Shown: one piece after another, positions 1 through 64,000 of the stretch | How the letters are laid out: each line of letters starts with the position of its first letter | How positions within the stretch are numbered: position 1 is the first letter of the stretch | Origin: an uncultured Candidatus Saccharibacteria bacterium | GTDB taxonomy: Bacteria > Patescibacteriota > Minisyncoccia > Phycocordibacterales > 2-02-FULL-43-11 | DNA: 64,000 nt | Direction: 5' to 3' | Assembly: GCA_964348785.1 (NCBI GenBank) | Contig: CAYGDO010000001.1 | Span: 21,724-85,723 of the forward strand | Translations under genes and position numbers: made by a program | The notes under the pieces: generated by a model | What the model saw: only the letters and a program-made list of their open reading frames with translations | What the model was told of the DNA's origin: nothing | The model's database searches: none

Positions 1-1362
1 TCGGCAATAATAGGAATGTGTCTGAAATTAATATGATTTGTTGGTTCATCTAAAATTAAAAGTCCGGGTTTTTGAAGTACAAGACGAGCAAAAGAAACTA
101 GACCCTTTTGACCTTCTGACAAGTCACCAATTTTACTAAAAATCATATCTCCTGTTATCAAAAAACTGGCAGCGGTTGAACGCATATGTTCAACAATTTG
201 TTTTTCCATTACAGATAACAACGAATCATAAACAGTATCTTCAAAATTTAAAGTCGAGAAATCCTGTCTGTAATAACCAACCTTAACGCCTGGAGTGATC
301 TTGGCTCCTTTGGCGTTTCCTGTAGCCAAAGATTCGAGCAAAGAACTCTTGCCTATTCCGTTTGGACCAGCCAGTAATAAATGCTCTCGTTTTTTCAAAG
401 AAATGCCCATCTTTCTTGTAACAGGTTTATGATTTTTTATTACTGTAAAAGAAGAGATACTCAAAACTTCTGGAGCCACATCTTGCTGAACAGGGATAAC
501 AAACGGCTTAATCGTCTTGTCCTCTCTTCTAACATCAACTTTTTCTTCTTCTAAAATTTCAACTTTCTCACGCATTCTTTTTGCCACCAATCTCATTTGT
601 CCACCTTTCATGGCGAAAAAATTGGCCTTGTCCTTGTTTTCTTGGATTTCTTTTGCCAACTGAGCATTTTTTCTATTCTCTTTTTCAATACGAGCAGAAA
701 TTTCTTTCATCACATCAAAATAGTCACCGACATATTGTTCAATCTTTTTAGTATAGACATCAAGATAAATAACTCCATGAGTAAAAGCATTTAGAAAATC
801 GGCATCATGGGAAATGACCATCACTGTTTTATCATAATCAACCAAAAACTTTGTAAGATGTTCAATTCCGGCTTTATCCAAATTATTAGTTGGCTCATCA
901 AGAAGCAACAAATCAGCATCTTGAATTAAAGCTGAAGCCAAAAGAAGTCTAGCCTGTTGCCCACCAGAAAATGAACCGACGATTCTGTCTTTTATATCCG
1001 CATGAGGATTTTTTAAATTCACCAACTCCAAAACCTCATCAATTCTAGGATCAATGTCATAAATTTTCTTCTCAAAGGATTTTTGGAAAAATTCTCTTAC
1101 GGTAATTTTTAGTTGATCACGTGGAATGACTTGCCTAGCGCTCGCAATAGAAACATTATTCATCACATTTATCACTCCCTCTTCAGGCTCCAACTCTCCA
1201 TTAATCAATTTAAAAATCGTACTCTTCCCAGCACCATTTTGCCCCATAAGGGTTATTTTTGATCCACGTCTCAAAGAAAAACTGGCTTCTTCCAAAATCG
1301 GCTGATTTATCCCAAAACCAAAAGATACGTCTTCAAATTTAAGTATTGTGTCATTTTTTGAC
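1..1362 (-). CDS. ABC-F family ATP-binding cassette protein (Uup/EttA-like translation factor), partial (C-terminus beyond window start)
   Basis: Reverse-strand translation from ATG at 1362 gives MSKNDTILKFEDVSFGF... with two ABC ATPase cassettes (Walker A GQNGAGKST and GPNGIGKSS; signature LSGGQQARLLLA and LSEGQKGLVSFA) separated by a charged linker; runs off the window edge. Confidence 0.8.
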
Positions 1363-1510
1363 ATAACTGGGACATACTAACACAAATTTGGCAAAAAGCC
1401 TCTTTTTTATAATAAAAAAATCATAACGAAACGACCACTGAGGCCGAAACAGAAAGGGTGCAAAAGCCTTTTTAAATTAGCCCTTTCAACTTACAACCTT
1501 AACCTTTAAT

Positions 1511-2461
1511 CTATTTCAAACACACCCTGCCATCTCTAAAAATCTCAACTGGATATTTAAAATCTTTAATACTGTCCCCATCAAATTCAACGAGGACCGC
1601 CAAACCATTTCGGACACCGTCTTCCCAATACTGATCAAAAATAAAATTGCCAAGAGAATAATAAACCGGCACGCCATCAATATTTTCATTTGGTAAAACT
1701 ATGTGAGGATGAGAACCAACAATCAAATCCGCACCATTTTCTATAAAAACTTCAGCAATTTTTCGCAGACTATCAACGTCTTCTTTATACTCCTCCCCCC
1801 AATGAGTAAAAACTATTACTTTATTTCCAAAATCATCTTCAGCTTTAATTTTTCTAGCCACTAAATCAAAATCATCACCGCCAAAAGCATTGAAAGAAAT
1901 AAAAGAAAAATTAACCCCCCCAATATTTTCAAAATAGATTTTTTCTTCTCCCTTCAATCCACCAAAATATCCAACGCCTGATCCTTCTAAAAACTTAATA
2001 GTTTCTAAAAAACCCTCTGACCCAAAATTACCAATATGATTGTTACCCAAATTAACAATTTTAATATTATGTTTAAAAAGCAAACCGGCAGTAGTTGTTG
2101 GAAAAGTAAACCTATAATTGTTTGGACTGCCAACAACGCTACCCTTACTTACTGACTTATTACTAGTTATAGGACCTTCTAAATTCCCCACCACAACATC
2201 CGCCCTTTTTAATAAATCATCTACGCAAGAAAAAATATAATCGCCACCATTCTTCTCAGTAATTTCTCTGATCCTTCTATCAAACATCATATCACCCACG
2301 AATAAAATCCTTGTCTTTTTAGATTTTTTATTTTCCCATTTTTTTTCAAATTGAATGTTTTGCTTTTGTTCTTTAAAGTCCATTGGAAAATAGTCCGTCA
2401 CAATTAAAACCACTCCAATAAAAAAACAAGAAAAAGCTATAATCTTTAAGAACCTAGACAT
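1511..2461 (-). CDS. CapA/PgsA-family metallophosphoesterase-like protein (poly-gamma-glutamate/capsule synthesis family)
   Basis: 316 aa ORF; N-terminal TM; motifs ILFVGDMMFDR, VVVGNLEGP, LGNNH, VGSHPHIVLP typical of CapA family. Confidence 0.65.
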   Translation of the reverse strand: MSRFLKIIAFSCFFIGVVLIVTDYFPMDFKEQKQNIQFEKKWENKKSKKTRILFVGDMMFDRRIREITEKNGGDYIFSCVDDLLKRADVVVGNLEGPITSNKSVSKGSVVGSPNNYRFTFPTTTAGLLFKHNIKIVNLGNNHIGNFGSEGFLETIKFLEGSGVGYFGGLKGEEKIYFENIGGVNFSFISFNAFGGDDFDLVARKIKAEDDFGNKVIVFTHWGEEYKEDVDSLRKIAEVFIENGADLIVGSHPHIVLPNENIDGVPVYYSLGNFIFDQYWEDGVRNGLAVLVEFDGDSIKDFKYPVEIFRDGRVCLK

Positions 2462-2539
2462 ATAAACAGAATATAGCTTTATTAAATTTTAGACAATAAT
2501 TAAACAATAAAAAAGCTCGACCTAAAAAGCCGAGCAAAA

Positions 2540-2884
2540 TCAATTCCGTGCCATCTTGGGAGAACTCACACGAGGAGACACCACAACCGCCCCGGAAACC
2601 ATAGCAAGGTTGGAATGTTCTGCGACCATTGCCTCGATTTCTTGAAGCGTATAACACAACTTCCAACCAATGAGACCCCCAAGTAGCAACGCCCTAGAGG
2701 CCTCTAAAACCGCCCGAGGAATATTGCCATCCTCTGGGTAAGGAATAGAATATGCCCCACCTCGAACCAGCAATTCTTTGATGGGGCTGTCTTTCTTAAC
2801 CGGCCCCCACACTCCATAGCACCAAAAAACGACAGTACCACGGTGAACCTGCACCTTCTTAGCGCGTTTTCTTTTTGAGCTCAT
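2540..2884 (-). CDS. hypothetical small protein, locally GC-richer
   Basis: 114 aa ORF with AGGAT upstream of ATG; basic N-terminus; no family recognised. Confidence 0.35.
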   Translation of the reverse strand: MSSKRKRAKKVQVHRGTVVFWCYGVWGPVKKDSPIKELLVRGGAYSIPYPEDGNIPRAVLEASRALLLGGLIGWKLCYTLQEIEAMVAEHSNLAMVSGAVVVSPRVSSPKMARN

Positions 2885-3041
2885 TCTAACCTAAATCCTA
2901 CACACACATCCAAAAAAGACAAATATTAAATATGCTTGGGCAAAAAACACATCTATTTCAAACATATTTAAGCACATTAGTTAAATCTAACAAAAAAGGT
3001 CAAATTTATGCATTACCCCACGCTATTGAATTATAATAAAA

Positions 3042-5318
3042 ATGTTTTATAATTATCATCTTATGATTGGTTATCCAAAATCAAGCCAGCCTTGGATTGT
3101 CTACGTGTCCACTTTTCCCCCTCGCACCTGTGGTATAGCCACTTTTACTCAAGATCTAATGGATACATTTGATAATCTTTACGCACCAAAAGAAAAATCC
3201 AAAGTAATAGCTATGAATATTGATAAAAAATCAAATTTCAAATATGACAAAAACAGAGTAATTTTTAAAATAAACCAAAATGAAAAAGAGGAATACATAA
3301 AAACAGCGGAACAAATAAACAACCTTCAAAACGTAATGGTTGTTAATATTCAGCACGAATTTGGTATTTTTGGAGGTGAATATGGAGATTATATTATTGA
3401 TTTTATAAAAGAACTGTCAAAACCCATCGTCCTTACCTTACACACAGTCCTTCCGTCACCCAACGAAAAACTTAAAAAAAACGTTGAGGAATTAGGAAAA
3501 AATGTCGATGTAATCATAGTGATGACAGAAACTTCAAAAAAGATTCTATTAAAAGATTACACAATTGACGAAAATAAAATTAAAATAATTCCACACGGTA
3601 TTCACCCTGAACTATTTTCAGACGGTATAAAAGAAAAAGCTATTCTAGGGCTATCCAATAAAATTGTTTTATCTACATTCGGATTATTAAGCAAAGGCAA
3701 GGGTATTGAATACGGAATTGAAGCTCTACCTCAAATAGTTGAAAAATATCCCGATGTTGAATACCACATAATAGGCGCCACTCACCCCGTAGTAGTAAAG
3801 GAAGAAGGTGAAGTATACAGAGAATCTTTAATTGAAAAAGTAAAAAAACTAAAATTAGAAAAAAATGTATTTTTTCACAACAAATACTTAGATCTTTCTG
3901 AGTTACTCTGTTTTTTAAAAGCTACAGACATATATATGTCACTTCCTCTTGATCCCAACCAGGCAGTTTCAGGAACTCTTTCTTATGCATTAGGAACAGG
4001 TAGACCAGTTATCGCCACTTCGTTCGCACAAGCAAAAGAAGATGTTACCCCAGAAATCGGTATTCTAGTTGATTTTAAAAATCCAAAAGAAATCACGGAG
4101 GCACTCTTCAACCTTCTTGATAAACCTGAACAATGTAAAGAAATGGGTAAAAAAGCCTACTTTAGAACTCGAAGTAAAACTTGGCAAAATGCAGCTTTAT
4201 CATATATGAATGAATACATAAAACTTGCACCGAATTTGGCCAAAATTGAAAAAAATCTTCCACAAATTAAACTCGACCATATTATTGAATTAACAGATGA
4301 ATTTGGAATGATTCAGTTCGCCAAACTAACGAAGCCCGATACATCATCTGGTTACACCATAGATGATAATGCTCGCGCCCTTATTGCAATCACAAAGTGT
4401 TTCGAGCAACATAAAAGTGAAAAATTACTTGATTTGATAAAAATTTACCTAAATTTTATTGATTACGTAGCTCAATTTTTTGGAGAATTTTATAACTACG
4501 TAAATTATGATCGCAGTATCCCAATTGAAAAAAACCATACTGACAGTTTAGAAGATGCCCGAGCTAGAGCTCTATGTGCCCTATCTTACGTCGCCACATC
4601 TTCATCAATTCCAGAAAATCTTAAAGACAAAGCTTCAACCTTATTCAAATACAGTATGGAGACCTTTTTTCCAGAACACCCACGCTCTATCGCTTTTTTT
4701 ATAAAATCTTTAACAACTTGGTATTCAGTTGATTCATCAGAAAAAAATAAATCAAAAATAATTGAATTGTCAGACAAAATAATAACGATGTACAGAGAAA
4801 ATTCAAATCAAAACTGGCACTGGTTCAGTGACTCCTTAACGTATTCTAACGCCATCCTACCAGAAGCCTTAGCTCTGGCTTACAAAATAACACAAAAAGA
4901 AGAATTTCTAAAAATTTCTGAAGAAAGTATGGACTTTTTAATAAATTACAGTTTTGGTGAAAAATTATGTATGCCTATAGGTCAAAAAGGTTGGTTGCAA
5001 AAAGGGGGTGAAAAACAATTATATGATCAGCAACCAGAAGAGGTATCTACTTTAATAGAAGCACTGGTGACCTTATATAAAATTACAAAAAAAGAACGCT
5101 ATAAAGAATTATCAAGAAATGCATTTGATTGGTTTTTGGGACATAACACTCTACAACAAGTAGTCTATGACCAAACAACTGGGGGTTGTTACGATGGCGT
5201 AGGAAAAGAATATATCAACCTTAATCAAGGAGCGGAATCAACAGTCATGTACCTGTTGGCACGAATAGCAATAGAAAATATTTCAGAAAATATCTCCGAT
5301 TTATACGACCCCGCTTAA
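3042..5318 (+). CDS. glycosyltransferase family 4 (GT1-fold) protein with long C-terminal alpha-helical (glycoside-hydrolase-like) extension
   Basis: 758 aa; N-terminal half resembles Glycos_transf_1 (HIIGATHP... EXXXXXXE-type region GTGRPVIATSFAQAKEDV); C-terminal 350 aa of unknown function. Confidence 0.65.
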   Translation: MFYNYHLMIGYPKSSQPWIVYVSTFPPRTCGIATFTQDLMDTFDNLYAPKEKSKVIAMNIDKKSNFKYDKNRVIFKINQNEKEEYIKTAEQINNLQNVMVVNIQHEFGIFGGEYGDYIIDFIKELSKPIVLTLHTVLPSPNEKLKKNVEELGKNVDVIIVMTETSKKILLKDYTIDENKIKIIPHGIHPELFSDGIKEKAILGLSNKIVLSTFGLLSKGKGIEYGIEALPQIVEKYPDVEYHIIGATHPVVVKEEGEVYRESLIEKVKKLKLEKNVFFHNKYLDLSELLCFLKATDIYMSLPLDPNQAVSGTLSYALGTGRPVIATSFAQAKEDVTPEIGILVDFKNPKEITEALFNLLDKPEQCKEMGKKAYFRTRSKTWQNAALSYMNEYIKLAPNLAKIEKNLPQIKLDHIIELTDEFGMIQFAKLTKPDTSSGYTIDDNARALIAITKCFEQHKSEKLLDLIKIYLNFIDYVAQFFGEFYNYVNYDRSIPIEKNHTDSLEDARARALCALSYVATSSSIPENLKDKASTLFKYSMETFFPEHPRSIAFFIKSLTTWYSVDSSEKNKSKIIELSDKIITMYRENSNQNWHWFSDSLTYSNAILPEALALAYKITQKEEFLKISEESMDFLINYSFGEKLCMPIGQKGWLQKGGEKQLYDQQPEEVSTLIEALVTLYKITKKERYKELSRNAFDWFLGHNTLQQVVYDQTTGGCYDGVGKEYINLNQGAESTVMYLLARIAIENISENISDLYDPA

Positions 5319-5332
5319 AACACTATTAAAAA

Positions 5333-5980
5333 CTAGACTTCCACCTCTTTTAAGCCAGATATTATGGGCAAAATACTTTGATCGGTTACATCTTCAGGTT
5401 TCATAAAAGTCTTAGAAAATATTTCTTTCTCAATTCTTTTTAATGATTCAACCACCGTTTCAAAATCCTCATTACTATATTTTTCCAAAATTATTTTCCC
5501 ATATCTTTCTCGTAAATCTTTCATTCTTTGATCTAAAGAAACGACTCCGTGAGGCCCAACCCTCATATCAGAATATGAACAAATTTTCTGCTCCAAAGAT
5601 CCGTTTTTTTCTATCTCCGGTACATTACCAAAACCAATTTTTTCTATAATATTCAAAACTCTTTCTGGTAAATTAAGTTCTTTGGATATAGACATAGTGG
5701 CCAAGTGAACATCATCACCATATTTTTCAATAAAATCACTCTTAACTTTTTGCCAATACTCTAAACCCTCGGGTTGTACAAAATCGGGAAACTTACTTAA
5801 ATCTGATTTAATAATATTTCCCATATCATGAAAAAGGCAGGCCAAAACCAAATCCTTAGAATCTATTTTTGTGGAGAAACTACTGGATATTAAATCAGCA
5901 ACAGAGGCCACCCTAAAATGATGCTCTGCTAGACTAGGCGGAATTTTATAAGAAGAATATATATTTTGAATTTTGGACAT
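5333..5980 (-). CDS. HD-domain phosphohydrolase
   Basis: 215 aa; HHF...LFHDMGN motif of HD superfamily. Confidence 0.6.
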   Translation of the reverse strand: MSKIQNIYSSYKIPPSLAEHHFRVASVADLISSSFSTKIDSKDLVLACLFHDMGNIIKSDLSKFPDFVQPEGLEYWQKVKSDFIEKYGDDVHLATMSISKELNLPERVLNIIEKIGFGNVPEIEKNGSLEQKICSYSDMRVGPHGVVSLDQRMKDLRERYGKIILEKYSNEDFETVVESLKRIEKEIFSKTFMKPEDVTDQSILPIISGLKEVEV

Positions 5981-6064
5981 AAAATTATTTTAGCTACAAA
6001 CAGATTATATCAGATAGAAAAAATTCCCAGTAGGTTTAATCTGGAATATAATTAGATAAAGTTA

Positions 6065-6553
6065 ATGAATAACAAAATAAAAATTTTTGCTGTTTTAATA
6101 ACTTGCCTATATTTCTGGTATTACGTTTTTACATATACAGAATGGCATTTTATAGACTCAGTTAATCTGGCCTTTCACGAAGCGGGACACGCAATATTTT
6201 TCTTTTTAGGTAAATTCCTCAACATTCTTGCAGGGAGCGCTTTTCAAATTATTCTACCAACGGCACTCTCGTTATATTTTTTCTATAAAGGTGAAAAAAT
6301 TTCTGGTTCGCTCTGTCTCCTTTGGGTAGCGCAAAATTTCCTAAATACCTCTATTTATGTAGGAGACGCAATGAAAATGGAACTAGATCTTATTGGCGGA
6401 GAGTATGTTACCCACGATTGGAATTATATTCTCAACACTTTGGGAATCATAAAATACACCAACACCATTTCAACAATATTTTATAATCTAGGAATGATGA
6501 TTATGACCGCCGGCACAGTTCTATCCATATTTTTTAGCACCAAAGACAACTAA
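6065..6553 (+). CDS. integral membrane protein with HExxH motif (putative membrane metallopeptidase-like, DUF3267-like)
   Basis: 162 aa, 4 hydrophobic segments, HEAGHAIFF motif. Confidence 0.45.
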   Translation: MNNKIKIFAVLITCLYFWYYVFTYTEWHFIDSVNLAFHEAGHAIFFFLGKFLNILAGSAFQIILPTALSLYFFYKGEKISGSLCLLWVAQNFLNTSIYVGDAMKMELDLIGGEYVTHDWNYILNTLGIIKYTNTISTIFYNLGMMIMTAGTVLSIFFSTKDN

Positions 6554-6590
6554 CAAAAAACCTCCGACATCGGAGGTTTTTTGTTAGTTG

Positions 6591-7127
6591 TTATTTAGTC
6601 TTTTTTGCTGAAGCTTTTTTCTTTTTTGGTTTAGAATTTACGTCTTTAACTTCTCCATCCTTATTGGCCAAAGAAGAAACCACGACTTCTTTCAAAGTGG
6701 TCTTATCTTGAACTGGTTTACTAGAAGAAATAGATTTAACAACTTCAGTTAATCTATCAATCTTTGAACTCAATTCTTCAATTTTTTTAGAAAGATTGTT
6801 ATCTCCACCTACATTAGATGTACTTGATCCTCCAAAACTAGATCTTTGAGGTCTATCATTAAACTCTCTTCTGTCACCACCAAATCTTTCTTCTCTTCCC
6901 GCGCCACCACCATTAAGTTTAAAACAATCACTGCAATAAACTGGCTTACCGCTAGTTGGTCTAAAAGGCACTTCACAAGATTTTCCGCACTCGCTACAAG
7001 TGGCCTTATGCATTTCTTTATCAAATCCACCTCCAAAACCACCACTTCTTCTTGGCCCTCCGCCAAAACTAGGCCTACCACCTCTTCCTCCTCCTCCAAA
7101 ACCACCACCTCGATTAAAATTACCCAT
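6591..7127 (-). CDS. Gly/Arg-rich (RGG/GAR-like) protein with CxxC...CxxC zinc ribbon
   Basis: 178 aa; N-terminus GNFNRGGGFGGGGRGGRPSFGGGPRRSGGFGGGFD; CSECGKSCEVPFRPTSGKPVYCSDCF zinc-ribbon; C-terminal Lys-rich tail. Confidence 0.5.
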   Translation of the reverse strand: MGNFNRGGGFGGGGRGGRPSFGGGPRRSGGFGGGFDKEMHKATCSECGKSCEVPFRPTSGKPVYCSDCFKLNGGGAGREERFGGDRREFNDRPQRSSFGGSSTSNVGGDNNLSKKIEELSSKIDRLTEVVKSISSSKPVQDKTTLKEVVVSSLANKDGEVKDVNSKPKKKKASAKKTK

Positions 7128-7271
7128 ATATATTATTTATTATATAAAACTTACTAAAGTCTATGCCCTTCTATCGCTAATAGCAAGAAACATACAGACC
7201 TATTTAAAATAAACTCGTTCGGCCAAAAGAAAACCACCCATCACTTACGTTCTGGGTGGTTTTCTTAAAAG

Positions 7272-7469
7272 TTATGCCTTGGCTACGTTTGTAGCAGCTG
7301 GCCCCTTTTCAGTTTGAACAACTTCAAAAGTGACATTGTCACCGACTTTGAGTTCTTCAAATGTTACGCCATTCAACTCTTTTGAGTGAAAGAAAAGATC
7401 CTTTGTCTCACCTGGGCGAGCAATGAATCCAAATCCTTTTTCTGTAAGAGTCTTGATTGTTCCGTTCAT
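7272..7469 (-). CDS. cspA: cold-shock protein (CspA family)
   Basis: MNGTIKTLTEKGFGFIARPGETKDLFFHSKEL... classic CSD RNP1/RNP2 motifs; start placed at internal ATG (7469) rather than track start 7535. Confidence 0.85.
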   Translation of the reverse strand: MNGTIKTLTEKGFGFIARPGETKDLFFHSKELNGVTFEELKVGDNVTFEVVQTEKGPAATNVAKA

Positions 7470-7577
7470 TTGTTTGTTTAATTTTTTTGAGAAACCCGAC
7501 TTCGTTTTTCCGTACTTAAATGTACGTAAGGTCAAGTATATACCAAAAGCAATATTTTGTCAAGACAATTTACAAAC

Positions 7578-8192
7578 CTATATAGCTTTTGATGCGCCTA
7601 CAACTTTTCTAGTTGCATCATTTTCGCGAGCCATCCCACAAGAAATATCTAACAAATCCTTTAATCCTGCCACATAAGCTTGAGCCCCCAATGCTTGTCT
7701 ACCAAACTCTTTCCAATCATTATCTGATATAGCTCTCTTGCAATCCTGTAATCTAGTTTTCAACTGAGAAAGAGCTTGCGACTCAGCTTTCACTTCGTAT
7801 CGAGTAATAACATCGAGATAACCATCTATCACTAAAACTTCCTCTTTCCTCTTCCTATCTAAAAATCTCTGAAGAGCGGTTTGTAAATCAGCCTCAGAAA
7901 TTTCTTCTGGTTTTGTAGAACTCAAGCCCAAATTTCTGACTGCATATCTCCTCGGATCATCAATGGTTTGTTGAACATAATCTGGTATCGAATCAGATTT
8001 TAAAAAGCCACTACAAACCAATAAATCTTCCATCACCATTTTTGCTCTCAATAAATCTTGAAATCCCCTTTTTTCGTTAAAGGCCCGTTCTCTTTTTCTA
8101 ACTTCTACAATCTCAGGAGTTTCCAATTCATCCTCTCTACGATCATATCTCGACAAATCTTGTTCGCCCAGATTAAATCTTTCAAAACCCAT
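7578..8192 (-). CDS. hypothetical protein
   Basis: 204 aa ORF, charged, no recognised family. Confidence 0.45.
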   Translation of the reverse strand: MGFERFNLGEQDLSRYDRREDELETPEIVEVRKRERAFNEKRGFQDLLRAKMVMEDLLVCSGFLKSDSIPDYVQQTIDDPRRYAVRNLGLSSTKPEEISEADLQTALQRFLDRKRKEEVLVIDGYLDVITRYEVKAESQALSQLKTRLQDCKRAISDNDWKEFGRQALGAQAYVAGLKDLLDISCGMARENDATRKVVGASKAI

Positions 8193-8305
8193 AAATTTAA
8201 AATTAAATAATAAAAACTAAATAAAATCCTACTAAGATACATTATAGAACAAGCCCAAAAAAGGTCTACCACCTCCCCAATCTCAAAAAACCTAAAACCC
8301 ACAAA

Positions 8306-10024
8306 CTATTTCTTATAAAACAACTTGGCCAAACGTATCAAATCATAAGAATGTTGGCCATCTAAATATTCAAAAACCGGTTTCAATTTTTCCGTCCCAA
8401 TTTTATCAAACGCCAAATGAATTTCTTTAATTTCTAAAGCTTTCTTTTTGTCTTGAGGTATAACTTTCATTAAATCAGTATTATCAATTTGTTTTAAAGA
8501 TAAGAGGTGTTCCAAATGATCAACAACGGTTCCCTGCTTTATTCCTCTTAAAAGAGCGATCTCAGAAACACTTTTGCCTTGAAAAAGTAACTCCTTCGTC
8601 TCACCGTAAGTATCTCTTCCAACACTTGTACTTTTTTTATAAATTTTTTGTGATTTTCCTAAACTTAAATCAGTTTTCAGTTCTTCCTCAGTTTTAAATT
8701 TTCCTCCAAGTGCTTTTATGAAATTTTTATGAAATTCCAAAAGCTCTTCGGCGTTAATTGATTCAAATTTGACCCTAGCTTCCGCCGAAGCCAATTTAAA
8801 TTCCCTATCTTTCTCTAAAATATCAGGATGAACTTTTAAAGATTTTTCATTAAAACCTTCCAAAAATAAACCGGACAAACGACGCACCCGTGAAAGAGCC
8901 ACATAACCCTGACCGTATTCAAAAACATCTGATAAATTCATAACCGCTTCATCAAGCGACATTCCCTGACTCTTATGTATCGTTATAGCCCAAGCCAAAC
9001 GAAGTGGCGTCTGCATTATACGCGCTTTCACCTGGCCGTTTTCTTCAAGCAACCATTCCATTGGTTCTATTTCAATTTTTCTTCCTGATTTAGTTCGGAC
9101 AATCGGATTGCCCATCGTTTTTTCAAAATCAACAACCTCACCCAAAGTACCATTTACAAATCCTTTGGTGGGATTATTTTTTGTGCACATCACAATCGCA
9201 CCAACTTTCAATTCCAAATTTTCAGGTGACAAGCATCCCCTCTTTAAAGATTCCACAGGGCCTTCTTTACCCGAAGTGCCCATCACAAACATTTTCACCT
9301 TGCCATCTATCATTCCCAATCTTTCGTTGTTCAATCTATCAACATTTTCATTGTGAGAAAAAAGTCTAGTCATAGTATGAGTTTTGTCTTCATGTTTACC
9401 CAGTCTTTTTTTGAGAGAAATTCTATGATCATCATTAAAACTATTTTTCCTAATTGAAGAAAGCAAGGATAAATATTCTTTATCATCTTGTCTGTGTTGT
9501 TCAGATAAATAGCAGACAATCGGTTTTGCATCACGCCAAGTTCGTGAATTATATGAAAAGTTGGGCGACATCTCTCCGTTAGCCACAATTGGTGGCAACT
9601 GAAAAAAATCTCCAACAAAAACAACTTGCATACCCCCGAAGGCCTCCATCGGATTACCTCTAACATTTCTACATACAGCATCAGCCGATTCCATAGTTGA
9701 AGCATCAAGCATAGACACCTCATCAATTATCAAAACTTGAGTATTTTTTATACGTTTATATATATTAGATTTATCGGCAATAGTTTCCACTTCATATTTT
9801 GAAAGATTTTTCTTTGTGCCAATTCCAGACCATGAATGAATCGTCATACCGTGAATATGAGTTGAAGCAATGCCAGTTGAAGCTGTTATGGCTGGTTCAA
9901 TTCCAAAATTACGCAAATACTCAACATACGTTCTTATAGTATGAGATTTTCCACTTCCTGGCTCGCCTGTTAAAAAAACATTGGCGCCAGTTTTCAAAAT
10001 CTGCAAAGCAGTTTCCTGAGTCAT
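8306..10024 (-). CDS. PIF1/RecD-like AAA ATPase DNA helicase with C-terminal helix-turn-helix-like domain
   Basis: 572 aa; Walker A GEPGSGKSH, Walker B VLIIDEVSML, FVGDFFQLPPI motif typical of Pif1/RecD helicases. Confidence 0.75.
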   Translation of the reverse strand: MTQETALQILKTGANVFLTGEPGSGKSHTIRTYVEYLRNFGIEPAITASTGIASTHIHGMTIHSWSGIGTKKNLSKYEVETIADKSNIYKRIKNTQVLIIDEVSMLDASTMESADAVCRNVRGNPMEAFGGMQVVFVGDFFQLPPIVANGEMSPNFSYNSRTWRDAKPIVCYLSEQHRQDDKEYLSLLSSIRKNSFNDDHRISLKKRLGKHEDKTHTMTRLFSHNENVDRLNNERLGMIDGKVKMFVMGTSGKEGPVESLKRGCLSPENLELKVGAIVMCTKNNPTKGFVNGTLGEVVDFEKTMGNPIVRTKSGRKIEIEPMEWLLEENGQVKARIMQTPLRLAWAITIHKSQGMSLDEAVMNLSDVFEYGQGYVALSRVRRLSGLFLEGFNEKSLKVHPDILEKDREFKLASAEARVKFESINAEELLEFHKNFIKALGGKFKTEEELKTDLSLGKSQKIYKKSTSVGRDTYGETKELLFQGKSVSEIALLRGIKQGTVVDHLEHLLSLKQIDNTDLMKVIPQDKKKALEIKEIHLAFDKIGTEKLKPVFEYLDGQHSYDLIRLAKLFYKK

Positions 10025-10120
10025 TAAAACAGTTTACATTAAATGTGATACGCAAACCACAAAAAAACAACAACAAAACACATTACAGAGTACGTATGTA
10101 TAAAGTACCTGCGTAATGTT

Positions 10121-11107
10121 CTATTTTGCTTTGGCGATAAATTTTCTGTTTAAATAAACAGTCATGTAGCCAACACCAATAACCAAAAAACCAATTAGGA
10201 TAAGAGCAAGAGACCAATTTATTGAATCACGGAAAAATCTCGATGTCAGTTTGATAATATGCCCGACTAGAAAACCTGAGCTCAAAACAAGCATTATTCC
10301 GCTTCTCAAAAATACACTAGCGTAAAAAGCACCAAATAAAATAAGGATGAAAATAAAATCAAACGAGCCTCCAAAAGCAATTCCCGATCCTAAAACGGCC
10401 AGAGTCCCAAGCCCGTAAAAAATATTCTGAACAATTTTTCTCTCCTTGTCGCCGATAGACGAATAATCGGCCCAAAGACGCTTGAAAGCATAAGCCAAAA
10501 AGATATAAGAAAAACCAAGAAGCATAGTGGCCCACTTAACCAAATCACCATCAAAATCAGAAAAATTAAATATCTTTGAAAGCAAGGCGTAGTATGCCCA
10601 AGTTAAAAAACCGATAACGGAAACAAAAAGAATACTTTTCTTACTTATATACATAGCAACACCAAATATGATAGACAAAATGATTGCCGTGAAAAAATTA
10701 CTTTGCCAATTAAAACTAACTGACATTTCTTTGAGTAAAACAAAAGCACCTATCGGAGCAAGAATTACTGAAATGCCAAACATCACGTTGGACATAATAG
10801 AGTGCTCATTATCCCTTACCAAAAGACCTGCAACATAACAAACAAAAGCCACACCCAATGTTGATAATAACCTACCAACGGCACCGATATCGTTCCAATT
10901 TTGTGCAATCAACGTAATGACTCCAATTACAGCGATAATTCCACCTATAAGATAAAAAAGGTTTGTTAATTTTTTACCAAAAGAAACAGGCTCAAAATTA
11001 TCAGATTCTAAAATTTCATGATTTAAAAATCCAAGTAACTCCTCTCTGGAAACGTTTCCCCCTTGGAGTTCAGAGCTAATCAGAGAAAATAGTTGTTTTT
11101 TATCCAT
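10121..11107 (-). CDS. polytopic membrane protein, hypothetical
   Basis: 328 aa, about 8 hydrophobic helices. Confidence 0.5.
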   Translation of the reverse strand: MDKKQLFSLISSELQGGNVSREELLGFLNHEILESDNFEPVSFGKKLTNLFYLIGGIIAVIGVITLIAQNWNDIGAVGRLLSTLGVAFVCYVAGLLVRDNEHSIMSNVMFGISVILAPIGAFVLLKEMSVSFNWQSNFFTAIILSIIFGVAMYISKKSILFVSVIGFLTWAYYALLSKIFNFSDFDGDLVKWATMLLGFSYIFLAYAFKRLWADYSSIGDKERKIVQNIFYGLGTLAVLGSGIAFGGSFDFIFILILFGAFYASVFLRSGIMLVLSSGFLVGHIIKLTSRFFRDSINWSLALILIGFLVIGVGYMTVYLNRKFIAKAK

Positions 11108-11111
11108 AAAA

Positions 11112-11714
11112 TTATTTTATCCAACCAATAAGGTTGAAGTCGCCGTTATAATAATAAGAAGTATTTGATGTCGTTAGACCTTCAAGCCTTTTTTTAGCCT
11201 TTCCTTTAGAAATAAAGTAGCCTCGATTGCTATTGTCAGAACCAAATAGTTCAAAAATACCATAATTACCACCCTCATAAGTGACGTTGTAACCATCAGG
11301 TGATGACGGACCAGCATCAAACGTCATCTTCTTTGCCTCCTCAAAAGAAATTTTCTTTGAAGAACTGTTTTTAACATCATACACAAACAAATCTGGAGCT
11401 TCTTTCCTATTTTCAACCTTATCGTAACTGTTTAAAGGTATTGGTGACAAAACCAAATTTCCATCTTTTATATCGTATTTATTTTTATAGCCATAACTTA
11501 CATAACCATCTGCACTGTAAATAAAATTATAAGTTGGTTTTATTGAAAATGTTGGTAAAAAAACCACTAACAAAATTACTGCTAAAAAGACTATAGGTAA
11601 TGCTATAGCCACTATAATTGGCAAGTTTTTATTATTCATACTCTCAATTCTACACCCATTAGCCCCTCCTGCAAATGTAGACTCGCAGATGTTACAGATG
11701 GTGCCCATCTGCAA
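11112..11714 (-). CDS. membrane-anchored hypothetical protein
   Basis: 200 aa; single TM then soluble domain; true start may be internal MNNKN. Confidence 0.45.
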   Translation of the reverse strand: MQMGTICNICESTFAGGANGCRIESMNNKNLPIIVAIALPIVFLAVILLVVFLPTFSIKPTYNFIYSADGYVSYGYKNKYDIKDGNLVLSPIPLNSYDKVENRKEAPDLFVYDVKNSSSKKISFEEAKKMTFDAGPSSPDGYNVTYEGGNYGIFELFGSDNSNRGYFISKGKAKKRLEGLTTSNTSYYYNGDFNLIGWIK

Positions 11715-11720
11715 TTGATA

Positions 11721-12350
11721 TTATTTTTCACCAAACATCATCTTTAAGGTAGGCGGTAAATCTTCGGGTCTATCAATTATTTTATAAGGATTACCAAGTA
11801 AAAGAGTTTCTCTATTATGAAAACCCCAACTTACAGCCAACGATTTTACACCTGTTTCGGTGGCTTCTTTTACATCTCCCAAAGTATCAGTCACAAAAAC
11901 GCAATCGCGCGGACCAATATTATATTTAGCAAAAACCATTTTAATCTTTTCTACCTTACTTGTATGAACATCATTCCCCATAATTTCTGTAAAATGTTTT
12001 GCCAAATCAAATTTCACCAAAATTTCCAATAAAGGAGCAGAAATTGTAGAAGAAATGACAATGAGAATATAATCCTTAGAAATTTTTTCTATCGCCTGTT
12101 TCATGCCAGGAAAAACTTTAACCTGAGAACGCATTCTAGGAACATATTCATCAAAAAAATTTATATCATGACGACATTTATCAGAATGTTTTTCATCAAA
12201 CTTTTCCCAATCATTTATATTGCCTTCAAATCGCTTTTTGTGACCCTCAGCGGTGATATGTGGACACATCATTTGAGCAACACCAAGCGCAATGTTAAAA
12301 GAATCAACAATTACCCCATCAAAATCAAAAAGTATAAAAGATTTTTTCAT
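11721..12350 (-). CDS. HAD-superfamily hydrolase
   Basis: 209 aa; motif I FDFDGVIVDS, C-terminal VTDTLGD. Confidence 0.7.
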   Translation of the reverse strand: MKKSFILFDFDGVIVDSFNIALGVAQMMCPHITAEGHKKRFEGNINDWEKFDEKHSDKCRHDINFFDEYVPRMRSQVKVFPGMKQAIEKISKDYILIVISSTISAPLLEILVKFDLAKHFTEIMGNDVHTSKVEKIKMVFAKYNIGPRDCVFVTDTLGDVKEATETGVKSLAVSWGFHNRETLLLGNPYKIIDRPEDLPPTLKMMFGEK

Positions 12351-12466
12351 ATTATTTTTTTATCCAATTTTTTGACAAATTAAGAATCCGACACCTGCCA
12401 TTAAATCCTTTATTATCAATGTATTATAACAATTTTCCGCTTATTCACATCAATATATTAAATACC

Positions 12467-12495
12467 ATTGACACTATTAAATTGACGTGGTAATT
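12467..12495 (+). promoter_or_regulatory. sigma70-like promoter TTGACA-N17-TAATTT driving GC-rich cassette gene 1 (contains internal TTGAC direct repeat)
   Basis: cattgacactattaaattgacgtggtaattta; near-identical copy at 13287-13315. Confidence 0.55.
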
Positions 12496-12541
12496 TACTC
12501 TCTAACTTGCCCAACGCGGGCGAGAGTACACCAAGAATCAA

Positions 12542-13159
12542 ATGAGCACACAGGCAAAAACCCCGGAAACCCCGACTCCCAACGCCAAACCCGAACCGCC
12601 GAAGGCCTCCGTGCCTCCGCCGCTACCGAAGCCGTCACTCGAGCAGGTCTTCACGACCCGCCTCGACGCGATCTTCGCAGGCCAGCGGACCCCCGAAGCG
12701 GAGCTGTTCGAGCCCCTCGAAAGGCTCGACCCCAGAAAGCACGAGATCATCGGGATCGTCACCGACCAGAAGAGCCGGGAGCTCTTCTCCCTGGCCCGGC
12801 GACTGGAGGAAGAGCAGAAAGGTGTCCCTCTGGCCCGCAAGCCCGGACAAATCCCCCAACACGAGACCGATGTCGCGACGATCAACAATCAGCGCAAAAC
12901 GGTCTTGAGCCTCTTCTGGCATCATGCCAAAGCAACGGGCATCAAGGCGGGAACGCCCACCGACATGTCGATTGGGATCGTGCAGGGATGGAAACTGGTC
13001 ATTGCTCCCAGTGAGGGAGAAGTCCTCGGTGGACTCGTCGAAATCATGGGCATGGGGCTTCCTCCCGGGCTCCTCGACCACCTCCGTCGCGGTCAAGACG
13101 GTGATCCCGGCGACGACCGCCGGCCCAGCAGGGGCTTCGGTAGCCCCGAAGGCGACTAA
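12542..13159 (+). CDS. GC-rich Pro-rich hypothetical protein, paralogue 1 of tandem cassette
   Basis: 205 aa; shares RLDAIFAGQRTPEAELFEP / DQKSRELFSLARRLEEE block with paralogue 2 (RLAAIFTGATTPKEDLFEP / DQRSRELYSLAQLLKEE); flanked by promoter and terminator on + strand. Confidence 0.55.
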   Translation: MSTQAKTPETPTPNAKPEPPKASVPPPLPKPSLEQVFTTRLDAIFAGQRTPEAELFEPLERLDPRKHEIIGIVTDQKSRELFSLARRLEEEQKGVPLARKPGQIPQHETDVATINNQRKTVLSLFWHHAKATGIKAGTPTDMSIGIVQGWKLVIAPSEGEVLGGLVEIMGMGLPPGLLDHLRRGQDGDPGDDRRPSRGFGSPEGD

Positions 13160-13188
13160 ACCCGCCTCGCTCACCTCGACCCCCTCAC

Positions 13189-13222
13189 GCGCAGCGTCCT
13201 CCCTGGACACTGCGCTTTTTTT
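13189..13222 (+). terminator. rho-independent terminator (GCGCAGCGTCC-TCCC-TGGACACTGCGC + T7)
   Basis: hairpin plus U-run; near-identical copy at 14147-14180. Confidence 0.7.
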
Positions 13223-13286
13223 ATTCAAAATTTTAAATACCCTTCAAAATATTTTTTACTCATTATAATCTCCATATTTTCCATCA

Positions 13287-13315
13287 TTGACACTATCAAA
13301 TTGACGTGGTAATTT
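13287..13315 (+). promoter_or_regulatory. second copy of cassette promoter TTGACA-N17-TAATTT
   Basis: catcattgacactatcaaattgacgtggtaattta. Confidence 0.55.
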
Positions 13316-13376
13316 ATTTTCACTTGGCCAATGGTGGTCAAGAGTACACACAAGAACCAAATCATCAGGCAAAACC

Positions 13377-14114
13377 ATGAATCCTCAACACGAGACACCG
13401 CCCGACAGCGCCAGTGCCGTCCCGAACGAAGTGCCCCCGCCGACCGAAGGCGAGCAACAACAGGGACTTCCTCCTGTGATCGGCCCGGAACTCACCGCCG
13501 CACCGCCCGAACCCCAGGTCGCCGCTGAAGGAAACGATGCACCCCCGACCACGAAACCGGCGCCGGAGACTCAGCCGGCACCCTCGCTGGCGTGGGTCTT
13601 CATGAATCGCCTGGCCGCGATCTTCACGGGAGCAACCACCCCGAAAGAGGACCTGTTCGAGCCGATCCAGGACTACGGCTTCGACCGAATCGACGGACTT
13701 GAATTCGCCGGCGTCATCCACGACCAGCGGAGCCGGGAGCTCTACTCCCTCGCACAGCTCCTCAAGGAAGAACGGGGCTCCCTCCGTCAACCCCGCAAGT
13801 CGAAAGAGGTCAAAGACCACGACCTGCGGAGTGCGATTCTCCAGGAGCAAGAGAAACTCGCCATGGCACTCTTCGTCCAAGCGGTCAAAGCCGAACTGCC
13901 GAAGGCCGACGTTAACGACCTCACTATCGCTGTGTTCGAGGACTGGCGAGTCGGCGTCGCAAGGCAAGACAATCAGGATGGTGGTTTCCAGTCCCGTCTC
14001 GCCGAGGCCATCGGCCTTCCGCCGGAGCTCATCGCCCATCTCAGTCGCCGTTCGCGCGACGAAGACCCCCACGCTCGCGAAGAGCGACTCTACCCCGGTG
14101 GCGGACGCGGTTGA
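13377..14114 (+). CDS. GC-rich Pro-rich hypothetical protein, paralogue 2 of tandem cassette
   Basis: 245 aa; paralogous to 12542-13159 at protein level with synonymous-type nucleotide divergence. Confidence 0.55.
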   Translation: MNPQHETPPDSASAVPNEVPPPTEGEQQQGLPPVIGPELTAAPPEPQVAAEGNDAPPTTKPAPETQPAPSLAWVFMNRLAAIFTGATTPKEDLFEPIQDYGFDRIDGLEFAGVIHDQRSRELYSLAQLLKEERGSLRQPRKSKEVKDHDLRSAILQEQEKLAMALFVQAVKAELPKADVNDLTIAVFEDWRVGVARQDNQDGGFQSRLAEAIGLPPELIAHLSRRSRDEDPHAREERLYPGGGRG

Positions 14115-14146
14115 GTGATTCTCTCCAGTCCGAATCGACCTCTCGC

Positions 14147-14180
14147 GCGCAGCGTCCTCCCTGGACACTGCGCTTTTTTT
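14147..14180 (+). terminator. rho-independent terminator, copy 2
   Basis: gcgcagcgtcctccctggacactgcgcttttttt. Confidence 0.7.
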
Positions 14181-14212
14181 ATTCAAAATTTTTTATGCTC
14201 TTAACTAAAAAA

Positions 14213-14833
14213 CTAAATAGTTGCCCCATCTCCAAGGCCCATTCTTTCTTTGTATTGTTCAATAACTTCTGGATATTTTCCTTCTTTACATTCCGCAACA
14301 AATTTATCCGCCTTCTCTCCATTTTCAAATGTCATATACATCAATGATTCTTCACATACAACATTTATATTTAATTTTCCTTGAACTGCGGGTGAACTTG
14401 ATAACATTTTTGTAACAGTAAATATTCCCTCCATATTATATCTGCCCCACTGATTGGCACTTAACGCTTCTTTAATTACGGTGAAACCTTCAGCTTTAAT
14501 TTTTTTACCATTAGTAAAATCCTTTATAGCTTGAGATGATGCACCAAAATTTACAGCGTAATATTTTCCATCATCTGTCTTAATTCCAAAAGTACATTCG
14601 TCTGGATACAAACGAGTATTATCTTTGTGAGGTAAACAAACATAAACACCACTAAGAGTCACATTTTTTGGAGTTGGGTCTAAATCAGTATTAACCTTTC
14701 CTGAATTACTAAAAAAGATTGGATACGGCTCAGCTGGTCTTCTTCTTGAATTATCAAAAAAGAAATAGCAGGCACTCAGTATGTTCAATATAACAAAAAT
14801 TATAAAAAAAATAATTATATTTTTTGTTTTCAT
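14213..14833 (-). CDS. secreted/membrane-anchored hypothetical protein
   Basis: 206 aa with N-terminal hydrophobic signal-like segment. Confidence 0.5.
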   Translation of the reverse strand: MKTKNIIIFFIIFVILNILSACYFFFDNSRRRPAEPYPIFFSNSGKVNTDLDPTPKNVTLSGVYVCLPHKDNTRLYPDECTFGIKTDDGKYYAVNFGASSQAIKDFTNGKKIKAEGFTVIKEALSANQWGRYNMEGIFTVTKMLSSSPAVQGKLNINVVCEESLMYMTFENGEKADKFVAECKEGKYPEVIEQYKERMGLGDGATI

Positions 14834-14861
14834 AATTTAAATAAAAAAATAATAAAATTTG

Positions 14862-15482
14862 TTACCTCAAAACAGATATTAACACTGGGTACACTTTCTC
14901 CGCAATAATTTTATACCCTTCATCGTTTGGATGTATGCCATCCGACATAAATTTTGGATTACCAAACAATCCATCAAGAACATTAGGAACAAAAGCTGTC
15001 CGATACTTCTGACTAATTTCTTTAAATTCAGGTTTAAACTTATCTCCAAGCAATCCACCCTTTACTCCAAGAAGCAAAACAACCGCTCCAGTCGAATGAA
15101 CTTTTTGTATAATCAACTCTAAATTTTTAAACGTGGTTTCAGTCTTTATTCTTCTTATTGCATCATTGCCCCCCAGCAATATCATAACCACCTTTGGATT
15201 ATATTTTTCAATTTCTCCAATGCGTTTCAAACCATCTTCAGTCGTGTTGCCTGAAATCCCAAGATTCATAATTTCTCTCCCAGTTTTTTTGGACAACAAA
15301 GATACAAAATCATTTCCCACCGTAGAGCCTACCCCTTCAACCAAACTGTCTCCAAAAGCAATAATTTCTGTACCAGAAGAGGGATAATTTTTTATCTGAT
15401 AATTGTCTTTTTTGAATAACCAAAAAAAGCCGATGATCAAAAACACCAGCGCAATTATCAATAAATAATATTTTTTGCTCAT
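14862..15482 (-). CDS. SGNH/GDSL-family hydrolase (arylesterase/lipase-like)
   Basis: 206 aa; IIAFGDSLVEG (block I GDS), LGGNDA (block III), DGIHPN (block V). Confidence 0.7.
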   Translation of the reverse strand: MSKKYYLLIIALVFLIIGFFWLFKKDNYQIKNYPSSGTEIIAFGDSLVEGVGSTVGNDFVSLLSKKTGREIMNLGISGNTTEDGLKRIGEIEKYNPKVVMILLGGNDAIRRIKTETTFKNLELIIQKVHSTGAVVLLLGVKGGLLGDKFKPEFKEISQKYRTAFVPNVLDGLFGNPKFMSDGIHPNDEGYKIIAEKVYPVLISVLR

Positions 15483-16027
15483 TTAGCAAAAATCTTAACA
15501 CTGTCTTTAATCGTTACAAAATCCTGAATTATTTGCTCGCCCATTTCTAAATAAGTGACAGAAAAAACATAGACCCAATTTGGTTGTGCTGTAACGATTG
15601 TTGTACCCTCATAAAGCCCAGACCAGCGATAAGAAAGTGCAGGAAAACTACCGATAGTTGTTGAAGATAATCTACCTTCGCCAAGTTTGAAATTTGATTC
15701 ACTCGTATTACGTATCCAATCTTCCGTCGTCTGTTTATCAAGATTATTCTGATAGATATCTATATTTATAGACACAGGACCTTCACCTCCAACTGGTGGT
15801 GGCAAATCTTTTTTTTGGATTAAAGTAATAATGTGATGTTTTCTCATTCCACTTCCCGGAGCATCTATTTCCGTCAAAACGTAATCTTTTGGATAATAAA
15901 ATAAAATACCGTATTCATCACTTGAATATTTTAAAATATCAGCTTTCTTAGTTGTTAAAGCTAAATAAATAGTCACAGCAACTAATAAAACTAAAATGAG
16001 TACAAATAATTTTTTTAATGTTTTCAT
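15479..16027 (-). CDS. membrane-anchored hypothetical protein
   Basis: 182 aa, N-terminal TM, overlaps downstream gene start by 4 nt. Confidence 0.5.
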   Translation of the reverse strand: MKTLKKLFVLILVLLVAVTIYLALTTKKADILKYSSDEYGILFYYPKDYVLTEIDAPGSGMRKHHIITLIQKKDLPPPVGGEGPVSINIDIYQNNLDKQTTEDWIRNTSESNFKLGEGRLSSTTIGSFPALSYRWSGLYEGTTIVTAQPNWVYVFSVTYLEMGEQIIQDFVTIKDSVKIFAK

Positions 16028-16042
16028 AAATTATAAATAAAA

Positions 16043-16651
16043 TTAAGCTCCCACCTGCCAAGCTTTTACCGCTTCAGATGGATAAACAAACATAAGAATG
16101 TTTAATAACAAACCGTCACGCACAAAATAAGCCGTCATAATTTCAAAAACTACAGCAATCAAGACAATAGACCAGACCGGCAATTTTCTTGCCATAACAA
16201 AACCGATAGCCATCCAAACAACATCAAAAACTGAATTCAAAATGCTATCGCCGATATAACCAAGAGAGACTGTATTGTTTCTATAATATTCAATTATCCA
16301 GGTTGAATTTTCAATAACCTCCCAAGTGGTTTCCAAAAGCACAGCACCAATAAACATTAGACCGAGAGGCAAACCGCCTTTTTTCCCGAAAAATTTTTTG
16401 GAAATCCAAATAAAAAAACCATAAAACACGAAGCCGTGAATGATATGAGAAAAGGTATACCAATCAGCGATTTGTTGAGAATTTGAAGAGCTCATCACAT
16501 CACCCTCCCAAAATTTTATAAAACCACACTCACATATTGCCTGCCTACCCATAACATAGAGAATTAAAATCTGGGCCAAAACAATGCCAAGGAAAATAAG
16601 CACATAAGTCGGCACCGTTATTTTTTTATACCAAGGAGAATTTTCTTGCAT
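16043..16651 (-). CDS. integral membrane protein, hypothetical
   Basis: 202 aa, multiple hydrophobic helices. Confidence 0.5.
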   Translation of the reverse strand: MQENSPWYKKITVPTYVLIFLGIVLAQILILYVMGRQAICECGFIKFWEGDVMSSSNSQQIADWYTFSHIIHGFVFYGFFIWISKKFFGKKGGLPLGLMFIGAVLLETTWEVIENSTWIIEYYRNNTVSLGYIGDSILNSVFDVVWMAIGFVMARKLPVWSIVLIAVVFEIMTAYFVRDGLLLNILMFVYPSEAVKAWQVGA

Positions 16652-16668
16652 ATGCCTCTATTCTAGCA

Positions 16669-17214
16669 TTATTTCGAGTTCATTTTCACCAACTCGCTTA
16701 ATTTCCTAACAGTATTCACATTTCTTGCTGTCATATTTTTATATAACAACGAACCAATAAATTTATTCATACCACTTTTTGTGTAATTTTTTCTATCAAT
16801 ATTCCAAATTATCGCCCCATCAACATAAATCAAATTATCAATACCCTCTTTTTTATTGATTAAATCAAGAGATTTTTTATTATCAAATTCTTCCCATAAA
16901 AACAAAACATCAGTTTTCATATCATCATTATTTTCCCATTTGGTAGGAATATTTTTACAAACTTTTTCAATATTTTTGCCGTCTCTTAAAACCACTCTAA
17001 TTTCAAATTTAAAATTATCTTTTAGTGCTTTCTCTATTTCTTTTTTTAACATCTCATCATTTTTCTCTTCAGTCTCAAAAATGACATTCCCAGTATTTAT
17101 ATATGTAGAAACATTCAAATAACCCAAATCCTCAAAAGTCTTTTTAAGTTTTGGCATCTCAACCTTATTATTTCCTCCAACATTTATTCCTCTAAGTAAT
17201 GCGATGTATTTCAT
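16669..17214 (-). CDS. DUF1697-family protein
   Basis: 181 aa; N-terminal MKYIALLRGINVGGNNKV characteristic of DUF1697. Confidence 0.55.
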   Translation of the reverse strand: MKYIALLRGINVGGNNKVEMPKLKKTFEDLGYLNVSTYINTGNVIFETEEKNDEMLKKEIEKALKDNFKFEIRVVLRDGKNIEKVCKNIPTKWENNDDMKTDVLFLWEEFDNKKSLDLINKKEGIDNLIYVDGAIIWNIDRKNYTKSGMNKFIGSLLYKNMTARNVNTVRKLSELVKMNSK

Positions 17215-17676
17215 TTACAACATTCCCAATTTAGTAAAAAGTTCAACAGAAGGCGGACTAAGTTTAAAATTTTTCAAATCCGATATTTCCACCCACTCAT
17301 ATTCATCAAATTCTTCAATATCAAGAACAACAGATATTTCCTTTGCAGGTTTATCCAAAACAACTTTATAAGTGAAAAATTTCATTTTGGCGATAACTCG
17401 CTCACCCGTATCACGTAAAGTTTTTTCTGCTTCGCCGATCATAGAATCATCTACCAATTCTGCTTCACAAAAAGAAACGTCAATACCTGTTTCCTCTTTC
17501 ACTTCTCTTATTAAAGCTTCGATTCTTGTTTCTCCACTTTCTACACCACCACCGGGAATTTTCCAACAATCGCCATAAACCACACCAGCATTGGCCTTAG
17601 TATTTCTGGCCAAAAACAATTTTCCATCACTTGAATATATATGTCCTGCTACAATTTCACGTTCTATAGTTCTCAT
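17215..17676 (-). CDS. NUDIX hydrolase
   Basis: 153 aa; Nudix box GGGVESGETRIEALIREVKEETG. Confidence 0.7.
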   Translation of the reverse strand: MRTIEREIVAGHIYSSDGKLFLARNTKANAGVVYGDCWKIPGGGVESGETRIEALIREVKEETGIDVSFCEAELVDDSMIGEAEKTLRDTGERVIAKMKFFTYKVVLDKPAKEISVVLDIEEFDEYEWVEISDLKNFKLSPPSVELFTKLGML

Positions 17677-18005
17677 AAAAGTCTAAACTTAATCATCTTT
17701 ACAACACTGTCCTCATTTACTTTTTCTCCGTAATATTTTTTGTAAGTTTCAAACATCCTTTCTTTACTTTCAAATTTTTCATGCCCGTCAAAATCATTGA
17801 CCTCAATTTCCCCGAGTCTTTTTTCTCTAACAGAAAGAACAACAGCTTCCCCAAATTTCTTTCCACTTTCTTTTTCCACCAAAGATAACTTATCACCAAC
17901 TTTTAAATCCTTATCGTCAAAAAGACGCCAAGTAGAATCTTTCTCTCCTGAAAGAATCAAAGAGACAAGTTTGCTGACAAATTTTAAAGTTTTATTATTT
18001 TTCAT
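17673..18005 (-). CDS. ASCH-domain protein
   Basis: 110 aa; ILSGEKDSTWR motif and beta-barrel-like pattern. Confidence 0.5.
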   Translation of the reverse strand: MKNNKTLKFVSKLVSLILSGEKDSTWRLFDDKDLKVGDKLSLVEKESGKKFGEAVVLSVREKRLGEIEVNDFDGHEKFESKERMFETYKKYYGEKVNEDSVVKMIKFRLL

Positions 18006-18548
18006 TTATTCTAAAATATAATCCCACCCTGGTTTCCAAGATTTTGTTTTTCTCCAATCTTCAGCAAAAGCTTGTTCCCAAGTCTTACCCTTCAAAATAA
18101 CATCAAGAGCAAGTTGAGGGGCTTTGTGAGCAACTATCGCAACACTTTTTCCATCATAATTATTTTTTAAATCTTTTAAAAAATTTAGAATTCTCATCCT
18201 AACATCCTCATAACTTTCTCCATTTGGCATAGGATTAAAAATTGATTTTTCTTGAAGAGGTTCAACAATGTCTGATAACTTTCCATTATAATCCCCATAA
18301 TTACATTCTCGTAATCTTTTATCTTGAACAATTGGCACAATTCCACCAAAAGTTAACTCCGCCGAATCAACCGCCCTTTTCAAATCAGAGGTAAAAACAA
18401 CATCAAATTTCTTATCTATTTGAGATAATAAATCTTTTGACTGTTTAATACCAAGTGGAGATAATTCAGCATCGTTCCAACCTGATGAAATTCCATTTTC
18501 ATTATCTATTGTCGTGCCGTGGACAAAATAAGTAATTTTTATTGACAT
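18006..18548 (-). CDS. histidine phosphatase superfamily protein (phosphoglycerate mutase-like)
   Basis: 180 aa; ITYFVHGTTIDN (RHG-like catalytic His), later AIVAHKAPQ. Confidence 0.65.
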   Translation of the reverse strand: MSIKITYFVHGTTIDNENGISSGWNDAELSPLGIKQSKDLLSQIDKKFDVVFTSDLKRAVDSAELTFGGIVPIVQDKRLRECNYGDYNGKLSDIVEPLQEKSIFNPMPNGESYEDVRMRILNFLKDLKNNYDGKSVAIVAHKAPQLALDVILKGKTWEQAFAEDWRKTKSWKPGWDYILE

Positions 18549-18643
18549 CTAGTGATTTTACCAGACAAAAGACTTTGAATAAATTAGAAACTTTTTTTGA
18601 CTTTAATAAACAAATTCGTTAATTTGTGATAAGGAGAAAACGC

Positions 18644-18916
18644 ATGAGCACGACGATAAAAAACCGACCTGTCGTTGGACAAGTTGTCCGATGGATTGAA
18701 CCGGGTGAGTACCCAAGAAACCCAGAATACATCACCAAAAAAAAGGCGGATTACCCAGGCGAACTGAGAATTCACTCAATTGAGAATCAGCCATCACGTG
18801 GGAAAGGATTCTTTTTCGTCACAGTATCTCACAACGGCTCGCCCATTATGAGCGCGGTAGACACGGGACGCCCTGCAATTTTTGATCCCTCTTGGTTCCA
18901 CTGGGATGGCGAGTAA
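18644..18916 (+). CDS. hypothetical small protein (moderately GC-rich)
   Basis: AGGAG 7 nt upstream of ATG at 18644; 90 aa. Confidence 0.4.
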   Translation: MSTTIKNRPVVGQVVRWIEPGEYPRNPEYITKKKADYPGELRIHSIENQPSRGKGFFFVTVSHNGSPIMSAVDTGRPAIFDPSWFHWDGE

Positions 18917-19147
18917 GTTCCTTACCATACATCTCCCAAACTGCCGATTCCCGGCGGTTTTTTTATTTACCCGCCAAACTTTATTACCGAACAATATTTA
19001 ATTTCTAATGTAATGCGCCTTACTTCTTTTATTAAAAAATCTCAAACATCTCAATTTCCATAAAGTTAGGCGGGTGAATCCCTAAAAAATTATAAAAACA
19101 ACGTACTTTAAATCCTTAAAGTACGTTGTCGACACTTCGCCATTCAA

Positions 19148-20548
19148 TCAACCAGAAAGAAGGTATCCGATGGCATCTGATGCTGTGTATGAGCCACGCT
19201 CGTGCGTCATTAACTGGCGCAAATACGCATGATCTTTCCCGAGCGTGACAATTGCAGATTCTCCTGGACTGCCGAGACCTACGGTCGCGGTCAACCCATT
19301 ACAAAGGCACCTAGCACCAATTGTATCTTCGGCTCGCCCACCCAGTCGTCCGTAATCACTAACAGGTTGTGCCCTGCAACGAAAACCGATTTCACCATCA
19401 GGTCTCTGATATGCGACTGACAGCGCGCACAAGTCACACACGCGAGGTCGATCTTCGTACACCTTTGCATCTGACAACGTGCCAGGTAGTTGCACTACCT
19501 GGAATGGAAACCCTGTAGGAGACGCGTTCGGATCGCTTAGGACCTCGAGTTCCCCCCGAAAACCCAGACGCCGAATTTCATTGCGATACTGTGACAAAAT
19601 GCCAGAATTATCGGAAAGCGCAAACATAGAGCCCACCTGAATTCCTGTTGCACCAAGATCTTGGGCTTCTCGTAGTCCAGCCGGAGAAGCAAGACTACCC
19701 CCAATCCAGAACGGGCGACCTAAATCGCGAATCTTTTGAAGGTTCGGCACATCACGTACGCCATAGACTGGTTCGCCTCGCGGATTCAATACCAACTGAC
19801 CACGAGGTGATGCATTATGTCCACCAGCACATTTTTTCTCAACGACAAATCCATAAATACCATCTCCAAGGCGTGCGTCCATTGCCATCGCAAGCACGTG
19901 AGATGAGACAATTGGCAAAAATAGCGGACGTGTTAGTCTCGGAAGCTTGTCTCCGAAATACCTCCTCGGATCAAAGTGAACCTCAATGTAACCAAGTGAA
20001 CTTCCTTCAACTACAACGCGGTACACCGCCGGCTCTCCTTTTGCGTATGCATCAAGTACTCCCGGCACCATCATGGGAATACCTGCTCCCATCGTCACGA
20101 CATGAACACCCGCAAGCATCGCGCCGTAAAGCTGGGCAAGAAGCATACACTGCATTTTCTCGAGCAAATTGATGCTGATTAATGCGCTGTGATCTTCCTT
20201 TGCCAACCAAACAATGGCGAATGTTGAAGCGACAGTAAGCTCAACCAGATCTGGACTTGGATTGAGATGAAATGCCGGCACAGGCTTAAACTGCTCTCCC
20301 TGTGCAATTCCACCATCAACGTAATACTTGCTGACAATCCTATCCGCAACACCTGCAAAAGGAAAATGCGCAAGTGCTCGCCTGAAGTGGCCACCAACAT
20401 CTCCCAGCTGAAGAATGCGCGACACCACAAACCAAGACGCAACACCGCTAACTGTAGACAAAACATCTGGAGATTTTGCACCTTCTTGTGCCAAATCCTT
20501 ATTAGAAACAGCGACACCCATACCGCCGATGATTATTCTTTTGTTCAT
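19148..20548 (-). CDS. nitronate monooxygenase/FabK-like NAD(P)H-dependent flavin oxidoreductase family protein (GC-rich)
   Basis: 466 aa; IIIGGMGVAVS N-terminus and GATGIQVGSMF TIM-barrel FMN motifs; AAAGGTG RBS. Confidence 0.5.
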   Translation of the reverse strand: MNKRIIIGGMGVAVSNKDLAQEGAKSPDVLSTVSGVASWFVVSRILQLGDVGGHFRRALAHFPFAGVADRIVSKYYVDGGIAQGEQFKPVPAFHLNPSPDLVELTVASTFAIVWLAKEDHSALISINLLEKMQCMLLAQLYGAMLAGVHVVTMGAGIPMMVPGVLDAYAKGEPAVYRVVVEGSSLGYIEVHFDPRRYFGDKLPRLTRPLFLPIVSSHVLAMAMDARLGDGIYGFVVEKKCAGGHNASPRGQLVLNPRGEPVYGVRDVPNLQKIRDLGRPFWIGGSLASPAGLREAQDLGATGIQVGSMFALSDNSGILSQYRNEIRRLGFRGELEVLSDPNASPTGFPFQVVQLPGTLSDAKVYEDRPRVCDLCALSVAYQRPDGEIGFRCRAQPVSDYGRLGGRAEDTIGARCLCNGLTATVGLGSPGESAIVTLGKDHAYLRQLMTHERGSYTASDAIGYLLSG

Positions 20549-20640
20549 AGCTCACACCTTTCTATCAATGAACTGTTAGAGTTGTTTAAAGTCTCACTCG
20601 CTAAATAATAACAGTTCTAAAAAAAATAATCCGAAGAAAT

Positions 20641-20949
20641 TTATAAAACTGAAGTGTAAACCAACAAAAACAACATAAGAGCTACAAAACAAAAAAATGT
20701 AACTAAAGTTTTAACAAAAAAAGATAGGGCTTCTTGCCTTTTATTTTCTAACAGCAATCTAACCGGTTCAAAAAAGAAAAGTATAGCCATGACAGCCACA
20801 GAAAGGACAAGCAGGCTAAGCATTGTCATAGGAATAATTATAGTATCTTCTGTTCCCATAATGCCTTTAATTATTGTACTCATTACAAGAACCCCTCCGA
20901 CTATATAACCTCCAGCCATCAATGCATTTATAAATGGATTTTTTAACAT
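20641..20949 (-). CDS. small membrane protein
   Basis: 102 aa, three hydrophobic segments. Confidence 0.4.
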   Translation of the reverse strand: MLKNPFINALMAGGYIVGGVLVMSTIIKGIMGTEDTIIIPMTMLSLLVLSVAVMAILFFFEPVRLLLENKRQEALSFFVKTLVTFFCFVALMLFLLVYTSVL

Positions 20950-21027
20950 TTTATTTTTTTATTATATAACAGAAACTGCTAAATAAGATGAGTTGTTACT
21001 TTTCTACCTCACAAAAATAAAATGATA

Positions 21028-21055
21028 TTTTTACAAAGGTCGAACCTTTGTAAAA
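21028..21055. repeat. perfect palindromic repeat TTTTACAAAGG-TCGAA-CCTTTGTAAAA (copy 1)
   Basis: 11-bp inverted arms, 5-nt loop; further copies at 24421-24448, half copy 23164-23183, inverted variant 45971-45990. Confidence 0.8.
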
Positions 21056-21108
21056 CAGTTGTTCCTACTTTACTTGACTAAACCACTACACTTTGATAAA
21101 GTGACGGC

Positions 21109-21423
21109 ATGAATTGGGAAAACAAAGAAAAAATAAAACTAATAAACGCCATTCTGGCCATCGAAACCGTTGATGAAGCCAGACGTTTTTTGCGTGACTT
21201 AATGACTGAATCCGAGATACAAGAATTTTCTAAACGACTTCAAACGGCCGAGTTGTTATCCAATAACATTCCCTACTCAACAATTGAAGAAAAGACCGGC
21301 TTAAGTTCAACAACTATCGCCCGAGTATCAAAATGGCTAAACGGCCGACAGGGTGGTTATAAAAATATAATAAATAAATTACATCATCACAGCTCTGCTC
21401 AAACAAGGAGAGGGTTGTCTTGA
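21109..21423 (+). CDS. YerC/YecD-family TrpR-like DNA-binding protein
   Basis: 104 aa; ...ARRFLRDLMTESEIQEFSKRLQ...TIARVSKWLNG pattern typical of Trp-repressor-like YerC family. Confidence 0.6.
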   Translation: MNWENKEKIKLINAILAIETVDEARRFLRDLMTESEIQEFSKRLQTAELLSNNIPYSTIEEKTGLSSTTIARVSKWLNGRQGGYKNIINKLHHHSSAQTRRGLS

Positions 21424-21546
21424 TATATGTAAAACAAGATTAATGAAGCTAACCCCCTCCTTGTTTGGAGGGGGTTTCGTTTGAGTTGTTGCAGACAACT
21501 CTCAAAAGAACTCGCCTTGAGTAACTAGCAGTTCATTAAAATCCAA

Positions 21547-22245
21547 TTGACTACCTACATGAATCCGCTCACTAAGATAGAGAAACTCCGGTCAGTAAGA
21601 CGAGTTGTGCATCCGAAGGAAATCTTTGGGATTACAAAAATCGACTTCCTGTTTTTTGTCTGCCCCAAAATGAAGAGTCCCGGCATCGTGGTAGAGAACG
21701 GCAAGTTGACCGCTCGATATGTTAACGGGCTTTCCAGCTTCACAAATGCCAGAATCCAAAAGGTAAATGCTTTTTTGGATGAATTGCGAGCGATTGAAAT
21801 AGATGGGTACGCCTTTTCGATCAAAGCGATTTTTGCCTCCGCCGACTCCTTCATTCTCTTCGAAACGCCAGTCGAACCTCCGAGCATGACTCCGGCCATT
21901 CCAGGCATTGAAGTCGTCAGCAATCTAGAGATATACAAAAGAAACCGCCCCACTAATCTAGAAACTCTTCTTGAGGAACGTCCATGGGAAAAAATACCGT
22001 CCAGACACCTTGAAGAACAAAGGCTGAAGAAACTTCTACCTGCTGATGCGACACGAGAGATGAGGCAACGCTTTGTCGAGAGGACATTTGCGGGGTTTGC
22101 TCTAGACGGCGTAGTCATCCGACATGATGCCTTTTCTTCCACTGCTCGCAACCCAGTAATTCTTGGAGTGGAGTCACCGGGGGTTGCCGACCTCCAAAAT
22201 GCGCAACTTGGAGAACATCCAATCCCGGTAGTTCAGTTGGTGTAA
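21547..22245 (+). CDS. hypothetical protein (moderately GC-rich); track start is TTG, alternative ATG at 21559
   Basis: 232 aa ORF followed by terminator. Confidence 0.45.
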   Translation: MTTYMNPLTKIEKLRSVRRVVHPKEIFGITKIDFLFFVCPKMKSPGIVVENGKLTARYVNGLSSFTNARIQKVNAFLDELRAIEIDGYAFSIKAIFASADSFILFETPVEPPSMTPAIPGIEVVSNLEIYKRNRPTNLETLLEERPWEKIPSRHLEEQRLKKLLPADATREMRQRFVERTFAGFALDGVVIRHDAFSSTARNPVILGVESPGVADLQNAQLGEHPIPVVQLV

Positions 22246-22251
22246 GCAGGT

Positions 22252-22290
22252 GGCGGGGCAGAGTTTTCTCTCCCCCGCCCCTATTTTTTT
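22252..22290 (+). terminator. rho-independent terminator
   Basis: GGCGGGGcagagttttctctCCCCCGCC + ctattttttt. Confidence 0.65.
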
Positions 22291-22314
22291 ACTTTTTAAT
22301 TCATCATAAATATT

Positions 22315-23157
22315 ATGTCTAAAAAAACAGAAACGATTATCAACCAGATAGAAAAATTTTCTTCAATACCTATCGAAAACAGGCCCTTGTTTTCAAGTTA
22401 CATTGACCAATCGCTTGAAGAAAACACACCGGTAACTTTTTATAACTGGGAATGTCCACCGCGCCGTATAAGCTATACCAAAAAAGGTGCGCCATTCATT
22501 AATTACGATATAGATCTTAAGGAGATATTTTTGAATAAAAAAATGGACAGGTATACTGAAATACCTAGGGTTGTGGCACAACAAAATAAGGAAATATCAA
22601 TAATCTCTTTTTTGAAAAGTCTCAACTTCCCATTTCGTTTTATAAAAATCGTAGCTGACACTAACGCCTATTATTTAACACCGGAATCCCTTGCCATCAC
22701 AGGTGAAAAAAAGATTTCAAAAAAATTTTCCGAGTTTAAAGACCTAATCCTCTCGACCAGCATTAATTACCCGATCAAAACGGAGGTCTTGCTATTCACA
22801 AAAATACTCCAGCCCTTTTTGGATACATACAAAAAAACATACAGTATCTGTTACAAAATTCTAAAAGAAAATCCCGAGATACTTTTACCCTTAACCACCC
22901 TTAACGAACAATTGGTCCGTACTAAAAAACACGTTGGTATAACCGACAAAAATTGGACTCTGGATTTTAGCATGAAAACAATTGCCACATATGCCGCAGA
23001 GGGTATAGTTTTCGATCGTCTTAGTAAAACAAGTGCTTTTTCAAACTGCGTCTGGCTTAACAATCACGAGGTAGACCGAAGGACTATAAAGATTACTAAC
23101 TGTTACAGAAAGAAAAAGAGAATCGGTAATTTACCGATGGTATTTTTTGATGGTTAG
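22315..23157 (+). CDS. hypothetical protein
   Basis: 280 aa AT-rich ORF. Confidence 0.5.
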   Translation: MSKKTETIINQIEKFSSIPIENRPLFSSYIDQSLEENTPVTFYNWECPPRRISYTKKGAPFINYDIDLKEIFLNKKMDRYTEIPRVVAQQNKEISIISFLKSLNFPFRFIKIVADTNAYYLTPESLAITGEKKISKKFSEFKDLILSTSINYPIKTEVLLFTKILQPFLDTYKKTYSICYKILKENPEILLPLTTLNEQLVRTKKHVGITDKNWTLDFSMKTIATYAAEGIVFDRLSKTSAFSNCVWLNNHEVDRRTIKITNCYRKKKRIGNLPMVFFDG

Positions 23158-23163
23158 CAATAA

Positions 23164-23183
23164 TTTTACAAAGGTCGAACCTT
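23164..23183. repeat. half copy of the palindromic repeat
   Basis: ttttacaaaggtcgaacctt. Confidence 0.6.
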
Positions 23184-23210
23184 AAATCATAAATTAAGGC
23201 GCGGTTTTAC

Positions 23211-24338
23211 TTATTGATAATTCTCATGCCCAAAATCTTTTAAATCCTTTTTTGCTTTGTTTACAAATTTTCCAAAATTCTTACTTTTTTGTCTTTTCTG
23301 ACTAGCGCTCATATCATTATATTCTGCCTCTTTTTTTAAATTAACGTAATTTGTATATTTCTCTCCATCTATCTGTCCAGATTTAACTGCACTTATGACA
23401 ACGCAACCAGGTTCATGAGTATGAGTACAATCAATATATTTACACTTTTGCCCCAACGCAGTAATTTCTTCAAAAAAGATATCAACACCCTCTCCGGCAT
23501 CAACTATACCGACCTCGCGAATTCCAGGATTATCTATAACAATTCCACCATTATCTAAAAAATACATTTGTCTTCTAGTGGTGGTATGTTTCCCCCTATC
23601 TGAGTAAAAACCGACATCACTAGTTATTATCAATTCTTCACCAATTAGCTTATTAATAAGTGAGGACTTGCCAACACCCGACGAACCAAGAAAACAATAC
23701 GTTTTACCTTTCTCAACATAATTTTTTAATTTATTGAGTCCGTCACTACTAACTGTGCTCACCATAATAATATCAATATTAGGAAATCTATCTTTTAATT
23801 CACTCAGTTTGACCTCCCTCTCTTTATCAGACAAAAGATCTATTTTATTTAAAATAATGGTCCCTTTCACTTCACTGTCTTTCAAAATAGTAAGATATCT
23901 CTCAAAACGGTTCAGATTATAATCACGATCAACAGATTCAACAACAAAACCTACATCTATGTTTGAGGCGATAATTTGAACATCACCTTTTTCTCCATAT
24001 TTGTTTTTATCGCCAAATCTTCTTTTTATTATTGTTTGTCTAGGTAATATACTTTTAATAACTACCTGCTCATTATCCGTTTCAGAGATTAAAACCCAAT
24101 CTCCAACAGCTGGATAATCTTCCCTACTTGTAGCTTCAAACCTTCGTTTGCCTGTTATTTTAGCCAAAAATTCTCCATTTATATTTTTAACTTTATACGC
24201 TCCCTTGTGTTCAGCAATTACTCGGGCAGGAGAAAAATGACCAGAATCCGCTTCATTTACTTTTGATTCGAAAAATGGATTAAAGCCCAACTCATTCAAA
24301 TTGTTGATCTTTTTTGAAACCTCTCCCATGAATACCAT
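23211..24338 (-). CDS. rsgA: ribosome small-subunit-dependent GTPase A (circularly permuted GTPase)
   Basis: 375 aa; permuted order NKIDL (G4) before GSSGVGKSSLINKL (G1) and DNPG (G3); C-terminal CxHxxExGC zinc knuckle. Confidence 0.75.
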   Translation of the reverse strand: MVFMGEVSKKINNLNELGFNPFFESKVNEADSGHFSPARVIAEHKGAYKVKNINGEFLAKITGKRRFEATSREDYPAVGDWVLISETDNEQVVIKSILPRQTIIKRRFGDKNKYGEKGDVQIIASNIDVGFVVESVDRDYNLNRFERYLTILKDSEVKGTIILNKIDLLSDKEREVKLSELKDRFPNIDIIMVSTVSSDGLNKLKNYVEKGKTYCFLGSSGVGKSSLINKLIGEELIITSDVGFYSDRGKHTTTRRQMYFLDNGGIVIDNPGIREVGIVDAGEGVDIFFEEITALGQKCKYIDCTHTHEPGCVVISAVKSGQIDGEKYTNYVNLKKEAEYNDMSASQKRQKSKNFGKFVNKAKKDLKDFGHENYQ

Positions 24339-24420
24339 TGTAACCTGTCCCGGGCTCCAACCAAATGAGTGTCTTGAAATGTAGTTATTCTAAAATTAGT
24401 AAAAAATACAGCTAGAAGAA

Positions 24421-24448
24421 GTTTTACAAAGGTCGAACCTTTGTAAAA
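24421..24448. repeat. palindromic repeat copy 2 (overlaps last codons of 24424-24813 gene)
   Basis: gttttacaaaggtcgaacctttgtaaaaac. Confidence 0.8.
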
Positions 24449-24813
24449 ACTACTTTGAAAAAAAAATCTAACAGTTTTGAAATTAAATCTTTCTGATTAA
24501 AATAAATAATAAAATCAGAAGCTATATATTTTAATGAATTCGACACCTTGCCACCTTCTTCCTTTGAAATACAAAGTATGGGTATATTCATTGTGTTTGC
24601 CCAACCTAATTCAATCCCTTGCCCCGTTGAAGGAAAAGAGACTTCAGCAATAACTAAATCACAATCTTTTAAAATTTCTTTGGTATTCAAATCTTTTTGG
24701 CCTTCGTGTGGAAAAAAGAAAGTATGTGATTCATTCAAAACCGACTCTCTTAATGGTTTATAGAGTTCATTTTCAAAATCAAATTTTCCAGAATGCGAGA
24801 TATATACTTTCAT
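24424..24813 (-). CDS. nucleoside 2-deoxyribosyltransferase-like protein
   Basis: 129 aa; MKVYISHS..., GQGIELGWA motif of the NDT/Rcl-like fold. Confidence 0.45.
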   Translation of the reverse strand: MKVYISHSGKFDFENELYKPLRESVLNESHTFFFPHEGQKDLNTKEILKDCDLVIAEVSFPSTGQGIELGWANTMNIPILCISKEEGGKVSNSLKYIASDFIIYFNQKDLISKLLDFFFKVVFTKVRPL

Positions 24814-24865
24814 ATGTGTATTATTTAATACCTAATACAAAATCAAAAACATTTTCAGCCACACT

Positions 24866-26347
24866 CTAAGATAATTTCCGAACAATTCCCTTATCAGCAT
24901 CAACTTCTATTATATCGCCATCTTTCAAAACTTTAGTAGCAATTTTAGTGCCAATAATACAAGTTTTATTTAATTCTCGACTGACGATCGCTGCGTGGCA
25001 AGTAATACCACCTTCATCAGTCACAATTGCACCTGACCTTTTCATAAGCGGAACAAATTCTGGCCTTGTCATACCAGTAACCAATATATCACCGTCTTTA
25101 AAATGTCCACCGAGTTCTGCATCAAGAATAATTCGTGCGATACCACGCACCTTACCCTTACAAGCAATCTGTCCTTTTATGATGTTTTCAACAGCCGGCT
25201 GTTCCAATTTAATATGATGCTCATTAATTTCTTTTTTTATTTCAACAAAATTATCATAATTAATTTTTATATCACCGTTAAACAACATATATATTATGTA
25301 ACCATCCGCCCTTTTTTCAATTTCTTTTTTAATAGATTTTATAAACTCAACACCTTTTGTAAGTTCCACAGTTGGCAAGACAAATCCAATATATTTTGGA
25401 TCAATACTTGCCTCTTTAAATATCCTTTCGGCTATACGCCAATTTACAGTTAAAACTTTAGCGAAAAAGTTTTTACGACGATCACGCACACGCATTACAG
25501 TCTGACAATAATCAGCAATGACTTTTTCTTCATCTAATAATTCTTTATACCACTTATTATATTCTTCAAGATTTTTTTTCTCATTAAAAAGAATCTCTTG
25601 CCTTTTATTTTCTGCATCAACTGTGTTTATGTCTCCGTATTTACTCATTAAACGTTTCCGAACTTCTGGCAACAATTGCACATCCCTGTAAGTTGCATAA
25701 AAGAATTGGCAATCTTCAGCTATCTCGGAAATCGTTTTACCTTGCGCAAGTAATGACAACCCAAAATATTCTTGCTCTCCGTCAAAAGATCTAAATATAG
25801 GCACCGTGGCTTTTTCCCATAATTTATCTAAATTTTCTTTTGTGATTGGATACTTTTTAGAAGAAAGAACGTTTGCGCACAATTCTTTATCAAAATAAAG
25901 CGAAAAATATAAAGATGAGTTAGAAATGTGAATTAAGTCAAAAGCTTTTTGTATCAATGGGTAAAGCACCTCTATGTTTTCATTCTTTATACGTTCATAT
26001 GTATATTCTTTATATATTTCATCAACCTGTCTTTCATTTTTGAGAAAATTATCTTCAAGATTTTTTGTAAAAAAACGATCATCCAAATAACGATTAAAAC
26101 CCTCTATTGAGTCATTAACAATTGGGTTCGTAGGTAAATATACCGTCAAGCTTTCTCCGTCATTTATATTTAACGCGGAATAATTAAAATGTTTCGTATA
26201 CGGTGTAAGTTTAAAATATTTCTCAGTATTAAATCCTGAACTAAAATAAAAAAGCCCGCAATTATTCATGGGCCATATTTTACCGGTACCCACATCCCCT
26301 AAAAAACCTTCTAAAATCTGTTGTTCTGTATTTCTTGAAATCATCAA
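24866..26347 (-). CDS. PEP-utilising-enzyme mobile (phosphohistidine swivel) domain protein with novel N-terminal domain (paralogue G)
   Basis: 493 aa; C-terminus [46 protein letters not shown] matches PEP-utilizers mobile domain with catalytic His. Confidence 0.7.
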
Positions 26348-26402
26348 TAAATTATACCAATATTAAAAAAGCTTGGTATGAAGTTGAGACTTATTTCAAA
26401 GC

Positions 26403-26945
26403 CTAAAAGTTCATCTTATACCAGTCCAAACCATAAGTATCCTGAATAAGGATTCTCTCGCCTTTCGCCCAAGTAGGATTTTTCCCTAATCCCAATAAAT
26501 CTATTGCTTCTTTTATATGTTCCTCACTGATACCTTCAATTTCTAAATATGCAGGCATCTTTGGATATTGGTCTATATCAAACTGCCAATCTTTATAAGA
26601 AAAAGATGTCCTATCTTTTTCTTGATGCGCATATTTCTCAAGTCCCAACTCTTCAAACAAATCCCCCAATTTTTCAGGTTCTTGAATATTAAAATTAATC
26701 TCTTTGTGTTTACGAACCACGCCCAATATATCAGATTTTGCCTTCCACGTTACTTCATGTTTACCTTCTGAATTAGACCGAATTCTCAAAAACCAAGGGT
26801 CTTCTCCTTCTTTGACTCCTTTTATTCGAAACCAATCAACAACCAGTCTTGTTTCTTGGATTTTCTTTGCACCAAGGGAATTTAATGCATTCTTTATGTT
26901 ATTCGCATCAATATCTAAAACTTTTGTTTCTATCTCATGTGCCAT
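26403..26945 (-). CDS. CYTH-domain protein (CyaB/thiamine-triphosphatase-like)
   Basis: 180 aa; N-terminal EIETKVL (ExExK) signature. Confidence 0.55.
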   Translation of the reverse strand: MAHEIETKVLDIDANNIKNALNSLGAKKIQETRLVVDWFRIKGVKEGEDPWFLRIRSNSEGKHEVTWKAKSDILGVVRKHKEINFNIQEPEKLGDLFEELGLEKYAHQEKDRTSFSYKDWQFDIDQYPKMPAYLEIEGISEEHIKEAIDLLGLGKNPTWAKGERILIQDTYGLDWYKMNF

Positions 26946-26969
26946 GTGGAATATTGTACTACAATCTAA

Positions 26970-27527
26970 CTATAAATTACTTACTGTTTTTTGATACAAT
27001 TCATTCAAATCTTTATCCTCAAATTTAATTTGTTCGATAAATTTACGAGCGCCCTTAGACATTCGTCTATACATAAAGATTATTTTATCTCTAGTTTGTT
27101 CTTCGCTATGTGTCTTTCTATACCAAGGAACAGAACCTTCAAAATAAGAAAGGCTGTCAGAATCAGTAAGAATTTGTAAATCATTATCATTACCTCCGAC
27201 TTCGTGATTTTTAATCAAGTATTCTACCTTCTTAATATCATCAGAAGGAAAATTAAACTTTGACATCAAACTTGCTACCATACGAGCAGATTTTTCTGCA
27301 TGAACTTGTTTATATTTTTCATAACTTTCATAATTTTCGCGTCTTTCTCTATCCGGGAAACTTCGTTCATAATCGTGAGCAAGAATCGCTATTTGCAAAG
27401 GGATATCAGCATCTGGCTTTTGTTTTAAAACCCACTTCCATGCGAGTTGAGAATGTGCGTTCTCATCAAATTCAGATTTTTTTAACTGATTTTCTATTTC
27501 TTTTTTAATTAAAACAAAATTTTCCAT
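26970..27527 (-). CDS. HD-domain protein
   Basis: 185 aa; ILAHDYERSF motif. Confidence 0.45.
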   Translation of the reverse strand: MENFVLIKKEIENQLKKSEFDENAHSQLAWKWVLKQKPDADIPLQIAILAHDYERSFPDRERRENYESYEKYKQVHAEKSARMVASLMSKFNFPSDDIKKVEYLIKNHEVGGNDNDLQILTDSDSLSYFEGSVPWYRKTHSEEQTRDKIIFMYRRMSKGARKFIEQIKFEDKDLNELYQKTVSNL

Positions 27528-27702
27528 AAATTAATTAGCGAGATAAAGCCTAAAAACATGGCACATTCACTCTACACCACAAGAGTACTCCCAAATTTCT
27601 AACTCTTAAATCTCATAAGAAATTTTGGTCGCTGAGCTCAGTATTCCCTCACTCACGTTCGGTTGCTGAACGCTTGGTATGAAGTGGAAACCTATTTCGA
27701 TT

Positions 27703-28074
27703 CTAAATCGGAAACTTTTTAGCATCATAATACTCTCTAAGCGAGCTAAACTTTCCATTTCTGTAAGTAAAAATGCCAACTTCTTTCATCTTTATCCTTA
27801 TTTGTCTGACAACATCAGTAAACTCTGCCTGCCATTCTGCAATAACAGTTTCCTTATCAATCCAAATATTCTGTAAATTAAATTTTATATCCGATTGCCC
27901 CTTAACAACTTTTTCTTGCCAATATTTTTTTATAGCTTGTTTCCCAATATTAATCGGCTCATGCGGATCATCATAAGTGGCATCCTCAGTAAATATTGTG
28001 GTTATTAAATCTGAATCGCGGTCCACCCAAGCTTTACCATAAACATCTAAAAGTTTTTTTATCTGAATTTCCAT
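27703..28074 (-). CDS. SnoaL/NTF2-like fold protein
   Basis: 123 aa; LLDVYGKAWVDRDSDLITTIFTEDATYDDP pattern. Confidence 0.5.
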   Translation of the reverse strand: MEIQIKKLLDVYGKAWVDRDSDLITTIFTEDATYDDPHEPINIGKQAIKKYWQEKVVKGQSDIKFNLQNIWIDKETVIAEWQAEFTDVVRQIRIKMKEVGIFTYRNGKFSSLREYYDAKKFPI

Positions 28075-28088
28075 CCATTAATTATAGC

Positions 28089-28109
28089 TTACAAACTGGG
28101 GGACTTGGA
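28089..28109 (-). repeat. 21-nt direct copy of tRNA-Gln 3' end (TTACAAACTGGGGGACTTGGA), about 180 bp downstream of the tRNA
   Basis: identical to 28271-28291. Confidence 0.8.
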
Positions 28110-28277
28110 ACGTGATTACACTTCTCGACTTCGACTCAAAGTTCGCCGTCTCTCACTTTGGTCTAGTCACCAGCTCGTCCGTTTCTTTTACTAAAGAAAC
28201 ATGACTCCGCTGTTCGAGTCCAAGTCGTAAGCAAAGCAGTTTACTTACTTCCCCACAGTTTTTCACTGCGTTACAAA

Positions 28278-28348
28278 CTGGGGGACTTGGACTCGAACCA
28301 AGATACTAGGCTTCAAAGGCCCATGTCCTACCATTAGACGATCCCCCA
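28278..28348 (-). tRNA. tRNA-Gln (anticodon TTG)
   Basis: Reverse strand folds as cloverleaf: acceptor TGGGGGA/TCCCCCA, D arm GTCT..GGAC, anticodon stem TGGGC/GCCTA with loop CTTTGAA, T arm CTTGG-TTCGAGT-CCAAG, discriminator G; CCA not encoded. Confidence 0.8.
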
Positions 28349-28577
28349 ATATTTAAAACTCAATCCTATACATTCAATCTTCACATTCGCCCTTCTGGGC
28401 TCAGTACTCCTTCGTTCTCACTCGGTCGCTGGGCTCAGTGTTTCCTCACACCACAAGGGCACTTCCAATTTCATAGTCGCTTCACTCCTTGAAATTTAGG
28501 TCGCTCTCGCTCGGTCATAAAATACCTTTTTTTGGTTAAAATTTCAACCCGATTTCTTATATTTGATATTTAATTTT

Positions 28578-29618
28578 TTACTTTTGATTTTGTTCTAGCG
28601 TCTCCACCACAGCTATCTCAAGCGGAATAGCGGGCATATCAGAACGAGCAGATTCGCCTTGAGCGACAAGAAGTCGGGACAAAGTTTTAGAAGTTATTTT
28701 TTCGCCATTTTTACCAGCAAGATTTTGAATAAATTTAAAATCTTCTTCAGAAAATTCTTGCTTCTTTGTTTCAATCAACTCCGGAGCAAAACGTAAGAGC
28801 ATAATTTGTCTAACTTTTTCAATCACTAAATTCAAAAAAACTTTAAAATCAAAATTACCCACTTCAACATCATTGATTACAGAAAGCGCTTTTGAAACTT
28901 CCCCACCAGCCAAAGCCAAAATAAAATCCTGGACCAAAGATTTTTTTGGAGCACCAGAAATAGACACGACATCTTCTTCTGTAATTTTGCTTTTCTTTGA
29001 TAAAGAAATGGCTTTTTGCAAAACCCCATGCGTATCACGAAAAGAGCCATCTCCCAAAACCACAATCAAATCAACTGCTTCTTTTTCTATTTCAAAACCT
29101 TCTTTCTTTGCCACTTTTTCAACCATCTGTTTCAAGATGGCATGATTTGGTTTTTTAAACATAAAATGCTGACATCTGGAAAGAATAGTTTCTGGCAATC
29201 GATCAGGTTCGGTTGTAGCTAAAATAAAAATGACGTGCGAGGGTGGTTCCTCAAGAGTTTTTAAAAGCGCATTAAATGCTTCTTTAGTCATCATATGAGT
29301 CTCGTCAACAATATAAACTTTATATTTTGATTCAAAAGGTAAAGTTAAAACGGCCTCTTTTAAAGCCCTTACTTCATCAATGCCTCTATTTGAAGCAGCG
29401 TCCATTTCATAAAGGTCATTATTTGAAGTACCAATAGCTTTTGCAAAAATTCTAGCAACAGAAGTCTTGCCTGTGCCACGTCCGCCAGAAAATAAATAAG
29501 CGTGAGAAATTTTCTCCTCTTTTATAGCACTTTTAAGAGCTTTAACTATATGCTCTTGTCCCAAAACTTCATCAAATTCTTGAGGACGATATTTTCTATA
29601 AAGCGATAATTCCGACAT
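28578..29618 (-). CDS. dnaX: DNA polymerase III subunit gamma/tau (short form)
   Basis: 346 aa; YRPQEFDEVLGQEHIV, GGRGTGKTS Walker A, IVDETHMM Walker B, SRC sensor. Confidence 0.75.
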   Translation of the reverse strand: MSELSLYRKYRPQEFDEVLGQEHIVKALKSAIKEEKISHAYLFSGGRGTGKTSVARIFAKAIGTSNNDLYEMDAASNRGIDEVRALKEAVLTLPFESKYKVYIVDETHMMTKEAFNALLKTLEEPPSHVIFILATTEPDRLPETILSRCQHFMFKKPNHAILKQMVEKVAKKEGFEIEKEAVDLIVVLGDGSFRDTHGVLQKAISLSKKSKITEEDVVSISGAPKKSLVQDFILALAGGEVSKALSVINDVEVGNFDFKVFLNLVIEKVRQIMLLRFAPELIETKKQEFSEEDFKFIQNLAGKNGEKITSKTLSRLLVAQGESARSDMPAIPLEIAVVETLEQNQK

Positions 29619-29769
29619 AAAAAGATTATAACATAGGATAAATTATCAATTTCCCACTCTATTTTATTTGGCAAAATAGGAGCAATAACCAATTTTCTAA
29701 GACCTAGCAGACTAACATCAATAATTAAATTCTTCAATTTAAGAAATAAAAAAGGATTGAATAAACAAA

Positions 29770-29925
29770 CTTTCAATCCCTGCCTTTGTCCGCAGTAGGA
29801 CCACCGGGCAAATGATATGCCCAACCGGAAGTTATGGGGTTCCCCCAAGCGTCAGTAGGACGTCCATCGGTGGAGCTCTTACGACTGCCACCTTTGCGTC
29901 TCGGTTTCCGAGGGTGGTTTTTCAT
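29770..29925 (+). ncRNA. candidate structured small RNA (unclassified) with intrinsic terminator
   Basis: AT-rich promoter-like region 29650-29760 then GC-rich segment with nested stems (CCACCG...CGGTGG, GGGCA...TGCCC) ending CCACC-tttgcgt-CTCGG-tttc-CGAGG-GTGG-TTTTT. Confidence 0.3.
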
Positions 29926-30145
29926 TCCAAATAAATTTTATCAAATATTTAAAAATATGAAAATAGAAGGGGTCGACCAAAATTACAAACTGGTCGACCC
30001 AGACACATTGCCCCTGCCTGTTTTGGGCGAACGCGTCTTAAATGTGGGAGAGTGACTTTGCCCTTAGTCGTAGATGTGACTTTGCCTTTAGCCACTCTGA
30101 AGATGATTTCATCCCACACAACTCAACTAAACCTATAATACGTCT

Positions 30146-30195
30146 TTAAAATATAAAAAGAAAGTCCCGAGGCCTGCGCGCACCTCGGGACCAAT
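30146..30195 (-). terminator. rho-independent terminator on minus strand (GTCCCGAGG-N10-CCTCGGGAC + T-run)
   Basis: perfect 9-bp stem followed on minus strand by TTTCTTTTTATATTTT. Confidence 0.55.
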
Positions 30196-30399
30196 CAGGA
30201 TGGAACAAGTTCAGCGTCAATGCAAAGACGCCGGGATGAGTGAGCCTTGGATGCTCTAGAGGAGTCTCATCTCTCCTTTTCGGAGGAAGGGCAGATGCCC
30301 GACCAAACGTCGTCTTCGACAAACCTTCCTCCTAGAAACCAGCAACCTCAAAACAACCCATATAAATCATAAACCTAGTAAAATAAAAGTAAAGGGGCG

Positions 30400-30435
30400 G
30401 TCGCATTGCGAACGACCGCCCCCGAACTGCAGACC
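30400..30435 (-). terminator. rho-independent terminator on minus strand (GGGGCGGTCG-loop-CGACCGCCCC + TTTACTTTTATTTT)
   Basis: perfect 10-bp GC stem, T-rich tail on minus strand. Confidence 0.55.
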
Positions 30436-30639
30436 AACCGATCCCCACTTTTCAGCGTGCCAAGAAGTCACGACAAGGGATCGGCTCTGACAGTCATCCT
30501 CCAAGCTGTCCCGTTAAAGACGCCAAGAAGAAAAGACTCCAGAAAAGAGCTGGAAAGTTCGAGCGCAAATTACGGCGAAGAACCGGATAGCTCAAACTGC
30601 TCTCTAAATGAATATGATGAACCTGATTTTAAAAAAGTA

Positions 30640-30675
30640 AAGCACCGCCCCGATTTTATCGGGGCGGTGCTTACA
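30640..30675 (-). terminator. terminator of the 544-aa surface-protein gene
   Basis: GCACCGCCCCGAT-aaa-ATCGGGGCGGTGC followed on minus strand by TTTACTTTTTT. Confidence 0.65.
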
Positions 30676-30681
30676 TGACTG

Positions 30682-32316
30682 TTATGAATTCAAGTATGGA
30701 CAATTTGTAGCAATTTCAGAAGTCATTTTTACTTTGCCAGTTTTAACATCCTTTGCATCTGGACATACAAATTTTGGTCTTGGACTTGGAAGCTGGATAT
30801 TTTTATAGTTCGTACTCTTCTTACAAACAATATCGTTTATTTTAGCTTTCGTAGTTATATACACACAACCAGTTGAACAATCTAATCCCCAACTTTCTTT
30901 CAAAACATCAAGCGCATATCTTTCTTGGAATTTTCTGACAATTTCAAATGTTGCATCATCATAAAGACCGGTAATCTTGATGTCGTATCCTTCATAATCT
31001 CTTAAGAATTTCTGAAGTTTAATAACTTCACTCTTTGCATCACCAAATCCACAACCAAGATAAGTTTTAAGATAAGGTTCACAAGGAGCGACAGGTTTAA
31101 CAATAGGTTTAGACTTTACAGCCTCAACAACTGTTGCCACCTGACTTTTAGTTTTTACTGAACCATTATAAACAGACCCCGTTTGCTTACTACCGCTAAA
31201 AAACGATCCTGATCTAGTTCCACCATTAAAAACAGATCCTGACTGTCCGCCTCCGCTAAAAATAGATCCTGAATCGTTACCATCATTTCCAACAGAAGAT
31301 AAATCTGTATTACCGTTTTGATCGGAACCATTTCCATAACTATCGCTATCCAAGTTCCCACCAAAAATATTATCTAAATTATTATTATCATTACCAAGAG
31401 AACCGTTATCACTAGAATCATTTCCACTTGAACCAGAATCTAAATTATTGTTTCCATAAGATAAATTAGTTTGACTTCCTGAACCATAAGAATAATTCCA
31501 GTATGAATCAGAATTTATAGAAGAAACATTTATCGCAACATTACCGCTTGAAATATTACCAGCTTGAATTGGCACAGAGTTACCCAAATTATTATTTCCA
31601 TTATTAAAGGAATTATTATTTGCAGATTGATTATTCAAAGAATTATTCAAAACTCCCCCAGTTTGAGAATTAAAATTAGAAGATGATTGAGAATTATTAA
31701 CACCGTTATTTTGTGATTGATTATTAGCTGAACCGCCTGAAACACTATTATTACCAGTAGTATTATTTAGTGATGATTGCGAATTAGAAGAATTATTATT
31801 TAAAACGCTATTACCAGTAGTTATATTATTAGCTGAATTAACATTTTGATTATTGTTAGAAACCGTTCCGCTTCTGTTAGTAGAACTATTTTGATTATTA
31901 TTTTGAGTAATACCAGATGACAAATTAGCATTCGATGAAGAAACGCTTGGAGTAATGCTGTTAGAAGCCGGTGACGGTCTCATTGCACTAATACCAACAC
32001 CCACAGAATTTGAATTGGAATTACCAACATTACTTTGAGTATCAAAAACTGAAGAAGCACCATGGCTTTGAATTTCAGAAGCACTAAATCCGTAAAAACT
32101 TAAAGGTTTCACTCCATCTGAAAAACTATTTTGTGTTGGAGTCGAACCGGTTCTAGGTAAAGGTTCAGAAGCTCCAGGAATAATCTGATAGTTGATTGTA
32201 TTGTCAGCAAAAATTGAAACTGGAAAAACCATTAATAACAAAACTGCAAAACACATAATTTTGCCCAAAAAATTCAAAGCAATTCCTCTTTTTACCGTAA
32301 AAATGTTTATACTCAT
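30682..32316 (-). CDS. secreted/cell-surface protein: signal/TM, long Ser/Asn/Gly-rich low-complexity region, C-terminal peptidoglycan-binding (PG_binding_1-like) domain and Cys-rich tail
   Basis: 544 aa; ...LKTYLGCGFGDAKSEVIKLQKFLRDYEGYDIKITGLYDDATFEIVRKFQERYALDV matches PG-binding domain. Confidence 0.6.
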   Translation of the reverse strand: MSINIFTVKRGIALNFLGKIMCFAVLLLMVFPVSIFADNTINYQIIPGASEPLPRTGSTPTQNSFSDGVKPLSFYGFSASEIQSHGASSVFDTQSNVGNSNSNSVGVGISAMRPSPASNSITPSVSSSNANLSSGITQNNNQNSSTNRSGTVSNNNQNVNSANNITTGNSVLNNNSSNSQSSLNNTTGNNSVSGGSANNQSQNNGVNNSQSSSNFNSQTGGVLNNSLNNQSANNNSFNNGNNNLGNSVPIQAGNISSGNVAINVSSINSDSYWNYSYGSGSQTNLSYGNNNLDSGSSGNDSSDNGSLGNDNNNLDNIFGGNLDSDSYGNGSDQNGNTDLSSVGNDGNDSGSIFSGGGQSGSVFNGGTRSGSFFSGSKQTGSVYNGSVKTKSQVATVVEAVKSKPIVKPVAPCEPYLKTYLGCGFGDAKSEVIKLQKFLRDYEGYDIKITGLYDDATFEIVRKFQERYALDVLKESWGLDCSTGCVYITTKAKINDIVCKKSTNYKNIQLPSPRPKFVCPDAKDVKTGKVKMTSEIATNCPYLNS

Positions 32317-32402
32317 TACTTATATATTATAACAAATTTATTAGCTATCTGTCAAGTCAATTTATAACGTTTATTCAAGCCTTAAATTAAGTTTTTCAGG
32401 AA

Positions 32403-32440
32403 ATAAAAAGGGGCCGACAAGCAAAGCTTGTCGGCCCAGA
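32403..32440 (-). terminator. rho-independent terminator
   Basis: GGGCCGACAAGC-tttg-GCTTGTCGGCCC then CTTTTTATTT on minus strand. Confidence 0.65.
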
Positions 32441-32456
32441 ATCCCAGCGTGGTTAT

Positions 32457-33587
32457 TCACCACCCGAGACGAAAGAAGCGTGAGGGCTCGAGTGCTCTCC
32501 CCACAACCACACCACGGTCGTAGATCGGGACTGTCCCGATATTGACCGGGTACTTGCCCGGCCAAATGGGATAGTCATAGACAGGAGCCCACGGACCCCG
32601 AGCGTCCGTCGCTGAGTACAATCGGGCCTGCTGGCTCCCGGTCGCTTGGAAGTCCATGAAGACTTGCCCCGCCCGAGAAATTTCCAACGTGAACGAAATC
32701 GGTGGCGAATAGCCCACCGGCAGGTCCAATCGGAGTTCCGCGAGGAGCTTTCCGGTAATGGCGCCCCAAACCCGATACCAGAAAACGTACTTGTTACAGG
32801 ACTGAAAGTCCCGTTGAATCTGGTAAAGATCACCAGAATACCTGGCCTCCTTGGCGGTGTAGAAACCGAGGGAATACAACTCATTCACACCCTGATAGTC
32901 AGGACCGGCCCGGATTGACTTGTCGTCACTCGTGCCCTTCCGACCATCGGGTCCGTATTGCACTCCTTGATTGGCGAAGCCGTAATCACCCAACCCGTAA
33001 TTCCAGAAGCTGTCGGTCCAGGGGTTTACTCCCCGAGAACCGTACTCGACTCGCTCGAGATTAACCGGCTCCGGCGATTGACGAATGGCGAGAAGTGCCA
33101 CCACTCGTGTACCCTGTTGAATGCACTCTTCGGATCGCAACTCCTGATTTCTCCAGAATCGAACGTTGCTTCCAGTGGCATCAACGAAGTCGTGCCACGC
33201 CAGTCCAGCGACCGGTGTAAAATCGGTAGGGGTATTCTGAACCGGGCTGGCCCCGCGTCCAGTCTGCAACCAACGCATGGCGTTCAAATTCCATGCATCC
33301 ACCGAGCATTCGGATGCCGGCGAAACGGCAATAGTGATGTCAGCGATGACTCCCGCGGCAAGGTAATTATTGGCAGGAGGGATTCCTTGCTTGGGATACC
33401 AGTCCCAGCTCTTCCAATCCTCCGCCCACGGATCCGTATCCGTGTAGAAGTGGATGGGCGCCGGTGTCCCGCACCCGTCACACCCGATAGTGGCCGGTTG
33501 GGTCACCGCGCCACCAATGGTGGCTTGGCCGAAGAGGTTGAGAACGAAACCGAAGACGAATCCGAGGGTAACGATACTGGTTTTCAT
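32457..33587 (-). CDS. GC-rich secreted hypothetical protein (Trp/Tyr/Gly-rich)
   Basis: 376 aa with N-terminal signal peptide; strongly GC-biased codons unlike neighbours. Confidence 0.5.
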   Translation of the reverse strand: MKTSIVTLGFVFGFVLNLFGQATIGGAVTQPATIGCDGCGTPAPIHFYTDTDPWAEDWKSWDWYPKQGIPPANNYLAAGVIADITIAVSPASECSVDAWNLNAMRWLQTGRGASPVQNTPTDFTPVAGLAWHDFVDATGSNVRFWRNQELRSEECIQQGTRVVALLAIRQSPEPVNLERVEYGSRGVNPWTDSFWNYGLGDYGFANQGVQYGPDGRKGTSDDKSIRAGPDYQGVNELYSLGFYTAKEARYSGDLYQIQRDFQSCNKYVFWYRVWGAITGKLLAELRLDLPVGYSPPISFTLEISRAGQVFMDFQATGSQQARLYSATDARGPWAPVYDYPIWPGKYPVNIGTVPIYDRGVVVGRALEPSRFFRLGW

Positions 33588-34087
33588 GGATTTCTGAGTG
33601 TCGAGGGTTGTTTGTGAAAAAGTTTTTTCGCTTCTTCCCTTATTTTTTTAGAAAAGAGCGAAACTCATCTCTTATTACTATAAAATTGACGAAAAGTCAA
33701 TGATATTGGGAATGAAAAAATGAAATCAAATTATGCTATTTTATTAATAAAATATTTTTACAAATTTACTATTTTTTCACACATACACCATTTTTTCGCT
33801 ATAGTGAAAAAATGGTGTATAGGTATTTGTTGTTTAATTGTTGTTTGAAATTTATTCACCCTAAAAATTTTATGGAAAATATTTTTTAACTATACTTTCT
33901 TTATAAAAATCAAAAAACAAATGCTTTGTAAAATAACTGTTGTTCAGTAATAAAATTGGGGGTCCATCCTATAAACTTTTTTGACATGTAAAATTTAGAA
34001 ACAAATCTAAAAATGTACAAAAGCAAAAGATAGTTTATAAAAAAGTTTTTAGGATAAATAAAAAAGACCCAGCATCTAGGACCCTTC

Positions 34088-34130
34088 AGGGGGATCTTTC
34101 GATGCTGGGTTCGCAAACGTGTGGTTGAGG
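34088..34130 (-). terminator. rho-independent terminator on minus strand
   Basis: ACCCAGCATC-loop-GATGCTGGGT followed on minus strand by CTTTTTTATTT. Confidence 0.55.
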
Positions 34131-34240
34131 CGGCCCGCCCGCTCCGTAGCGGGGATGAGTTATTTTCGGGGCTGATCATCACAGCCCTGAGATCTCGAGT
34201 TCGAGTTGCATGAGGAAGGTCCTCTGCGCGCCGGGGGACT

Positions 34241-34360
34241 TCAGGCGATGATGCCGATGGCGACGCCGATGGCCGTGGACGCGGAATTGACGATGGCGCT
34301 CTTGGTGCCGATGGTGTTCACGGTGATGTGCGCCGGGGGCGCGTGTTCGGTGGGCTTCAT
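34241..34360 (-). CDS. candidate 39-aa GC-rich small hydrophobic peptide (MKPTEHAPPAHITVNTIGTKSAIVNSASTAIGVAIGIIA)
   Basis: GAGGA 8 nt upstream of ATG; terminator about 110 nt downstream; alternative longer ORFs overlap in other frames. Confidence 0.3.
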   Translation of the reverse strand: MKPTEHAPPAHITVNTIGTKSAIVNSASTAIGVAIGIIA

Positions 34361-34511
34361 GGTGTTTGTCCTCGAGCTTGGTCGCGAATCTGCCCAATGC
34401 GGAGTTAGTGCCACACCAGTGACACACCTTTGGCAAAAGCCTTAGGTCGATAACTTGCAAAGAGCTGGGCAACCAAATAAAAATGCTACACCTGCCCCAA
34501 AAACCTGTCAA

Positions 34512-34523
34512 CCCCGTTAGAAG
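34512..34523 (-). repeat. CTTCTAACGGGG motif copy flanking GC-rich island at 34.1-34.5 kb
   Basis: accccgttagaagtaggacacgg. Confidence 0.55.
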
Positions 34524-34569
34524 TAGGACACGGACAAAATGTTTATGTTTCTAAAATTATGATAAAAAA

Positions 34570-35556
34570 TTATTTGAGTTTTAAATTTTTGATACTAGCT
34601 TTTATCAAACCTGCTACTTCTTTAGCAGAATTACAATTCATAAGTTCAATACGAAGTTCCTTTGCACCGTCAAATCCGCCACAATATGCCTTAAAATGTT
34701 TTTTCATAATTGCAAAATTTTTTCGCCCTTTAAACATTTTTTCAAACAATAAAGTATGCTCTCTTAAAACTTCCAATTTTTCTTTTGGAGAAATTGGAAG
34801 TTTTTTTCTTTTATTAAAAAGCCAAGGATTGCCAAAAATCGCTCTTCCCAGCATCACACCGTCTGCACCCGAATATTTTGCTTTCTCTTTTGCATCTTTT
34901 AAATCTTTTACATCCCCATTCCCCACTATCAAAGTTTCTGATTTTAATTCATCTCTAATTTGTACGGCTTTCTTGACCATATCCCACCTAGCTGGAACGA
35001 GTGACATTTCATTCCTGGTTCTTGCGTGTACGGTAATGACAGCAGGTTCCGTTTCAAGTAGTGCTTTAAGCCAGGTATCTAATTCGTCTTTTGCATAACC
35101 AATTCTTGTTTTTACAGAAACTGGAATTTTTTTGCCCGCAAGTCTAACACCCTCTTTAGCAGATAAAATAATTTGTTTAGCCAAATCATGATTTTTTATA
35201 AGACAAGCGCCTGCGCCACTTTTTTCAATTTTTCTTTCAGGGCAACCCATATTTATATCAATACCATCAAAACCCATTTTAGCTACCATTTTTGAGGCTT
35301 TTTTCATTGCGAGAGGATTTCCACTAAAAAGTTGAGCGACGATTGGCTTTTCCTTTTTAGAAAAAATTAAATTCATCATCAAAGCTTTTTTACCGTCTTT
35401 ATGGCACAGACCATCAGCTGAAGTAAATTCAGTCCAAGTAACATCGGGTTTACCGTATTTAGTAATAATCTGTCGAAAAGCGGCGTCTGTAACATCCGCC
35501 ATGGGCGCAAGACAGAAAAACGGTTTTTTCAATTTTTTCCAAAATCCTAATTCCAT
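34570..35556 (-). CDS. dus: tRNA-dihydrouridine synthase
   Basis: 328 aa; CLAPMADVTDAAFR, FMN TIM-barrel motifs, catalytic Cys region. Confidence 0.8.
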   Translation of the reverse strand: MELGFWKKLKKPFFCLAPMADVTDAAFRQIITKYGKPDVTWTEFTSADGLCHKDGKKALMMNLIFSKKEKPIVAQLFSGNPLAMKKASKMVAKMGFDGIDINMGCPERKIEKSGAGACLIKNHDLAKQIILSAKEGVRLAGKKIPVSVKTRIGYAKDELDTWLKALLETEPAVITVHARTRNEMSLVPARWDMVKKAVQIRDELKSETLIVGNGDVKDLKDAKEKAKYSGADGVMLGRAIFGNPWLFNKRKKLPISPKEKLEVLREHTLLFEKMFKGRKNFAIMKKHFKAYCGGFDGAKELRIELMNCNSAKEVAGLIKASIKNLKLK

Positions 35557-35581
35557 ACACTTCTAAACTATCAGAATAATA

Positions 35582-35616
35582 GAAAATAAAAAAGGCCACC
35601 TGAGAAAGTGGCCCCT
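35582..35616 (-). terminator. rho-independent terminator
   Basis: GGCCAC-ctgagaaa-GTGGCC with T-run on minus strand. Confidence 0.55.
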
Positions 35617-35634
35617 TAAAGAACACATCGAGAC

Positions 35635-37014
35635 TTACGCGTACTGGTCCGGTTTCCCTGGAACAGGATCTACGGACCGATACACTTCGAGTCTCAACCT
35701 ATCAACCCTGAAAATCGGGGCGAGCAGACGAAAGAGTCGTTCGTTTCGAACCGCATGTGATTTCGAACTAGCAGAGGTAAATAGATACTTAGACATATCT
35801 CTGCCAGAAAGAATTGAGGCGACGCCACTCTCCGCCGTAAGCAAGCTGGTCAAGACAATGTAGAAATGCACATCAAGCACCAACCTCTTTCGGGCCGGCA
35901 ACTGACAAGTGCAGTCCGCGTCCAAACCTGCCATTTCAACGAAAGAAGTGATGACATTGTCCACCGCTTCAGAGAGTGGGAATGACAGATTCCCCTCAAA
36001 GAACAATCGCTGGCTGTCCGCTGACAGAAAGCGATGAGTCTCTCCCTTCTCGTCAATCAAGCGATAGAAACGGCTAGGATCAGAGTTCGAGATTTCCTTG
36101 AGCACCCGCCTCAATCGTTCTTCGCCCAATGACCGAAACAAGAACGCCGAAGCCAACTCCACCTGCGGAAACATCACTTTGGTTGCGGCGACGTGGAAAG
36201 CAAACGGGCTCGCCGCCCGCAGGGCAATCCCCGGCAAACCATGATTCAAACTCTCCGGTAAGGTCCTGCTGGACCAGCGTGCAGAACCCGGCCAAAGGTT
36301 CTCATCGTCGGAAATGCGCACCCCAACACAATGGCACACACTGTGACCTTCGTTGTACGCACGTTCCATGAACTCGTGCATGAGAACCTTGCGCCCAGTA
36401 CGCGCCACCTCTTCAGGATTGGCACCGTGCCAAGAGCCAACGTGAGTCGTCCGAATACAACTTGGCGGGAGACCACTTATGTCTTTGTAGCCAGCATCGA
36501 CTACGACAAACAGTTTTTCCTCCTTCCTACGTGAGTCATCACCGTAAGGCCAGATGCAGAGATGATCGGCCCTGTCAGTCCAGTTCCTGCCGTGGAGCAC
36601 CCAAGTACTGATGATATTCCTAGCTAGACTATCCAAACGGCGATCAGTGTATTCCCTCCTCGTTCCCAACTTCCAAATGGCTGGCGAGACATTGGCGTAC
36701 CGACCAACTGAAAGGACCCAGATATCTCCCTCCTGCCTCGCGTCTTTCATCGAGCACGAGCAACTTTCAGGAGCATCCTCAAGAAACAAGCCCTCTTTCC
36801 GACCCAGAACGAGAGCAAGAGGCCTGGTCTCGCCAGTCACTTTAAAAGTCACCTGGCCTGTCCACTCACCGTCACCTGAAGATGAAAAAGAAAGTCCGAC
36901 CTGATCGGTGGAAAAGCCTCCAGCGATTTTTCTGAGGATGACCTCCGCGACCCCGCCCGAGTTAGCCGAGATAACCGACACCAACTCACTACCAGGTTTA
37001 ATTGTCGTTGTCAT
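35635..37014 (-). CDS. GC-rich hypothetical protein (about 459 aa from ATG at 37014)
   Basis: Track ORF extends to 37167 but upstream extension is AT-rich and contains a terminator hairpin (GGGCCC-tcaaacg-GGGGCC+TTTTCTT at about 37090-37120); no family recognised. Confidence 0.5.
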   Translation of the reverse strand: MTTTIKPGSELVSVISANSGGVAEVILRKIAGGFSTDQVGLSFSSSGDGEWTGQVTFKVTGETRPLALVLGRKEGLFLEDAPESCSCSMKDARQEGDIWVLSVGRYANVSPAIWKLGTRREYTDRRLDSLARNIISTWVLHGRNWTDRADHLCIWPYGDDSRRKEEKLFVVVDAGYKDISGLPPSCIRTTHVGSWHGANPEEVARTGRKVLMHEFMERAYNEGHSVCHCVGVRISDDENLWPGSARWSSRTLPESLNHGLPGIALRAASPFAFHVAATKVMFPQVELASAFLFRSLGEERLRRVLKEISNSDPSRFYRLIDEKGETHRFLSADSQRLFFEGNLSFPLSEAVDNVITSFVEMAGLDADCTCQLPARKRLVLDVHFYIVLTSLLTAESGVASILSGRDMSKYLFTSASSKSHAVRNERLFRLLAPIFRVDRLRLEVYRSVDPVPGKPDQYA

Positions 37015-37361
37015 TGCTTGCCTTGTTGTTTTGCCTGTTTTCGTCAAAGAACTTATCGCCCGTCTCCACACGGAGTAGCGATTAAGAAAAGGCCCCCGTT
37101 TGAGGGCCCGTTTCTTCAATTGATTTTTGCAATAAGAGAAACCGACCCTCAAACTTGTGGGGACCAAAAGCTAAAATAAAAGTTTGCAGTTCGGAATTTC
37201 ATAGTTATATATAAATCATACATAATCGTTTTTTTATGTCAAATGTAAAAAATCCACACCCCAAGGTCACACCTCCTATAAAAAACACTGTCAAACTAAG
37301 AGTGATTTTAAGATCTATATATGTAAAAAGTACAAAGTTCGACCTTGTAAGTAATTTGGTT

Positions 37362-39860
37362 TTAGTTTCTAACCTTAATCAAATCCTCAGAGCCAAAAAC
37401 AATTTTTGTTCCAGCAGGAGCTTCACCACGTAAAATTTTATCCGCCACCATGGTTTCTATTTTGTCCTGTATTGCCCTGTTCATAGGTCTAGCGCCAAAC
37501 GTAGGATCAGTACCTCTTTCAACTAAAGCATTTATGAGTTCAGGTGTAATCAAAACTTCCAAACCTTTTTCAACCAAACGCTTATTTAATTTTTTCATCA
37601 TAAGTTCTGCGATCTTGGCCAAATAAACTCTTGTTAGAGGTTTAAAGATTATGGCGCCATCAAAACGATTGATCAATTCTGGTTTAAAAATTCCTTGATT
37701 TACTATATAAGAAATAATTTCATCTTTGTTAATTGCGTTCTCCCCTTTCTCTTTAACAATCTTCCAAATCATTTCACTGCCAGCGTTTGATGTGGCGATA
37801 ATTATCAAATTTCTAGCATTCACTTTTCTGCCTGACATATCTGAAAAAATTCCTTCATCAAGAATCTGCAAAAATAAATCCATAACGTCTTTAGAAGTCT
37901 TTTCAAACTCATCCAAAAGCAACACACCATAAGGCTTATCCCGAAGCATTGAAGTTAAAACGCCTGGCTTTCCAATTGCAAAATTTCCTATAAGTCTTTC
38001 TAAGGCATCAATGGTTTTATATTCAGACATATCAAGACGCATAATGGCACCTTCGCCTCCAAAAAATGCGTCAGCCAAAGCCTTTGTGGTTTCCGTCTTT
38101 CCAACACCTGTAGGACCCAAAAATAAGAATGAGCCCATGGGACGATTTGGATTGCCCACTCCAGAATGAGAACGTCTTATGGCACTAGCTACAGACCTCA
38201 CGGCTTCTTCTTGCCCTATTACTCTTTCTAAAAGCAAATTCTCCAAATTTAATAAAATAGAAATATTCTTTTTATCTTCCGCGATGTTGGTTGGAACACC
38301 GGTTTTTTGCTCTACTACCTTCATAATATCTTCTCTGCCGATTGTCTTTCCCTTTGAACTATTCAAAGAAGCAACCTCAACTAGCAAATCGTCGGCCTTA
38401 CCTTCAACAGAAGATCCAAAGAAAAATCTTTCAGCACTTTCAGCGGAAGCACGCAATGCTTGATACAAAAAGTAAACTCCAGTCTGGCTTTCTATCCTTA
38501 AAGCTTCATCTTCCAAATATTTTAAAACTGGGCCAAGACCAACTGATTTCATAAGAACTCTTTCAAAGTTTCTCATAATTGCATCATTATTTTCCATTGT
38601 GGCATGAAAACTAGATACTGAAGCTGTTCCAATAATATGTACCTGTGGTGCATTAAAATACCAAGACAAAAGAGCAATCATATCAGAACCAATTTCTTTG
38701 GCAGAAGATATAAGGCCAGGCAAATCTTTTAAAACTAAAATAATATTGCCGGCTCTCAATGTTTCATTCAAAGCTGAACGAAAATGAGCTTCAAAAACAG
38801 TTTTTTCTTTTGAGGAAGAGATTATATTTGTATAATCTAAGACATAGATAAGTTTATGTTCCAAATTGGGAAAAACTAATCCTTTTTCTATCATATAACC
38901 CAGTCCACCAATAATTGACAGGGCTTCTTCGTTTGTGTCGGCTACGATTACCGCATTGGCTCCTTTTATTTTAGAAAGAACTTGTTCCAAATCCTCAATT
39001 TCCGTTTTCCTAATTGAAACAACATCCTCGGCACCATTGTAATATGGAGAATTAGTAATTAACGAAGCATATTTTGAAAGAGTAGGCACATCAGCATAAG
39101 CCCAATCTTTCCCAATGCCAGGAATCCTTCCCAATCTATCCTTACTCCACCACCTACCCCTCTTTCTAAGATTCAAAAGCATATTTTCAGCCCACAAAGA
39201 CGCGCCTACAAAATCCTCCTTTGTAACTCCTCTTGAGGAAAGAAAGATAACAAAATCTTTGTCAGCTTCAATAAGACCTCGTGAAAAATTTTCAAATCTA
39301 ATTTTTTGAGAATCGCTTTTAATTGAAAGGGAGTTGAGAGTTATTTTAGAAACAGATTTTGAATAAAAATCCACCACTTCGCTAAAATTTAGACCCAACC
39401 TTGATAAAGTAACCAATCCTGTTTTTGAATATAAAAAAGCTTCAACTGCCAACGTGCTTGAGTTCCTATAGAAAATCGAAGCGGATTCAAAAGTCATTTG
39501 CATATCATTTTCTTTCCCATCTTCATTCACCAAATCCAAAAAAGCATAAGAATGATAAAAAGCTTTTAATGCCAAAATCATTAGTTGAAACGCTAGACAT
39601 AAAAGAAAAGTACCGAAAACAATTGGTTCCCAATGTTCTATATCAGAAATAAACTTTTCCGAAAAGAAAACATTGGAATTCAACTTTGATGACAGAAAAA
39701 ATAACGATAAAAACCCGGAAACAACCGATAAAATATTTAAAACGAAACTGTATAGACTATGTGAAGAAAAACCAAAAAATTTATCGAGAAAAATCGCGGG
39801 ATAAAATCTTAGCGCTTCTCTTCTTAATTCTTCAATTGTTTTGTTATTGTTTTCAGTCAT
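37362..39860 (-). CDS. Clp/Hsp100-like AAA+ ATPase with N-terminal transmembrane region, degenerate first AAA module and intact ClpB-D2-like module
   Basis: 832 aa; LLERVIGQEEAV..., GPTGVGKTE Walker A, LLLDEFEK Walker B, sensor-2 region GARPMNRAIQ. Confidence 0.6.
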   Translation of the reverse strand: MTENNNKTIEELRREALRFYPAIFLDKFFGFSSHSLYSFVLNILSVVSGFLSLFFLSSKLNSNVFFSEKFISDIEHWEPIVFGTFLLCLAFQLMILALKAFYHSYAFLDLVNEDGKENDMQMTFESASIFYRNSSTLAVEAFLYSKTGLVTLSRLGLNFSEVVDFYSKSVSKITLNSLSIKSDSQKIRFENFSRGLIEADKDFVIFLSSRGVTKEDFVGASLWAENMLLNLRKRGRWWSKDRLGRIPGIGKDWAYADVPTLSKYASLITNSPYYNGAEDVVSIRKTEIEDLEQVLSKIKGANAVIVADTNEEALSIIGGLGYMIEKGLVFPNLEHKLIYVLDYTNIISSSKEKTVFEAHFRSALNETLRAGNIILVLKDLPGLISSAKEIGSDMIALLSWYFNAPQVHIIGTASVSSFHATMENNDAIMRNFERVLMKSVGLGPVLKYLEDEALRIESQTGVYFLYQALRASAESAERFFFGSSVEGKADDLLVEVASLNSSKGKTIGREDIMKVVEQKTGVPTNIAEDKKNISILLNLENLLLERVIGQEEAVRSVASAIRRSHSGVGNPNRPMGSFLFLGPTGVGKTETTKALADAFFGGEGAIMRLDMSEYKTIDALERLIGNFAIGKPGVLTSMLRDKPYGVLLLDEFEKTSKDVMDLFLQILDEGIFSDMSGRKVNARNLIIIATSNAGSEMIWKIVKEKGENAINKDEIISYIVNQGIFKPELINRFDGAIIFKPLTRVYLAKIAELMMKKLNKRLVEKGLEVLITPELINALVERGTDPTFGARPMNRAIQDKIETMVADKILRGEAPAGTKIVFGSEDLIKVRN

Positions 39861-39872
39861 TATCTAAAAAAT

Positions 39873-40259
39873 CTAAACCTGCAAAATAAAAAAACTTATT
39901 CCATACAAAATTAAACCGCCAAAAATTAAAGGTAAAGCTAACCAAAATATAAAACCCACAAAAAGAAATAAGGTAGCAAAGAGCGTAACAATTAGACCAA
40001 AAATTATAGTTGCACTCCTTATAAAGAAACCGCTAATTCTCATCAGAATGTTAACGATAAAATCGGTAAAAGCATTGGAGTGTCCATATTCATCTTTTGA
40101 AAGACGTTTCCAAGGAGAAAACAAAGTCTCAGTCAACAAACCAATTGAGAAAAAATTAGTTAAAAACCAAATAAGATTCTTTGAGACTCTAACATAATCT
40201 GTTAAAGCTCCCACATAATGCCACGCTAAATAAGTTGGAAGGATAGTTAAAAATCTCAC
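39873..40259 (-). CDS. small integral membrane protein
   Basis: 128 aa, four hydrophobic helices. Confidence 0.4.
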   Translation of the reverse strand: MRFLTILPTYLAWHYVGALTDYVRVSKNLIWFLTNFFSIGLLTETLFSPWKRLSKDEYGHSNAFTDFIVNILMRISGFFIRSATIIFGLIVTLFATLFLFVGFIFWLALPLIFGGLILYGISFFILQV

Positions 40260-40294
40260 ATCTAATATTATAACTTTTTTAAAAAACTAAATCA

Positions 40295-41101
40295 CTACCT
40301 CTTTATAAAAGCTCTATCTGAAAACCTCAAATCTATGTATTTAAAAAGTGGGTTGCCTTTTTCCATCTCTTGTTTTATCAAATCTAACTTATTTATAGTT
40401 TCATCTAAAATAAAATCTTCTGACAACTTGATTTCTGAATCAGATTTCAAAGAAATAACATAAAAACCCTCATAAACTGCTATCCGGTAAACTTTCCAAT
40501 CAAATTTTTCTAGAGCATTAGCCAAATCAACCACCTTTTTTACATCACCAAAAAAATTATCGCCGATTTTTGGTGATGTTGTGCTGACCTTGTCATCAAT
40601 TAAAAATATTTCAGTTTCAAAATCATTTTTGGAAAATTTTTTAAAAGCAAACCCTAGATCATCCACAATTAAACACTGCTCAGGTAAATCCTTTTGGCTA
40701 TAACACCAAACAGCAAATCCACTTCTCTCTGAAATTTTCAAAGTTAAATTCTTTAAACCGTCAAAATTAGCATCCAAATCTTTAACAATCGGATCTAGCG
40801 CATAAACCTGACCAAGAAAATTTTTCTTATCAAAAAAAATAAAGTTGTCGGTATCGATTAGGCCAAATAATTTTTGACTCTTTACGTTATCAAAAATTTT
40901 ATTAAGAGAATCTGTCGATATTTCTTTATTACCTACAACAGAAAAATTTTTAATAGAAATATAGTCTGAAGAGAAAAAAACATTAAGGCCAAAAAAAACA
41001 CAGCCAATTAAGATTAAAGATAAAGAAAACAAGAAAAAATACTTGGTTCTACGCTTTTTTTGCAATTTAGGTGAAGAAAGACATGCTTTTCGCAATTTCA
41101 T
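40295..41101 (-). CDS. membrane-anchored protein, possibly FtsQ/POTRA-like
   Basis: 268 aa, N-terminal TM, IKNFSVVGNKEIS region resembles FtsQ POTRA. Confidence 0.35.
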   Translation of the reverse strand: MKLRKACLSSPKLQKKRRTKYFFLFSLSLILIGCVFFGLNVFFSSDYISIKNFSVVGNKEISTDSLNKIFDNVKSQKLFGLIDTDNFIFFDKKNFLGQVYALDPIVKDLDANFDGLKNLTLKISERSGFAVWCYSQKDLPEQCLIVDDLGFAFKKFSKNDFETEIFLIDDKVSTTSPKIGDNFFGDVKKVVDLANALEKFDWKVYRIAVYEGFYVISLKSDSEIKLSEDFILDETINKLDLIKQEMEKGNPLFKYIDLRFSDRAFIKR

Positions 41102-41112
41102 CTAAATTAGAA

Positions 41113-42378
41113 TTATTTGCTAATGATATTTTTTCCAAAATATTTATGTAGAGCTTCTGGTATCAAAATGCTTCCATCCGCTTGTTGAAAATTTTCAACC
41201 ATAGAAACCAAAATCCTAGGAGTTGGAATAGCTGTGCAATTTAAAGAATGGGTATATTTTAATTTTCCATCAACATCTTTATATTTCGTATTAAATCTTC
41301 TTGTTTGAAAATCGTGAAAATATGAAGCTGAAGAAATTTCTCTATATTTATTTTCTTTTGGTACCCAGAGTTCAATATCATATTTCTTAACCTGACCAAG
41401 ACCTAAATCACCACCACAATTTAAAACAGTGTGATACGGAATGCCCAGTGATTCAATAAATTCTTCCGTGTTTCTATTTAATTCTTCGTGGTACTTAACT
41501 GACGTTTCGTGACTAGCTTCACATAAAATAACTTGTTCAAGTTTATAAAATTCATGAACACGAATGAGTCCTTTTACATCCTTACTGTGACTTCCTGCCT
41601 CCCTTCTAAAACACGGGGAAAATCCGATATACCTTTTTGGCAACTCATTATGATCTAAAACTTCATCGGCATGATAACCCATAACAGGCACCTCAGCCGT
41701 TCCAGCCAAAGCATCTTGGTCTTGAGTCATATAATAGTCCTCAACATCTCCAGGCAAATGACCGGTACCATACAAATTTATCTTTCTAACAATTACCGGC
41801 GGAATAACTGGAGTAAAATTCTTTTTTGAAAAAAAGTCCATTGCGTAATTCCAGATAGCAAAAGATAACCTTGCTCCTTCACCAGTTAAAAAATAACCTC
41901 TAAAACCGTGAACTTTCGCCCCTCTTTCAAAATCAACCATCTTTAAGTTAGTCATGAGTTCAACATGGTCTTTAGCGGGAAAAGTGAAATTTGGTTTGTT
42001 GCCCCAAGTCTTCACTTCTTTATTTTGAGCGTCACTATCACCATCAGGCACAGACATATCAGGAATATTAGGCACTTGAAGCATCAGCGCTTGCCACTCA
42101 CCCATTATTTTTTTCAAAGATTCTTCATCTTTTTGCATTGATTCTTTCAAAATTTTCATTTCAGAAAGCAATTGATTTTTTTCCTCAGGAGTTTTCAAAG
42201 AGGCTATTTTCAAAGACGCAGAATTTTGTTCTGCTCTTTTACCTTCGACGGAAAGAAGGAGTGCTCTTCTTTCATCATCTTTCTTTATTAGTTCATCAAC
42301 GGAAAAATTGACATGCTTTTTCTTTGCACCTAATGCCACTAAATCCTTATTTTCCCTTATGAACTTTATGTCCAACAT
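41113..42378 (-). CDS. serS: seryl-tRNA synthetase
   Basis: 421 aa; N-terminal coiled coil, class II motifs (FRREAGS, GLGQ...). Confidence 0.9.
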   Translation of the reverse strand: MLDIKFIRENKDLVALGAKKKHVNFSVDELIKKDDERRALLLSVEGKRAEQNSASLKIASLKTPEEKNQLLSEMKILKESMQKDEESLKKIMGEWQALMLQVPNIPDMSVPDGDSDAQNKEVKTWGNKPNFTFPAKDHVELMTNLKMVDFERGAKVHGFRGYFLTGEGARLSFAIWNYAMDFFSKKNFTPVIPPVIVRKINLYGTGHLPGDVEDYYMTQDQDALAGTAEVPVMGYHADEVLDHNELPKRYIGFSPCFRREAGSHSKDVKGLIRVHEFYKLEQVILCEASHETSVKYHEELNRNTEEFIESLGIPYHTVLNCGGDLGLGQVKKYDIELWVPKENKYREISSASYFHDFQTRRFNTKYKDVDGKLKYTHSLNCTAIPTPRILVSMVENFQQADGSILIPEALHKYFGKNIISK

Positions 42379-42454
42379 ATAAAAATATTAAAACCTAAAA
42401 TTAAAAATGAAACCTTAGTAACAATAATATCAAAAGTGATAAAATAAAGAAACC

Positions 42455-43309
42455 ATGGAAAAAACAATTATTGAAACAAAAATAATTCCAAGACGTCTAA
42501 AGGAAATTCCCGATCCTCCAAAAAAATTATTCATAAAAGGCAAAATACCTGATGAAAACTTTAAATGGCTTTGCGTTGTTGGTTCAAGAAAATATAGCCT
42601 TTATGGCAAACAAGTCACTGAAAAACTTATTAAATCTCTACGAGGTCTTCCTGTTGCCATCATTTCTGGCCTTGCTATTGGAATTGATTCGATAGCCCAC
42701 GAATCAGCGCTAGAAGTTGGCTTGCCCTGTGTTGGAGTTCCGGGTTCAGGGATTGATGACAAAGTCATATATCCAGCCCTTTCTAAAAATCTAGCTAAAA
42801 ATATTGTTAAAAATGGCGGATGTTTAATCTCAGAATTTGAACCGGATTTTAAAGCCACAACTTGGAGCTTTCCAAAAAGAAATAGAATTATGGCCGGACT
42901 TTCAGATGCAATATTAGTAATAGAAGCGGAGATAAAATCCGGCACTCTTATTACCTCAAAACTGGCGACCGAATACAACAGAAATGTGCTGACAGTACCG
43001 GGGTCTATTTTCTCTTCCAATTCAGAAGGACCAAATATGCTAATAAGACTCGGCGCCACCCCAATAACAAATGAGAACGATTTAAAAGAAGCTTTAGGTT
43101 TTAGCACTGAGCAACTAAATTTAAAAAAAGATTACAAAGACTGTTCCCAAGATGAATTAAAGATTATTGATCTTCTAAAAAATCCAATGGAAAAAGAAAT
43201 GCTTATAGAAATATCAGAAATGAATATAGGTAAAATAAACTCGATCATCTCTATTTTAGAAATTAAAGGAATTATAAAAGAAGAAATGGGAGAAATAAGA
43301 CTTGTTTGA
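42455..43309 (+). CDS. dprA: DNA processing protein DprA (Smf)
   Basis: 284 aa; CVVGSRKYSLYG, GLAIGIDSIAHESAL, Rossmann-like fold motifs. Confidence 0.8.
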   Translation: MEKTIIETKIIPRRLKEIPDPPKKLFIKGKIPDENFKWLCVVGSRKYSLYGKQVTEKLIKSLRGLPVAIISGLAIGIDSIAHESALEVGLPCVGVPGSGIDDKVIYPALSKNLAKNIVKNGGCLISEFEPDFKATTWSFPKRNRIMAGLSDAILVIEAEIKSGTLITSKLATEYNRNVLTVPGSIFSSNSEGPNMLIRLGATPITNENDLKEALGFSTEQLNLKKDYKDCSQDELKIIDLLKNPMEKEMLIEISEMNIGKINSIISILEIKGIIKEEMGEIRLV

Positions 43310-43763
43310 CTAAAATATAATTTGATTGCAATATCTAGGGAGAATGCACCCCAGACAGGCTATACTAGAAGTGGTAATTGGGGATACCATATCGCTCCCC
43401 AAAATGACCACAATAGTTCCTACGGTGGATAGTAGCCACACGGAACATATAGATGAAGGAAGAGAGGCAACCGTAGTTGAAGTAGACGGAAATAAAATCA
43501 CGGTTGAAATATTGGTTTTAATACCAACTTGCTATGGCGAACTCGAGGGCAATTACCGAAAACTCCACCGAATAACTTTCGTAGGAGAAGCAAGGTTTGG
43601 CTTAAGAACAATAAGAAGAACACCTCCAAAAGTCGCCCCCATACCAGAAGAAATTGGTGGCTGGTAACCGCAAGACTCTGCAACAGCGGAGTATTTTTTT
43701 GCAAAATTTTATACACAAATTTGCTCATTTTTTATTTTCCATGTAATACTTAACTTACAAAAT

Positions 43764-45962
43764 ATGAAATTGCTCATCGTGGAGTCGCCTTCAAAAGCGA
43801 AAACTATAGAGAAATATCTTGGAGGTAAATACAAAGTTGTAGCTTCGGTTGGACATGTCCGAGATTTACCAAAAAGCAACAAAAAGGCTATTGATATAGA
43901 AAATGGCTTTATTCCCCATTACGAAATTTCACCCGGTAAGGAAAAAGTAATAAACGAAATAAAAGAGTTGGTTGAGAAAGCAGATGAAGTACTCCTTGCG
44001 ACAGACCCTGATCGAGAAGGCGAAGCGATTGCTTGGCATTTAAAAGAAGCCCTGGGTCTTAAAAAATCTAAATTTAAAAGAGTCACATTCCACGAAATTA
44101 CTCCTGAAGCAATAGAAGAAGCTATAAAAGAACCGAGAGATATAGACGATAATTTAAAAAAGGCTCAAGAGGCAAGAAGGGTACTGGACAGAATTGTGGG
44201 GTACGATTTATCAGGTTTAATTTGGAAAAAAGTTAGATACGGTCTTTCGGCTGGCCGTGTCCAATCTCCCGCTCTTCGTATAGTAATGGAAAGAGAAAGA
44301 GAAATCAGAGCTTTCAAAAGTGAAAAATACTGGATTATCAGTGCAAAAGTAAAAACCAAAAAAGGTGAATTTTTTGAATTAAATTGTTCCAAAGAAATAT
44401 TTGATGAAAAAGAAGCAGGAAGAATTCTTGAAGTCGGTAAAAAAGCTAATTGGCAAATCTTAAAAGTAGATGAATCTGAAACTACCAGATCCCCACGTCC
44501 GCCATTTATGACTTCAACTCTCCAGCAATCAGGGAGCACCCGTCTTGGTTTTTCTCCAGGAAGAACTATGTCTATTGCTCAGAAACTCTACGAAGCTGGT
44601 CTCATTACATATATGAGAACAGACAGCACTCACCTTTCAACAGTTGCCGTCGCAGAGATAAAAGAAGCTGTAACAAAAAATTTTGGAGCAGAACATTTTT
44701 CTGAAAGAGTTCACAAAAATAAAGTAAAAAATGCTCAAGAAGCACACGAAGCCATTAGACCAACGCATGCAATAGATAAAAATGCTGGCAATGGCCCTGA
44801 TTTTAAAAAGCTATATGAATTGATTTGGAAAAGAACCGTCGCCTCTCAAATGACCGATGCCAGATTATTTAAAACCCGAATCTCTATATCTATAGAAGAT
44901 AAAATTCCTGAATTTTCGGCAAATGGTAGCCGTCTAATATATCCAGGATGGCTCTTGGCTGATCCAGAATCACGAGGAGAAGATGTCGAATTGCCAAAAG
45001 TCATAGAAGGTGAAAATTTGGAACTTATAGAAATAAATTCCACAGAAAAAGAAACCGAGCCACCAGGAAGATACACAGAAGCCGGACTCATAAAAGAATT
45101 GGAAAAAAGAGGAATTGGTAGGCCTTCAACCTACGCCTCAATTATGTCCACGCTTGAAAACAGAGGTTATTTAATAAAAGAAAATAAATCATTAAGACCA
45201 ACGGATACAGGTGAAGTCGTCAGTGATTTTATTGAAACAAATTTCAAAGACTATATTAGTGACACTTTTACAGCTGACATGGAAGACCAACTAGACCAAA
45301 TAGCTGATGGCACTCGTGAGTATGAAAAAACTCTCTCCACCTTCTACAAACCATTTCATAAAGATGTAAAATCCAAAGAAAAATTGGAAAAGGCCACAAA
45401 TTTGGGAGACGCCGATCCAAAATTTAAATGTCCAAAATGTGGTGATCCAATGATCATAAAACTAGGCCGTGGCGGAAAATTTATATCCTGTAAAAAATAT
45501 CCAGACTGTGATGGTGCTCTAACTATTGAAGGTGTACCACTTGAAGGACCAAAAGAAACAGGTGAAATGTGTCCTGACTGCCCGAATTCAACAAATCGTG
45601 CAATTCGAGAAAAACCTGGAAAACTTTTACAAAGAGATGGCCGTTTTGGAAAATTTATCGCCTGTTCAAATTATCCCAAGTGCAAATTTATTAAAAATGA
45701 CGAAAGTGTAAAACCAAATAGCAGTGGTGTTAAATGTCCGACTTGTACCGAAGGTGAAATTGTAGAAAGACGAGGTAGATTTGGAATTTTTTGGAGTTGC
45801 GCCAATTATCCAAAATGTAAATTCGCCATCAAAGCAAAACCGACAGGAAAAACTTGTCCTATGTGCAATTCTTTGATGATGCTTGGAACAAAAACCATAC
45901 CCGAACGTTGTTCAAATAAAACTTGCCTCAACCATAATCCTCATAAAATTTCTAAACCGTAA
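43764..45962 (+). CDS. topA: DNA topoisomerase I with C-terminal zinc ribbons
   Basis: 732 aa; Toprim MKLLIVESPSKAKT, DPDREGE, active-site region and four CxxC zinc-ribbon repeats. Confidence 0.9.
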   Translation: MKLLIVESPSKAKTIEKYLGGKYKVVASVGHVRDLPKSNKKAIDIENGFIPHYEISPGKEKVINEIKELVEKADEVLLATDPDREGEAIAWHLKEALGLKKSKFKRVTFHEITPEAIEEAIKEPRDIDDNLKKAQEARRVLDRIVGYDLSGLIWKKVRYGLSAGRVQSPALRIVMEREREIRAFKSEKYWIISAKVKTKKGEFFELNCSKEIFDEKEAGRILEVGKKANWQILKVDESETTRSPRPPFMTSTLQQSGSTRLGFSPGRTMSIAQKLYEAGLITYMRTDSTHLSTVAVAEIKEAVTKNFGAEHFSERVHKNKVKNAQEAHEAIRPTHAIDKNAGNGPDFKKLYELIWKRTVASQMTDARLFKTRISISIEDKIPEFSANGSRLIYPGWLLADPESRGEDVELPKVIEGENLELIEINSTEKETEPPGRYTEAGLIKELEKRGIGRPSTYASIMSTLENRGYLIKENKSLRPTDTGEVVSDFIETNFKDYISDTFTADMEDQLDQIADGTREYEKTLSTFYKPFHKDVKSKEKLEKATNLGDADPKFKCPKCGDPMIIKLGRGGKFISCKKYPDCDGALTIEGVPLEGPKETGEMCPDCPNSTNRAIREKPGKLLQRDGRFGKFIACSNYPKCKFIKNDESVKPNSSGVKCPTCTEGEIVERRGRFGIFWSCANYPKCKFAIKAKPTGKTCPMCNSLMMLGTKTIPERCSNKTCLNHNPHKISKP

Positions 45963-45970
45963 AACATAAA

Positions 45971-45990
45971 TACAAAGGTTCGACCTTTGC
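45971..45990. repeat. variant copy of palindromic repeat immediately after topA stop
   Basis: tacaaaggttcgacctttgc. Confidence 0.6.
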
Positions 45991-46134
45991 GGTTATCATT
46001 GACTTAATGGGTATATTTGTGTTAAGGTTTTTTTGGAATAGTTAGCCGAACTTTCCGAACCGATGAAAGTCTTCTCGGGTCGGGAGACTTGGGAAGATGC
46101 CTGAAAGCCATCAGTTCCAACTAGGCAAATTGAC

Positions 46135-46833
46135 ATGAACGAACAGACAACCTTCGGTGGACTCAACCTCAACAACCTGGACCGCACGCCGATCTGGTTG
46201 AGAGAAATTATCGGGCACCGCGATTTTGCTCAAGCCCTAGCATGGGCTGAGGCCCAAAAGAACCGGAGCGATTCCTACCACAAATGGGGATGGCGAGTTG
46301 CGCTGCTCGGGATGATTTTGACACTTCTCATCTTAGGGTTCTTTGGCCTAGCACTAAAGCATAAGTTCGAGATTCCCCCGCAAAGCGTGATGACCTTGTT
46401 TTTCTTACCGGTCATCATAATCTCTGTTGGGCTATACCTGCTCTATACATCCAGTGAGCATAAGCGCAAGGCTAACGAAGCCTTGAAGACAGAATTTTTC
46501 AAGATCACTCCGTTCATTGACCTGCTCACAGAGCTAGGGCTCGGACACATTTTGGTGACAGAATCCCACCACGGAGTGGGAAAGGAAGTCGAGATAAAAT
46601 TGATTGAATTCGCAGAGAGAGTCCTCAGTCTGGAAATTGAGTTCTCAAAGATCAGGTCAAGAGGTACCGGAATGGAGGGTTTTACCGATTTAATGCAGTT
46701 TGGTGATGGAATTCGCCAATTCAGGGGACTGTTAAACGGACTATGTGGTCATTTTGTACCCTGGAAGATGCCCTTCCAAATCGGACAGATTTTCAACAAA
46801 GCGGAAAACAGGATCCCCAAACCCGCCGCCTAA
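46135..46833 (+). CDS. membrane protein, hypothetical (moderately GC-rich)
   Basis: 232 aa, 2-3 TM segments, terminator at about 46850-46885. Confidence 0.45.
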   Translation: MNEQTTFGGLNLNNLDRTPIWLREIIGHRDFAQALAWAEAQKNRSDSYHKWGWRVALLGMILTLLILGFFGLALKHKFEIPPQSVMTLFFLPVIIISVGLYLLYTSSEHKRKANEALKTEFFKITPFIDLLTELGLGHILVTESHHGVGKEVEIKLIEFAERVLSLEIEFSKIRSRGTGMEGFTDLMQFGDGIRQFRGLLNGLCGHFVPWKMPFQIGQIFNKAENRIPKPAA

Positions 46834-46962
46834 TCCGCCGCCCCAGCAAGCTTTCACACCCCGTCCTCCATGGATGGGGCTTTTTTATATTCAAATATAC
46901 ACCGCGGGTAATTCTTTGTTATTCTCCTTGCACATATTTTAAATGAGCTATAACCTATAGTT

Positions 46963-48495
46963 ATGGCCACCTTTGAAGAAATAACAGCTCCAATAAAAGA
47001 TTTGTCTGAAAAGGATAAAAAACTTATTGAAAAAGCCTACAACTTTGCCGAAATTGCCCATAAAGAACAAAAAAGATTTTCTGGCGACCCGTATTTTTTG
47101 CATCTAACAGAAACGGCGAAAATTTTAGCGGAAACCAATATGGGAGCTTTGACGATTTCTGCTGGTCTTCTACACGACTCCATTGAAGATGCCAATGTAA
47201 CTCCTGAAACTATAGAAAGAGAGTTTGGCAAAGAAATAAAATTTATGGTTGAAGGCGTGACCAAACTTGGCAAACTTCGATATCGAGGAGCAGAAAGATA
47301 TGTTGAAAGCCTTCGAAAACTTTTTGTAGCAATGTCCCAAGATCTACGAGTTTTAATTATTAAACTTTGCGACAGACTACACAATGTAAGAACGCTCCAG
47401 TATGTCAGGCCGGAAAAACAAAGGCGAATCGCTCTTGAAACTCTTGAAATATATGCCCCTCTTGCCTACAGATTGGGAATCAGAAAACTCCACAGAGAAT
47501 TGGAAGACTTGTCTTTCCCCTACGTCTACCCTGATGAATACAAAAAAGTAAAAAATCTTTTAAAAAAGAAAAGCAAAGAAAATGCAAAAAACCTAGAACA
47601 TTTCCGCAAATCAATAATGAAATGTCTGGCCAAAGCTAATATAACAAGAGTTCACATTGATTACAGAATAAAAGGTCTGTACAGTTTATATAAAAAATTG
47701 GAAAGAAAAGAATGGGACATTGATGTCATCTACGACATTATGGCCACACGTGTGGTGGTAAAAGATGTTGAAGATTGTTACAAAGCCCTGGGTTTGATAC
47801 ACGGACACTGGAGGCCTCTACCGGGACGTATTAAAGACTATATTGCTTTTCCAAAACCAAACGGCTATCAGAGTCTTCACACCACAGTCTTCACAGGAGA
47901 TGGAAGTATTACAGAAATCCAAATCAGAACGGAAGAAATGCATAGAGAATCCGAGTACGGTATCGCCTCGCATTTTGGCTACAAAGAAAGTTTTGACCAA
48001 AAAAGCTTAAGAAGTAAAAACTCTTTCTCTTGGATAACACAATTTATGCCTTTATTTAATGCATCGGAAAAATCTGGAGAATTTGCCAAAAGCGGCATTA
48101 TAAATGCCGACATACCCACCTGGCTCAAAGAATTAGCCAAAGTAGAAACGATGGCGGAAGAACACGATGAATTCATAAAAGATATAAAATCGGACTTTTT
48201 CAAAACCAGAGTTTTTGTTTTTACACCAAAAGGAGATGTCGTTGATTTACCATCAGAGGCAAATCCTATAGATTTTGCTTATGCTATACATTCAAACATT
48301 GGTGATCATATGTCCGGAGTAAAAATAAACGGCAAACTGGTAGCCATTGATACACCCTTAAAAAATGGCGATATTGTTGAAATTGTTGCAAAAGAAAATT
48401 CTAAGCCAACGACACGTTGGGTTGAAATGGCAAAAACCAACCTAGCCAAAAGACACATAAGAAGTCTATTAAGTAAGAAAAATAATAGAAAATAA
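46963..48495 (+). CDS. rel: RelA/SpoT-family (p)ppGpp synthetase/hydrolase (short, HD + synthetase + TGS)
   Basis: 510 aa; HD motif HLTETAKIL...HDSIED, synthetase RVHIDYRIKGLYSLYKK...DIMATRVVV, TGS-like C-terminus VFVFTPKGDVVDLP. Confidence 0.8.
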   Translation: MATFEEITAPIKDLSEKDKKLIEKAYNFAEIAHKEQKRFSGDPYFLHLTETAKILAETNMGALTISAGLLHDSIEDANVTPETIEREFGKEIKFMVEGVTKLGKLRYRGAERYVESLRKLFVAMSQDLRVLIIKLCDRLHNVRTLQYVRPEKQRRIALETLEIYAPLAYRLGIRKLHRELEDLSFPYVYPDEYKKVKNLLKKKSKENAKNLEHFRKSIMKCLAKANITRVHIDYRIKGLYSLYKKLERKEWDIDVIYDIMATRVVVKDVEDCYKALGLIHGHWRPLPGRIKDYIAFPKPNGYQSLHTTVFTGDGSITEIQIRTEEMHRESEYGIASHFGYKESFDQKSLRSKNSFSWITQFMPLFNASEKSGEFAKSGIINADIPTWLKELAKVETMAEEHDEFIKDIKSDFFKTRVFVFTPKGDVVDLPSEANPIDFAYAIHSNIGDHMSGVKINGKLVAIDTPLKNGDIVEIVAKENSKPTTRWVEMAKTNLAKRHIRSLLSKKNNRK

Positions 48496-48506
48496 AAAAA
48501 AGATGG

Positions 48507-48731
48507 TCAAAACCATCTTGTCCAATAGTGGTTAGTTAGAAAAAACCCCAACCACAACGCCGTCATCCAATAAATAACACGGTACATCTTGTTGGCAATT
48601 CTAGCCCTCTCTACATTTCGTGAGGTGCCGTTGATCAGAGCTAGAATTCTAGTCCTTGAGACCATGCGACGTCCGGTCATAAAAGCCACTACTGGCACGA
48701 TCACAAACCCAAACACGTCGAGAACATTCAT
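48507..48731 (-). CDS. small membrane protein, hypothetical
   Basis: 74 aa hydrophobic ORF. Confidence 0.3.
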   Translation of the reverse strand: MNVLDVFGFVIVPVVAFMTGRRMVSRTRILALINGTSRNVERARIANKMYRVIYWMTALWLGFFLTNHYWTRWF

Positions 48732-48808
48732 ATTGGTATTTCGTGTAAATCGTTAAAAACAATTGTAATTAAAGAAAACAAAAAAATCAATAAAAAAGAC
48801 GCCCCCAA

Positions 48809-49039
48809 TTAGGACGCCCGACCGATAGGAAAAAGAAAGGCAAGCGTGATCAAAAAATACAGCCCCGCCAAAATTACCGTAAAAAACCACGCGACCGCAG
48901 TCGCACAGCCGGCGCTTACCCGAAGCCAGGTATCGCTTGAATATCGAGTCTGCCGTCTCATGAAAAATGCTAAACAGTGAACACTCGCGCAAAGAATGCC
49001 CGGGCCCACAACAAAAGCGAAAAATTGCAATGCTGTCAT
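48809..49039 (-). CDS. small membrane protein, hypothetical
   Basis: 76 aa, two hydrophobic helices; overlapping alternative frame 48753-48992 less convincing. Confidence 0.3.
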   Translation of the reverse strand: MTALQFFAFVVGPGILCASVHCLAFFMRRQTRYSSDTWLRVSAGCATAVAWFFTVILAGLYFLITLAFLFPIGRAS

Positions 49040-49116
49040 TGAGTACTTTTACCTTTCTACAAAAACATTAACACAAAATTTGTTCAAAGTAAATACTGTC
49101 TGAATTAAACCCCAGC

Positions 49117-50094
49117 TTATACAGAAAAATTCTTTATAGAATATAGATCCTCACTATTTTCTTCAGCAACTTTTTCTTCCTTACTTCTATCGTCTATTGG
49201 AGTTTCAAGCTCTACATTTTGTGTTTCTTTCGGAATATTTACCCCTTCCGTGTTTGAACCGAGATTATTGGCATTTTCCAATTTTTGCATTATATCTTTC
49301 AAATCATCAACAGAGAAAAAATCTATAGAAATTCTCCCGCCAGCTTCTTTCTTTTCTATACGCACTCTCGTACCCAAAAATACTTTTAGCTTATCCTCCA
49401 TATCAATCATATCTGGATCAATCATTCGATCAGGACGTCTAGCTCTTTCATAAGCAATACGTCTTGAAATTCCTTCGGCTTCTCTAACCGTCATTTTTTT
49501 AGCCATAATTTCTTTGAACAAAGTTCTTTGTTCCTCTGGTCGGTCAGTTAACATCAAAAGCGGTCTTGTATGCCCTTCAGTAATTTTTCCTTCAGCGAGA
49601 GCATCAATCATTTCTTCCGGCATATTCAAAACACGAAGAGTGTTTGCAACATATTCCCTACTTCGTCCCATCTTCTTTCCTATTTCACCGTGCTTCAAAC
49701 CAAATTCATCAACCAATCTTTTGAAAGCTCTGGCTCGATCAACCACATTTAAATCCTCTCTTTGCAAGTTTTCAATAATGGCCATCTCAAGTCTTTCTCT
49801 ATCAGAATCCTCCCCATCTCTAATCAAAACTGGTACTTGAACAAGTCCGGCCAGTCTAGAAGCACGCAATCTTCTTTCGCCAGAAATAAGTTCATACTCT
49901 GTAGAAAAACTACCGTCATCTCTTGCAACCTCTTTTCGAGTTACTACCAAAGGTTGCATCACTCCATACATTTTTATTGAATCAGAAAGTTCCTGGAGTT
50001 TTGCTTCATCAAATTCTTTTCTTGGCTGAAAGGGATTGGGTCTTATCTTATCAACCTCTACCCAAAATATTGCATCGTTAAAAAATTGAGACAC
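49117..50094 (-). CDS. parB: ParB/Spo0J chromosome-partitioning protein
   Basis: 325 aa; GERRLRASRLAGL ParB box, HTH region. Confidence 0.8.
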   Translation of the reverse strand: MSQFFNDAIFWVEVDKIRPNPFQPRKEFDEAKLQELSDSIKMYGVMQPLVVTRKEVARDDGSFSTEYELISGERRLRASRLAGLVQVPVLIRDGEDSDRERLEMAIIENLQREDLNVVDRARAFKRLVDEFGLKHGEIGKKMGRSREYVANTLRVLNMPEEMIDALAEGKITEGHTRPLLMLTDRPEEQRTLFKEIMAKKMTVREAEGISRRIAYERARRPDRMIDPDMIDMEDKLKVFLGTRVRIEKKEAGGRISIDFFSVDDLKDIMQKLENANNLGSNTEGVNIPKETQNVELETPIDDRSKEEKVAEENSEDLYSIKNFSV

Positions 50095-50186
50095 GTTTTT
50101 GTGAATTAAAATAAAAGATTATTTACATTTTAACATAAAAAAACCGCCCGGGAAGACACGGAGCGGTGATGAAGGTGGCATTTTGT

Positions 50187-50672
50187 TCAAATCTCACCGA
50201 AAAGTCGGTGGACAGAGATAACCCGTTCATAGTAAAACCTTGCATCTCTAGGCCACCGACGCATCATCTGACATTCTTCAAGGTAGGCCGTCCTAATAAT
50301 AAAAAAGTAGTAGGCTCCCGCGATGAGGAGTGCAAGGGCAGAATGATCGTAAGCAAGAAACACCAAATCAGCGACGATGTACGATGCGTAGGCGGGATGG
50401 GCGACAAACCGAAACGGTCCGTCCACTTTTAGCCTGAGGGCCCCCTGAACCATTTGTCGTGATAGGGAAAACAACACCCAACCGACAAACAAGATCCAAA
50501 GGACGATACCGACCTTGAGGAAAACGATGTGTTCCTGGGGCGCCTTCGCCCACAGAAAACGGTACGAAAACCAGTACCGGACGACCGCCAAGGCCATCAT
50601 CAGATACCAGTTGAAGTTGGAACGAAAAGACAAAGAGCTTGTATTCATGACTCGCGAGAAATTAACACTCAA
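50187..50672 (-). CDS. isoprenylcysteine carboxyl methyltransferase (ICMT/PEMT)-family membrane methyltransferase
   Basis: 161 aa; GPFRFVAHPAYASYIV motif. Confidence 0.6.
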   Translation of the reverse strand: MSVNFSRVMNTSSLSFRSNFNWYLMMALAVVRYWFSYRFLWAKAPQEHIVFLKVGIVLWILFVGWVLFSLSRQMVQGALRLKVDGPFRFVAHPAYASYIVADLVFLAYDHSALALLIAGAYYFFIIRTAYLEECQMMRRWPRDARFYYERVISVHRLFGEI

Positions 50673-50743
50673 TTATTGATATGTCAAACATTTATACCCG
50701 GTCTTGAATAATCAAAAATTTTAGAATAAACTATCCCCTACTT

Positions 50744-50827
50744 GCCGCGGTGGCGGAATTGGCAGACGCACGGGACTCAAAATCCCGCGATCGCGAGGTC
50801 ATGAGGGTTCAACTCCCTCCCGCGGCA
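50744..50827 (+). tRNA. tRNA-Leu (anticodon CAA)
   Basis: GCCGCGG acceptor, anticodon stem CGGGA/TCCCG with loop CTCAAAA, long variable arm, T arm GAGGGTTCAACTCCCTC, discriminator A. Confidence 0.8.
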
Positions 50828-50940
50828 TCAATCCTTACCTAGCTTTCAAAGAAAGCGTCAGGTGGGAGTTGAAGCCTTGTTGAGAAATTTTATAAGCGTA
50901 GCGAAATAAAATATCCAACAAGGGGACTGAAACTGTAAGT

Positions 50941-50960
50941 TTCAACTCCCTCCCGCGGCA
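50941..50960 (+). repeat. 20-nt direct copy of tRNA-Leu 3' end (TTCAACTCCCTCCCGCGGCA), about 110 bp downstream of the tRNA
   Basis: identical to 50808-50827. Confidence 0.8.
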
Positions 50961-51080
50961 CAAAACAAAGAAGTCTGATGTAACACATCAGCGACTATTA
51001 TTTTGTAGTACGCAAATTTGAGTTAAAAGACGGAGGCATTTTTATGATATTATAAAAACAATATAATTTTATAAAAATCT

Positions 51081-52178
51081 ATGGAACAAAATCTAGATAC
51101 CAATTCGTCAGAAAATTTTAAAACAACCACCACAACAAAAAGAAACCTTTTATGGCCCGTTGTGATATTAATAACAATTATCGCAATAGGATCAATAGGA
51201 TGTTTTATTTATTTAAAAAAATCCCCTGAAACAATAGCCACATCCAACCAAAACGCAAAAATTTCCTGGAAATACAATCCTTCAAAATTAATTTTCAACT
51301 TACCACAGAAAAATAATAATTCTACTATCAATATTGCCGCTATGTGTCTAAATGGAACAGATTGTAAAGACACTATCAATTCTAAACAAGAAAACCCGAG
51401 CTACTATACCTGCACTTCGGATAAACAATGTTCTTTTTTCAATGGATTCACTGGAGTAAAAAGTAAAAATGAACAACCCCTAAACAATGTCCCAGGGGAA
51501 ACAAGAAGAGCTGTTTCTGCATCAAATCAAAAACCAGGCGAAGGTACTACGATTACGGAACCTGCCCTACCAAAACAAAGCGCTGGTTCCTCAGAATGTT
51601 TCAATAAAGAAGAGCTAATAAAAAACGCGCTTAATAAAAACGAATTAAAAGAAGACCTTTCTATACAATGTGAGTGTGGAATCAAACCTCCAACAAATTC
51701 AGTTACCGCTTCTCCAAGTATAATAAATGCCGAAACAGGAGAAACTACACCCGGAACTATTTCAAATATTAAAAATAAAGCCGAAGATTTATGGGTTTGC
51801 ATGCAACCAGAGGCACGCCCAGATATTATGACTGATAATTTTATATTTCCTCAAAATATTGGCGTCAATGAACCCTTCTCAATTTCTTTTAATTACAAAA
51901 ATGTTGGAACAAAAGAATGTCTAGAAAGTTATTTTCAAGCTGATGTAACTAGAAAAACAGATAACAAAATAGAAAATCTGGGCTCAATCGGCGCACATTT
52001 ACTTTATGCAATACCTCTTAGTCCAAATAAAAATGAATCTTTTGTATTTGGTCATCAATTACTTCCAAAATTTGATATTGCCGGAGACTATCAATTAGAT
52101 ATTACAATGTTCTGCGAATTACCATTAGAAACACACATGATAAACGGCTTAAAAGAAATACATATTAAAGTAAATTAA
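51081..52178 (+). CDS. membrane-anchored extracellular hypothetical protein
   Basis: 365 aa, N-terminal TM, Cys-containing ectodomain. Confidence 0.5.
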   Translation: MEQNLDTNSSENFKTTTTTKRNLLWPVVILITIIAIGSIGCFIYLKKSPETIATSNQNAKISWKYNPSKLIFNLPQKNNNSTINIAAMCLNGTDCKDTINSKQENPSYYTCTSDKQCSFFNGFTGVKSKNEQPLNNVPGETRRAVSASNQKPGEGTTITEPALPKQSAGSSECFNKEELIKNALNKNELKEDLSIQCECGIKPPTNSVTASPSIINAETGETTPGTISNIKNKAEDLWVCMQPEARPDIMTDNFIFPQNIGVNEPFSISFNYKNVGTKECLESYFQADVTRKTDNKIENLGSIGAHLLYAIPLSPNKNESFVFGHQLLPKFDIAGDYQLDITMFCELPLETHMINGLKEIHIKVN

Positions 52179-52183
52179 TTTGC

Positions 52184-53119
52184 ATGTATCCTAGAAAAAG
52201 ATTTCTAATTCCTCTAATTTTTGCGACTCTATTTTTTATTTATTTCTACAAAAACCCAGAAGACATCTTTTACGTTCAAAAATTATTTGGCATAGCTCCT
52301 TGCCAAAAACCCATAACCTATAAAATTGAAGATTTAGATAGCGGATTCAATTTATCCAAGGAGGAGTTCATAAAAAATTTAAAACAAGCTGAGTTGGTTT
52401 GGGAAAAATCAATAGGAATAAATCTGTTTGAGTACAATCCTGAAGGCAAAATAAAAGTCAGTCTGATTTACGACTACAGACAAGAGACTACAAATGCCTT
52501 AAAAACCATAGACAAAAATATATCGAGTTCTAGACGGGAATACGAAAGGTTAAAATCAGAATACCTTAGTTTAAAAAACACTTACGAAACTAAAGACCGA
52601 GAATATGATTCTTTGGTTCTAGAATTGAATAAAGATAAAATAAATTTTGAGCAAAAAATAAAATCTTGGAACCAAAAAGGTGGTGCGCCAGAAAATGTGT
52701 ACCAAGAATTAAATATAGAAAAACAAGAATTGCAAAACAGAATTACTGAACTTAATAAAATAAATTATGAACTAAATGGTTTGATTTCTACTATAAATCA
52801 AAAAGCTTCAAATTTAAATAATTTAGCTAAAAGCTTAAACTTACACGTTGATACATACAATACAGTTGGACAAAAAACTGCAAAAGAATTCAACGAGGGT
52901 ATATATGAACAAAAAGGAATAGAGCAATCAATAAAAATCTATCAGTTTGAAAACAAAACAAAACTTATAAGAGTTTTGGCCCACGAATTTGGCCACGCCC
53001 TTAATCTTGATCATATAAACGAGAAAGAAGCCATAATGTATGAACTAAACACATCAAACAATATGACACCCACCCAAACAGAACTCAATCAATTAAAACA
53101 AATCTGCCACGTAAATTAA
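52184..53119 (+). CDS. matrixin/metzincin-like zinc metalloprotease with coiled-coil insert
   Basis: 311 aa; HEFGHALNLDH...M (HExxHxxGxxH + Met-turn candidate). Confidence 0.55.
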   Translation: MYPRKRFLIPLIFATLFFIYFYKNPEDIFYVQKLFGIAPCQKPITYKIEDLDSGFNLSKEEFIKNLKQAELVWEKSIGINLFEYNPEGKIKVSLIYDYRQETTNALKTIDKNISSSRREYERLKSEYLSLKNTYETKDREYDSLVLELNKDKINFEQKIKSWNQKGGAPENVYQELNIEKQELQNRITELNKINYELNGLISTINQKASNLNNLAKSLNLHVDTYNTVGQKTAKEFNEGIYEQKGIEQSIKIYQFENKTKLIRVLAHEFGHALNLDHINEKEAIMYELNTSNNMTPTQTELNQLKQICHVN

Positions 53120-53157
53120 CCTTATTTAATATTTTTGATATTTAATTTTTAATTTAT

Positions 53158-53379
53158 TTAAACTAATTTCTTCAATTCATCTTGATATTTCTTCATCACC
53201 TCCATCGTAACAGTCATTTGATCTCTTCCTGATTTCATTGCTTCTTCAATTTCTTTGCCTATTTTTGTAAACAAATCTGGATTTTTTTCCATCATAGCAA
53301 AAACCTTTTCTTGCTGATCTTTTGGAACATCTTTCATCTTTGCCTGTAATAATTTCTTCATCAAAAACTCTTTAAACAT
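53158..53379 (-). CDS. small charged hypothetical protein
   Basis: 73 aa. Confidence 0.35.
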   Translation of the reverse strand: MFKEFLMKKLLQAKMKDVPKDQQEKVFAMMEKNPDLFTKIGKEIEEAMKSGRDQMTVTMEVMKKYQDELKKLV

Positions 53380-53438
53380 AATTATGATTTTATCTTGTAA
53401 ATATAAATTAAATAAATTTCTTTAAATTCTATCACCTG

Positions 53439-53450
53439 CTTCTAACGGGA
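53439..53450 (+). repeat. CTTCTAACGGGA motif copy (upstream of GC-rich histidine phosphatase)
   Basis: same motif at 54395-54407 (+), 63738-63746 (+, partial), 54295-54307 (-), 34512-34523 (-), degenerate 61642-61653. Confidence 0.6.
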
Positions 53451-53594
53451 CAAGTCAAAAAATCTAATAATTTAGACCTTAAATTTAACATAATTTTAGA
53501 CCTTTTCTGAATTTGACTATTTACCACAAAAATGTTATTGTCCTTTTTGGATTCTTTTCCAACAACAGGCAAACCTCAACCTCAATCCTGAATA

Positions 53595-54236
53595 ATGAAC
53601 ACCACACCCAAAATCTGGGAATTGGTCAGTGTCCTTATCCTCGCCCGGCACGGCAAAGCCGTCGCCGCCGAAGGTCGCCCAGACGCCGAACGCAAGCTCA
53701 ACGAACTCGGGATCGCCCAGGCCAACGCCCTCGGCTTCTCCGTTCAAAAGCTCGAGATCGACATCGTTCTGTCATCCCCGCTCAAGCGGGTGGTGAGCAC
53801 CATGCGCACCGCGACCAACGACACTATCCCGATCCATCCGGTCGCCGAACTCACCTGCTCGGATGATCCGATTGACCCGATCCAGATCATGTGGGGCAAG
53901 CTCGGCAATGTCCCCATCTCTCGATACTTCGCTGAGGCCGCCGGCGAATATCTCAAGGTCTGGGGGCAAACAGCCCTCGGTGCCATCATCCGCGAACTCC
54001 AAAATGGCGGACACGACCAGAAGGTTCTCGTCGGCGGACATGCCGTTCTCCAGAATGCCCTCTTATGGGCAATCTCCCAGTCAGTCTCCGAGGACTGCTG
54101 GGCGGCGGCAGGAATGGACGAGGTCAATGAAATAGCCTGCCAAAACCTTCTCGGAGAAGGCGAGGCCTTCGTCCTGAGATTCCCATCACATGAGGCCGGT
54201 GTCACCACATGTGAACACCTCCGCCCCATGGCGTAA
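53595..54236 (+). CDS. histidine phosphatase superfamily protein (SixA/PGM-like), GC-rich
   Basis: 213 aa; LILARHGKA (RHG), SSPLKRVVSTM, VGGHA motifs; TTGACT-N17-TATTGT promoter-like upstream. Confidence 0.6.
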   Translation: MNTTPKIWELVSVLILARHGKAVAAEGRPDAERKLNELGIAQANALGFSVQKLEIDIVLSSPLKRVVSTMRTATNDTIPIHPVAELTCSDDPIDPIQIMWGKLGNVPISRYFAEAAGEYLKVWGQTALGAIIRELQNGGHDQKVLVGGHAVLQNALLWAISQSVSEDCWAAAGMDEVNEIACQNLLGEGEAFVLRFPSHEAGVTTCEHLRPMA

Positions 54237-54265
54237 CTCCGCTCACCCAGTTCTTTCTCTCAAGT

Positions 54266-54292
54266 CCCGATCCGCATCGGGGCTTTTTTATT
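54266..54292 (+). terminator. rho-independent terminator
   Basis: CCCGAT-ccgc-ATCGGGG + CTTTTTTATTT. Confidence 0.6.
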
Positions 54293-54294
54293 TA

Positions 54295-54307
54295 CCCCGT
54301 TAGAAGC
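54295..54307 (-). repeat. CTTCTAACGGGG motif copy (inverted) just after the histidine-phosphatase terminator
   Basis: ccccgttagaagc. Confidence 0.6.
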
Positions 54308-54394
54308 AACGTACACCAAATTTAAACCAAGAGACATTCTTAAAATTAATTTTAATCTAAAACCTACCAGAAAATGTTTGACCGGCCGTGTCCC

Positions 54395-54407
54395 GCTTCT
54401 AACGGGG
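54395..54407 (+). repeat. GCTTCTAACGGGG motif copy at the downstream boundary of the swivel-domain array
   Basis: gtgtcccgcttctaacggggt; close match to reverse complement of 34512-34535. Confidence 0.6.
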
Positions 54408-54440
54408 TTTATCCAAAAAACTTTATTACTAAAAAAACAG

Positions 54441-55727
54441 TTAACTACTTTTTATAATTTTTACTACACCCTTCTCCGCATCAACCTCTACCAAATCACC
54501 ATCTTTAAGAACTTTCGTGGCAATTTTGGTACCAATGATACAAGGCTTTTTCATTTCTCTAGCGACAATCGCAGCGTGAGAAGTTATCCCTCCTTCATCC
54601 GTGATAAAAGCTGAGGCTTTATTCATACCAATAATATACGAGGGCGCAGTAGTTGGAGCAACCAAAATATCTCCTTCTTTTACTTTTTCAATTTCATAAG
54701 CAGTCATTACAATTTTCACCGTCCCCCTTAAAACACCCTTATACGCAATTGCACCTTTTAACTCTTTAACATCGGCATAATCAGAAATAGCTAAAATCGG
54801 GCCTTCAAACAAAACTTGCTCCTCACCCATACCTACACAAGATACATTTTTATAAAACTTTAATTCACCAGAAATTAAACTATCGAAATCATACCACTTC
54901 AAATCTTCGAATTTAATTTTATATAAACTAGCGACCTCCTTTAAAATAGGCCTTAATCTATACATAAATTCCCAAAGGACATCCGTCCTAAATGTCCTGA
55001 AATAGACTAATTCTTGAGTGGCGACCACTAGATCTGATAATTCATCTGGTACATTCGGTCGATTAAATTTTTCTGTTATCCCATCTTTTTTAAGCCTTTG
55101 CCTTTCGGATGATAATTCCTCAATACTGTAAGGTTCGCCAAAGCCATCCCTTATTTTTATCCAGCCAAATTCTTGTTGAATTTTCTCCAAATCATCATCC
55201 CCCAAAAGAGCTTCTAAAAAATATGAATGCTTATTTTTCTTAACAGGATAACTAACATCACCAATAAATTTATTTATATCGCCTTGATAATATTTTGGTA
55301 TCTCTAATTTTAATTTATTTAAGTATAAATGTTCGAAAGCGTGTGTTAGCCAGGTATAAGCTATATTTTCACGAATCAATTTTCTAATTTCCATTAATTT
55401 ATCAGGGACCCGATCAGATGAATCTAAAATAGATTTTACCCTTTTTTTACCACTCTCATAAAATTTTTCACAATTACTTACAACCTCAAACAAATCAATT
55501 TTATTTTTGATTAATAAATCAACCTGTATATCCAAGACCTTGAGTGATTTATAAAAAGCACCGTTTTGAAATAAAAAAGCTTTTTGTTCCCAGTTTAAAC
55601 CAATTGTTTTAAAAGTCTGATAGCCATTTGCCATAAGAGAAAGCACAAAAGCTCCAAATGGACGATCCGCCCAATGTTCCCAATCATTGTAATCTAAAAC
55701 TTTCTTTTTTATTTCCTCTTTTGTCAT
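54441..55727 (-). CDS. PEP-utilising phosphohistidine swivel-domain protein, paralogue A (no ATP-grasp domain)
   Basis: 428 aa; C-terminus [46 protein letters not shown]. Confidence 0.7.
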   Translation of the reverse strand: MTKEEIKKKVLDYNDWEHWADRPFGAFVLSLMANGYQTFKTIGLNWEQKAFLFQNGAFYKSLKVLDIQVDLLIKNKIDLFEVVSNCEKFYESGKKRVKSILDSSDRVPDKLMEIRKLIRENIAYTWLTHAFEHLYLNKLKLEIPKYYQGDINKFIGDVSYPVKKNKHSYFLEALLGDDDLEKIQQEFGWIKIRDGFGEPYSIEELSSERQRLKKDGITEKFNRPNVPDELSDLVVATQELVYFRTFRTDVLWEFMYRLRPILKEVASLYKIKFEDLKWYDFDSLISGELKFYKNVSCVGMGEEQVLFEGPILAISDYADVKELKGAIAYKGVLRGTVKIVMTAYEIEKVKEGDILVAPTTAPSYIIGMNKASAFITDEGGITSHAAIVAREMKKPCIIGTKIATKVLKDGDLVEVDAEKGVVKIIKSS

Positions 55728-57175
55728 TTATTTAAAATCCTAACAACTCCACTGTTTGCGTCAACCTCCACCAAATCCCCGTCTTTAAGAACTTTCGTAG
55801 CAATTTTAGTGCCAATGATACAGGGTTTATGCATTTCGCGAGCCATGATGGCAGCATGGCAAGTAATCCCCCCTTCATCAGTAACAAATGCTACAGCTTT
55901 TTCTAAAGCAGGCATAAATGATGGAATAGTCATTGGAGCAACAACCACATCTCCTTTTTGGACTTTAACATTATCTGCGTCAGTTTTAAGAATTTTTACA
56001 ACCCCAGTTGCAAATCCTTTGTACGCAATTTTTCCCTTTAGTTCCTTTTGGTCATCATTTTGTCTTTTCAAAAAAGAATGGTTTTCGATAAATTTTTCAA
56101 CCTCACCCCCTTCCAAAACTACCGGTTCACCTAATCCGTAATAAATCAAAAAATTCTTTTTTCTTTCTTCAATATTTTTTTTATAATCTAATTTTCCTCG
56201 TAAAGCCAAAACTATTTCAGGAACACATAAATTGAGCATATTGTTGTAAGAAACATTAAGCACAAAGGCCACCTTAGACAGCAAAGGTCTAATGTGATAA
56301 CCCGATTCATGAAAGAAATCAGCGCGTTGATTCCTGACAAAAATTATTTCTCTAATTTTATCAACTATTTTTTTATCATCTACACTAAAATTTTTTGTTA
56401 AAACTTTAATTTTTTCTTCTTTTTCGAGTCGTTTATTCAATCTTTTTTCTAATTCTTTTTTTGCTTCTTCTTTAGAAATATTGTTAAGTCTATTCAATAC
56501 ATCCTCAGTCCTCCACGGCTCACCCAAGAAAAATCTCAAAGAAATCCAACCATATTTTTTAGCATGTTTACTGGCCAGTTCTTCTTTATTTAAAACATCA
56601 CTCGAAGCCAAAATTAAAAAATCTTTCTGTTCTTCTTCAACAACAGTATCTTTATTTGATACTGAAATGGCACTTAGTAATTCTTCAAACTCCTTTTCAT
56701 CTTTTGAATATTTTTTAACAAGACTCTTTGCAATATCAGTGGTCGGACCTTCAAATTGAGTTATGTTGTAAAAAACCGTGTACTTTATTTCTGTATCAAA
56801 AAACTCTTCCATCAACCTTGCTAATTCCTCATGATCTTCAATAAACAATGATTTTGCCGATAATTCCTTACATCTTTCCTGTAACTCATTGCCGAAAACC
56901 ATACATTTTTTAACCAACTCACTGACATAATCTAAGCCCTTAGAAGAAAATTTAAATTTTATTTCTTCTTCCTGCTTTTTTAAATCATTAATAAATTGAT
57001 AGAAAAAATAATTAACTTGTAACCATCTAACCAAAGTGTCTAAATCAAAAATTTCCTTTGTGGCTCTTTTATCCAACATTCCCCCAATTAAAAGATGGGA
57101 AATCATATAAGGCTCGATTCTCTCTCCAAAATAAACAATGTCCTCCTTTTTTAAATTTTCCAACTCTTTTGTCAT
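55724..57175 (-). CDS. PEP-utilising swivel-domain protein, paralogue B
   Basis: 483 aa; C-terminus [46 protein letters not shown]; 4-nt overlap with A. Confidence 0.7.
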   Translation of the reverse strand: MTKELENLKKEDIVYFGERIEPYMISHLLIGGMLDKRATKEIFDLDTLVRWLQVNYFFYQFINDLKKQEEEIKFKFSSKGLDYVSELVKKCMVFGNELQERCKELSAKSLFIEDHEELARLMEEFFDTEIKYTVFYNITQFEGPTTDIAKSLVKKYSKDEKEFEELLSAISVSNKDTVVEEEQKDFLILASSDVLNKEELASKHAKKYGWISLRFFLGEPWRTEDVLNRLNNISKEEAKKELEKRLNKRLEKEEKIKVLTKNFSVDDKKIVDKIREIIFVRNQRADFFHESGYHIRPLLSKVAFVLNVSYNNMLNLCVPEIVLALRGKLDYKKNIEERKKNFLIYYGLGEPVVLEGGEVEKFIENHSFLKRQNDDQKELKGKIAYKGFATGVVKILKTDADNVKVQKGDVVVAPMTIPSFMPALEKAVAFVTDEGGITCHAAIMAREMHKPCIIGTKIATKVLKDGDLVEVDANSGVVRILNK

Positions 57176-58632
57176 TTATTTAAAATCCTAACAACTCCCT
57201 TCTCCGCATCAACTTCTACCAAATCGCCGTCTTTAAAAACGTCAGTGGCGTTATTTATACCTACAACACAAGGAATCCCTAATTCACGAGAAACAACGGA
57301 CACATGAGCAGTAATGCCTCCATCTTCAGCCACCACGCCAGAAGCCTGGATCAAAACTGGCATAAAATCCGGACTCGTATTGGCCGCTATTAAAATATCA
57401 CCCTTATTAAACTTCTTAAAATCTTCCCCAGACAATACAACCTTAGCTATTCCTTTTGCAAATCCTTTTGAGGCCACTCTGCCTTTAAATTCTTTCTTAC
57501 CAATATCCTTATTTATCAAAAACCTTTCTTCAAACTTTTTAGCATCTTTTCCTAAAAGAATATTCAATTTGTTAGGAACGGCAATAACAATATTATATTT
57601 CGATCTTTCTTTGACCAAACTTTCGTCAGGCATCTGTCCACCTAGCGCAAATTCGATTATCTCCCTAGGATGTAAATCTTTTATAAAACCTATCGAGACA
57701 TCCTTCCTCCTTGCCAATTCCCCAAACAAAGGTTCGGCATAATACTCCAGCTTGTTTATACAAGATTTGTAATAATCTTTAAGATATGTAGCGAAAGATG
57801 CAATTCTTGCCAATTCTTTACCCTTTTCATCAAGTGATTTAACTAAATTTTCATAAGTTTTTTTATCATCAACAATTTTTTTCAAAAAATTATTTCTCTT
57901 TTGCGTAGGATTATCTTTTAATAAACCATCCAGCGTATTTTTGTAATCATTATATTCTTTAGGCTTTTCATCAAAATAACCCATAACGCCCCAAGCATAT
58001 TTACCAACAATTTCCGCAATTTTTTCTTTAATAGATTGAGAATTTATATCTTCTTTTTTTTCAAAAATAGAGGATGCTAGGTTGAGCAAATCTAATTCTT
58101 CAGATACAGATAACGTTGGCTTAATGGGTTGGGCTAAATTTATAATTATCTGATCAACATCAGATTGATTTAAAAAATGTTCCCTAATCTTTTTAACAAC
58201 AACTCTATCCAAAATTCTTAAAGTGCCCGCCGTCACCATAAATTCCCAATAAAACGTAAAATAACTATCGAAGACTTCAGCCAAATCATCATCTGTTAAT
58301 TTATTTAAATCCTTCAAAAATATTTTCTTTACGCCTTGTTCCATCTTTTCGGTAAGATATTTTTCCATTTCTTCCAATAACCCTTTATCTTTCCAAAAAC
58401 GATCAAAAACTTTTTGAAAATCTTCGTCGCTTAAAACAAAAATCCATTTTACATAGTGTTCGTTCATTAAAGAAATAATAAAACCTGTATGGGGCCAAAT
58501 TGTATGTATCTGTGAATATTGTGTAGTTATTAAATAGCATGGGTAAAAATAAGAAACACGGCCACCTTCTGAGTAAAGCTGTTTATTTTCAAAAATATTC
58601 CAATCAATTTTTTCATCTCCTTCAAAATTCAT
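57172..58632 (-). CDS. PEP-utilising swivel-domain protein, paralogue C
   Basis: 486 aa; C-terminus EDGGITAHVSVVSRELGIPCVVGINNATDVFKDGDLVEVDAEKGVV. Confidence 0.7.
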   Translation of the reverse strand: MNFEGDEKIDWNIFENKQLYSEGGRVSYFYPCYLITTQYSQIHTIWPHTGFIISLMNEHYVKWIFVLSDEDFQKVFDRFWKDKGLLEEMEKYLTEKMEQGVKKIFLKDLNKLTDDDLAEVFDSYFTFYWEFMVTAGTLRILDRVVVKKIREHFLNQSDVDQIIINLAQPIKPTLSVSEELDLLNLASSIFEKKEDINSQSIKEKIAEIVGKYAWGVMGYFDEKPKEYNDYKNTLDGLLKDNPTQKRNNFLKKIVDDKKTYENLVKSLDEKGKELARIASFATYLKDYYKSCINKLEYYAEPLFGELARRKDVSIGFIKDLHPREIIEFALGGQMPDESLVKERSKYNIVIAVPNKLNILLGKDAKKFEERFLINKDIGKKEFKGRVASKGFAKGIAKVVLSGEDFKKFNKGDILIAANTSPDFMPVLIQASGVVAEDGGITAHVSVVSRELGIPCVVGINNATDVFKDGDLVEVDAEKGVVRILNK

Positions 58633-58645
58633 AAAATTTACTTAA

Positions 58646-60040
58646 TTACAATGAATTGTTTTTAAGAATTGTGACCACACCCCTCTCCGCATCAACTTCC
58701 ACCACGTCACCGTCCTTAAGAACTTTAGTGGCGATTTTGGTGCCAATGATACATGGCTTTTTCATTTCCCGTGCAACAATAGCGGCATGAGAACTTATGC
58801 CCCCTTCATCAGTCACAAATGCCCCGGCAATTTTCATAAAAGGTAAAAATTCTGGTCTGGTCATGCTTGTAACTAAAATCTCTCCTTCTTCCATTTTTTT
58901 AGCATCTTCAGAGTGTGGATTCAAAATAACTCTCACTCTTCCTTTAACTAATCCCTTACAAGCCACAGAGCCTTTCAAATCAATATTTTTAGACTCTTGA
59001 GTATTTAAAACCTGTTCAACCATTTTCCAACATTTTTGACCTTCTTCAGAAAAATAATAATTATACTCTCCGTCTTCTGTCATGTGAACAAAAAAGCCTT
59101 CCTCTATTCTCTTTTTCAAATCATTTTCAGCTACAGTAGCAAAAAATAATTCCTCTACTCTATCAGGAATAAGACCGTTTAATAATTTTAAATCAATTTT
59201 CTGTCTTTTAGCTACCTCCCTTAAAATTTTCAACATTCCAAACAAACCAACGTAATTCAGTCTTTTTCTTTCATCACGCCATTTGGTTAATAAAACAAAT
59301 ACATCATATGGATTTTTATCAAGACCATATTTCTTTAAAATTAACTTCTTGTCAGGAGCTTCGATAATTTTTGATTCATCTAATTTTTGTAATTCAAGAT
59401 CAATAAAACCATCATCCACTTCAACAAAAGAAGAATAGTCTATTCCGTACCAGAAAAAAAGTTTCTTTAATTCATCTCTTGTTATTATCCCATTCTTTAA
59501 GTCAGACAATTTCTTATCCCATAAAGTAATAAATGATGGCTCATCTGGAATAAGAAGACTTTGTTTTTCTTCAATACCAAATTTATAGTTATTAGAAATC
59601 TTTTCTATCTCTTCGTGATCAATCCCTATATCAAAAGAATCTATAAAAATTCCACATGCCCACATTTCAAGATCCTTCTTATAAATTTCGTTATATCTTT
59701 TTATAAGATCTTCAATGTCTATAGAAGATAAATCAGTTTTGTATATTTCATACGATAGTAGTGTTAACTCTTTATCTAAAATATTCCAATCTTTTAGCCA
59801 ATCATCTACCCCTCCATCCTCAAATTTATTTAAAAAAGATTCTGATACTTTTCTCCATTGATCTTCATAAAAAGCAGCCCATAGATAATTATTTTTATAA
59901 AACAAAAAACCCTCACCCCAACTAAAAGGGAGATACTTCTGCATCATCTTACCTGCCGTCATGTACGGTAAAATAACTTGAAAGGCCCCGCATTTTCCTT
60001 CTTGTTTATAAAGTTTTCTATTGGGGTCTATTTTTATCAT
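58646..60040 (-). CDS. PEP-utilising swivel-domain protein, paralogue D
   Basis: 464 aa; C-terminus [46 protein letters not shown]. Confidence 0.7.
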   Translation of the reverse strand: MIKIDPNRKLYKQEGKCGAFQVILPYMTAGKMMQKYLPFSWGEGFLFYKNNYLWAAFYEDQWRKVSESFLNKFEDGGVDDWLKDWNILDKELTLLSYEIYKTDLSSIDIEDLIKRYNEIYKKDLEMWACGIFIDSFDIGIDHEEIEKISNNYKFGIEEKQSLLIPDEPSFITLWDKKLSDLKNGIITRDELKKLFFWYGIDYSSFVEVDDGFIDLELQKLDESKIIEAPDKKLILKKYGLDKNPYDVFVLLTKWRDERKRLNYVGLFGMLKILREVAKRQKIDLKLLNGLIPDRVEELFFATVAENDLKKRIEEGFFVHMTEDGEYNYYFSEEGQKCWKMVEQVLNTQESKNIDLKGSVACKGLVKGRVRVILNPHSEDAKKMEEGEILVTSMTRPEFLPFMKIAGAFVTDEGGISSHAAIVAREMKKPCIIGTKIATKVLKDGDVVEVDAERGVVTILKNNSL

Positions 60041-60073
60041 TTTTCATTTAGCAGACAAAGTCTTAATCAGTCT

Positions 60074-61573
60074 TTAATCTTCTTCGTATCTTTTAATAAT
60101 CTTTACAACACCTTCATTTACATTAACTTCTACCAAATCCCCATCTTTCAAAACTTTCGTGGCAATTTTCGTGCCGATAATGCAGGGAATTCCCAACTCT
60201 CTTGAAATAATCGCTGCGTGGCAAGCAATACCGCCTTCGTTTGTAATAATCGCTTTTGCTTTTCTCATTAATGGCACGAACTCAATTCTGGTCATTGATG
60301 TAACCAGAATCTCTCCGTCTTCAAAAATATCCTTGGAGGGATCAAGTACTACTCTGACTTTTCCTGAGAAATTACTTACACCTCCTCTACTTGCAACTTG
60401 TCCTTTTACAAAACCCTCGAATTTAAAAGCTGTCGCTACTGAAAAAAGCTCCTTGGCTTCGCCATCATAGAATATTTTCGCATTTTGTCCTTTTTCCCAT
60501 ACCATAAAAACTCCCGCTTTTCTTCTTCTTATCTCTTCCACATTTAATTTATATTCACTTTCTAAACATTTACCGAACTCATCAAAAGTATAAACCGCTA
60601 AATCCTCATAAGGAATATTGGATACTTTAGCAGTATGATCCATAGTCATTGCCAAGTAATAAAAAAATCTCATCATTCCGATTTTTCTTAAATCAATCCA
60701 CTGAATAACAAGTTTCGCAAAAGCTAAATCTCTTTTATCTATTTCGGTTAGCTCTATTGTACCCAGAATTTTTTTACGATTTTCATGTAAGACATCAAAA
60801 TTTTGTCTATTTTTTTCTATTTCCAATTCAATGCCCTCTTTTTTATTCTTAGAAATTTCAACGTAAACTTCTTTTAGAATTTTTTCCGGAGTAGTTTCTT
60901 CAGCCTTATAAAAATCACTTCGGAACCAAAAATACTTATCAATGTAACTTTTAATATTTTCTTTAAGAATTTTTCCAGAGGATACTTCAATGCAAATCCT
61001 CAAGAAATCCTCTCTTTCAAGATTGAAAACGGTTGGTTCTTCCGGATGTGCCAAAGTATTAAATATCTCATCTGCCTTATTAATTTCTAAATTATGACGT
61101 TTGGCAAAATGAGGAACTATTTCCTTATTTATAATAGCCCCCTTATCCTCCCAAAGAGAACAATAATGAAACCACTCTCCTGAAAGAATCGAAAATTTTT
61201 TATAAAAATCAAAAATTTTCTCTTTTGAATAAGTCGCGCCATTTTTAAAATATTCTTCCCAAGCTTTTTCTATCTCCTTTTCCAAAAAAATCTGACGTTC
61301 TATCATTTTATCTGCGCTCTTTGGATCACGTAAATAATCGTCGTATACTTTTTTAGCAATATCCTCAATTATCTTCTTAGCATTAAATTGATGGAACGAA
61401 CCCATCTTATCAAAAGAGAAAAAAGCGAAACCTGGACTGTATAGAACACCATGAAGCGAATCAGATTCTGTGTAAGACTTGAAAGCCATATCAAGCGCCA
61501 CCAAAGAGACGCCGGCAATAGCATTATCTAACTCATTATTTTTGAGATAGTTTATTATTTCGCCTTTTGTCAT
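60074..61573 (-). CDS. PEP-utilising swivel-domain protein, paralogue E
   Basis: 499 aa; C-terminus [46 protein letters not shown]. Confidence 0.7.
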   Translation of the reverse strand: MTKGEIINYLKNNELDNAIAGVSLVALDMAFKSYTESDSLHGVLYSPGFAFFSFDKMGSFHQFNAKKIIEDIAKKVYDDYLRDPKSADKMIERQIFLEKEIEKAWEEYFKNGATYSKEKIFDFYKKFSILSGEWFHYCSLWEDKGAIINKEIVPHFAKRHNLEINKADEIFNTLAHPEEPTVFNLEREDFLRICIEVSSGKILKENIKSYIDKYFWFRSDFYKAEETTPEKILKEVYVEISKNKKEGIELEIEKNRQNFDVLHENRKKILGTIELTEIDKRDLAFAKLVIQWIDLRKIGMMRFFYYLAMTMDHTAKVSNIPYEDLAVYTFDEFGKCLESEYKLNVEEIRRRKAGVFMVWEKGQNAKIFYDGEAKELFSVATAFKFEGFVKGQVASRGGVSNFSGKVRVVLDPSKDIFEDGEILVTSMTRIEFVPLMRKAKAIITNEGGIACHAAIISRELGIPCIIGTKIATKVLKDGDLVEVNVNEGVVKIIKRYEED

Positions 61574-61670
61574 AAGTTATTTTTTAGAATTGTGACTACC
61601 CCCTCTCCGCATCCATCCCAGTAGCAAAAATCAGAATTTCGCTACGGGACAAGCCTCCACCAATATATCA

Positions 61671-63722
61671 TTACTTACCCACTCTTTTAATTATTTTGAC
61701 AATGCCCTCGTTTGCATTAACTTCGACCTCATCACCGTCTTTCAAAACCTTCGTAGCAATTTTGGTGCCGATAATGCAAGGAATTCCTAATTCTCTAGAA
61801 ACTATTGCTGCATGAGATATTATTCCTCCCTCATCAGTTATGATTGCCCCAGCTTTTTTACAAGCCAATATCATTTCAGGGCCAGTAGAGCCCGCCACCA
61901 ACACTTCACCCTCCTTCATCATTTCTATTTCCGTCTTAAAATCAGTATCTGCGCTAAACATTATCTTTTTAACTTTCCCTTTATAAATTCCTTTATGTGC
62001 GACATTTCCCTTAAAACTCTCTAAATCTTTATCAACTTCTAAAAACTGCTTATAAAGAATTTCTGCTTCTTCACCCACGACATCTTCACCATTAGAAAAC
62101 AAGCCACGAACAATTGCGCCAGATCTTTTCGAAACTGAGATTTTGCGTCCACGTAACATTTCCACCAGTTCAGTGTATTTATAGTCCTCCACAGACAATT
62201 CAAGTGTAAGGCGTCTGGAAATTTCATCTAAAAAGGGCTTGAGAATATTAGGATCATACATTGTAAAATTAAGAAGTTTACGATATTCAAATTTTAATTC
62301 ACCAGCTTGTTTCAATTTTTTCTCTAAAGCAGGGTCTTTTTGCAACTTTGCAGCCACCAAATCTAAACTGTGATATTCCAAAGGAAAATAATTACGCCAC
62401 ATCTCTATAGACAAGATGGCTGATTTTTCCAAGAACTCTGCCAGTTCTTCATTCGAAAGCTTTTCCGTTTTTATCGTCAGTAATTCACTTATACTTTTTT
62501 CAAATTTCACCATCTTCTGTCTTAAGTCTGTCGTAAACTCTTCATATCTCTTAATAAATAAATTTAAACCTTCCTCCCCGAGTCTCTCGTGTTCAACCTT
62601 ACTAACAAAAAGACTGTTCGAACGCTCTTTGATAAAGAGGATAAAATCCTTATCTGCATAACCCGAATAGAAATGAGCGTCAGAAAAAATATACGGCACA
62701 CCAAACGTCCAAAGAAAATCATAATCTTTTACACTAGGAAAATTTTTAGGCTTTTCTTCTAAAATATCAATTTTCTTAGACAAAGTCGTAATTGGTCTCG
62801 ACTGAACAATATAGAATTTACCAGCCTCGTATGCCCATTCAATATCGCAAGGAAAACCATAGTGCTTTTCTATGCCGAGAATAATTTCCGACAATTCCAA
62901 AATTTGCTTTTCGCTTAATTTTTGCTTTTCGCCCTCAACGGCGGAAATATCTCTCCATTCATTTCCACCACCTACTTTCCTGAATAAGCCACGTTCCTGA
63001 ACGGAAATGTTTGAGTCAATAATTCTTCTTGGTTCTTTTTCTACAACATAAGAATCTGGCGTAATCTGTCCAGACACAATCGCTTCGCCAAGACCAAACC
63101 CGGCTTCAATAATCATCTGATTATAATCCTCTGTTACAGGGTGAACAGAAAAAGCGATTCCAGACACTTCGGATTCAACCATTTTTTGCACCACCACTGC
63201 CACAGAAATTTTTGTTTTATGTAAATCTTTTTCAAAACGATAAAAAATAGCACGAGGAGTAAACAAAGACGCCCAACACTTCCTCACATTTTTCAAAAGA
63301 TCAGACTCTTCTGTATTCAAAAAACTATCAAGTTGCCCTGCCCAAGCAGCAGAACTAGAATCTTCTGCCGTAGCAGAAGACCGAACAGCGACAAACCTAG
63401 CGCCTAACGCCTTAAAACCTTTCCTAATTTCCTCTCTAATATCTTCAGGCATTTCTTTTGCCAAAATCAAAGATTGAATTTGTTCTGATGCGTTTTCAAC
63501 TGTATGCATTTCAGCATGTTTTACCTTGTGAAGGATTGAATCTATTTCAATATTTAAATCTGTTTCTTCGCAAAATCTTTCAAAAGCACCAGCAAGAACA
63601 ACAAAACCCGGTGGAACCGGAATCCCCGCATTGGTCATTTCTCCAAGCGACGCACCTTTTCCTCCCGCAATTTCTGCATCATTTTTCGAAAGCTCTTTGA
63701 ATTCCTTGGTGAATTTTTGCAT
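61671..63722 (-). CDS. PEP synthase/rifampicin-phosphotransferase-like enzyme: N-terminal PEP/pyruvate-binding ATP-grasp domain (PPDK_N-like) + middle domain + C-terminal swivel domain, paralogue F
   Basis: 683 aa; N-terminus EIAGGKGASLGEMTNAGIPVPPGFVV... (PPDK_N), C-terminus [46 protein letters not shown]. Confidence 0.75.
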   Translation of the reverse strand: MQKFTKEFKELSKNDAEIAGGKGASLGEMTNAGIPVPPGFVVLAGAFERFCEETDLNIEIDSILHKVKHAEMHTVENASEQIQSLILAKEMPEDIREEIRKGFKALGARFVAVRSSATAEDSSSAAWAGQLDSFLNTEESDLLKNVRKCWASLFTPRAIFYRFEKDLHKTKISVAVVVQKMVESEVSGIAFSVHPVTEDYNQMIIEAGFGLGEAIVSGQITPDSYVVEKEPRRIIDSNISVQERGLFRKVGGGNEWRDISAVEGEKQKLSEKQILELSEIILGIEKHYGFPCDIEWAYEAGKFYIVQSRPITTLSKKIDILEEKPKNFPSVKDYDFLWTFGVPYIFSDAHFYSGYADKDFILFIKERSNSLFVSKVEHERLGEEGLNLFIKRYEEFTTDLRQKMVKFEKSISELLTIKTEKLSNEELAEFLEKSAILSIEMWRNYFPLEYHSLDLVAAKLQKDPALEKKLKQAGELKFEYRKLLNFTMYDPNILKPFLDEISRRLTLELSVEDYKYTELVEMLRGRKISVSKRSGAIVRGLFSNGEDVVGEEAEILYKQFLEVDKDLESFKGNVAHKGIYKGKVKKIMFSADTDFKTEIEMMKEGEVLVAGSTGPEMILACKKAGAIITDEGGIISHAAIVSRELGIPCIIGTKIATKVLKDGDEVEVNANEGIVKIIKRVGK

Positions 63723-63737
63723 ATAAACATTATATTA

Positions 63738-63746
63738 TCTAACGGG
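63738..63746 (+). repeat. TCTAACGGG motif copy in the promoter region at the upstream boundary of the swivel-domain array
   Basis: ttatctaacgggataaat. Confidence 0.45.
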
Positions 63747-63780
63747 ATAAATATTACACTTTTATAGAAAATCAGCAAAG

Positions 63781-63812
63781 AAAAAACCACTCTTTAAAAA
63801 TGGTTTTTTCTT
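63781..63812 (-). terminator. terminator of upstream partial gene (GAAAAAACCA-loop-TGGTTTTTTC)
   Basis: A/T-rich 9-bp stem followed by T-run on minus strand. Confidence 0.4.
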
Positions 63813-63833
63813 TTGAACAATACTAACGCTAAC

Positions 63834-64000
63834 CTACATTGTAGACGGAGTAGAAACGCACTCCTTACAAGTACTCTTGTGAGTTGCAACCTCAACGATT
63901 GCAGCAACACCAACAAGAACATAGACGATCATTTCAACCGTAGGCCAATTTCCCAAAAGCATATTAACAACATTGTAATCGAACGCTGTTAAGCCCCAGT
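63834..64000 (-). CDS. C-terminal part of a membrane-protein gene running off the window end
   Basis: minus-strand frame ...MIVYVLVGVAAIVEVATHKSTCKECVSTPSTM* ending at TAG (63834-63836). Confidence 0.3.
   Translation of the reverse strand, partial: WGLTAFDYNVVNMLLGNWPTVEMIVYVLVGVAAIVEVATHKSTCKECVSTPSTM

Follow-up and report, generated by a model that had tools for sequence, protein, structure and literature searches.

The gap of about 1 kb upstream of dnaX in the analyzed DNA (the window, i.e. the whole stretch of 64,000 nucleotides, to which all positions refer) is probably composed of four small, independent genes arranged head to tail on the dnaX strand: three structured RNAs (units A, B and C) and one small protein (unit D). 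Units A–C most likely belong to no known RNA family and are previously undescribed. This reading is based on comparison of nucleotide sequences, namely on the presence of terminators and of promoter boxes conserved among lineages, the absence of any conserved ORF from units A–C, covariation in units A and B, and the coding character of unit D.

Genetic organization of the region upstream of dnaX

The gap (29619–30681) is the longest non-coding interval of the 64-kb window, in a compact genome of 33% GC. Since the genomes of Patescibacteria/CPR are small, a non-coding stretch of 1 kb needs explaining. The %GC profile (100-nt windows) reaches 0.57–0.59 within the gap, compared with 0.27–0.38 in its flanks, and the unit bodies have a GC content of 43–52% in every lineage, while the silent sites of native genes have approx. 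20–25%. The first-pass annotation of this DNA had pointed to a GC-rich, hairpin-dense region of about 1 kb adjoining dnaX; the region is real, and all of the hairpins reported there are present. The identified features, in the order of the dnaX strand, are as follows.

30682–32316, minus strand: gene for a PG_binding_1 protein of 544 aa, the other flank of the gap
30640–30672, minus strand: T1, terminator closing the upstream gene (PG_binding_1, 544 aa); GC-rich stem of 15 bp with an AAA loop, followed by TTTACTTTTTT
30614–30641, minus strand: P_A, promoter-like; TTTACT (30641–30636), 16 nt, CATCAT (30619–30614); overlaps the T-tract of T1
30385–30607, minus strand: unit A, candidate sRNA of ~220 nt, 50% GC, ending in T2; ends predicted from promoter and terminator positions
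30393–30423, minus strand: T2, terminator of unit A; 12 bp, GGGGGCGGTCG...CGACCGCCCC, then TTTACTTTTAT
30366–30393, minus strand: P_B, promoter-like; TTTACT, 16 nt, TATGAT (9/12 match)
30155–30359, minus strand: unit B, candidate sRNA of ~205 nt, ending in T3; predicted ends
30332–30324 (5′ arm) and 30290–30282 (3′ arm), minus strand: H1 hairpin of unit B; GGAGGAAGG at 30282–30290, CCTTCCTCC at 30324–30332
30281–30278, minus strand: conserved GAAAA linker of unit B, the last A of which opens H2
30277–30273 with 30264–30260, minus strand: H2 of unit B, 5 of the 14 pairs of the two-helix structure
30163–30192, minus strand: T3, terminator of unit B; 11 bp, tail CTTTCTTTTTATATTTT entering promoter P_C
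30140–30135, minus strand: −10 box of P_C, TATTAT, reached by the T3 tail
29962–30128, minus strand: unit C, candidate sRNA of ~165 nt, ending in T4; predicted ends
30052–30067 and 30076–30091: direct repeat GTGACTTTGCC in unit C, two copies (GGCAAAGTCAC twice)
29970–30000, minus strand: T4, terminator of unit C; palindrome GGGTCGACC, then CTTCTATTTT
29935–29963, minus strand: P_D, promoter-like; TTTTCA, 17 nt, TG-n-TAAAAT (extended −10)
29773–29925, minus strand: unit D, small protein gene (50 aa, MKNHPRKPRRKGGSRKSSTDGRPTDAWGNPITSGWAYHLPGGPTADKGRD), conserved in frame
29887–29918, plus strand: hairpin with T-run, antisense of the first codons of D (ATGAAAAACCACCC...)
29748–29779, minus strand: probable terminator of D (from sequence and MFE fold), weak AT-rich hairpin GGATTGAA...TTCAATCC, then T6; overlaps the D stop codon
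29616–29633, minus strand: dnaX promoter; TGTTATAAT separated by 6 nt from the ATG, leaderless start
28578–29618, minus strand: dnaX (Pfam DNA_pol3_delta2/AAA/gamma3)

The possibility that the gap constitutes one single RNA was rejected, as the array consists of separate, unrelated units. Self-BLAST of the gap gave no matches except that of the T1 hairpin with itself, and its only repeats are the two 28-nt copies of the promoter module and one 16-nt pair. The direct repeat noted earlier at 30050–30087 is that of unit C (30052–30067 and 30076–30091). Regularly spaced direct repeats (CRISPR, TIGR or type III ToxI arrays) are absent from the gap. The folding z-scores were −4.0 (A), −2.0 (B), −4.8 (C) and −2.2 (D).

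Terminators

T1–T4 have stems of 11–15 bp with 7–10 GC pairs, followed by T-rich tails, and thus have the make-up of intrinsic terminators. Five terminator-like sites were found in the gap, compared with 1.6±1.3 in shuffled sequences, and 5 of the 14 strong hairpin-plus-T-run sites of the whole 64 kb are located in this 1 kb. The minus-strand terminators that had been placed near 30640, 30400 and 30150 correspond to T1, T2 and T3, while the nested helix reported at 29970–30001 does exist, but is actually a fourth terminator of this strand (T4).

Terminators are present at matching positions in the related loci L164, L176 and L177, with paired changes in their stems. In the relatives, the place of T1 is occupied by a perfect hairpin with a wholly different stem sequence, followed by an identical CTTTACTTTTT. 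T2 is kept in L164, L177 and L176, the last of which carries paired stem changes (GGGGCAATCACG/CGTGATTGCCCC). The area of T3 is the most conserved block of the gap (30193–30138; 80% identity with L164), and its stem shows an A-U to G-C compensatory change between lineages. T4 carries one compensatory pair compared with L176. At the place of the D terminator, L176 contains a different hairpin (GGGGACTGATTGATTTCAGACCC), followed by TTTTT.

Predicted promoters and probable leaderless starts

Conserved −35/−10-like boxes following each of the terminators are the predicted promoters of the individual units. These boxes do not vary among four lineages, in contrast to the bodies with their identity of only about 50–70%. 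In the window, the motif TTTACTTTT-N13-YATSAT is limited to P_A and P_B, two occurrences where 0.13 would be expected. The sequence CTTTACTTTTT...GTTCATCATAT of P_A is invariant across four lineages, and a real gene at 22315 has a near-identical box of the P_A type (TTTACTTTTTAATTCATCAT) 7 nt before its ATG. The P_B module has the form TTTACT-16-TATCAT in L176 and TTTACT-16-TATTAT in L177; the P_D counterparts are TTTG(A/C)TAAAAT in L164 and TTGTTACAAT in L176.

The TG-n-TATAAT-N6-7-ATG arrangement in front of dnaX is kept in five of six relatives. The sequence TAnnnT ending 4–10 nt before the start codon was found for 29 of 50 genes of the window, against a background of 14%. Since most genes begin 4–10 nt past a −10 box, their mRNAs are probably leaderless. 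A literature search on Patescibacteria/CPR yielded no paper on regulatory sRNAs or leaderless mRNAs. The AT-rich stretch at 29650–29760, previously proposed as a plus-strand promoter, turned out to be the 3′ flank of the D ORF together with the leaderless dnaX promoter.

It is distinctly unlikely that units A–C are a processed or read-through 3′-UTR of the PG-binding gene, or a multi-terminator leader tuning the expression of D and dnaX. The units do point in the same direction as the two flanking genes and follow one another without spacing, and the overlap of terminators and promoters could allow read-through. However, the terminators are strong (11–15 bp, GC-rich, with a good T-tract) and each is followed by conserved −35/−10 boxes; moreover, dnaX has its own conserved leaderless promoter, and the content of units varies while dnaX and its promoter stay constant.

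Units A, B and C

The comparisons described below span four lineages for unit B and the promoters, and two for unit A. The first-pass annotation had suggested unannotated structured RNAs in this region, which was borne out on the minus strand by covariation in units A and B.

The ortholog of unit A is located at positions 5866–6091 of L176 (body alignment z 8.0), whose dnaX is 83% identical. All 44 of 44 consensus pairs are kept between the two sequences, including 9 compensatory changes (at most 1 in slid controls), although the pairs were counted on the very two sequences that had served to predict the structure. A covariation check, which had been advised, supported a conserved fold of this unit. 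Its long helix is formed by 30491–30474 and 30447–30433.

Unit B corresponds to the transcript of about 250 nt that had been considered plausible between the minus-strand terminators at 30400 and 30150; its H1 hairpin, the arms of which coincide with the helix reported earlier at 30281–30335, covaries in sequences of four lineages. H1 comprises 9 pairs, with 36 of 36 cells paired over the four lineages and compensatory changes at 6 of 9 pairs. For the two-helix structure (H1 and H2, 14 pairs) the observed values were reached by none of 500 shuffles, and in slid controls only 43–57% of cells pair. Since the U-G pairs in H1 fit the minus-strand RNA only, the structure was assigned to RNA of this strand. 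When whole units are aligned globally with MAFFT, the arms of the helices are misplaced; for unit B this was corrected by trimming the sequences to a common 8-nt prefix. The covariance model of unit B (R1) matches only the four orthologous loci, and a search of 174 kb of related loci with this model revealed no further copy.

The compensatory changes in the H1 hairpin of B and in the long A helix lie within the bodies and indicate selection on RNA pairing beyond the terminators. Unit C is less surely an RNA gene: its support is weaker than that of A and B, and the structure of its body is not clearly conserved. Orthologous pieces of unit C were found in L177, L172 and L173 (z 9.5–15.9), while the part that it has in common with unit 4 of L176 is the terminator only (loop GTTTGTAA, one compensatory pair).

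It is very improbable that units A–C code for small proteins. Short ORFs occur in every unit (in A, for example, a hydrophobic one of 33 aa; in B, one of 58 aa), and unit D, which has an identical architecture, is coding. However, neither of these two ORFs, nor any other of units A–C, is kept in any relative: conserved blocks lie in different frames, six-frame comparison favored none of the frames, and the lengths of indels are not multiples of three. This holds for each unit, as A shares no reading frame with its relatives (indels not multiples of 3), B has no conserved one and C has none that is shared between lineages. In addition, the predicted start sites of A–C lack start codons in a genome of mostly leaderless mRNAs, where leaderless starts are the rule.

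Unit D encodes a small protein

Contrary to the earlier statement that no convincing ORF is present, 29773–29925 (minus strand) is a conserved gene of 50 aa. The ortholog of D is L176 6767–6931 (54 aa; frame-specific blastp E = 3e-27). Comparison of codons revealed 21 identical, 17 with synonymous changes only and 13 with replacements; the first, second and third codon positions differ 12, 8 and 24 times, indels comprise whole codons, and start and stop are kept in frame, as in a coding gene. Since D has a conserved ORF, it was classified as a protein gene and not an sRNA. As its ATG follows the −10 box by 9 nt, a nearly leaderless mRNA is predicted. The predicted protein is basic and hydrophilic; it had no Pfam match at E ≤ 10, and among 1.84 billion representatives only its own cluster was matched. 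On this comparative evidence, D is a lineage-restricted orphan gene.

The plus-strand sRNA that had been envisaged at 29770–29925 is thus the antisense of a minus-strand coding ORF. The plus-strand terminator placed at 29887–29925 exists as a hairpin with a T-run (29887–29918), but it is probably incidental because it is antisense to the first codons of D; L176 keeps it (site 6796–6775) solely because the opposite coding sequence is conserved. Of the terminators reported on both strands, four or five on the minus strand stand, and the plus-strand one is probably an incidental hairpin.

Type I toxin-antitoxin systems were rejected as an explanation of the array: D is basic and hydrophilic, and the gap contains neither a conserved hydrophobic ORF nor an antisense promoter.

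Comparison with known RNA families

The families were those of Rfam 15. Scanning of the window at gathering thresholds identified two tRNAs only, and ARAGORN likewise found two tRNAs and no tmRNA. Permissive scans gave no family match at E ≤ 10 (29500–30800), E ≤ 1 (window) or E ≤ 0.5 (arrays of the relatives). The scan for SRP, 6S, tmRNA, RNase P and riboswitches recommended in the first-pass annotation thus revealed no known family, and its own exclusion of SRP, RNase P and tmRNA was correct according to Rfam and ARAGORN. Chance Rfam matches, of terminator type, were limited to a PyrG leader (28.7 bits, cut-off 65) and an AT-rich mitochondrial LSU artefact.

Several candidates were rejected individually. 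SRP RNA gave no covariance-model match in 29500–30800, the window or the loci of relatives, and 6S RNA gave none in the window; neither tmRNA nor RNase P RNA was matched in the window by ARAGORN or Rfam. For a riboswitch or cis-acting leader, no Rfam aptamer was found, and the terminators of A–C are followed by a new promoter and not by an ORF. SRP RNA as a conserved essential gene was dismissed because the units are 50–70% identical and are absent or replaced where dnaX is 83–97% identical.

SRP RNA (ffs) adjoins dnaX in many Firmicutes and Actinobacteria, and the loci L174 and L175 also bear GC-rich, terminator-ended units before dnaX, which speaks for one of the units being a very divergent known housekeeping RNA, e.g. 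SRP RNA or 6S RNA. This is nevertheless extremely improbable, given the lack of Rfam matches in permissive scans and of tmRNA by ARAGORN, the identity of units of only 50–70% at a dnaX identity of 83–94%, with each unit missing somewhere, unlike an essential RNA, and the predicted folds, which have multiple hairpins and do not form a closed rod. The MFE folds of A–C (single-sequence predictions) are chains of separate hairpins plus a free-standing terminator.

No enrichment of GGAGG/CCTCC, a possible clue to ribosome mimicry, was detected, and complementarity of the candidate sRNAs to the rest of the window was not above chance.

Distribution and variation of the units in related strains

A dnaX search of genome and metagenome contig collections gave a best identity of only 54–55%. 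L176 and L177 were found with the full-length upstream PG_binding_1 protein as query; its C-terminal 144 aa, as sole query, found no relatives. Exact-pattern scans of viral contigs and blastn searches against phage and plasmid collections gave no match.

Close strains differ in their subsets of units, i.e. they contain A or A′, C or C2, and D or another unit, and one relative has two to three extra units. Since presence and absence differ between near-identical strains, the locus is accessory and fast-turning; given the rapid evolution of the bodies and the loss of units between strains, any function is non-essential. Contigs end at the locus in L170–L173, L176 and L177, and this fast turnover may be one reason why assemblies break here.

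The bodies might instead be decaying remnants of horizontally acquired small genes, of which only terminators and promoters persist and insulate dnaX from transcription coming from upstream; we consider this rather unlikely. Foreign-looking, GC-rich ORFs that end in a strong terminator of their own are numerous in the genome; outside the gap, nearly every strong terminator of the window comes after an ORF with a GC3 of 0.57–0.75, compared with approx. 0.25 in native genes. Decay would also agree with the swapping or loss of units between strains whose dnaX is 94–97% identical, with the near-neutral divergence of the bodies from L164, and with the small protein genes with terminators that occupy the corresponding position in L001. 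What argues against it, besides the compensatory changes seen in both B (H1) and A (long helix), is that GC content is held at 43–52% despite strong AT mutational pressure, that promoter boxes are invariant, and that no shared remnant of a reading frame is present.

Discussion

If the gap is an array of independent genes, as we consider probable, each unit would have a sigma-70-type promoter inside the preceding T-tract, a GC-rich body of ~150–220 nt and a strong terminator. Units A, B and, less surely, C would produce stable, highly structured ncRNAs of ~165–220 nt, with transcription and ends as predicted from the boxes and terminators. These RNAs would most likely act in trans, by protein binding or base-pairing, and the units would be individually dispensable accessory genes.

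Clustered or polymorphic loci of trans-encoded sRNAs are known, such as Listeria LhrC1-5 and tandem AbcR1/2. The units resemble trans-encoded sRNA genes in having their own (predicted) promoter and terminator, a size of 50–300 nt, no conserved ORF and conserved hairpins, and, like the loci of such genes, they are lineage-restricted, fast-evolving and packed in an intergenic region. Unlike those of LhrC/AbcR-type clusters, they are mutually unrelated, not paralogous, and unusually GC-rich for their genome. With the ffs-dnaX arrangement they share the position of a structured RNA gene immediately upstream of dnaX on the same strand, but there is no SRP signature, conservation is below the SRP level and each unit is absent in some close strains. 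Tandem units of ~200 nt, strain variation and one very small protein are also features of type I toxin-antitoxin or small-ORF arrays; in contrast to these, the D product is no membrane peptide, the array showed neither a convergent antisense promoter nor an overlapping RNA, and its units do not repeat one another. The discovery of ncRNAs in GC-rich intergenic regions of AT-rich genomes is treated in Stav et al. 2019 (PMC6429828), DIMPL (PMC8723152) and Narunsky et al. 2024 (PMC11109978), and the gap is like the candidates of this approach in being a long GC-rich intergenic region of an AT-rich genome with structured RNA inside, which is precisely the signal used by such pipelines. It differs in having no Rfam 15 motif, and several units plus a small ORF rather than one motif or riboswitch.

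A more specific proposal, which in our opinion is unlikely, is that the locus is a dedicated, recombination-prone “cassette rack”, in which tiny ORFs and unrelated modules, each made up of promoter, structured RNA and terminator, are gained, lost and exchanged among strains via conserved junctions of terminator and promoter (CTTTACTTTTT..., CTTTCTTTTTATATTTT). If so, it would provide episymbiotic Patescibacteria with a variable repertoire of stable RNAs, e.g. for host interaction or as anti-phage decoys, and the sequence-unrelated arrays of L174 and L175 (dnaX ~60% identical) would represent a conserved type of locus, not conserved genes.

In the preferred reading, that of four separate small genes, annotation overlooked everything that the region yields: two candidate sRNAs supported by covariation (A and B), a third with weaker support (C) and an orphan protein of 50 aa. 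The signal of a GC-rich island in an AT-rich genome works in this lineage, and in this case it led to several compact genes instead of a single RNA. The probable leaderless mRNAs matter for gene calling in this group, and, as an accessory, fast-turning locus, the array is relevant to strain-level ecology.

Organization of the gap upstream of dnaX

The window (~33% GC) carries densely packed genes, and its longest stretch without a credible long ORF is the 1,063-nt gap upstream of dnaX. The product of this gene is closest to proteins of Patescibacteria/Parcubacteria MAGs, with 54% identity to the top species-representative genome and about 56-60% identity to proteins named Yonathbacteria, Nomurabacteria or Parcubacteria. 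The GC content of the gap peaks at 0.57-0.59, compared to about 0.3 in the flanks. The following features were distinguished:

28578-29618, minus strand: dnaX, one flank of the gap
29925-29773, minus strand: unit D, 50-aa ORF
30000-29970, minus strand: T4, strong intrinsic terminator (the GGGTCGACC palindrome), closing candidate sRNA unit C (29962-30128)
30192-30163, minus strand: T3, strong intrinsic terminator, closing candidate sRNA unit B (30155-30359)
30423-30393, minus strand: T2, strong intrinsic terminator, closing candidate sRNA unit A (30385-30607)
30672-30640, minus strand: T1, strong intrinsic terminator
30682-32316, minus strand: gene of a secreted-looking 544-aa PG_binding_1 protein, the other flank

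All the hairpins listed in the first-pass annotation, which had proposed structured RNAs with terminators on both strands, were found in the sequence. The gap region contains five terminator-like sites (1.6 ± 1.3 in shuffles), and in a stricter scan 5 of the 14 strong hairpin-plus-T-run sites of the entire 64 kb fell within this 1 kb. Compared with shuffles, folding gave z = -4.0 for unit A, -4.8 for unit C and about -2 for units B and D. The supposed plus-strand terminator (29887-29918) is, however, antisense to the first codons of the unit D ORF, which explains its retention in L176, a contig of a relative.

Rfam 15 at gathering thresholds identified only two tRNAs in the whole window. Permissive scans (E <= 10 for the gap region, E <= 1 for the window, and the loci of the relatives) returned nothing but terminator-driven chance matches, and ARAGORN detected no tmRNA. 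Therefore, no recognizable SRP RNA, 6S RNA, RNase P RNA, tmRNA or riboswitch is present, in line with the earlier failure to match SRP, RNase P and tmRNA signatures, for which an Rfam scan had been proposed. A perfect 22-bp hairpin at 6545-6592, a bidirectional terminator flanked by the ends of a plus-strand gene (6553) and a minus-strand gene (6591), gave rise to spurious weak Rfam matches (rimP leader, a miRNA).

Distribution of the units in related genomes

Direct scans of genome and metagenome collections revealed no dnaX above 54-55% identity; close relatives came from a large protein index, and their contigs were retrieved for comparison. The dnaX products are 93-94% identical in L164-L169 (82.5% at the nucleotide level by BLASTN, 86% by global alignment), 96-97% in L171-L173 (with just 240-360 nt of upstream sequence) and 83% in L170 (125 nt upstream). 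Contigs L176 and L177 were obtained through the upstream PG_binding_1 gene. L176 and L170 were treated as one organism, since they originate from the same sample and the end of L176 (7190-7217) overlaps the start of L170 (1-22) at a palindrome, ACACTTTACTTAAGTAAAGTGT, located about 100 nt before dnaX. L177 and L171 also share a source sample. Thus, most of the array could be compared across four lineages.

The gap measures 1.1-1.5 kb in every lineage and is made up of co-oriented units, each bounded by terminators (six units in L176). All-against-all comparison of the unit bodies defined the following families:

Family A: window unit A and L176 unit 1
Family A': L177 unit 1, L164 unit 1 and, more weakly, L176 unit 2 (z 4.0); absent from the window
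Family B: all four lineages
Family C: window, L177, L172 and L173; L176 unit 4 matches by its terminator alone
Family C2: L164 unit 3 and the dnaX-adjacent unit of L172 and L173
Family D: window and L176 unit 5

In L171 the upstream sequence is wholly different, and the difference extends to the promoter and the first codons of dnaX. Thus, units are gained, lost or replaced among strains with 83-97% identical dnaX. Like L176 and L170, the assemblies of L171-L173 and L177 break inside the array, and such breaks suggest strain heterogeneity or repeats at this locus.

L174, whose dnaX is about 60% identical, has at least four hairpin-plus-T-run units ahead of this gene. In L175, one GC-rich unit of 250 nt that carries a strong terminator separates dnaX from a Dus gene, and in L001 small protein genes with terminators occupy the corresponding position. 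None of these showed sequence similarity to the window units or an Rfam match. Small accessory units thus seem to occupy the pre-dnaX position throughout the clade, whereas the genes themselves are not conserved. At L175 2570-2700, just upstream of the GC-rich unit, a ~43-nt AT-rich repeat (AAAAATAAGTAAATAACATTCTTTTGTTTTTGCATTTTTCTT) occurs three times in tandem.

Units A, B and C as candidate structured RNAs

No reading frame common to the lineages was found in units A, B or C; their conserved nucleotide blocks lie in differing frames, and the indel lengths are not divisible by three. In unit B, the minus-strand sequence GGAGGAAGG (30332-30324) pairs with CCTTCCTCC (30290-30282) to form hairpin H1, followed by a conserved GAAAA and the 5-bp hairpin H2. 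In the four-lineage alignment all nine H1 pairs form in every sequence, six of them having changed on both sides, while H2 forms in three of the four lineages, with one G-C to U-A exchange. For both hairpins together the observed values were reached by 0/500 shuffles, and pairing fell to 43-57% when the partner was slid by 1-3 columns. The RNAalifold consensus for unit A (window and L176), derived from the same two sequences on which it was counted, comprises 44 pairs, none broken and 9 with compensatory changes, 3 of these within a 15-bp helix (30491-30474/30447-30433); slid controls gave at most one. G-U accounts for many of the retained pairs; on the opposite strand these would read A-C, so the constraint acts on the minus-strand RNA. 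Beyond its terminator, the body of unit C has little conserved structure.

The main alternative, suggested by the many GC-rich, foreign-looking ORFs with terminators of their own elsewhere in the window, is that the units are decaying foreign DNA. The covariation within the unit bodies weakens this explanation, and their sustained GC content (43-52% in all lineages, against about 18-30% at third codon positions of native genes) argues against neutral decay.

Unit D as a small-protein gene

The sequence comparison shows unit D to be protein-coding. Its 50-aa ORF has an in-frame counterpart of 54 aa in L176 (blastp E = 3e-27 for one of the sense frames, 3e-20 for the mirror antisense frame and 1e-7 to 1e-10 for most others). 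Codons are identical in 21 cases, differ synonymously only in 17 and are replaced in 13; differences are distributed 12/8/24 over the codon positions, and indels comprise whole codons. The protein has no Pfam match, and among 1.84 billion representative proteins it matched its own cluster alone.

Promoter-like boxes and leaderless starts

A conserved promoter-like box lies directly 3' of each terminator. The box after T1 and T2, CTTTACTTTTT-N-(G)GT(T/C)(C/T)AT(C/G/T)AT, is (nearly) invariant across the four lineages and matches only these two sites within the window. The gene at 22315 has a box of this type 7 nt upstream of its ATG. The boxes after T3 and T4 read CTTTCTTTTTATATTTT...TAT(T/A)AT and TTTG(A/C)TAAAAT, respectively. 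Such invariance further weakens the case for decaying foreign DNA.

A TAnnnT -10-like hexamer ends 4-10 nt before the start codon in 29 of 50 window genes (background 14%) and Shine-Dalgarno sequences are nearly absent; this organism therefore seems to use leaderless mRNAs as a rule. This includes dnaX, where TGTTATAAT is followed by 6 nt and the ATG, a layout conserved in five of six relatives. The point is relevant since no start codon occurs at the start sites predicted for units A, B and C.

Other features of the window

A GC-rich (55%) minus-strand stretch of about 420-450 nt (34058-34520) separates a Dus-like gene (34570-35556) from its neighbour. It contains a promoter-like TTGACA-17-TAGCAT as well as a long terminator hairpin at about 34103-34062. 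Judged by eye, its identity to L176 2512-2953 is roughly 75-80%, with long identical blocks, so that its conservation exceeds that of the array units. With no preferred single reading frame and no Rfam match, it is possibly a larger conserved ncRNA.

The 3' end of tRNA-Gln (28277-28349), CCAAGTCCCCCAGTTTGTAA, recurs about 180 nt downstream (28089-28290, minus strand), resembling the att-site duplication that integrating elements leave behind. At this site L164 contains about 1.4 kb extra, with a PIN_12 gene, and a 186-nt block 97% identical to the window (genomes about 82% identical).

Six GC-rich islands (50-63% GC; 12400-14200, 19150-20550, 32457-33587, 35635-37167, 46135-46833 and 53595-54236) look horizontally acquired. 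They consist mostly of ORFs with GC3 of 0.57-0.75 (0.41 for 19148-20548; about 0.25 in native genes), most without a Pfam domain, and strong GC-rich terminators lie mostly directly downstream of the last four. The ~1.8-kb first island is internally duplicated and opposite in orientation to the neighbouring genes; it carries two tandem paralogous plus-strand ORFs of 205 and 245 aa (12542-13159 and 13377-14114) with Pro/Glu/Ala-rich N-termini and similar cores. Six tandem paralogous genes (428-683 aa; 54441-63722, minus strand) and a distant copy (24866-26347, minus strand; PEP-utilizers domain per the source annotation) have a conserved ~200-nt block in common at their 3' ends.

Significance of the array

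The best reading of the array is a set of three genes for structured sRNAs, transcribed independently and bounded by terminators, together with an orphan gene for a small protein. The terminators, the promoter boxes, the lack of ORFs in units A-C, the covariation in A and B and the coding signature of D are seen in the sequences themselves. The initial observation of the hairpin-dense region thus stands, while its interpretation is supported in part. The units would be transcribed from the minus strand between the predicted ends and would act in trans; no targets of the sRNA candidates were found by complementarity within the window, no further copies of unit B in 174 kb of related loci and no link to phages or plasmids in the collections searched. 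The window units are lineage-specific candidate sRNAs and a small ORF. The literature searched surfaced no candidate regulatory RNAs for Patescibacteria, and the locus matters both for this reason and because it is modular and polymorphic.

Follow-up and report, generated by a model that had tools for sequence, protein, structure and literature searches.

A recurrent motif in a 64-kb bacterial window very probably forms the inverted ends of a non-autonomous transposable element

Motif copies and the genes beside them

The stretch of DNA analysed here (64 kb, hereafter the window) includes a dus gene, a GC-rich small ORF, a GC-rich histidine-phosphatase (His_Phos) gene, a PPDK-like gene and a six-gene PEP-utilizer array. 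Five copies of a recurrent motif had been claimed among these genes, and all five are present. The 12-mer CTTCTAACGGGG occurs exactly at 34512-34523(-), 54295-54306(-) and 54396-54407(+) and with one mismatch at 53439-53450(+), and the 9-mer TCTAACGGG adds a further site at 63738-63746(+). When up to one mismatch was allowed, the 12-mer was found four times in the 64-kb window against 0.14 expected, and none of 100 shuffled sequences contained four or more; the 9-mer was found five times in the window against 0.36 expected. The comparison with shuffled sequence, which had been proposed as a check and was run here on the window, thus shows that the motif is non-random. These sites are not surrounded by a cloud of weaker copies, since at three mismatches the window held 30 matches against 31.7 by chance. 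A longer shared context had also been proposed, and it is there: CGTGTCC-NN-CTTCTAACGGGG is common to 54388 and, as reverse complement, to 34512-34533. The features discussed below are the following.

34043-34061 (-): unoccupied terminator tail TTATTTATCCTAAAAACTT, the same sequence as the insertion site of both intact copies
34483-34511 (-): promoter TTGACA-17-TAGCAT of the GC-rich small ORF, conserved in the related loci L333 and L334
34512-34557 (-): copy B, what is left of a right-hand end (about 46 nt), same subfamily as copy A, judged from its sequence and the relatives L333/L334
53438-53450 (+): copy C, single right arm GCTTCTAACGGGA flanked by CAAG, at the right edge of an insertion relative to the related locus L004
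54291-54294 (+): left target-site duplication TTTA, the final bases of the terminator tail TTTTTTATTTA
54295-54307 (+): left terminal inverted repeat of copy A, CCCCGTTAGAAGC
54295-54407 (no strand): copy A, intact MITE of 113 nt with perfect 13-nt inverted arms; the orthologous locus L004 is empty
54395-54407 (+): right terminal inverted repeat of copy A, GCTTCTAACGGGG
54408-54411 (+): right target-site duplication TTTA, followed by TCCAAAAAAC
61642-61653 (+): questionable relic ctacgggacaag within one of the spacers of the gene array
63736-63747 (+): copy D, single end TATCTAACGGGA flanked by TAAA, its invariant 9-nt core intact

Intact and decayed copies

Copy A lies between the convergent His_Phos gene, with its terminator, and the first PEP-utilizer gene, and its predicted folding energy is -29/-39 kcal/mol (z about -4.3). 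The related genome represented by L004 has the same locus without copy A. A second intact copy, likewise with a TTTA duplication, was found on the same contig about 1.1 kb past the window edge (L335 8537-8648). The two are identical at 98 of 113 positions (87%), with all 15 differences in the interior and none in the arms, and both were inserted into the tail that the GC-rich units of this genome share, TTTTTTATTTA-TCC[TA]AAAAAC. The interior of copy A showed no similarity above shuffled background to the elements of other genomes. According to the original prediction, the sites at 54395 and 63738 stand in direct orientation, one at either end of the six-gene array; the orientation is correct, but the site at 54396 is the right arm of copy A, whose partner arm is at 54295.

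The right arm of copy B, ACTTCTAACGGGG, corresponds to 34524-34512 and is accompanied by the subterminal CGTGTCC seen in copy A. Its outer end directly adjoins TTGA, the preferred target of the family, which here belongs to the -35 hexamer in the promoter of the GC-rich small ORF. In two relatives, L334 (Dus 94% identical) and L333 (82%), the dus stop, the TTGACA promoter and the GC-rich small ORF are all as in the window, with the motif absent; L333 carries element copies of its own at other loci. A local alignment had indicated that copy B was a full-length element overlapping the 3′ end of dus. We withdrew this reading because in the comparison with L334 the C-terminal end of dus and the 11 nt directly past its stop proved to be native sequence, which leaves only about 46 nt of element.

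Compared with L004, about 70-74 nt are inserted here (roughly 53377-53450); copy C forms the right edge of this insertion, the left arm of which is unrecognisable. Copy D precedes the start codon of the PPDK-like gene (at 63722) by 14 nt and is identical in the strain variants L336 and L337; its inner bases ATC are a variant found in other genomes, and no partner arm was found for it. The inventory of this genome therefore comprises the intact elements at 54295-54407 and 1.1 kb outside the window and three solo ends, at 34512, 53438 and 63736, which are decayed relics. Because three of the four copies in the window are solo ends, the element model for these ends rests on comparison with relatives. 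As for the degenerate copy that had been placed at 61642-61653, the sequence is present but is not significant alone; it has about 9 nt and the CAAG flank in common with copy C, and the same junction of GGGA with CAAG.

Arms, duplications and distribution across genomes

Searching metagenomes with a single-end probe gave at least 120 matching loci, and exact paired arms were present at no fewer than 85 genome loci. Within 400 nt of 115 single-end matches, the partner arm was exact in 70 cases and carried at most two mismatches in 104, while 11 had no partner arm. The hosts were mostly Patescibacteria of many classes, together with a few MAGs labelled as other phyla, and the most copies in one MAG were nine (H14-bin029_1). 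Elements measured 29-145 nt, or up to 211 nt when nested, and had no coding capacity. Their ends contain the invariant core YCCCGTTAGA / TCTAACGGGR, usually extended to the 13 bp of CCCCGTTAGAAGC, with positions 2-10 constant. Identical 4-mers flanked 67 of 107 arm pairs, against 0-2 in shifted controls, and an exact 4-bp target duplication was found in 132 of 186 distinct elements. Several related copies may occur in one genome, as illustrated by copy A, its 87% identical paralogue and copy B with its shared subterminal sequence, whereas between genomes the interiors are wholly different and only the 9-nt core remains constant.

These short non-coding units with terminal inverted repeats, a fixed-length duplication, empty sites and several copies per genome are very probably MITEs. 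The family appears to be undescribed: Rfam 15 (gathering and E<=1 scans) returned nothing over the window copies or the elements in 10 other loci, a literature search by sequence retrieved the motif only as coincidental oligonucleotides, and a keyword search gave no paper connecting MITEs with Patescibacteria.

No transposase or autonomous parent was found around about 200 loci (about 1.4 Mb). The window encodes no transposase, recombinase or integrase, so that the search for a cognate recombinase suggested earlier came back empty here; its 20-kb extensions contained no parent or transposase, and no RAYT or Y1 transposase was present among the window ORFs scanned. In viral contigs the 17-mer had no matches and the 14-mer only chance matches in phage genes, and the plasmid collection yielded no parent element. 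Clustering the loci against one another, as DNA and as protein, brought up housekeeping genes only. Candidate parents were discarded: long arm pairs with matching duplication proved to be ribosomal-protein genes between two short elements (L090), and the longest elements turned out to be nested MITEs.

Target sites

The commonest duplicated target was TTGA, with TTTA, TTCA, CATA and CAAG being rarer and TTAA also found. In 52 of 96 elements (54%), a -10-like hexamer was located 16-18 nt past the flanking TTGAnn, against a background of 8.7% for all TTGA and 14.9% for intergenic TTGA at the same spacing. Restricting the comparison to TTGAC[AT], a spaced -10-like hexamer followed 69% of the element-adjacent sites and 36% of the intergenic background. 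As judged from these spacings, the TTGA target is usually the -35 hexamer of a promoter-like site. In the window, the motif was also considered as a promoter element in itself and rejected, given that it abuts a -35 box only at 34512 and that the distance to the promoter varies at the other copies.

About 10% of the copies lie in frame within genes, for instance in a murA-like gene, in ffh (L037) and in pilin genes. The in-ORF copies are stop-free and, among the eight located at least about 14 codons from the ORF ends, seven have a length that is a multiple of 3 nt.

Arms, duplications, empty orthologous sites, multiple copies per genome, wide distribution and promoter-proximal placement are all shown, and we consider it highly probable that the motif forms the terminal inverted repeats of a foldback-type MITE, a DNA transposon of the non-autonomous kind. 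Of the roles originally proposed, the third (the ends of a small non-autonomous element) is the right one. A putative transposase acting in trans would bind both arms, and integration at a 4-bp staggered cut would duplicate the target, most often TTGA. The mechanism we infer is cut-and-paste by an enzyme of presumably DDE type. Because TTGA(CA) is the sigma-70 -35 hexamer and the genomes are compact, most surviving copies are found in terminator tails or immediately ahead of a -35 box left intact, and a number are tolerated in frame in genes.

Alternative explanations

Covariation between the arms raises the question of whether the folded form is itself functional. At the variable arm positions 1 and 11-13, 76 double changes were complementary and 8 were not, and seven interior pairs with compensatory changes were found in a 65-77-nt subfamily with two hairpins. 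(In this subfamily, the interior faced one way with respect to the neighbouring promoter in 5 cases and the other way in 2, too few to judge.) Two pairs of orthologous insertions, L040/L053 and L021/L049, kept 26 of 26 arm bases; the flanks of L040/L053 align at about 77-82% identity, and their interiors look clearly more diverged, as judged by eye. This pattern hints that selection may act on a folded single strand, something that plain DDE cut-and-paste does not require.

The element could accordingly be pictured as a host-selected folded module upstream of promoters, a three-way junction of RNA or single-stranded DNA, working as an insulator or terminator, a processing site or a protein-binding hairpin, with mobility secondary or proceeding via a folded single-strand intermediate. 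The covariation, the strong predicted folds, the retained arm bases, the lack of arm changes between copy A and its paralogue and the non-random placement at promoter-like sites would all fit. Nevertheless, arm conservation is partly a matter of ascertainment because the searches demanded exact arms, hairpin-templated repair can produce arm symmetry, and arms do decay, as the three solo ends in the window and the partnerless single-end matches indicate. Interiors are unrelated between genomes, the orthologous promoters of close relatives apparently do without the element, and in-ORF copies would be read through in frame rather than removed. We regard this explanation, which is compatible with the MITE reading, as unlikely. 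A bolder variant, likewise unlikely, is a mobile promoter-proximal module common to Patescibacteria, in which the transposase would read the -35 TTGACA or be guided by promoter-bound RNA polymerase, and arms and hairpins would be kept as a folded-strand transposition substrate or as an insulator or regulator site for the host.

The motif had also been proposed as an operator for a locus-specific regulator, such as the YerC-like protein, controlling the PEP-utilizer array and its neighbours. The position of the 34512 copy next to a -35 hexamer and of those at 63736 and 53438 upstream of genes could be read in that way, but orthologous promoters and intergenic regions in L004, L333 and L334 do not carry the motif, the arms at 54295 and 54396 lie between convergent gene ends, the position relative to promoters is not fixed within the window, and the same arms with target duplications recur beside unrelated genes at hundreds of loci across many phyla. 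An operator is therefore very improbable.

Scarcely credible, finally, is an att/res-like site for the integron-like insertion of GC-rich cassettes: two copies do flank the GC-rich His_Phos gene, another borders the GC-rich small-ORF unit, both intact copies sit within the conserved 3′ tail of GC-rich units, and the GTTAGAA / TTCTAAC of the arms resembles integron core sites, yet the His_Phos gene is syntenic and equally GC-rich in motif-free relatives, as is the small-ORF unit beside 34512, copies lie close to just 2 of the roughly 13 GC-rich islands, the core-like heptamers are in the reverse order of attC, no integrase is encoded in the window, and site-specific recombination makes no target duplication such as the 4-bp one found here. 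What stands of the proposed marking of GC-rich units is an association that is real in this genome but indirect, arising because their TTGACA promoters and shared terminator tail supply insertion targets; the motif is not a boundary signal for these genes or for the array.

Discussion

Reading the motif as the end of a MITE explains it completely and removes a tempting link to cassette insertion or to regulation of the PEP-utilizer array. It also appears to add a previously undescribed family, of an otherwise familiar type of element, that many lineages of CPR/Patescibacteria share; mobile DNA is usually considered scarce in their genomes. In these MAGs the element is a handy marker for recent rearrangement and strain variation, and in-frame insertions and long spurious ORFs may mislead gene callers. 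Landing on -35 hexamers with the promoter left intact is an unusual target choice, and it might lead to a transposase that would serve as a genetic tool in organisms for which hardly any exist.

Several known systems share part of this picture. Integron attC sites are alike in size range, in having conserved ends only around a variable structured middle, and in lying at 3′ gene ends. They carry an inverse core RYYYAAC on the 5′ side and a core GTTRRRY on the 3′ side, with intI nearby and no target duplication. Here, in contrast, the heptamers are inverted (GTTAGAA 5′, TTCTAAC 3′), a duplication is present, and the window has neither an integrase nor an array of promoterless cassettes. REP/REPIN sequences are likewise short intergenic palindromic doublets that form hairpins and whose arms stay symmetrical; REPINs are not known to generate target duplications, are conserved as whole units within a genome and are mobilised by RAYT, whereas our element has a target duplication and no RAYT gene was seen in the window. 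Rickettsia palindromic elements (RPE) are likewise palindromic repeats of small compact genomes, and protein-coding genes tolerate them in frame, as they do about 10% of the copies described here. RPE are not known outside Rickettsia, nor are they known to have conserved terminal inverted repeats with a regular duplication; the copies described here are, unlike RPE, mostly intergenic.

A possible candidate parent would be the IS1380 family or a piggyBac-type transposon: termini begin 5′-CC(C) and the 4-bp duplication is of the T..A type (TTGA, TTTA, TTCA, TTAA), although none of the copies had such a transposase beside it. The nearest counterparts as elements are other bacterial MITEs, Correia/NEMIS of Neisseria and RUP of Streptococcus pneumoniae, which are non-coding and about 100-150 nt long. 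The likeness extends to terminal inverted repeats, a short fixed-length duplication, many mostly intergenic copies, a hairpin formed by the whole element, and positions beside promoters and terminators. In these established families, each known from a single genus only, interiors are conserved and the parent IS is known or suspected. The family described here differs in that no parent was found in the regions searched, that only a 9-13-nt end is common across classes while interiors are lineage-specific, and that its duplication is of 4 bp, with a TTGA preference coinciding with the -35 hexamer.

Motif copies in the window are the ends of one intact element and of three relics

Scanning of the window located four matches to the 12-mer CTTCTAACGGGG, compared with 0.14 expected from shuffled sequences: three exact ones, at 34512 (−), 54295 (−) and 54396 (+), and a fourth at 53439 (+) that has one mismatch. 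The 9-mer TCTAACGGG brought in 63738 (+), giving five against 0.36 expected. At three mismatches the window count fell to chance level, and the degenerate copy that the original prediction placed at 61642, while present in the sequence, was not significant by itself. The copies at 54295 and 54396 proved to be the two arms (terminal inverted repeats) of a single 113-nt unit, copy A, which separates the His_Phos terminator (gene at 53595-54236) from the 3′ end of the first PEP-utilizer gene. Three solo-end relics, copies B to D, account for the other sites.

Element copies in the window
54295-54307, copy A, left arm CCCCGTTAGAAGC
Copy A interior, 87 nt, AT-rich
54395-54407, copy A, right arm GCTTCTAACGGGG
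54291-54294 and 54408-54411, TTTA duplicates flanking copy A
34512-34524 (−), copy B, right arm, outer end touching TTGACA-17-TAGCAT
53438-53450, copy C, right edge of a ∼70-74-nt insertion relative to L004, in a divergent promoter region
63736-63747, copy D, TATCTAACGGGA followed by TAAA, invariant 9-nt core retained

The closest relative sharing the gene order (locus L004: peptidase M10, 73-aa gene, His_Phos, 428-aa PEP-utilizer gene) lacks an element at this site and its terminator tail, GCTTTTTTATTTGCCTCTAAAAA, is uninterrupted; the two loci make a classical pair of occupied and empty sites. A second intact copy was found on the same contig about 1.1 kb past the right end of the window (L335, 8537-8648). 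It matches copy A at 98 of 113 positions and also shows the TTTA duplication, and the relative L333 carries its own element copies at different loci. Copy A is predicted to fold strongly on either strand (z about −4.3).

The promoter touched by copy B belongs to a GC-rich small ORF. At the corresponding locus of two relatives, L334 and L333 (Dus 94% and 82% identical, respectively; L333 comes from the sample that also contains L004), the dus stop codon, the promoter and the GC-rich unit are the same and the motif is absent. Copy B retains ∼46 nt (34512-34557), including a subterminal CGTGTCC region in common with copy A; its left half, together with part of the flank, has been lost. The longer context proposed to be shared between 54388 and 34512-34533 is real. 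A reading of copy B as a full-length element overlapping dus was rejected, because comparison with L334 shows that the dus C terminus and the first 11 nt past the stop codon are native. Copy C has no left arm, and copy D, whose inner bases are a variant also found elsewhere, has no partner arm.

A foldback-type MITE family across Patescibacteria

When a single genome of each species was searched for arms paired at a spacing of 76-106 nt, at least 85 loci emerged, most of them from a wide range of patescibacterial classes (Saccharibacteria, Parcubacteria groups, Uhrbacteria, Kazan, Gracilibacteria, Falkowbacteria and others). Among 80 loci listed, 16 came from MAGs assigned to Planctomycetota, Elusimicrobiota, Cloacimonadota, Stahlbacteria, Gammaproteobacteria or Bdellovibrionales. 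A probe for one end only (TTGA plus the 13-mer) matched at least 120 metagenome loci. With one arm forced to be exact (n = 115), 70 elements had an exact partner arm within 400 nt, 24 had a partner with one mismatch and 10 a partner with two; the remaining 11 had none. Elements measured from 29-30 nt, with the two arms enclosing a loop of 3 nt and TTGA still present on either side, up to ∼145 nt (median ∼80), nested ones reaching 211 nt, and their interiors were unrelated from genome to genome.

Positions 2-10 of the arm form an invariant core, CCCGTTAGA. Positions 1 and 11-13 are variable but change in a complementary manner on the two arms: we counted 76 complementary double changes, 8 non-complementary ones and 135 single changes. 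The 65-77-nt subfamily folds into a 13-bp outer stem and two hairpins, with compensatory changes at seven pairs. We conclude that the motif marks the ends of MITEs (miniature non-coding transposable elements) of a foldback-type family; the arm symmetry and the covariation in the hairpins are compatible with a function for the folded single strand.

Target sites often lie at −35 boxes

Identical 4-mers flanked 67 of 107 pairs, compared with 0-2 in shifted controls, and 132 of 186 distinct elements. Targets counted in the unbiased genome set were TTGA/TCAA (26), TTTA/TAAA (12), TTCA/TGAA (9) and CATA/TATG (6), every one fitting YNNR. After TTGA, the next base was C in 67 of 91 insertions and the following one A in 45 of 91, so that the target reads TTGAC(A). 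A −10-like hexamer 16-18 nt downstream accompanied 52 of 96 element-adjacent TTGA sites, against 8.7% of all TTGA in the same loci and 14.9% of intergenic TTGA; for TTGAC[AT], the rates were 69% beside elements and 36% in intergenic regions. Elements thus occur directly before intact −35 boxes at rates far above those expected from the target sequence alone. This placement may reflect either targeting or the survival of harmless insertions.

About 10 of 96 copies were within stop-free open reading frames, and seven of the eight located at least about 14 codons from both ORF ends add a multiple of three nucleotides. A Planctomycetota MAG (L037, 116-219 and 1909-2012) carries two near-identical in-frame elements in genes for essential proteins, an EPSP-synthase-family (MurA-like) protein and Ffh (SRP54), each gaining 36 residues, HPVRSELRRDRDSEH...ASNGA. 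The reading frames argue that in-gene elements are translated through rather than spliced out. In-frame elements also separate the leader from the FTLIE motif in pilin-like genes (L028, 6868-6977; L089, 5621-5730), where the right arm reads as LLTG and hence creates a G-F junction ahead of the hydrophobic segment.

The association with GC-rich genes is indirect

The window is part of a 222.5-kb ENA metagenome contig whose AT-rich host (37% GC) resembles Patescibacteria, and about 13 GC-rich islands are scattered across it. Each GC-rich gene comes with a consensus TTGACA promoter of its own, together with a long 5′ UTR and a hairpin terminator; most lack a Pfam match.

GC-rich genes (52-59% GC; genome, 37%)
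12542-13159
13377-14114
32457-33587 (−)
34241-34360 (−)
35635-37167 (−)
53595-54236, His_Phos

Stereotyped terminator tails, TTTTTTATTTA-TCC[TA]AAAAACTTT
54280-54294 + 54408-54430, MITE inserted
34043-34066 (−), unoccupied (34043-34061)
32395-32420 (−)
L335 8525-8536 + 8649-8670, MITE inserted

The AT-rich native terminators of the window lack such a tail. Both intact copies of the genome are in these tails (two of four), at the same TTTA. The motif had been read as a boundary of GC-rich inserts; the association exists, yet it is indirect, since motifs lie near GC-rich units because consensus TTGACA promoters and the common tail occur there. In comparisons with relatives (L002, L003, L004, L333, L334, L336), at least three of the genes are syntenic and still GC-rich at only 56-60% protein identity, and are thus not recent inserts. 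The GC-rich small-ORF unit and a 376-aa gene are kept downstream of dus in L333 and L334. In several relatives the His_Phos gene adjoins PEP-utilizer arrays, with 54-59% GC in loci of 34-36%; comparison of these genomes excludes a recent insertion.

We also noted that His_Phos, which in the window neighbours an array of genes for PEP-utilizer ‘swivel’ (phosphohistidine) domains (54441-63722), stands beside such arrays in L002, L004 and L005 as well, and this conserved adjacency suggests that the two may be functionally linked. The small ORF within 34050-34511 (−) encodes 39 aa, MKPTEHAPPAHITVNTIGTKSAIVNSASTAIGVAIGIIA, with a ∼120-nt 5′ UTR; its 3′ UTR is long and runs to the terminator. In L333/L334 its UTRs are conserved and the peptide is divergent; the unit may yield either a structured RNA or the precursor of a peptide. 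Two tandem GC-rich paralogues share 71-nt promoter regions with two TTGAC boxes (12432-12502/13251-13321, 75% identity) and 64-nt terminator regions (13181-13244/14139-14202, 91%), their coding parts being more diverged. The strain variants L335 and L336 have an identical PPDK-like protein. A corresponding locus in the two (L335, 7202-8515; L336, 3443-4513) was called as a 437-aa ORF in one assembly and a 356-aa ORF (57.6% GC) on the opposite strand in the other; GC-rich DNA has here probably given rise to a spurious antisense ORF. Two copies of a perfect 27-nt palindrome, TTTTACAAAGGTCGAACCTTTGTAAAA, and two partial ones are all intergenic (full and partial sites: 21029-21055, 24422-24448, 23164-23190 and ∼37334-37368).

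Mobilization and relation to known elements

No transposase or recombinase was found near any copy, nor in the window, its extensions or viral contigs. The target duplications and empty sites point to a transposase that would act in trans, with 4-bp staggered integration. No Rfam family matched any copy in the window or in 10 other element-bearing loci, and our literature search found neither the motif in a relevant context nor a link between MITEs and Patescibacteria. As far as can be told, the family is new and the kind of element, well known.

Follow-up and report, generated by a model that had tools for sequence, protein, structure and literature searches.

The tRNA-Leu locus

The window, i.e., the whole 64-kb stretch of DNA analyzed here, has a GC content of about 35% and belongs to a metagenome contig of 222,561 bp (ENA ERZ27247837, k141_1278861) that carries chromosomal genes (topA, relA/spoT, parB, dnaX, serS, and clpB). 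The best named relatives of its ParB and DnaX are found among Patescibacteria/Paceibacteria, such as Taylorbacteria, Kaiserbacteria, and Yonathbacteria. Two tRNA genes, tRNA-Leu(CAA) and tRNA-Gln(TTG), are present in the window, and both are followed by the same layout: a short segment, here called a module or unit, which contains an inverted copy of a part of the T-arm and which ends with a direct copy of the tRNA 3' end. The parts of the tRNA-Leu locus are listed below.

50744 to 50827, + strand: complete tRNA-Leu(CAA) gene, encoded CCA absent (ARAGORN; Rfam RF00005, 57.3 bits)
50808 to 50827, + strand: copy 1 of a 20-nt repeat, the proposed target (exact-match scan)
50828 to 50960, + strand: proposed Leu-type insert unit of 133 bp (limits by analogy with the 182-bp Gln-type unit)
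50828 to 50839, + strand: TCAATCCTTACC, a degenerate third copy of the 3' part of the T-arm (fold prediction)
50841 to 50856, + strand: small hairpin AGCTTTC-AAA-GAAAGC (fold prediction)
50861 to 50877, + strand: inverted T-arm copy, 15/17 positions, with an exact 10-nt core at 50864 to 50873
50875 to 50923, + strand: central hairpin CCTTGTTG...CAACAAGG with the loop AAGCGTAGCGAA (fold prediction)
50921 to 50934, + strand: second partial inverted copy, AGGGGACTGAAACT, pairing with 50938 to 50951
50941 to 50960, + strand: copy 2 of the 20-nt repeat, exact, the 3' terminus of the Leu insert (exact-match scan)
50973 to 50995, + strand: hairpin GTCTGATGT-AACA-CATCAGCGAC followed by a T-rich run, outside the insert (read by eye in the sequence)

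The limits of the tRNA gene given by ARAGORN and Rfam are 50743/4 to 50827/9 on the + strand. Its last 20 nt, TTCAACTCCCTCCCGCGGCA, span the T-loop, the 3' strand of the T-stem, the 3' strand of the acceptor stem, and the discriminator. An exact downstream copy of this stretch, as reported in an earlier note on this DNA, was recovered: the sequence occurs exactly twice in the 64-kb window (50808 to 50827 and 50941 to 50960), and a third match with up to three mismatches was found neither in the window nor in any of 100 shuffles. The proposed insert begins with the base directly after the tRNA end, and its last bases are the tRNA-3'-end copy. The inverted T-arm piece described in the same note is likewise real and somewhat longer than claimed. 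GGGAGTTGAA (50864 to 50873) is the exact reverse complement of TTCAACTCCC, which covers the T-loop and the 3' strand of the T-stem. In the longer segment 50861 to 50877, 15 of 17 positions agree, with a score of 26 against a 95% null value of 22.

The region folds more stably than its shuffled versions (z = -4.3). The earlier note had predicted a long hairpin held together by two helices, one between the inverted piece and the downstream copy and the other between CCTTGTTG (50875 to 50882) and CAACAAGG (50916 to 50923). This structure can indeed form (-42.4 kcal/mol), but it is a minor one that accounts for about 9% of the ensemble, the minimum free energy (MFE) being -44.4 kcal/mol. In the MFE structure, the inverted piece pairs instead with 50828 to 50839, which is seen in about 80% of the ensemble, and the downstream repeat pairs with the partial inverted copy at 50921 to 50934. 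Nor does a long hairpin with a tRNA-like tail hold as a general feature of the layout, given that the inverted piece at tRNA-Gln and tRNA-Tyr complements the T-loop, which is missing from the downstream repeat there.

The hairpin at 50973 to 50995 may be the original terminator of tRNA-Leu; a scan for consensus terminators left it uncalled on the + strand, and a search for intrinsic terminators in the Leu module returned zero + strand calls across 50600 to 51120. The tRNA-Leu gene is followed by a 365-aa ORF, homologues of which lie in variable, toxin-antitoxin-rich regions of other genomes.

The tRNA-Gln locus and recurrence at other tRNA genes

The layout at tRNA-Gln lies on the opposite strand and contains additional parts, listed here.

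28278 to 28348, - strand: tRNA-Gln(TTG) gene (ARAGORN; Rfam)
28089 to 28277, - strand: insert unit of the Gln type, about 182-189 bp long (139.9 bits with covariance model R1)
28250 to 28261, - strand: AAACTG(T)GGGGA, acceptor 3' strand and trailer in inverted copy, providing the 5' strand of helix P1
28227 to 28248, - strand: hairpin 1 (GT..AC in the window, AC..GT in contig L042)
28212 to 28226, - strand: GACTTGGACTCGAAC, perfect 15-nt inverted copy of the T-loop and the T-stem 3' strand; 5' strand of helix P2
28112 to 28212, - strand: hairpins A (28171 to 28212), B (28126 to 28169), and C (28112 to 28121), with conserved purine-rich loops and the motif CGAGAAGTGTAATCAC
28089 to 28109, - strand: copy 2 of the tRNA-Gln 3' end, together with 7 trailer bases, with which the unit terminates on its 3' side

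The direct repeat at tRNA-Gln is exact over 21 nt (28291 to 28271 and 28109 to 28089), and the unit is orthologous to those found in contigs L042 and L038. An intrinsic-terminator scan of the Gln module gave a single call, on the - strand, at a position inside hairpin A and the inverted piece. No sequence is common to the Leu and Gln inserts, neither has further copies in the window, and no ORF is found inside the Leu (133 bp) or the Gln (182 bp) segment. In both cases, the genes downstream of the module run in the same direction.

The earlier note had suggested that the layout is systematic and had proposed a survey of the tRNA genes. Extension of the contig by 10 kb on each side of the window, giving 82 kb read in total, added two more tRNAs, tRNA-Tyr and tRNA-Trp. 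The layout is seen at tRNA-Tyr, 6 kb past the window end, with an 11-nt inverted T-arm copy and a copy of the 3' end (13/14) about 170 nt downstream, and it is lacking at the tRNA-Trp of the contig. Three of the four tRNAs readable on the contig thus have the layout, vs. 1 of 34 tRNAs in other candidate-phyla loci, the sole case being a tRNA-Met gene in another Patescibacteria genome (L015; 10 nt inverted, 18 nt direct). Recurrence beyond the two original loci, at Tyr in this genome and Met in another, supports the suggestion. In the 82 kb of contig, additional degenerate copies of the 3' ends of tRNA-Leu, tRNA-Tyr, and tRNA-Gln do not exceed chance. A transposase or recombinase gene was not seen in these 82 kb, nor was an integrase domain in the neighboring genes tested.

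Several routes were followed in order to find relatives of the Leu locus, and none of them yielded one. Relatives identified through ParB synteny are 74-91% identical and have no tRNA near ParB, with the synteny breaking at the ParB start. Homologues of the 365-aa ORF are not syntenic and sit among toxin-antitoxin and Abi genes elsewhere. A scan of GTDB with the 25-mer from the 3' end of tRNA-Leu returned 23 loci, none of which carries the Leu module, and a metagenome scan with the pattern GGCGAAN{8,22}CGAGAAGTGTANTCAC gave two chance matches in a coding region. Viral contigs scanned for the repeats and the module motifs yielded 0 matches, and no match was obtained in phage records.

A structured family at tRNA-Gln and tRNA-Tyr

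The Gln and Tyr inserts are homologous and can be aligned over their whole length, which includes about 100 nt of non-tRNA sequence. From 5' to 3', the unit consists of an inverted acceptor strand (P1), hairpin 1, an inverted T-arm (P2), hairpins A, B, and C, and the tRNA-3'-end copy, and this terminal copy provides the 3' strand of both P2 and P1. Through P1 and P2, the repeat becomes part of a helix about 12 bp long that resembles the stack of acceptor and T-stem. Hairpins are found close to both ends of the Gln-type unit. The loops of hairpins A, B, and C are purine-rich and conserved, with the motif CGAGAAGTGTAnTCAC, and the loops and junctions of the module are conserved between the Gln and Tyr paralogues.

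Structural conservation was evaluated on five sequences (Gln, Tyr, and orthologous Gln copies), four of which are close to each other. These support seven helices in which 96.6% of cells are paired. Compensatory changes, in which both partners of a pair differ, were counted at 20 of 53 pairs, compared with 4.1 +/- 1.8 in shuffles (0 of 500 reach 20) and with 1-5 such pairs in controls with slid partners. An example is the change from AGTC/GGAC to AATC/GGAT in L038. The fold contains 16 G.U cells and zero A.C cells, and the MFE of the tRNA-sense strand is better than that of the antisense strand by 8-11 kcal/mol in all five copies. The Gln/Tyr fold is therefore assigned to the tRNA-sense strand, and the pattern of substitutions shows that the Gln-type hairpins are under selection on that strand.

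The tRNA-matching segments of the Gln/Tyr modules are paired with each other in every predicted fold. When tRNA-Gln and its module are folded at full length, the anti-target segments pair with the T-arm and acceptor of the tRNA in the MFE structure (-101.8 vs. -90.8 kcal/mol), the acceptor stem is built from the downstream copy, and the first copy is sequestered. The full-length MFE structures at Met, Leu, and Tyr make the same pairing choice.

No Rfam match was found for the modules; only the two tRNAs pass, and scans of both loci at E <= 10 revealed nothing credible. Covariance models of the Gln/Tyr type, applied to about 370 kb of loci, recovered no copies other than those at tRNA-Gln and tRNA-Tyr and at a single additional site. 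Even if read conservatively, the Gln/Tyr type, with its strong covariation and its absence from Rfam, is a family of structured nucleic acids that is new. The Gln/Tyr covariance model does not detect the Leu and Met modules, even with filters off, and the Leu module is therefore linked to this family by its layout and not by demonstrated homology.

Strain comparison and a filled/empty pair

Contigs with mutually identical DnaX, which is 94% identical to the DnaX of the window, diverge directly after tRNA-Gln. The module is present in L042 and L038 (identical DnaX) and absent in L039 and L041 (identical DnaX) as well as in L046 (near-identical DnaX). In the latter three, the ...CCCCCAG of tRNA-Gln runs straight into unrelated DNA. 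In L041 and L046, this DNA opens with an ORF that resembles a serine recombinase and runs antisense to the tRNA over its last 19 codons; it is the sole recombinase near a tRNA-Gln and occurs in module-less strains. The DNA beyond the downstream repeat also differs among the window, L042, and L038, and synteny between the window and L038 is not regained until about 11 kb farther along the window. Given that no two contigs have a common downstream flank at tRNA-Gln, this locus alone gives no clean empty site, and presence or absence of the module here is confounded with island replacement. The flank of tRNA-Gln is a hot spot of strain-variable DNA. Identity between the window and L042 is 95.7% for the module, 85% for the adjacent dnaX DNA, and about 60% for the tRNA leader.

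A clean comparison is provided by a second complete copy in L038 (module 2; 12849 to 13030, 182 bp, 133.6 bits), located 1.4 kb downstream of module 1, from which it is separated by a PIN_12 gene and a ddl fragment. After removal of these 182 bp, the flanks of module 2 align without interruption to the following part of the window, with a score of 77 against a null maximum of 30.

27640 to 27726, - strand: unoccupied look-alike target ...CCAAGCGTTCAG/CAACCGAACG (the slash marks the junction, between 27666 and 27665)

Because the L038 flanks are continuous in the window once module 2 is taken out, the window holds the empty site, between 27666 and 27665. The filled junction in L038 reads ...CATACCAAGCGTTCAG/TAACCGAACG and the empty one in the window ...CATACCAAGCGTTCAG/CAACCGAACG, and a target duplication is absent beyond the CAG common to both junctions. 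The left flank of the look-alike site resembles the tRNA-Gln 3' end more closely than 98.7% of random genomic 15-mers do (p ~0.013). A decayed tRNA-Gln was considered for the left flank of module 2 and rejected, its best alignment not exceeding shuffles (p = 0.35).

The look-alike site keeps its own left-flank sequence and the tRNA copy is supplied by the unit, from which it follows that insertion takes place after the target and not within it. Insertion of the Gln-type unit occurs en bloc, directly 3' of the target or of a sequence that resembles it, and its "direct repeat" is best read as the element's own terminus, which matches the target, not as a target duplication or an att scar; both statements come from one filled/empty pair, obtained from a metagenome assembly and of the Gln type only. 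The presence/absence among strains and the clean copy at a non-tRNA site lead us to conclude that, for the Gln type at least, the unit is discrete and mobile. The limits of this 182-bp unit, which served as the model for those of the Leu unit, are set by the same pair. Altogether, a tie between the layout and DNA insertion at tRNA 3' ends is supported.

Proposed explanation for the Leu segment

We contend, with a probability of roughly 60%, that 50828 to 50960 is a non-autonomous insertion element, devoid of genes, of a kind that homes to one particular tRNA gene at its 3' end. Its membership of the same class as the Gln-type unit is inferred from common architecture; the features that fit are two inverted T-arm copies (one of them good, the other partial), a terminus that is an exact copy of the target, and the 365-aa ORF that follows, with its homologues in variable regions of other genomes. 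Each element of the class would start right after the last tRNA base and end with a 14-21-nt copy of the tRNA 3' end, and would hold one or two reverse-complement segments of the T-loop, T-stem, and acceptor 3' strand in addition to further hairpins. The tRNA stays intact because the unit begins after its last base.

As to how such an element may work, it would move as, or be read as, a single strand (DNA or RNA), and its internal anti-target segment could pair either with the end of the tRNA gene or with the element's own 3' end. This two-state pairing would set both points of cleavage and joining, and the chemistry would presumably be carried out by a recombinase or transposase acting in trans. 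The working logic may resemble that of IS200/IS605 guide and cleavage sites, or that of folded single-stranded att sites (integron attC, CTX-phage attP), which offer a recombinase a duplex (PMC5027507, PMC4246890). The predicted empty Leu site reads ...CCCGCGGCA/CAAAACAAAGAAGTC (also written ...CCCGCGGCA/CAAAACAAAG and ...CTCCCTCCCGCGGCA/CAAAACAAAGAAGTC), and the predicted junctions of a head-to-tail circle are ...CCCGCGGCA/TCAATCCTTACC for Leu (...GCGGCA/TCAATCC) and ...CCCCCAG/TTTGTAACGCAG for Gln.

A more far-reaching proposal, which we put forward tentatively and with distinctly less confidence, is that the elements form a novel class of miniature homing elements in which an anti-target segment of 10-26 nt selects the target through base pairing. 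Here the anti-target on the folded strand would have two alternating partners, namely the sense strand exposed where a highly transcribed tRNA gene ends (3') and the identical 3' terminus of the element, whereby both junctions would be defined. The specificity could be rewritten for each tRNA (Leu, Gln, Tyr, and Met), and the element could seed cargo cassettes and islands behind the tRNA genes of reduced candidate-phyla genomes. Because one filled/empty pair, five covariation sequences, and 82 kb of contig form its basis, the mechanism is far less certain than the description.

The genomes of candidate phyla (Patescibacteria) are tiny and are thought to be poor in mobile DNA. Despite this presumption, most of the tRNA genes sampled on the contig carry a structured mini-insert. 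If targeting by long base pairing is true, it would represent a compact, re-targetable insertion system, and the inserts would help explain how islands are seeded at tRNA genes.

Alternative explanations

Strand bias and G.U pairs in a fold are as compatible with RNA as with single-stranded DNA, and the module might be a cis-acting structured RNA of the host in the 3' trailer of the tRNA, co-transcribed with it, a function that would be compatible with mobility. The 3' strand of this RNA would copy the T-stem and acceptor strand of the tRNA, to which its 5' part would be antisense. It could, for instance, mimic the top half of a tRNA and have the transcript cleaved by attracting RNase P, RNase Z or the CCA-adding enzyme, or switch between two folds. 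A terminator or processing mimic of the tRNA 3' end, the other option of the earlier note, may be considered here as well; a terminator-like + strand site was not found in the module, and sister strains have no module at tRNA-Gln. Selection of the fold on the tRNA-sense strand, with its 16 G.U and zero A.C cells, agrees with such a role, as do the conserved loops and junctions of the Gln and Tyr paralogues, the conservation of the module above that of the adjacent dnaX, the acceptor/T-stem-like helix of about 12 bp formed by P1 and P2, the exchange of the acceptor stem for the downstream copy in the full-length MFE (-101.8 vs. -90.8 kcal/mol), and the position of both window modules ahead of co-directional genes. 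We nevertheless consider this explanation unlikely. A complete copy is a clean insertion at a non-tRNA site, sister strains have the same tRNA-Gln without an adjoining module, and the layout occurs in only 1 of 34 tRNAs of other candidate-phyla loci. Moreover, the Gln repeat of the window includes 7 trailer bases that lie outside the mature tRNA, an Rfam match is absent, and strand-biased G:T pairing along with purine skew is likewise shown by attC sites, which act as single-stranded DNA (PMC5027507).

The earlier note named, as one of its options, att scars left by repeated integrase events, and the modules could accordingly be inert, short remnants between attL and attR after internal deletions in islands that had entered the gene with a copy of the tRNA 3' end. 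Repeats that span from the T-loop to the tRNA 3' end are indeed a property of many tRNA-integrating elements (Islander, PMC4383910), and tycheposon islands are known to contain partial tRNA copies in arrays (10.1101/2020.12.28.424599). The hot spot of variable DNA at the tRNA-Gln flank and the serine-recombinase-like ORF that adjoins the same tRNA-Gln in other strains would also suit this origin. However, decaying remnants would not be expected to hold seven helices through 20 compensatory pairs or to outdo a neighboring gene in conservation, and convergence would not be expected to produce the same build of 130-190 bp at four tRNAs. Module 2 of L038 is a precise 182-bp insertion without a tRNA-derived repeat on its left (p = 0.35). 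Inert scars are thus unfit to explain the Gln/Tyr type, in which a discrete 182-bp unit carries its own copy of the tRNA end to a non-tRNA site with target duplication absent and in which hairpins are maintained by compensatory changes on one strand, and for the modules as a whole we judge a scar origin improbable. An even lower probability, of a few percent, is attached to local rearrangement without mobility, i.e., template switching at the quasi-palindrome of the T-arm during replication or repair, which would generate first an inverted and then a direct copy of the tRNA end, with the addition of filler DNA. The T-arm is a natural palindrome, and the inverted piece of the Gln/Tyr type perfectly complements the T-loop, for which the downstream repeat offers no partner, as copying from the tRNA would produce. 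What this process leaves unexplained is the homology of about 100 nt of non-tRNA sequence between Gln and Tyr, the copy at a non-tRNA site, and the conserved fold.

Comparison with known systems

The IS200/IS605 family uses guides of 4-5 nt and targets that are tetra- or pentanucleotides. Taken as non-autonomous insertion elements, the modules are similar to IS200/IS605 mini-elements (PATEs) in being small, gene-less, and equipped with strand-specific hairpins, and, for the Gln type only, in insertion 3' of the target without target duplication, just CAG being common to both junctions. A further likeness to IS200/IS605 would be the presence of internal guide bases able to pair both with the target alongside and with the end of the element itself. 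Unlike in that family, the complementarity of the modules extends over 10-26 nt and the target is a tRNA end. A similarity between left and right hairpins is not evident in the modules, which are at most putative PATEs; the subterminal hairpins of PATEs are related to those of an autonomous element that encodes a Y1 (HUH) transposase. No Y1_Tnp gene is present in the Pfam annotations of the loci examined, which include 82 kb of this genome.

Genomic islands at tRNA genes (Islander, tycheposons; PMC4383910, 10.1101/2020.12.28.424599) likewise have the 3' end of a tRNA gene as their target, a tRNA 3' copy that marks the far end of the insert, and tandem arrays with strain-variable cargo at the same tRNA. 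As in Islander elements, a repeat of a tRNA 3' fragment bounds the insert (Leu 20 nt exact, Gln 21 nt exact), but the modules are only 133-190 bp long, contain neither an integrase nor any other gene, and leave the tRNA unsplit, whereas islands split their target and then restore it. The modules further differ in keeping the tRNA copy as their own terminus even at a non-tRNA site, in their inverted target copies, and in a selected single-strand fold.

In attC sites of integrons, structure is conserved over sequence and folding is strand-biased with G:T pairs (PMC5027507, PMC3053210). The Gln/Tyr type is also an imperfect palindrome with conserved structure that folds on one strand, and it is located at the 3' end of a cargo unit in the L038 array. 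The core sites RYYYAAC/GTTRRRY are absent at Leu, Tyr, and Met, although most Gln junctions are G/TT. An integron integrase (IntI) or attI was not found in the loci examined, a tRNA gene stands at the head of the L038 array, and the target of the modules is a tRNA end rather than attI. The folding strand of the modules is co-directional with the upstream genes, whereas in attC it is the bottom strand that is used.

In the attP(+) of the CTX phage, two inverted target-like sites about 90 bp apart fold to imitate a duplex target (PMC4246890, PMC3442271). The order of target copy, spacer, inverted copy, body, and target copy is the same in the modules, and this layout is all that is common, as the inverted copies match a tRNA end and not dif, where CTX-type elements integrate in dependence on XerCD. 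No filamentous-phage genes are present beside the modules.

Other candidates were rejected on simple grounds. Terminal inverted repeats, which would identify a MITE, are lacking in the modules, as are other copies in the window. A retron is disfavored because there is no reverse transcriptase nearby; a group I or II intron would require a larger module and an Rfam match, which is also absent for tRNA-like elements, ribozymes, T-box, tmRNA, and Y RNA. An att site of a large serine recombinase was dismissed because a duplex site would not select hairpins.

Finally, the bridge RNA of IS110 (PMC11208160) is a structured non-coding segment of about 150-190 nt with direct and reverse-complement matches to its target, to which the modules show a resemblance in both respects. 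An adjacent DEDD recombinase gene or ORF is absent at the modules. Their matches overlap and pair together in helices, whereas the guides of IS110 lie in internal loops, and they measure 10-21 nt, compared with 4-7 nt in IS110.

Recombinase-like ORF at tRNA-Gln

Two comparison loci, L041 and L046, are without the Gln module (the gene-less insert behind tRNA-Gln that contains an inverted T-arm copy and terminates in a tRNA 3'-end copy) and instead carry the following feature at tRNA-Gln:

L041 3219-3824 and L046 8200-8923, - strand: serine-recombinase-like ORF, Zn_ribbon_recom (E = 3e-4)

The Zn_ribbon_recom part is followed by a long helical region, and the ORF terminates within tRNA-Gln. Its final 19 codons are the tRNA in antisense, which suggests an integrated element with its att core inside the recombinase gene, at the 3' end.

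Repeat ends, leader and dnaX flank of tRNA-Gln

In the window, the Gln repeat extends seven bases past the tRNA (TTTGTAA, at 28089-28095 and 28271-28277), and these are also bases 1-7 of the module. In L042, another locus carrying the Gln module, only TT beyond the tRNA is common to both copies. The seven extra bases could reflect a past head-to-tail junction, or a crossover that took place at another point.

The other side of the gene is occupied by a repeat-bearing leader:

28350-28577, - strand: tRNA-Gln leader with GA-rich repeated units

These units include ACCGARCGWGAGYGA and ACTGAGCCCAG..GGGCGAATGT, and their motif matches the window four times, where 0.22 matches would be expected. Compared with 229 nt in the window, the leader is 166 nt long in strains with 85% identity in the dnaX DNA, and leader identity is only about 60%. 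In L044 (DnaX 96% identical), additional leader-like repeats lie downstream of dnaX (1275-1640), a region from which tRNA-Gln is absent altogether; a terminator and rplU come next. One leader-type unit (27606-27665) also lies immediately right of the empty target site in the window.

Sequence behind other tRNA genes

Degenerate copies of the tRNA-Leu 3' end (AGGGCGACTCC(C)TCC..) are located 60-85 nt past the tRNA, preceded by a hairpin, in two Saccharibacteria MAGs (L020 3520-3600; L005 490-575, - strand), and the inverted T-arm piece is absent behind tRNA-Leu in both. In the Patescibacteria locus L015 (4600-4760, - strand), the 40 nt past the tRNA-Met module's downstream repeat resemble the module start (GTGCACAAAACC..TGTACAGTTGTGGG versus GTGGACAGAAGC..TGTACAGTGTTGCG). 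They may represent a tandem copy that is only partial, and a second tRNA-Met gene comes next. The 260 nt behind tRNA-Lys in L046 (about 2550-2816, - strand) are highly GC-rich in an AT-rich genome and contain the internal repeats CGAGCCGKAGCG and CCGCGAGGYGGG.

Synteny and other features of the window

Relative to the genomes with the closest ParB (87-91% identity), synteny ends precisely at the ParB start codon, about 50117, and other genes there replace the block of ICMT-like gene, tRNA-Leu, Leu module and 365-aa ORF.

Further features of the window are as follows:

12542-13159, + strand: ORF with no Pfam match
24866-26347: seventh copy of the genes in the six-gene array, 28 kb away from it
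54441-63722: tandem array of six paralogues that have the PEP-utilizers mobile domain

The GC content of the ORF is roughly 60%, as estimated from its sequence, against 35% for the genome, and the 2-kb interval 12001-14000 reaches 52%. Its promoter/leader (12466-12560) recurs before the next gene (13288-13380), and the ORF may be a recent foreign gene set under a duplicated local leader. The outermost of the six tandem genes has PPDK_N in addition.
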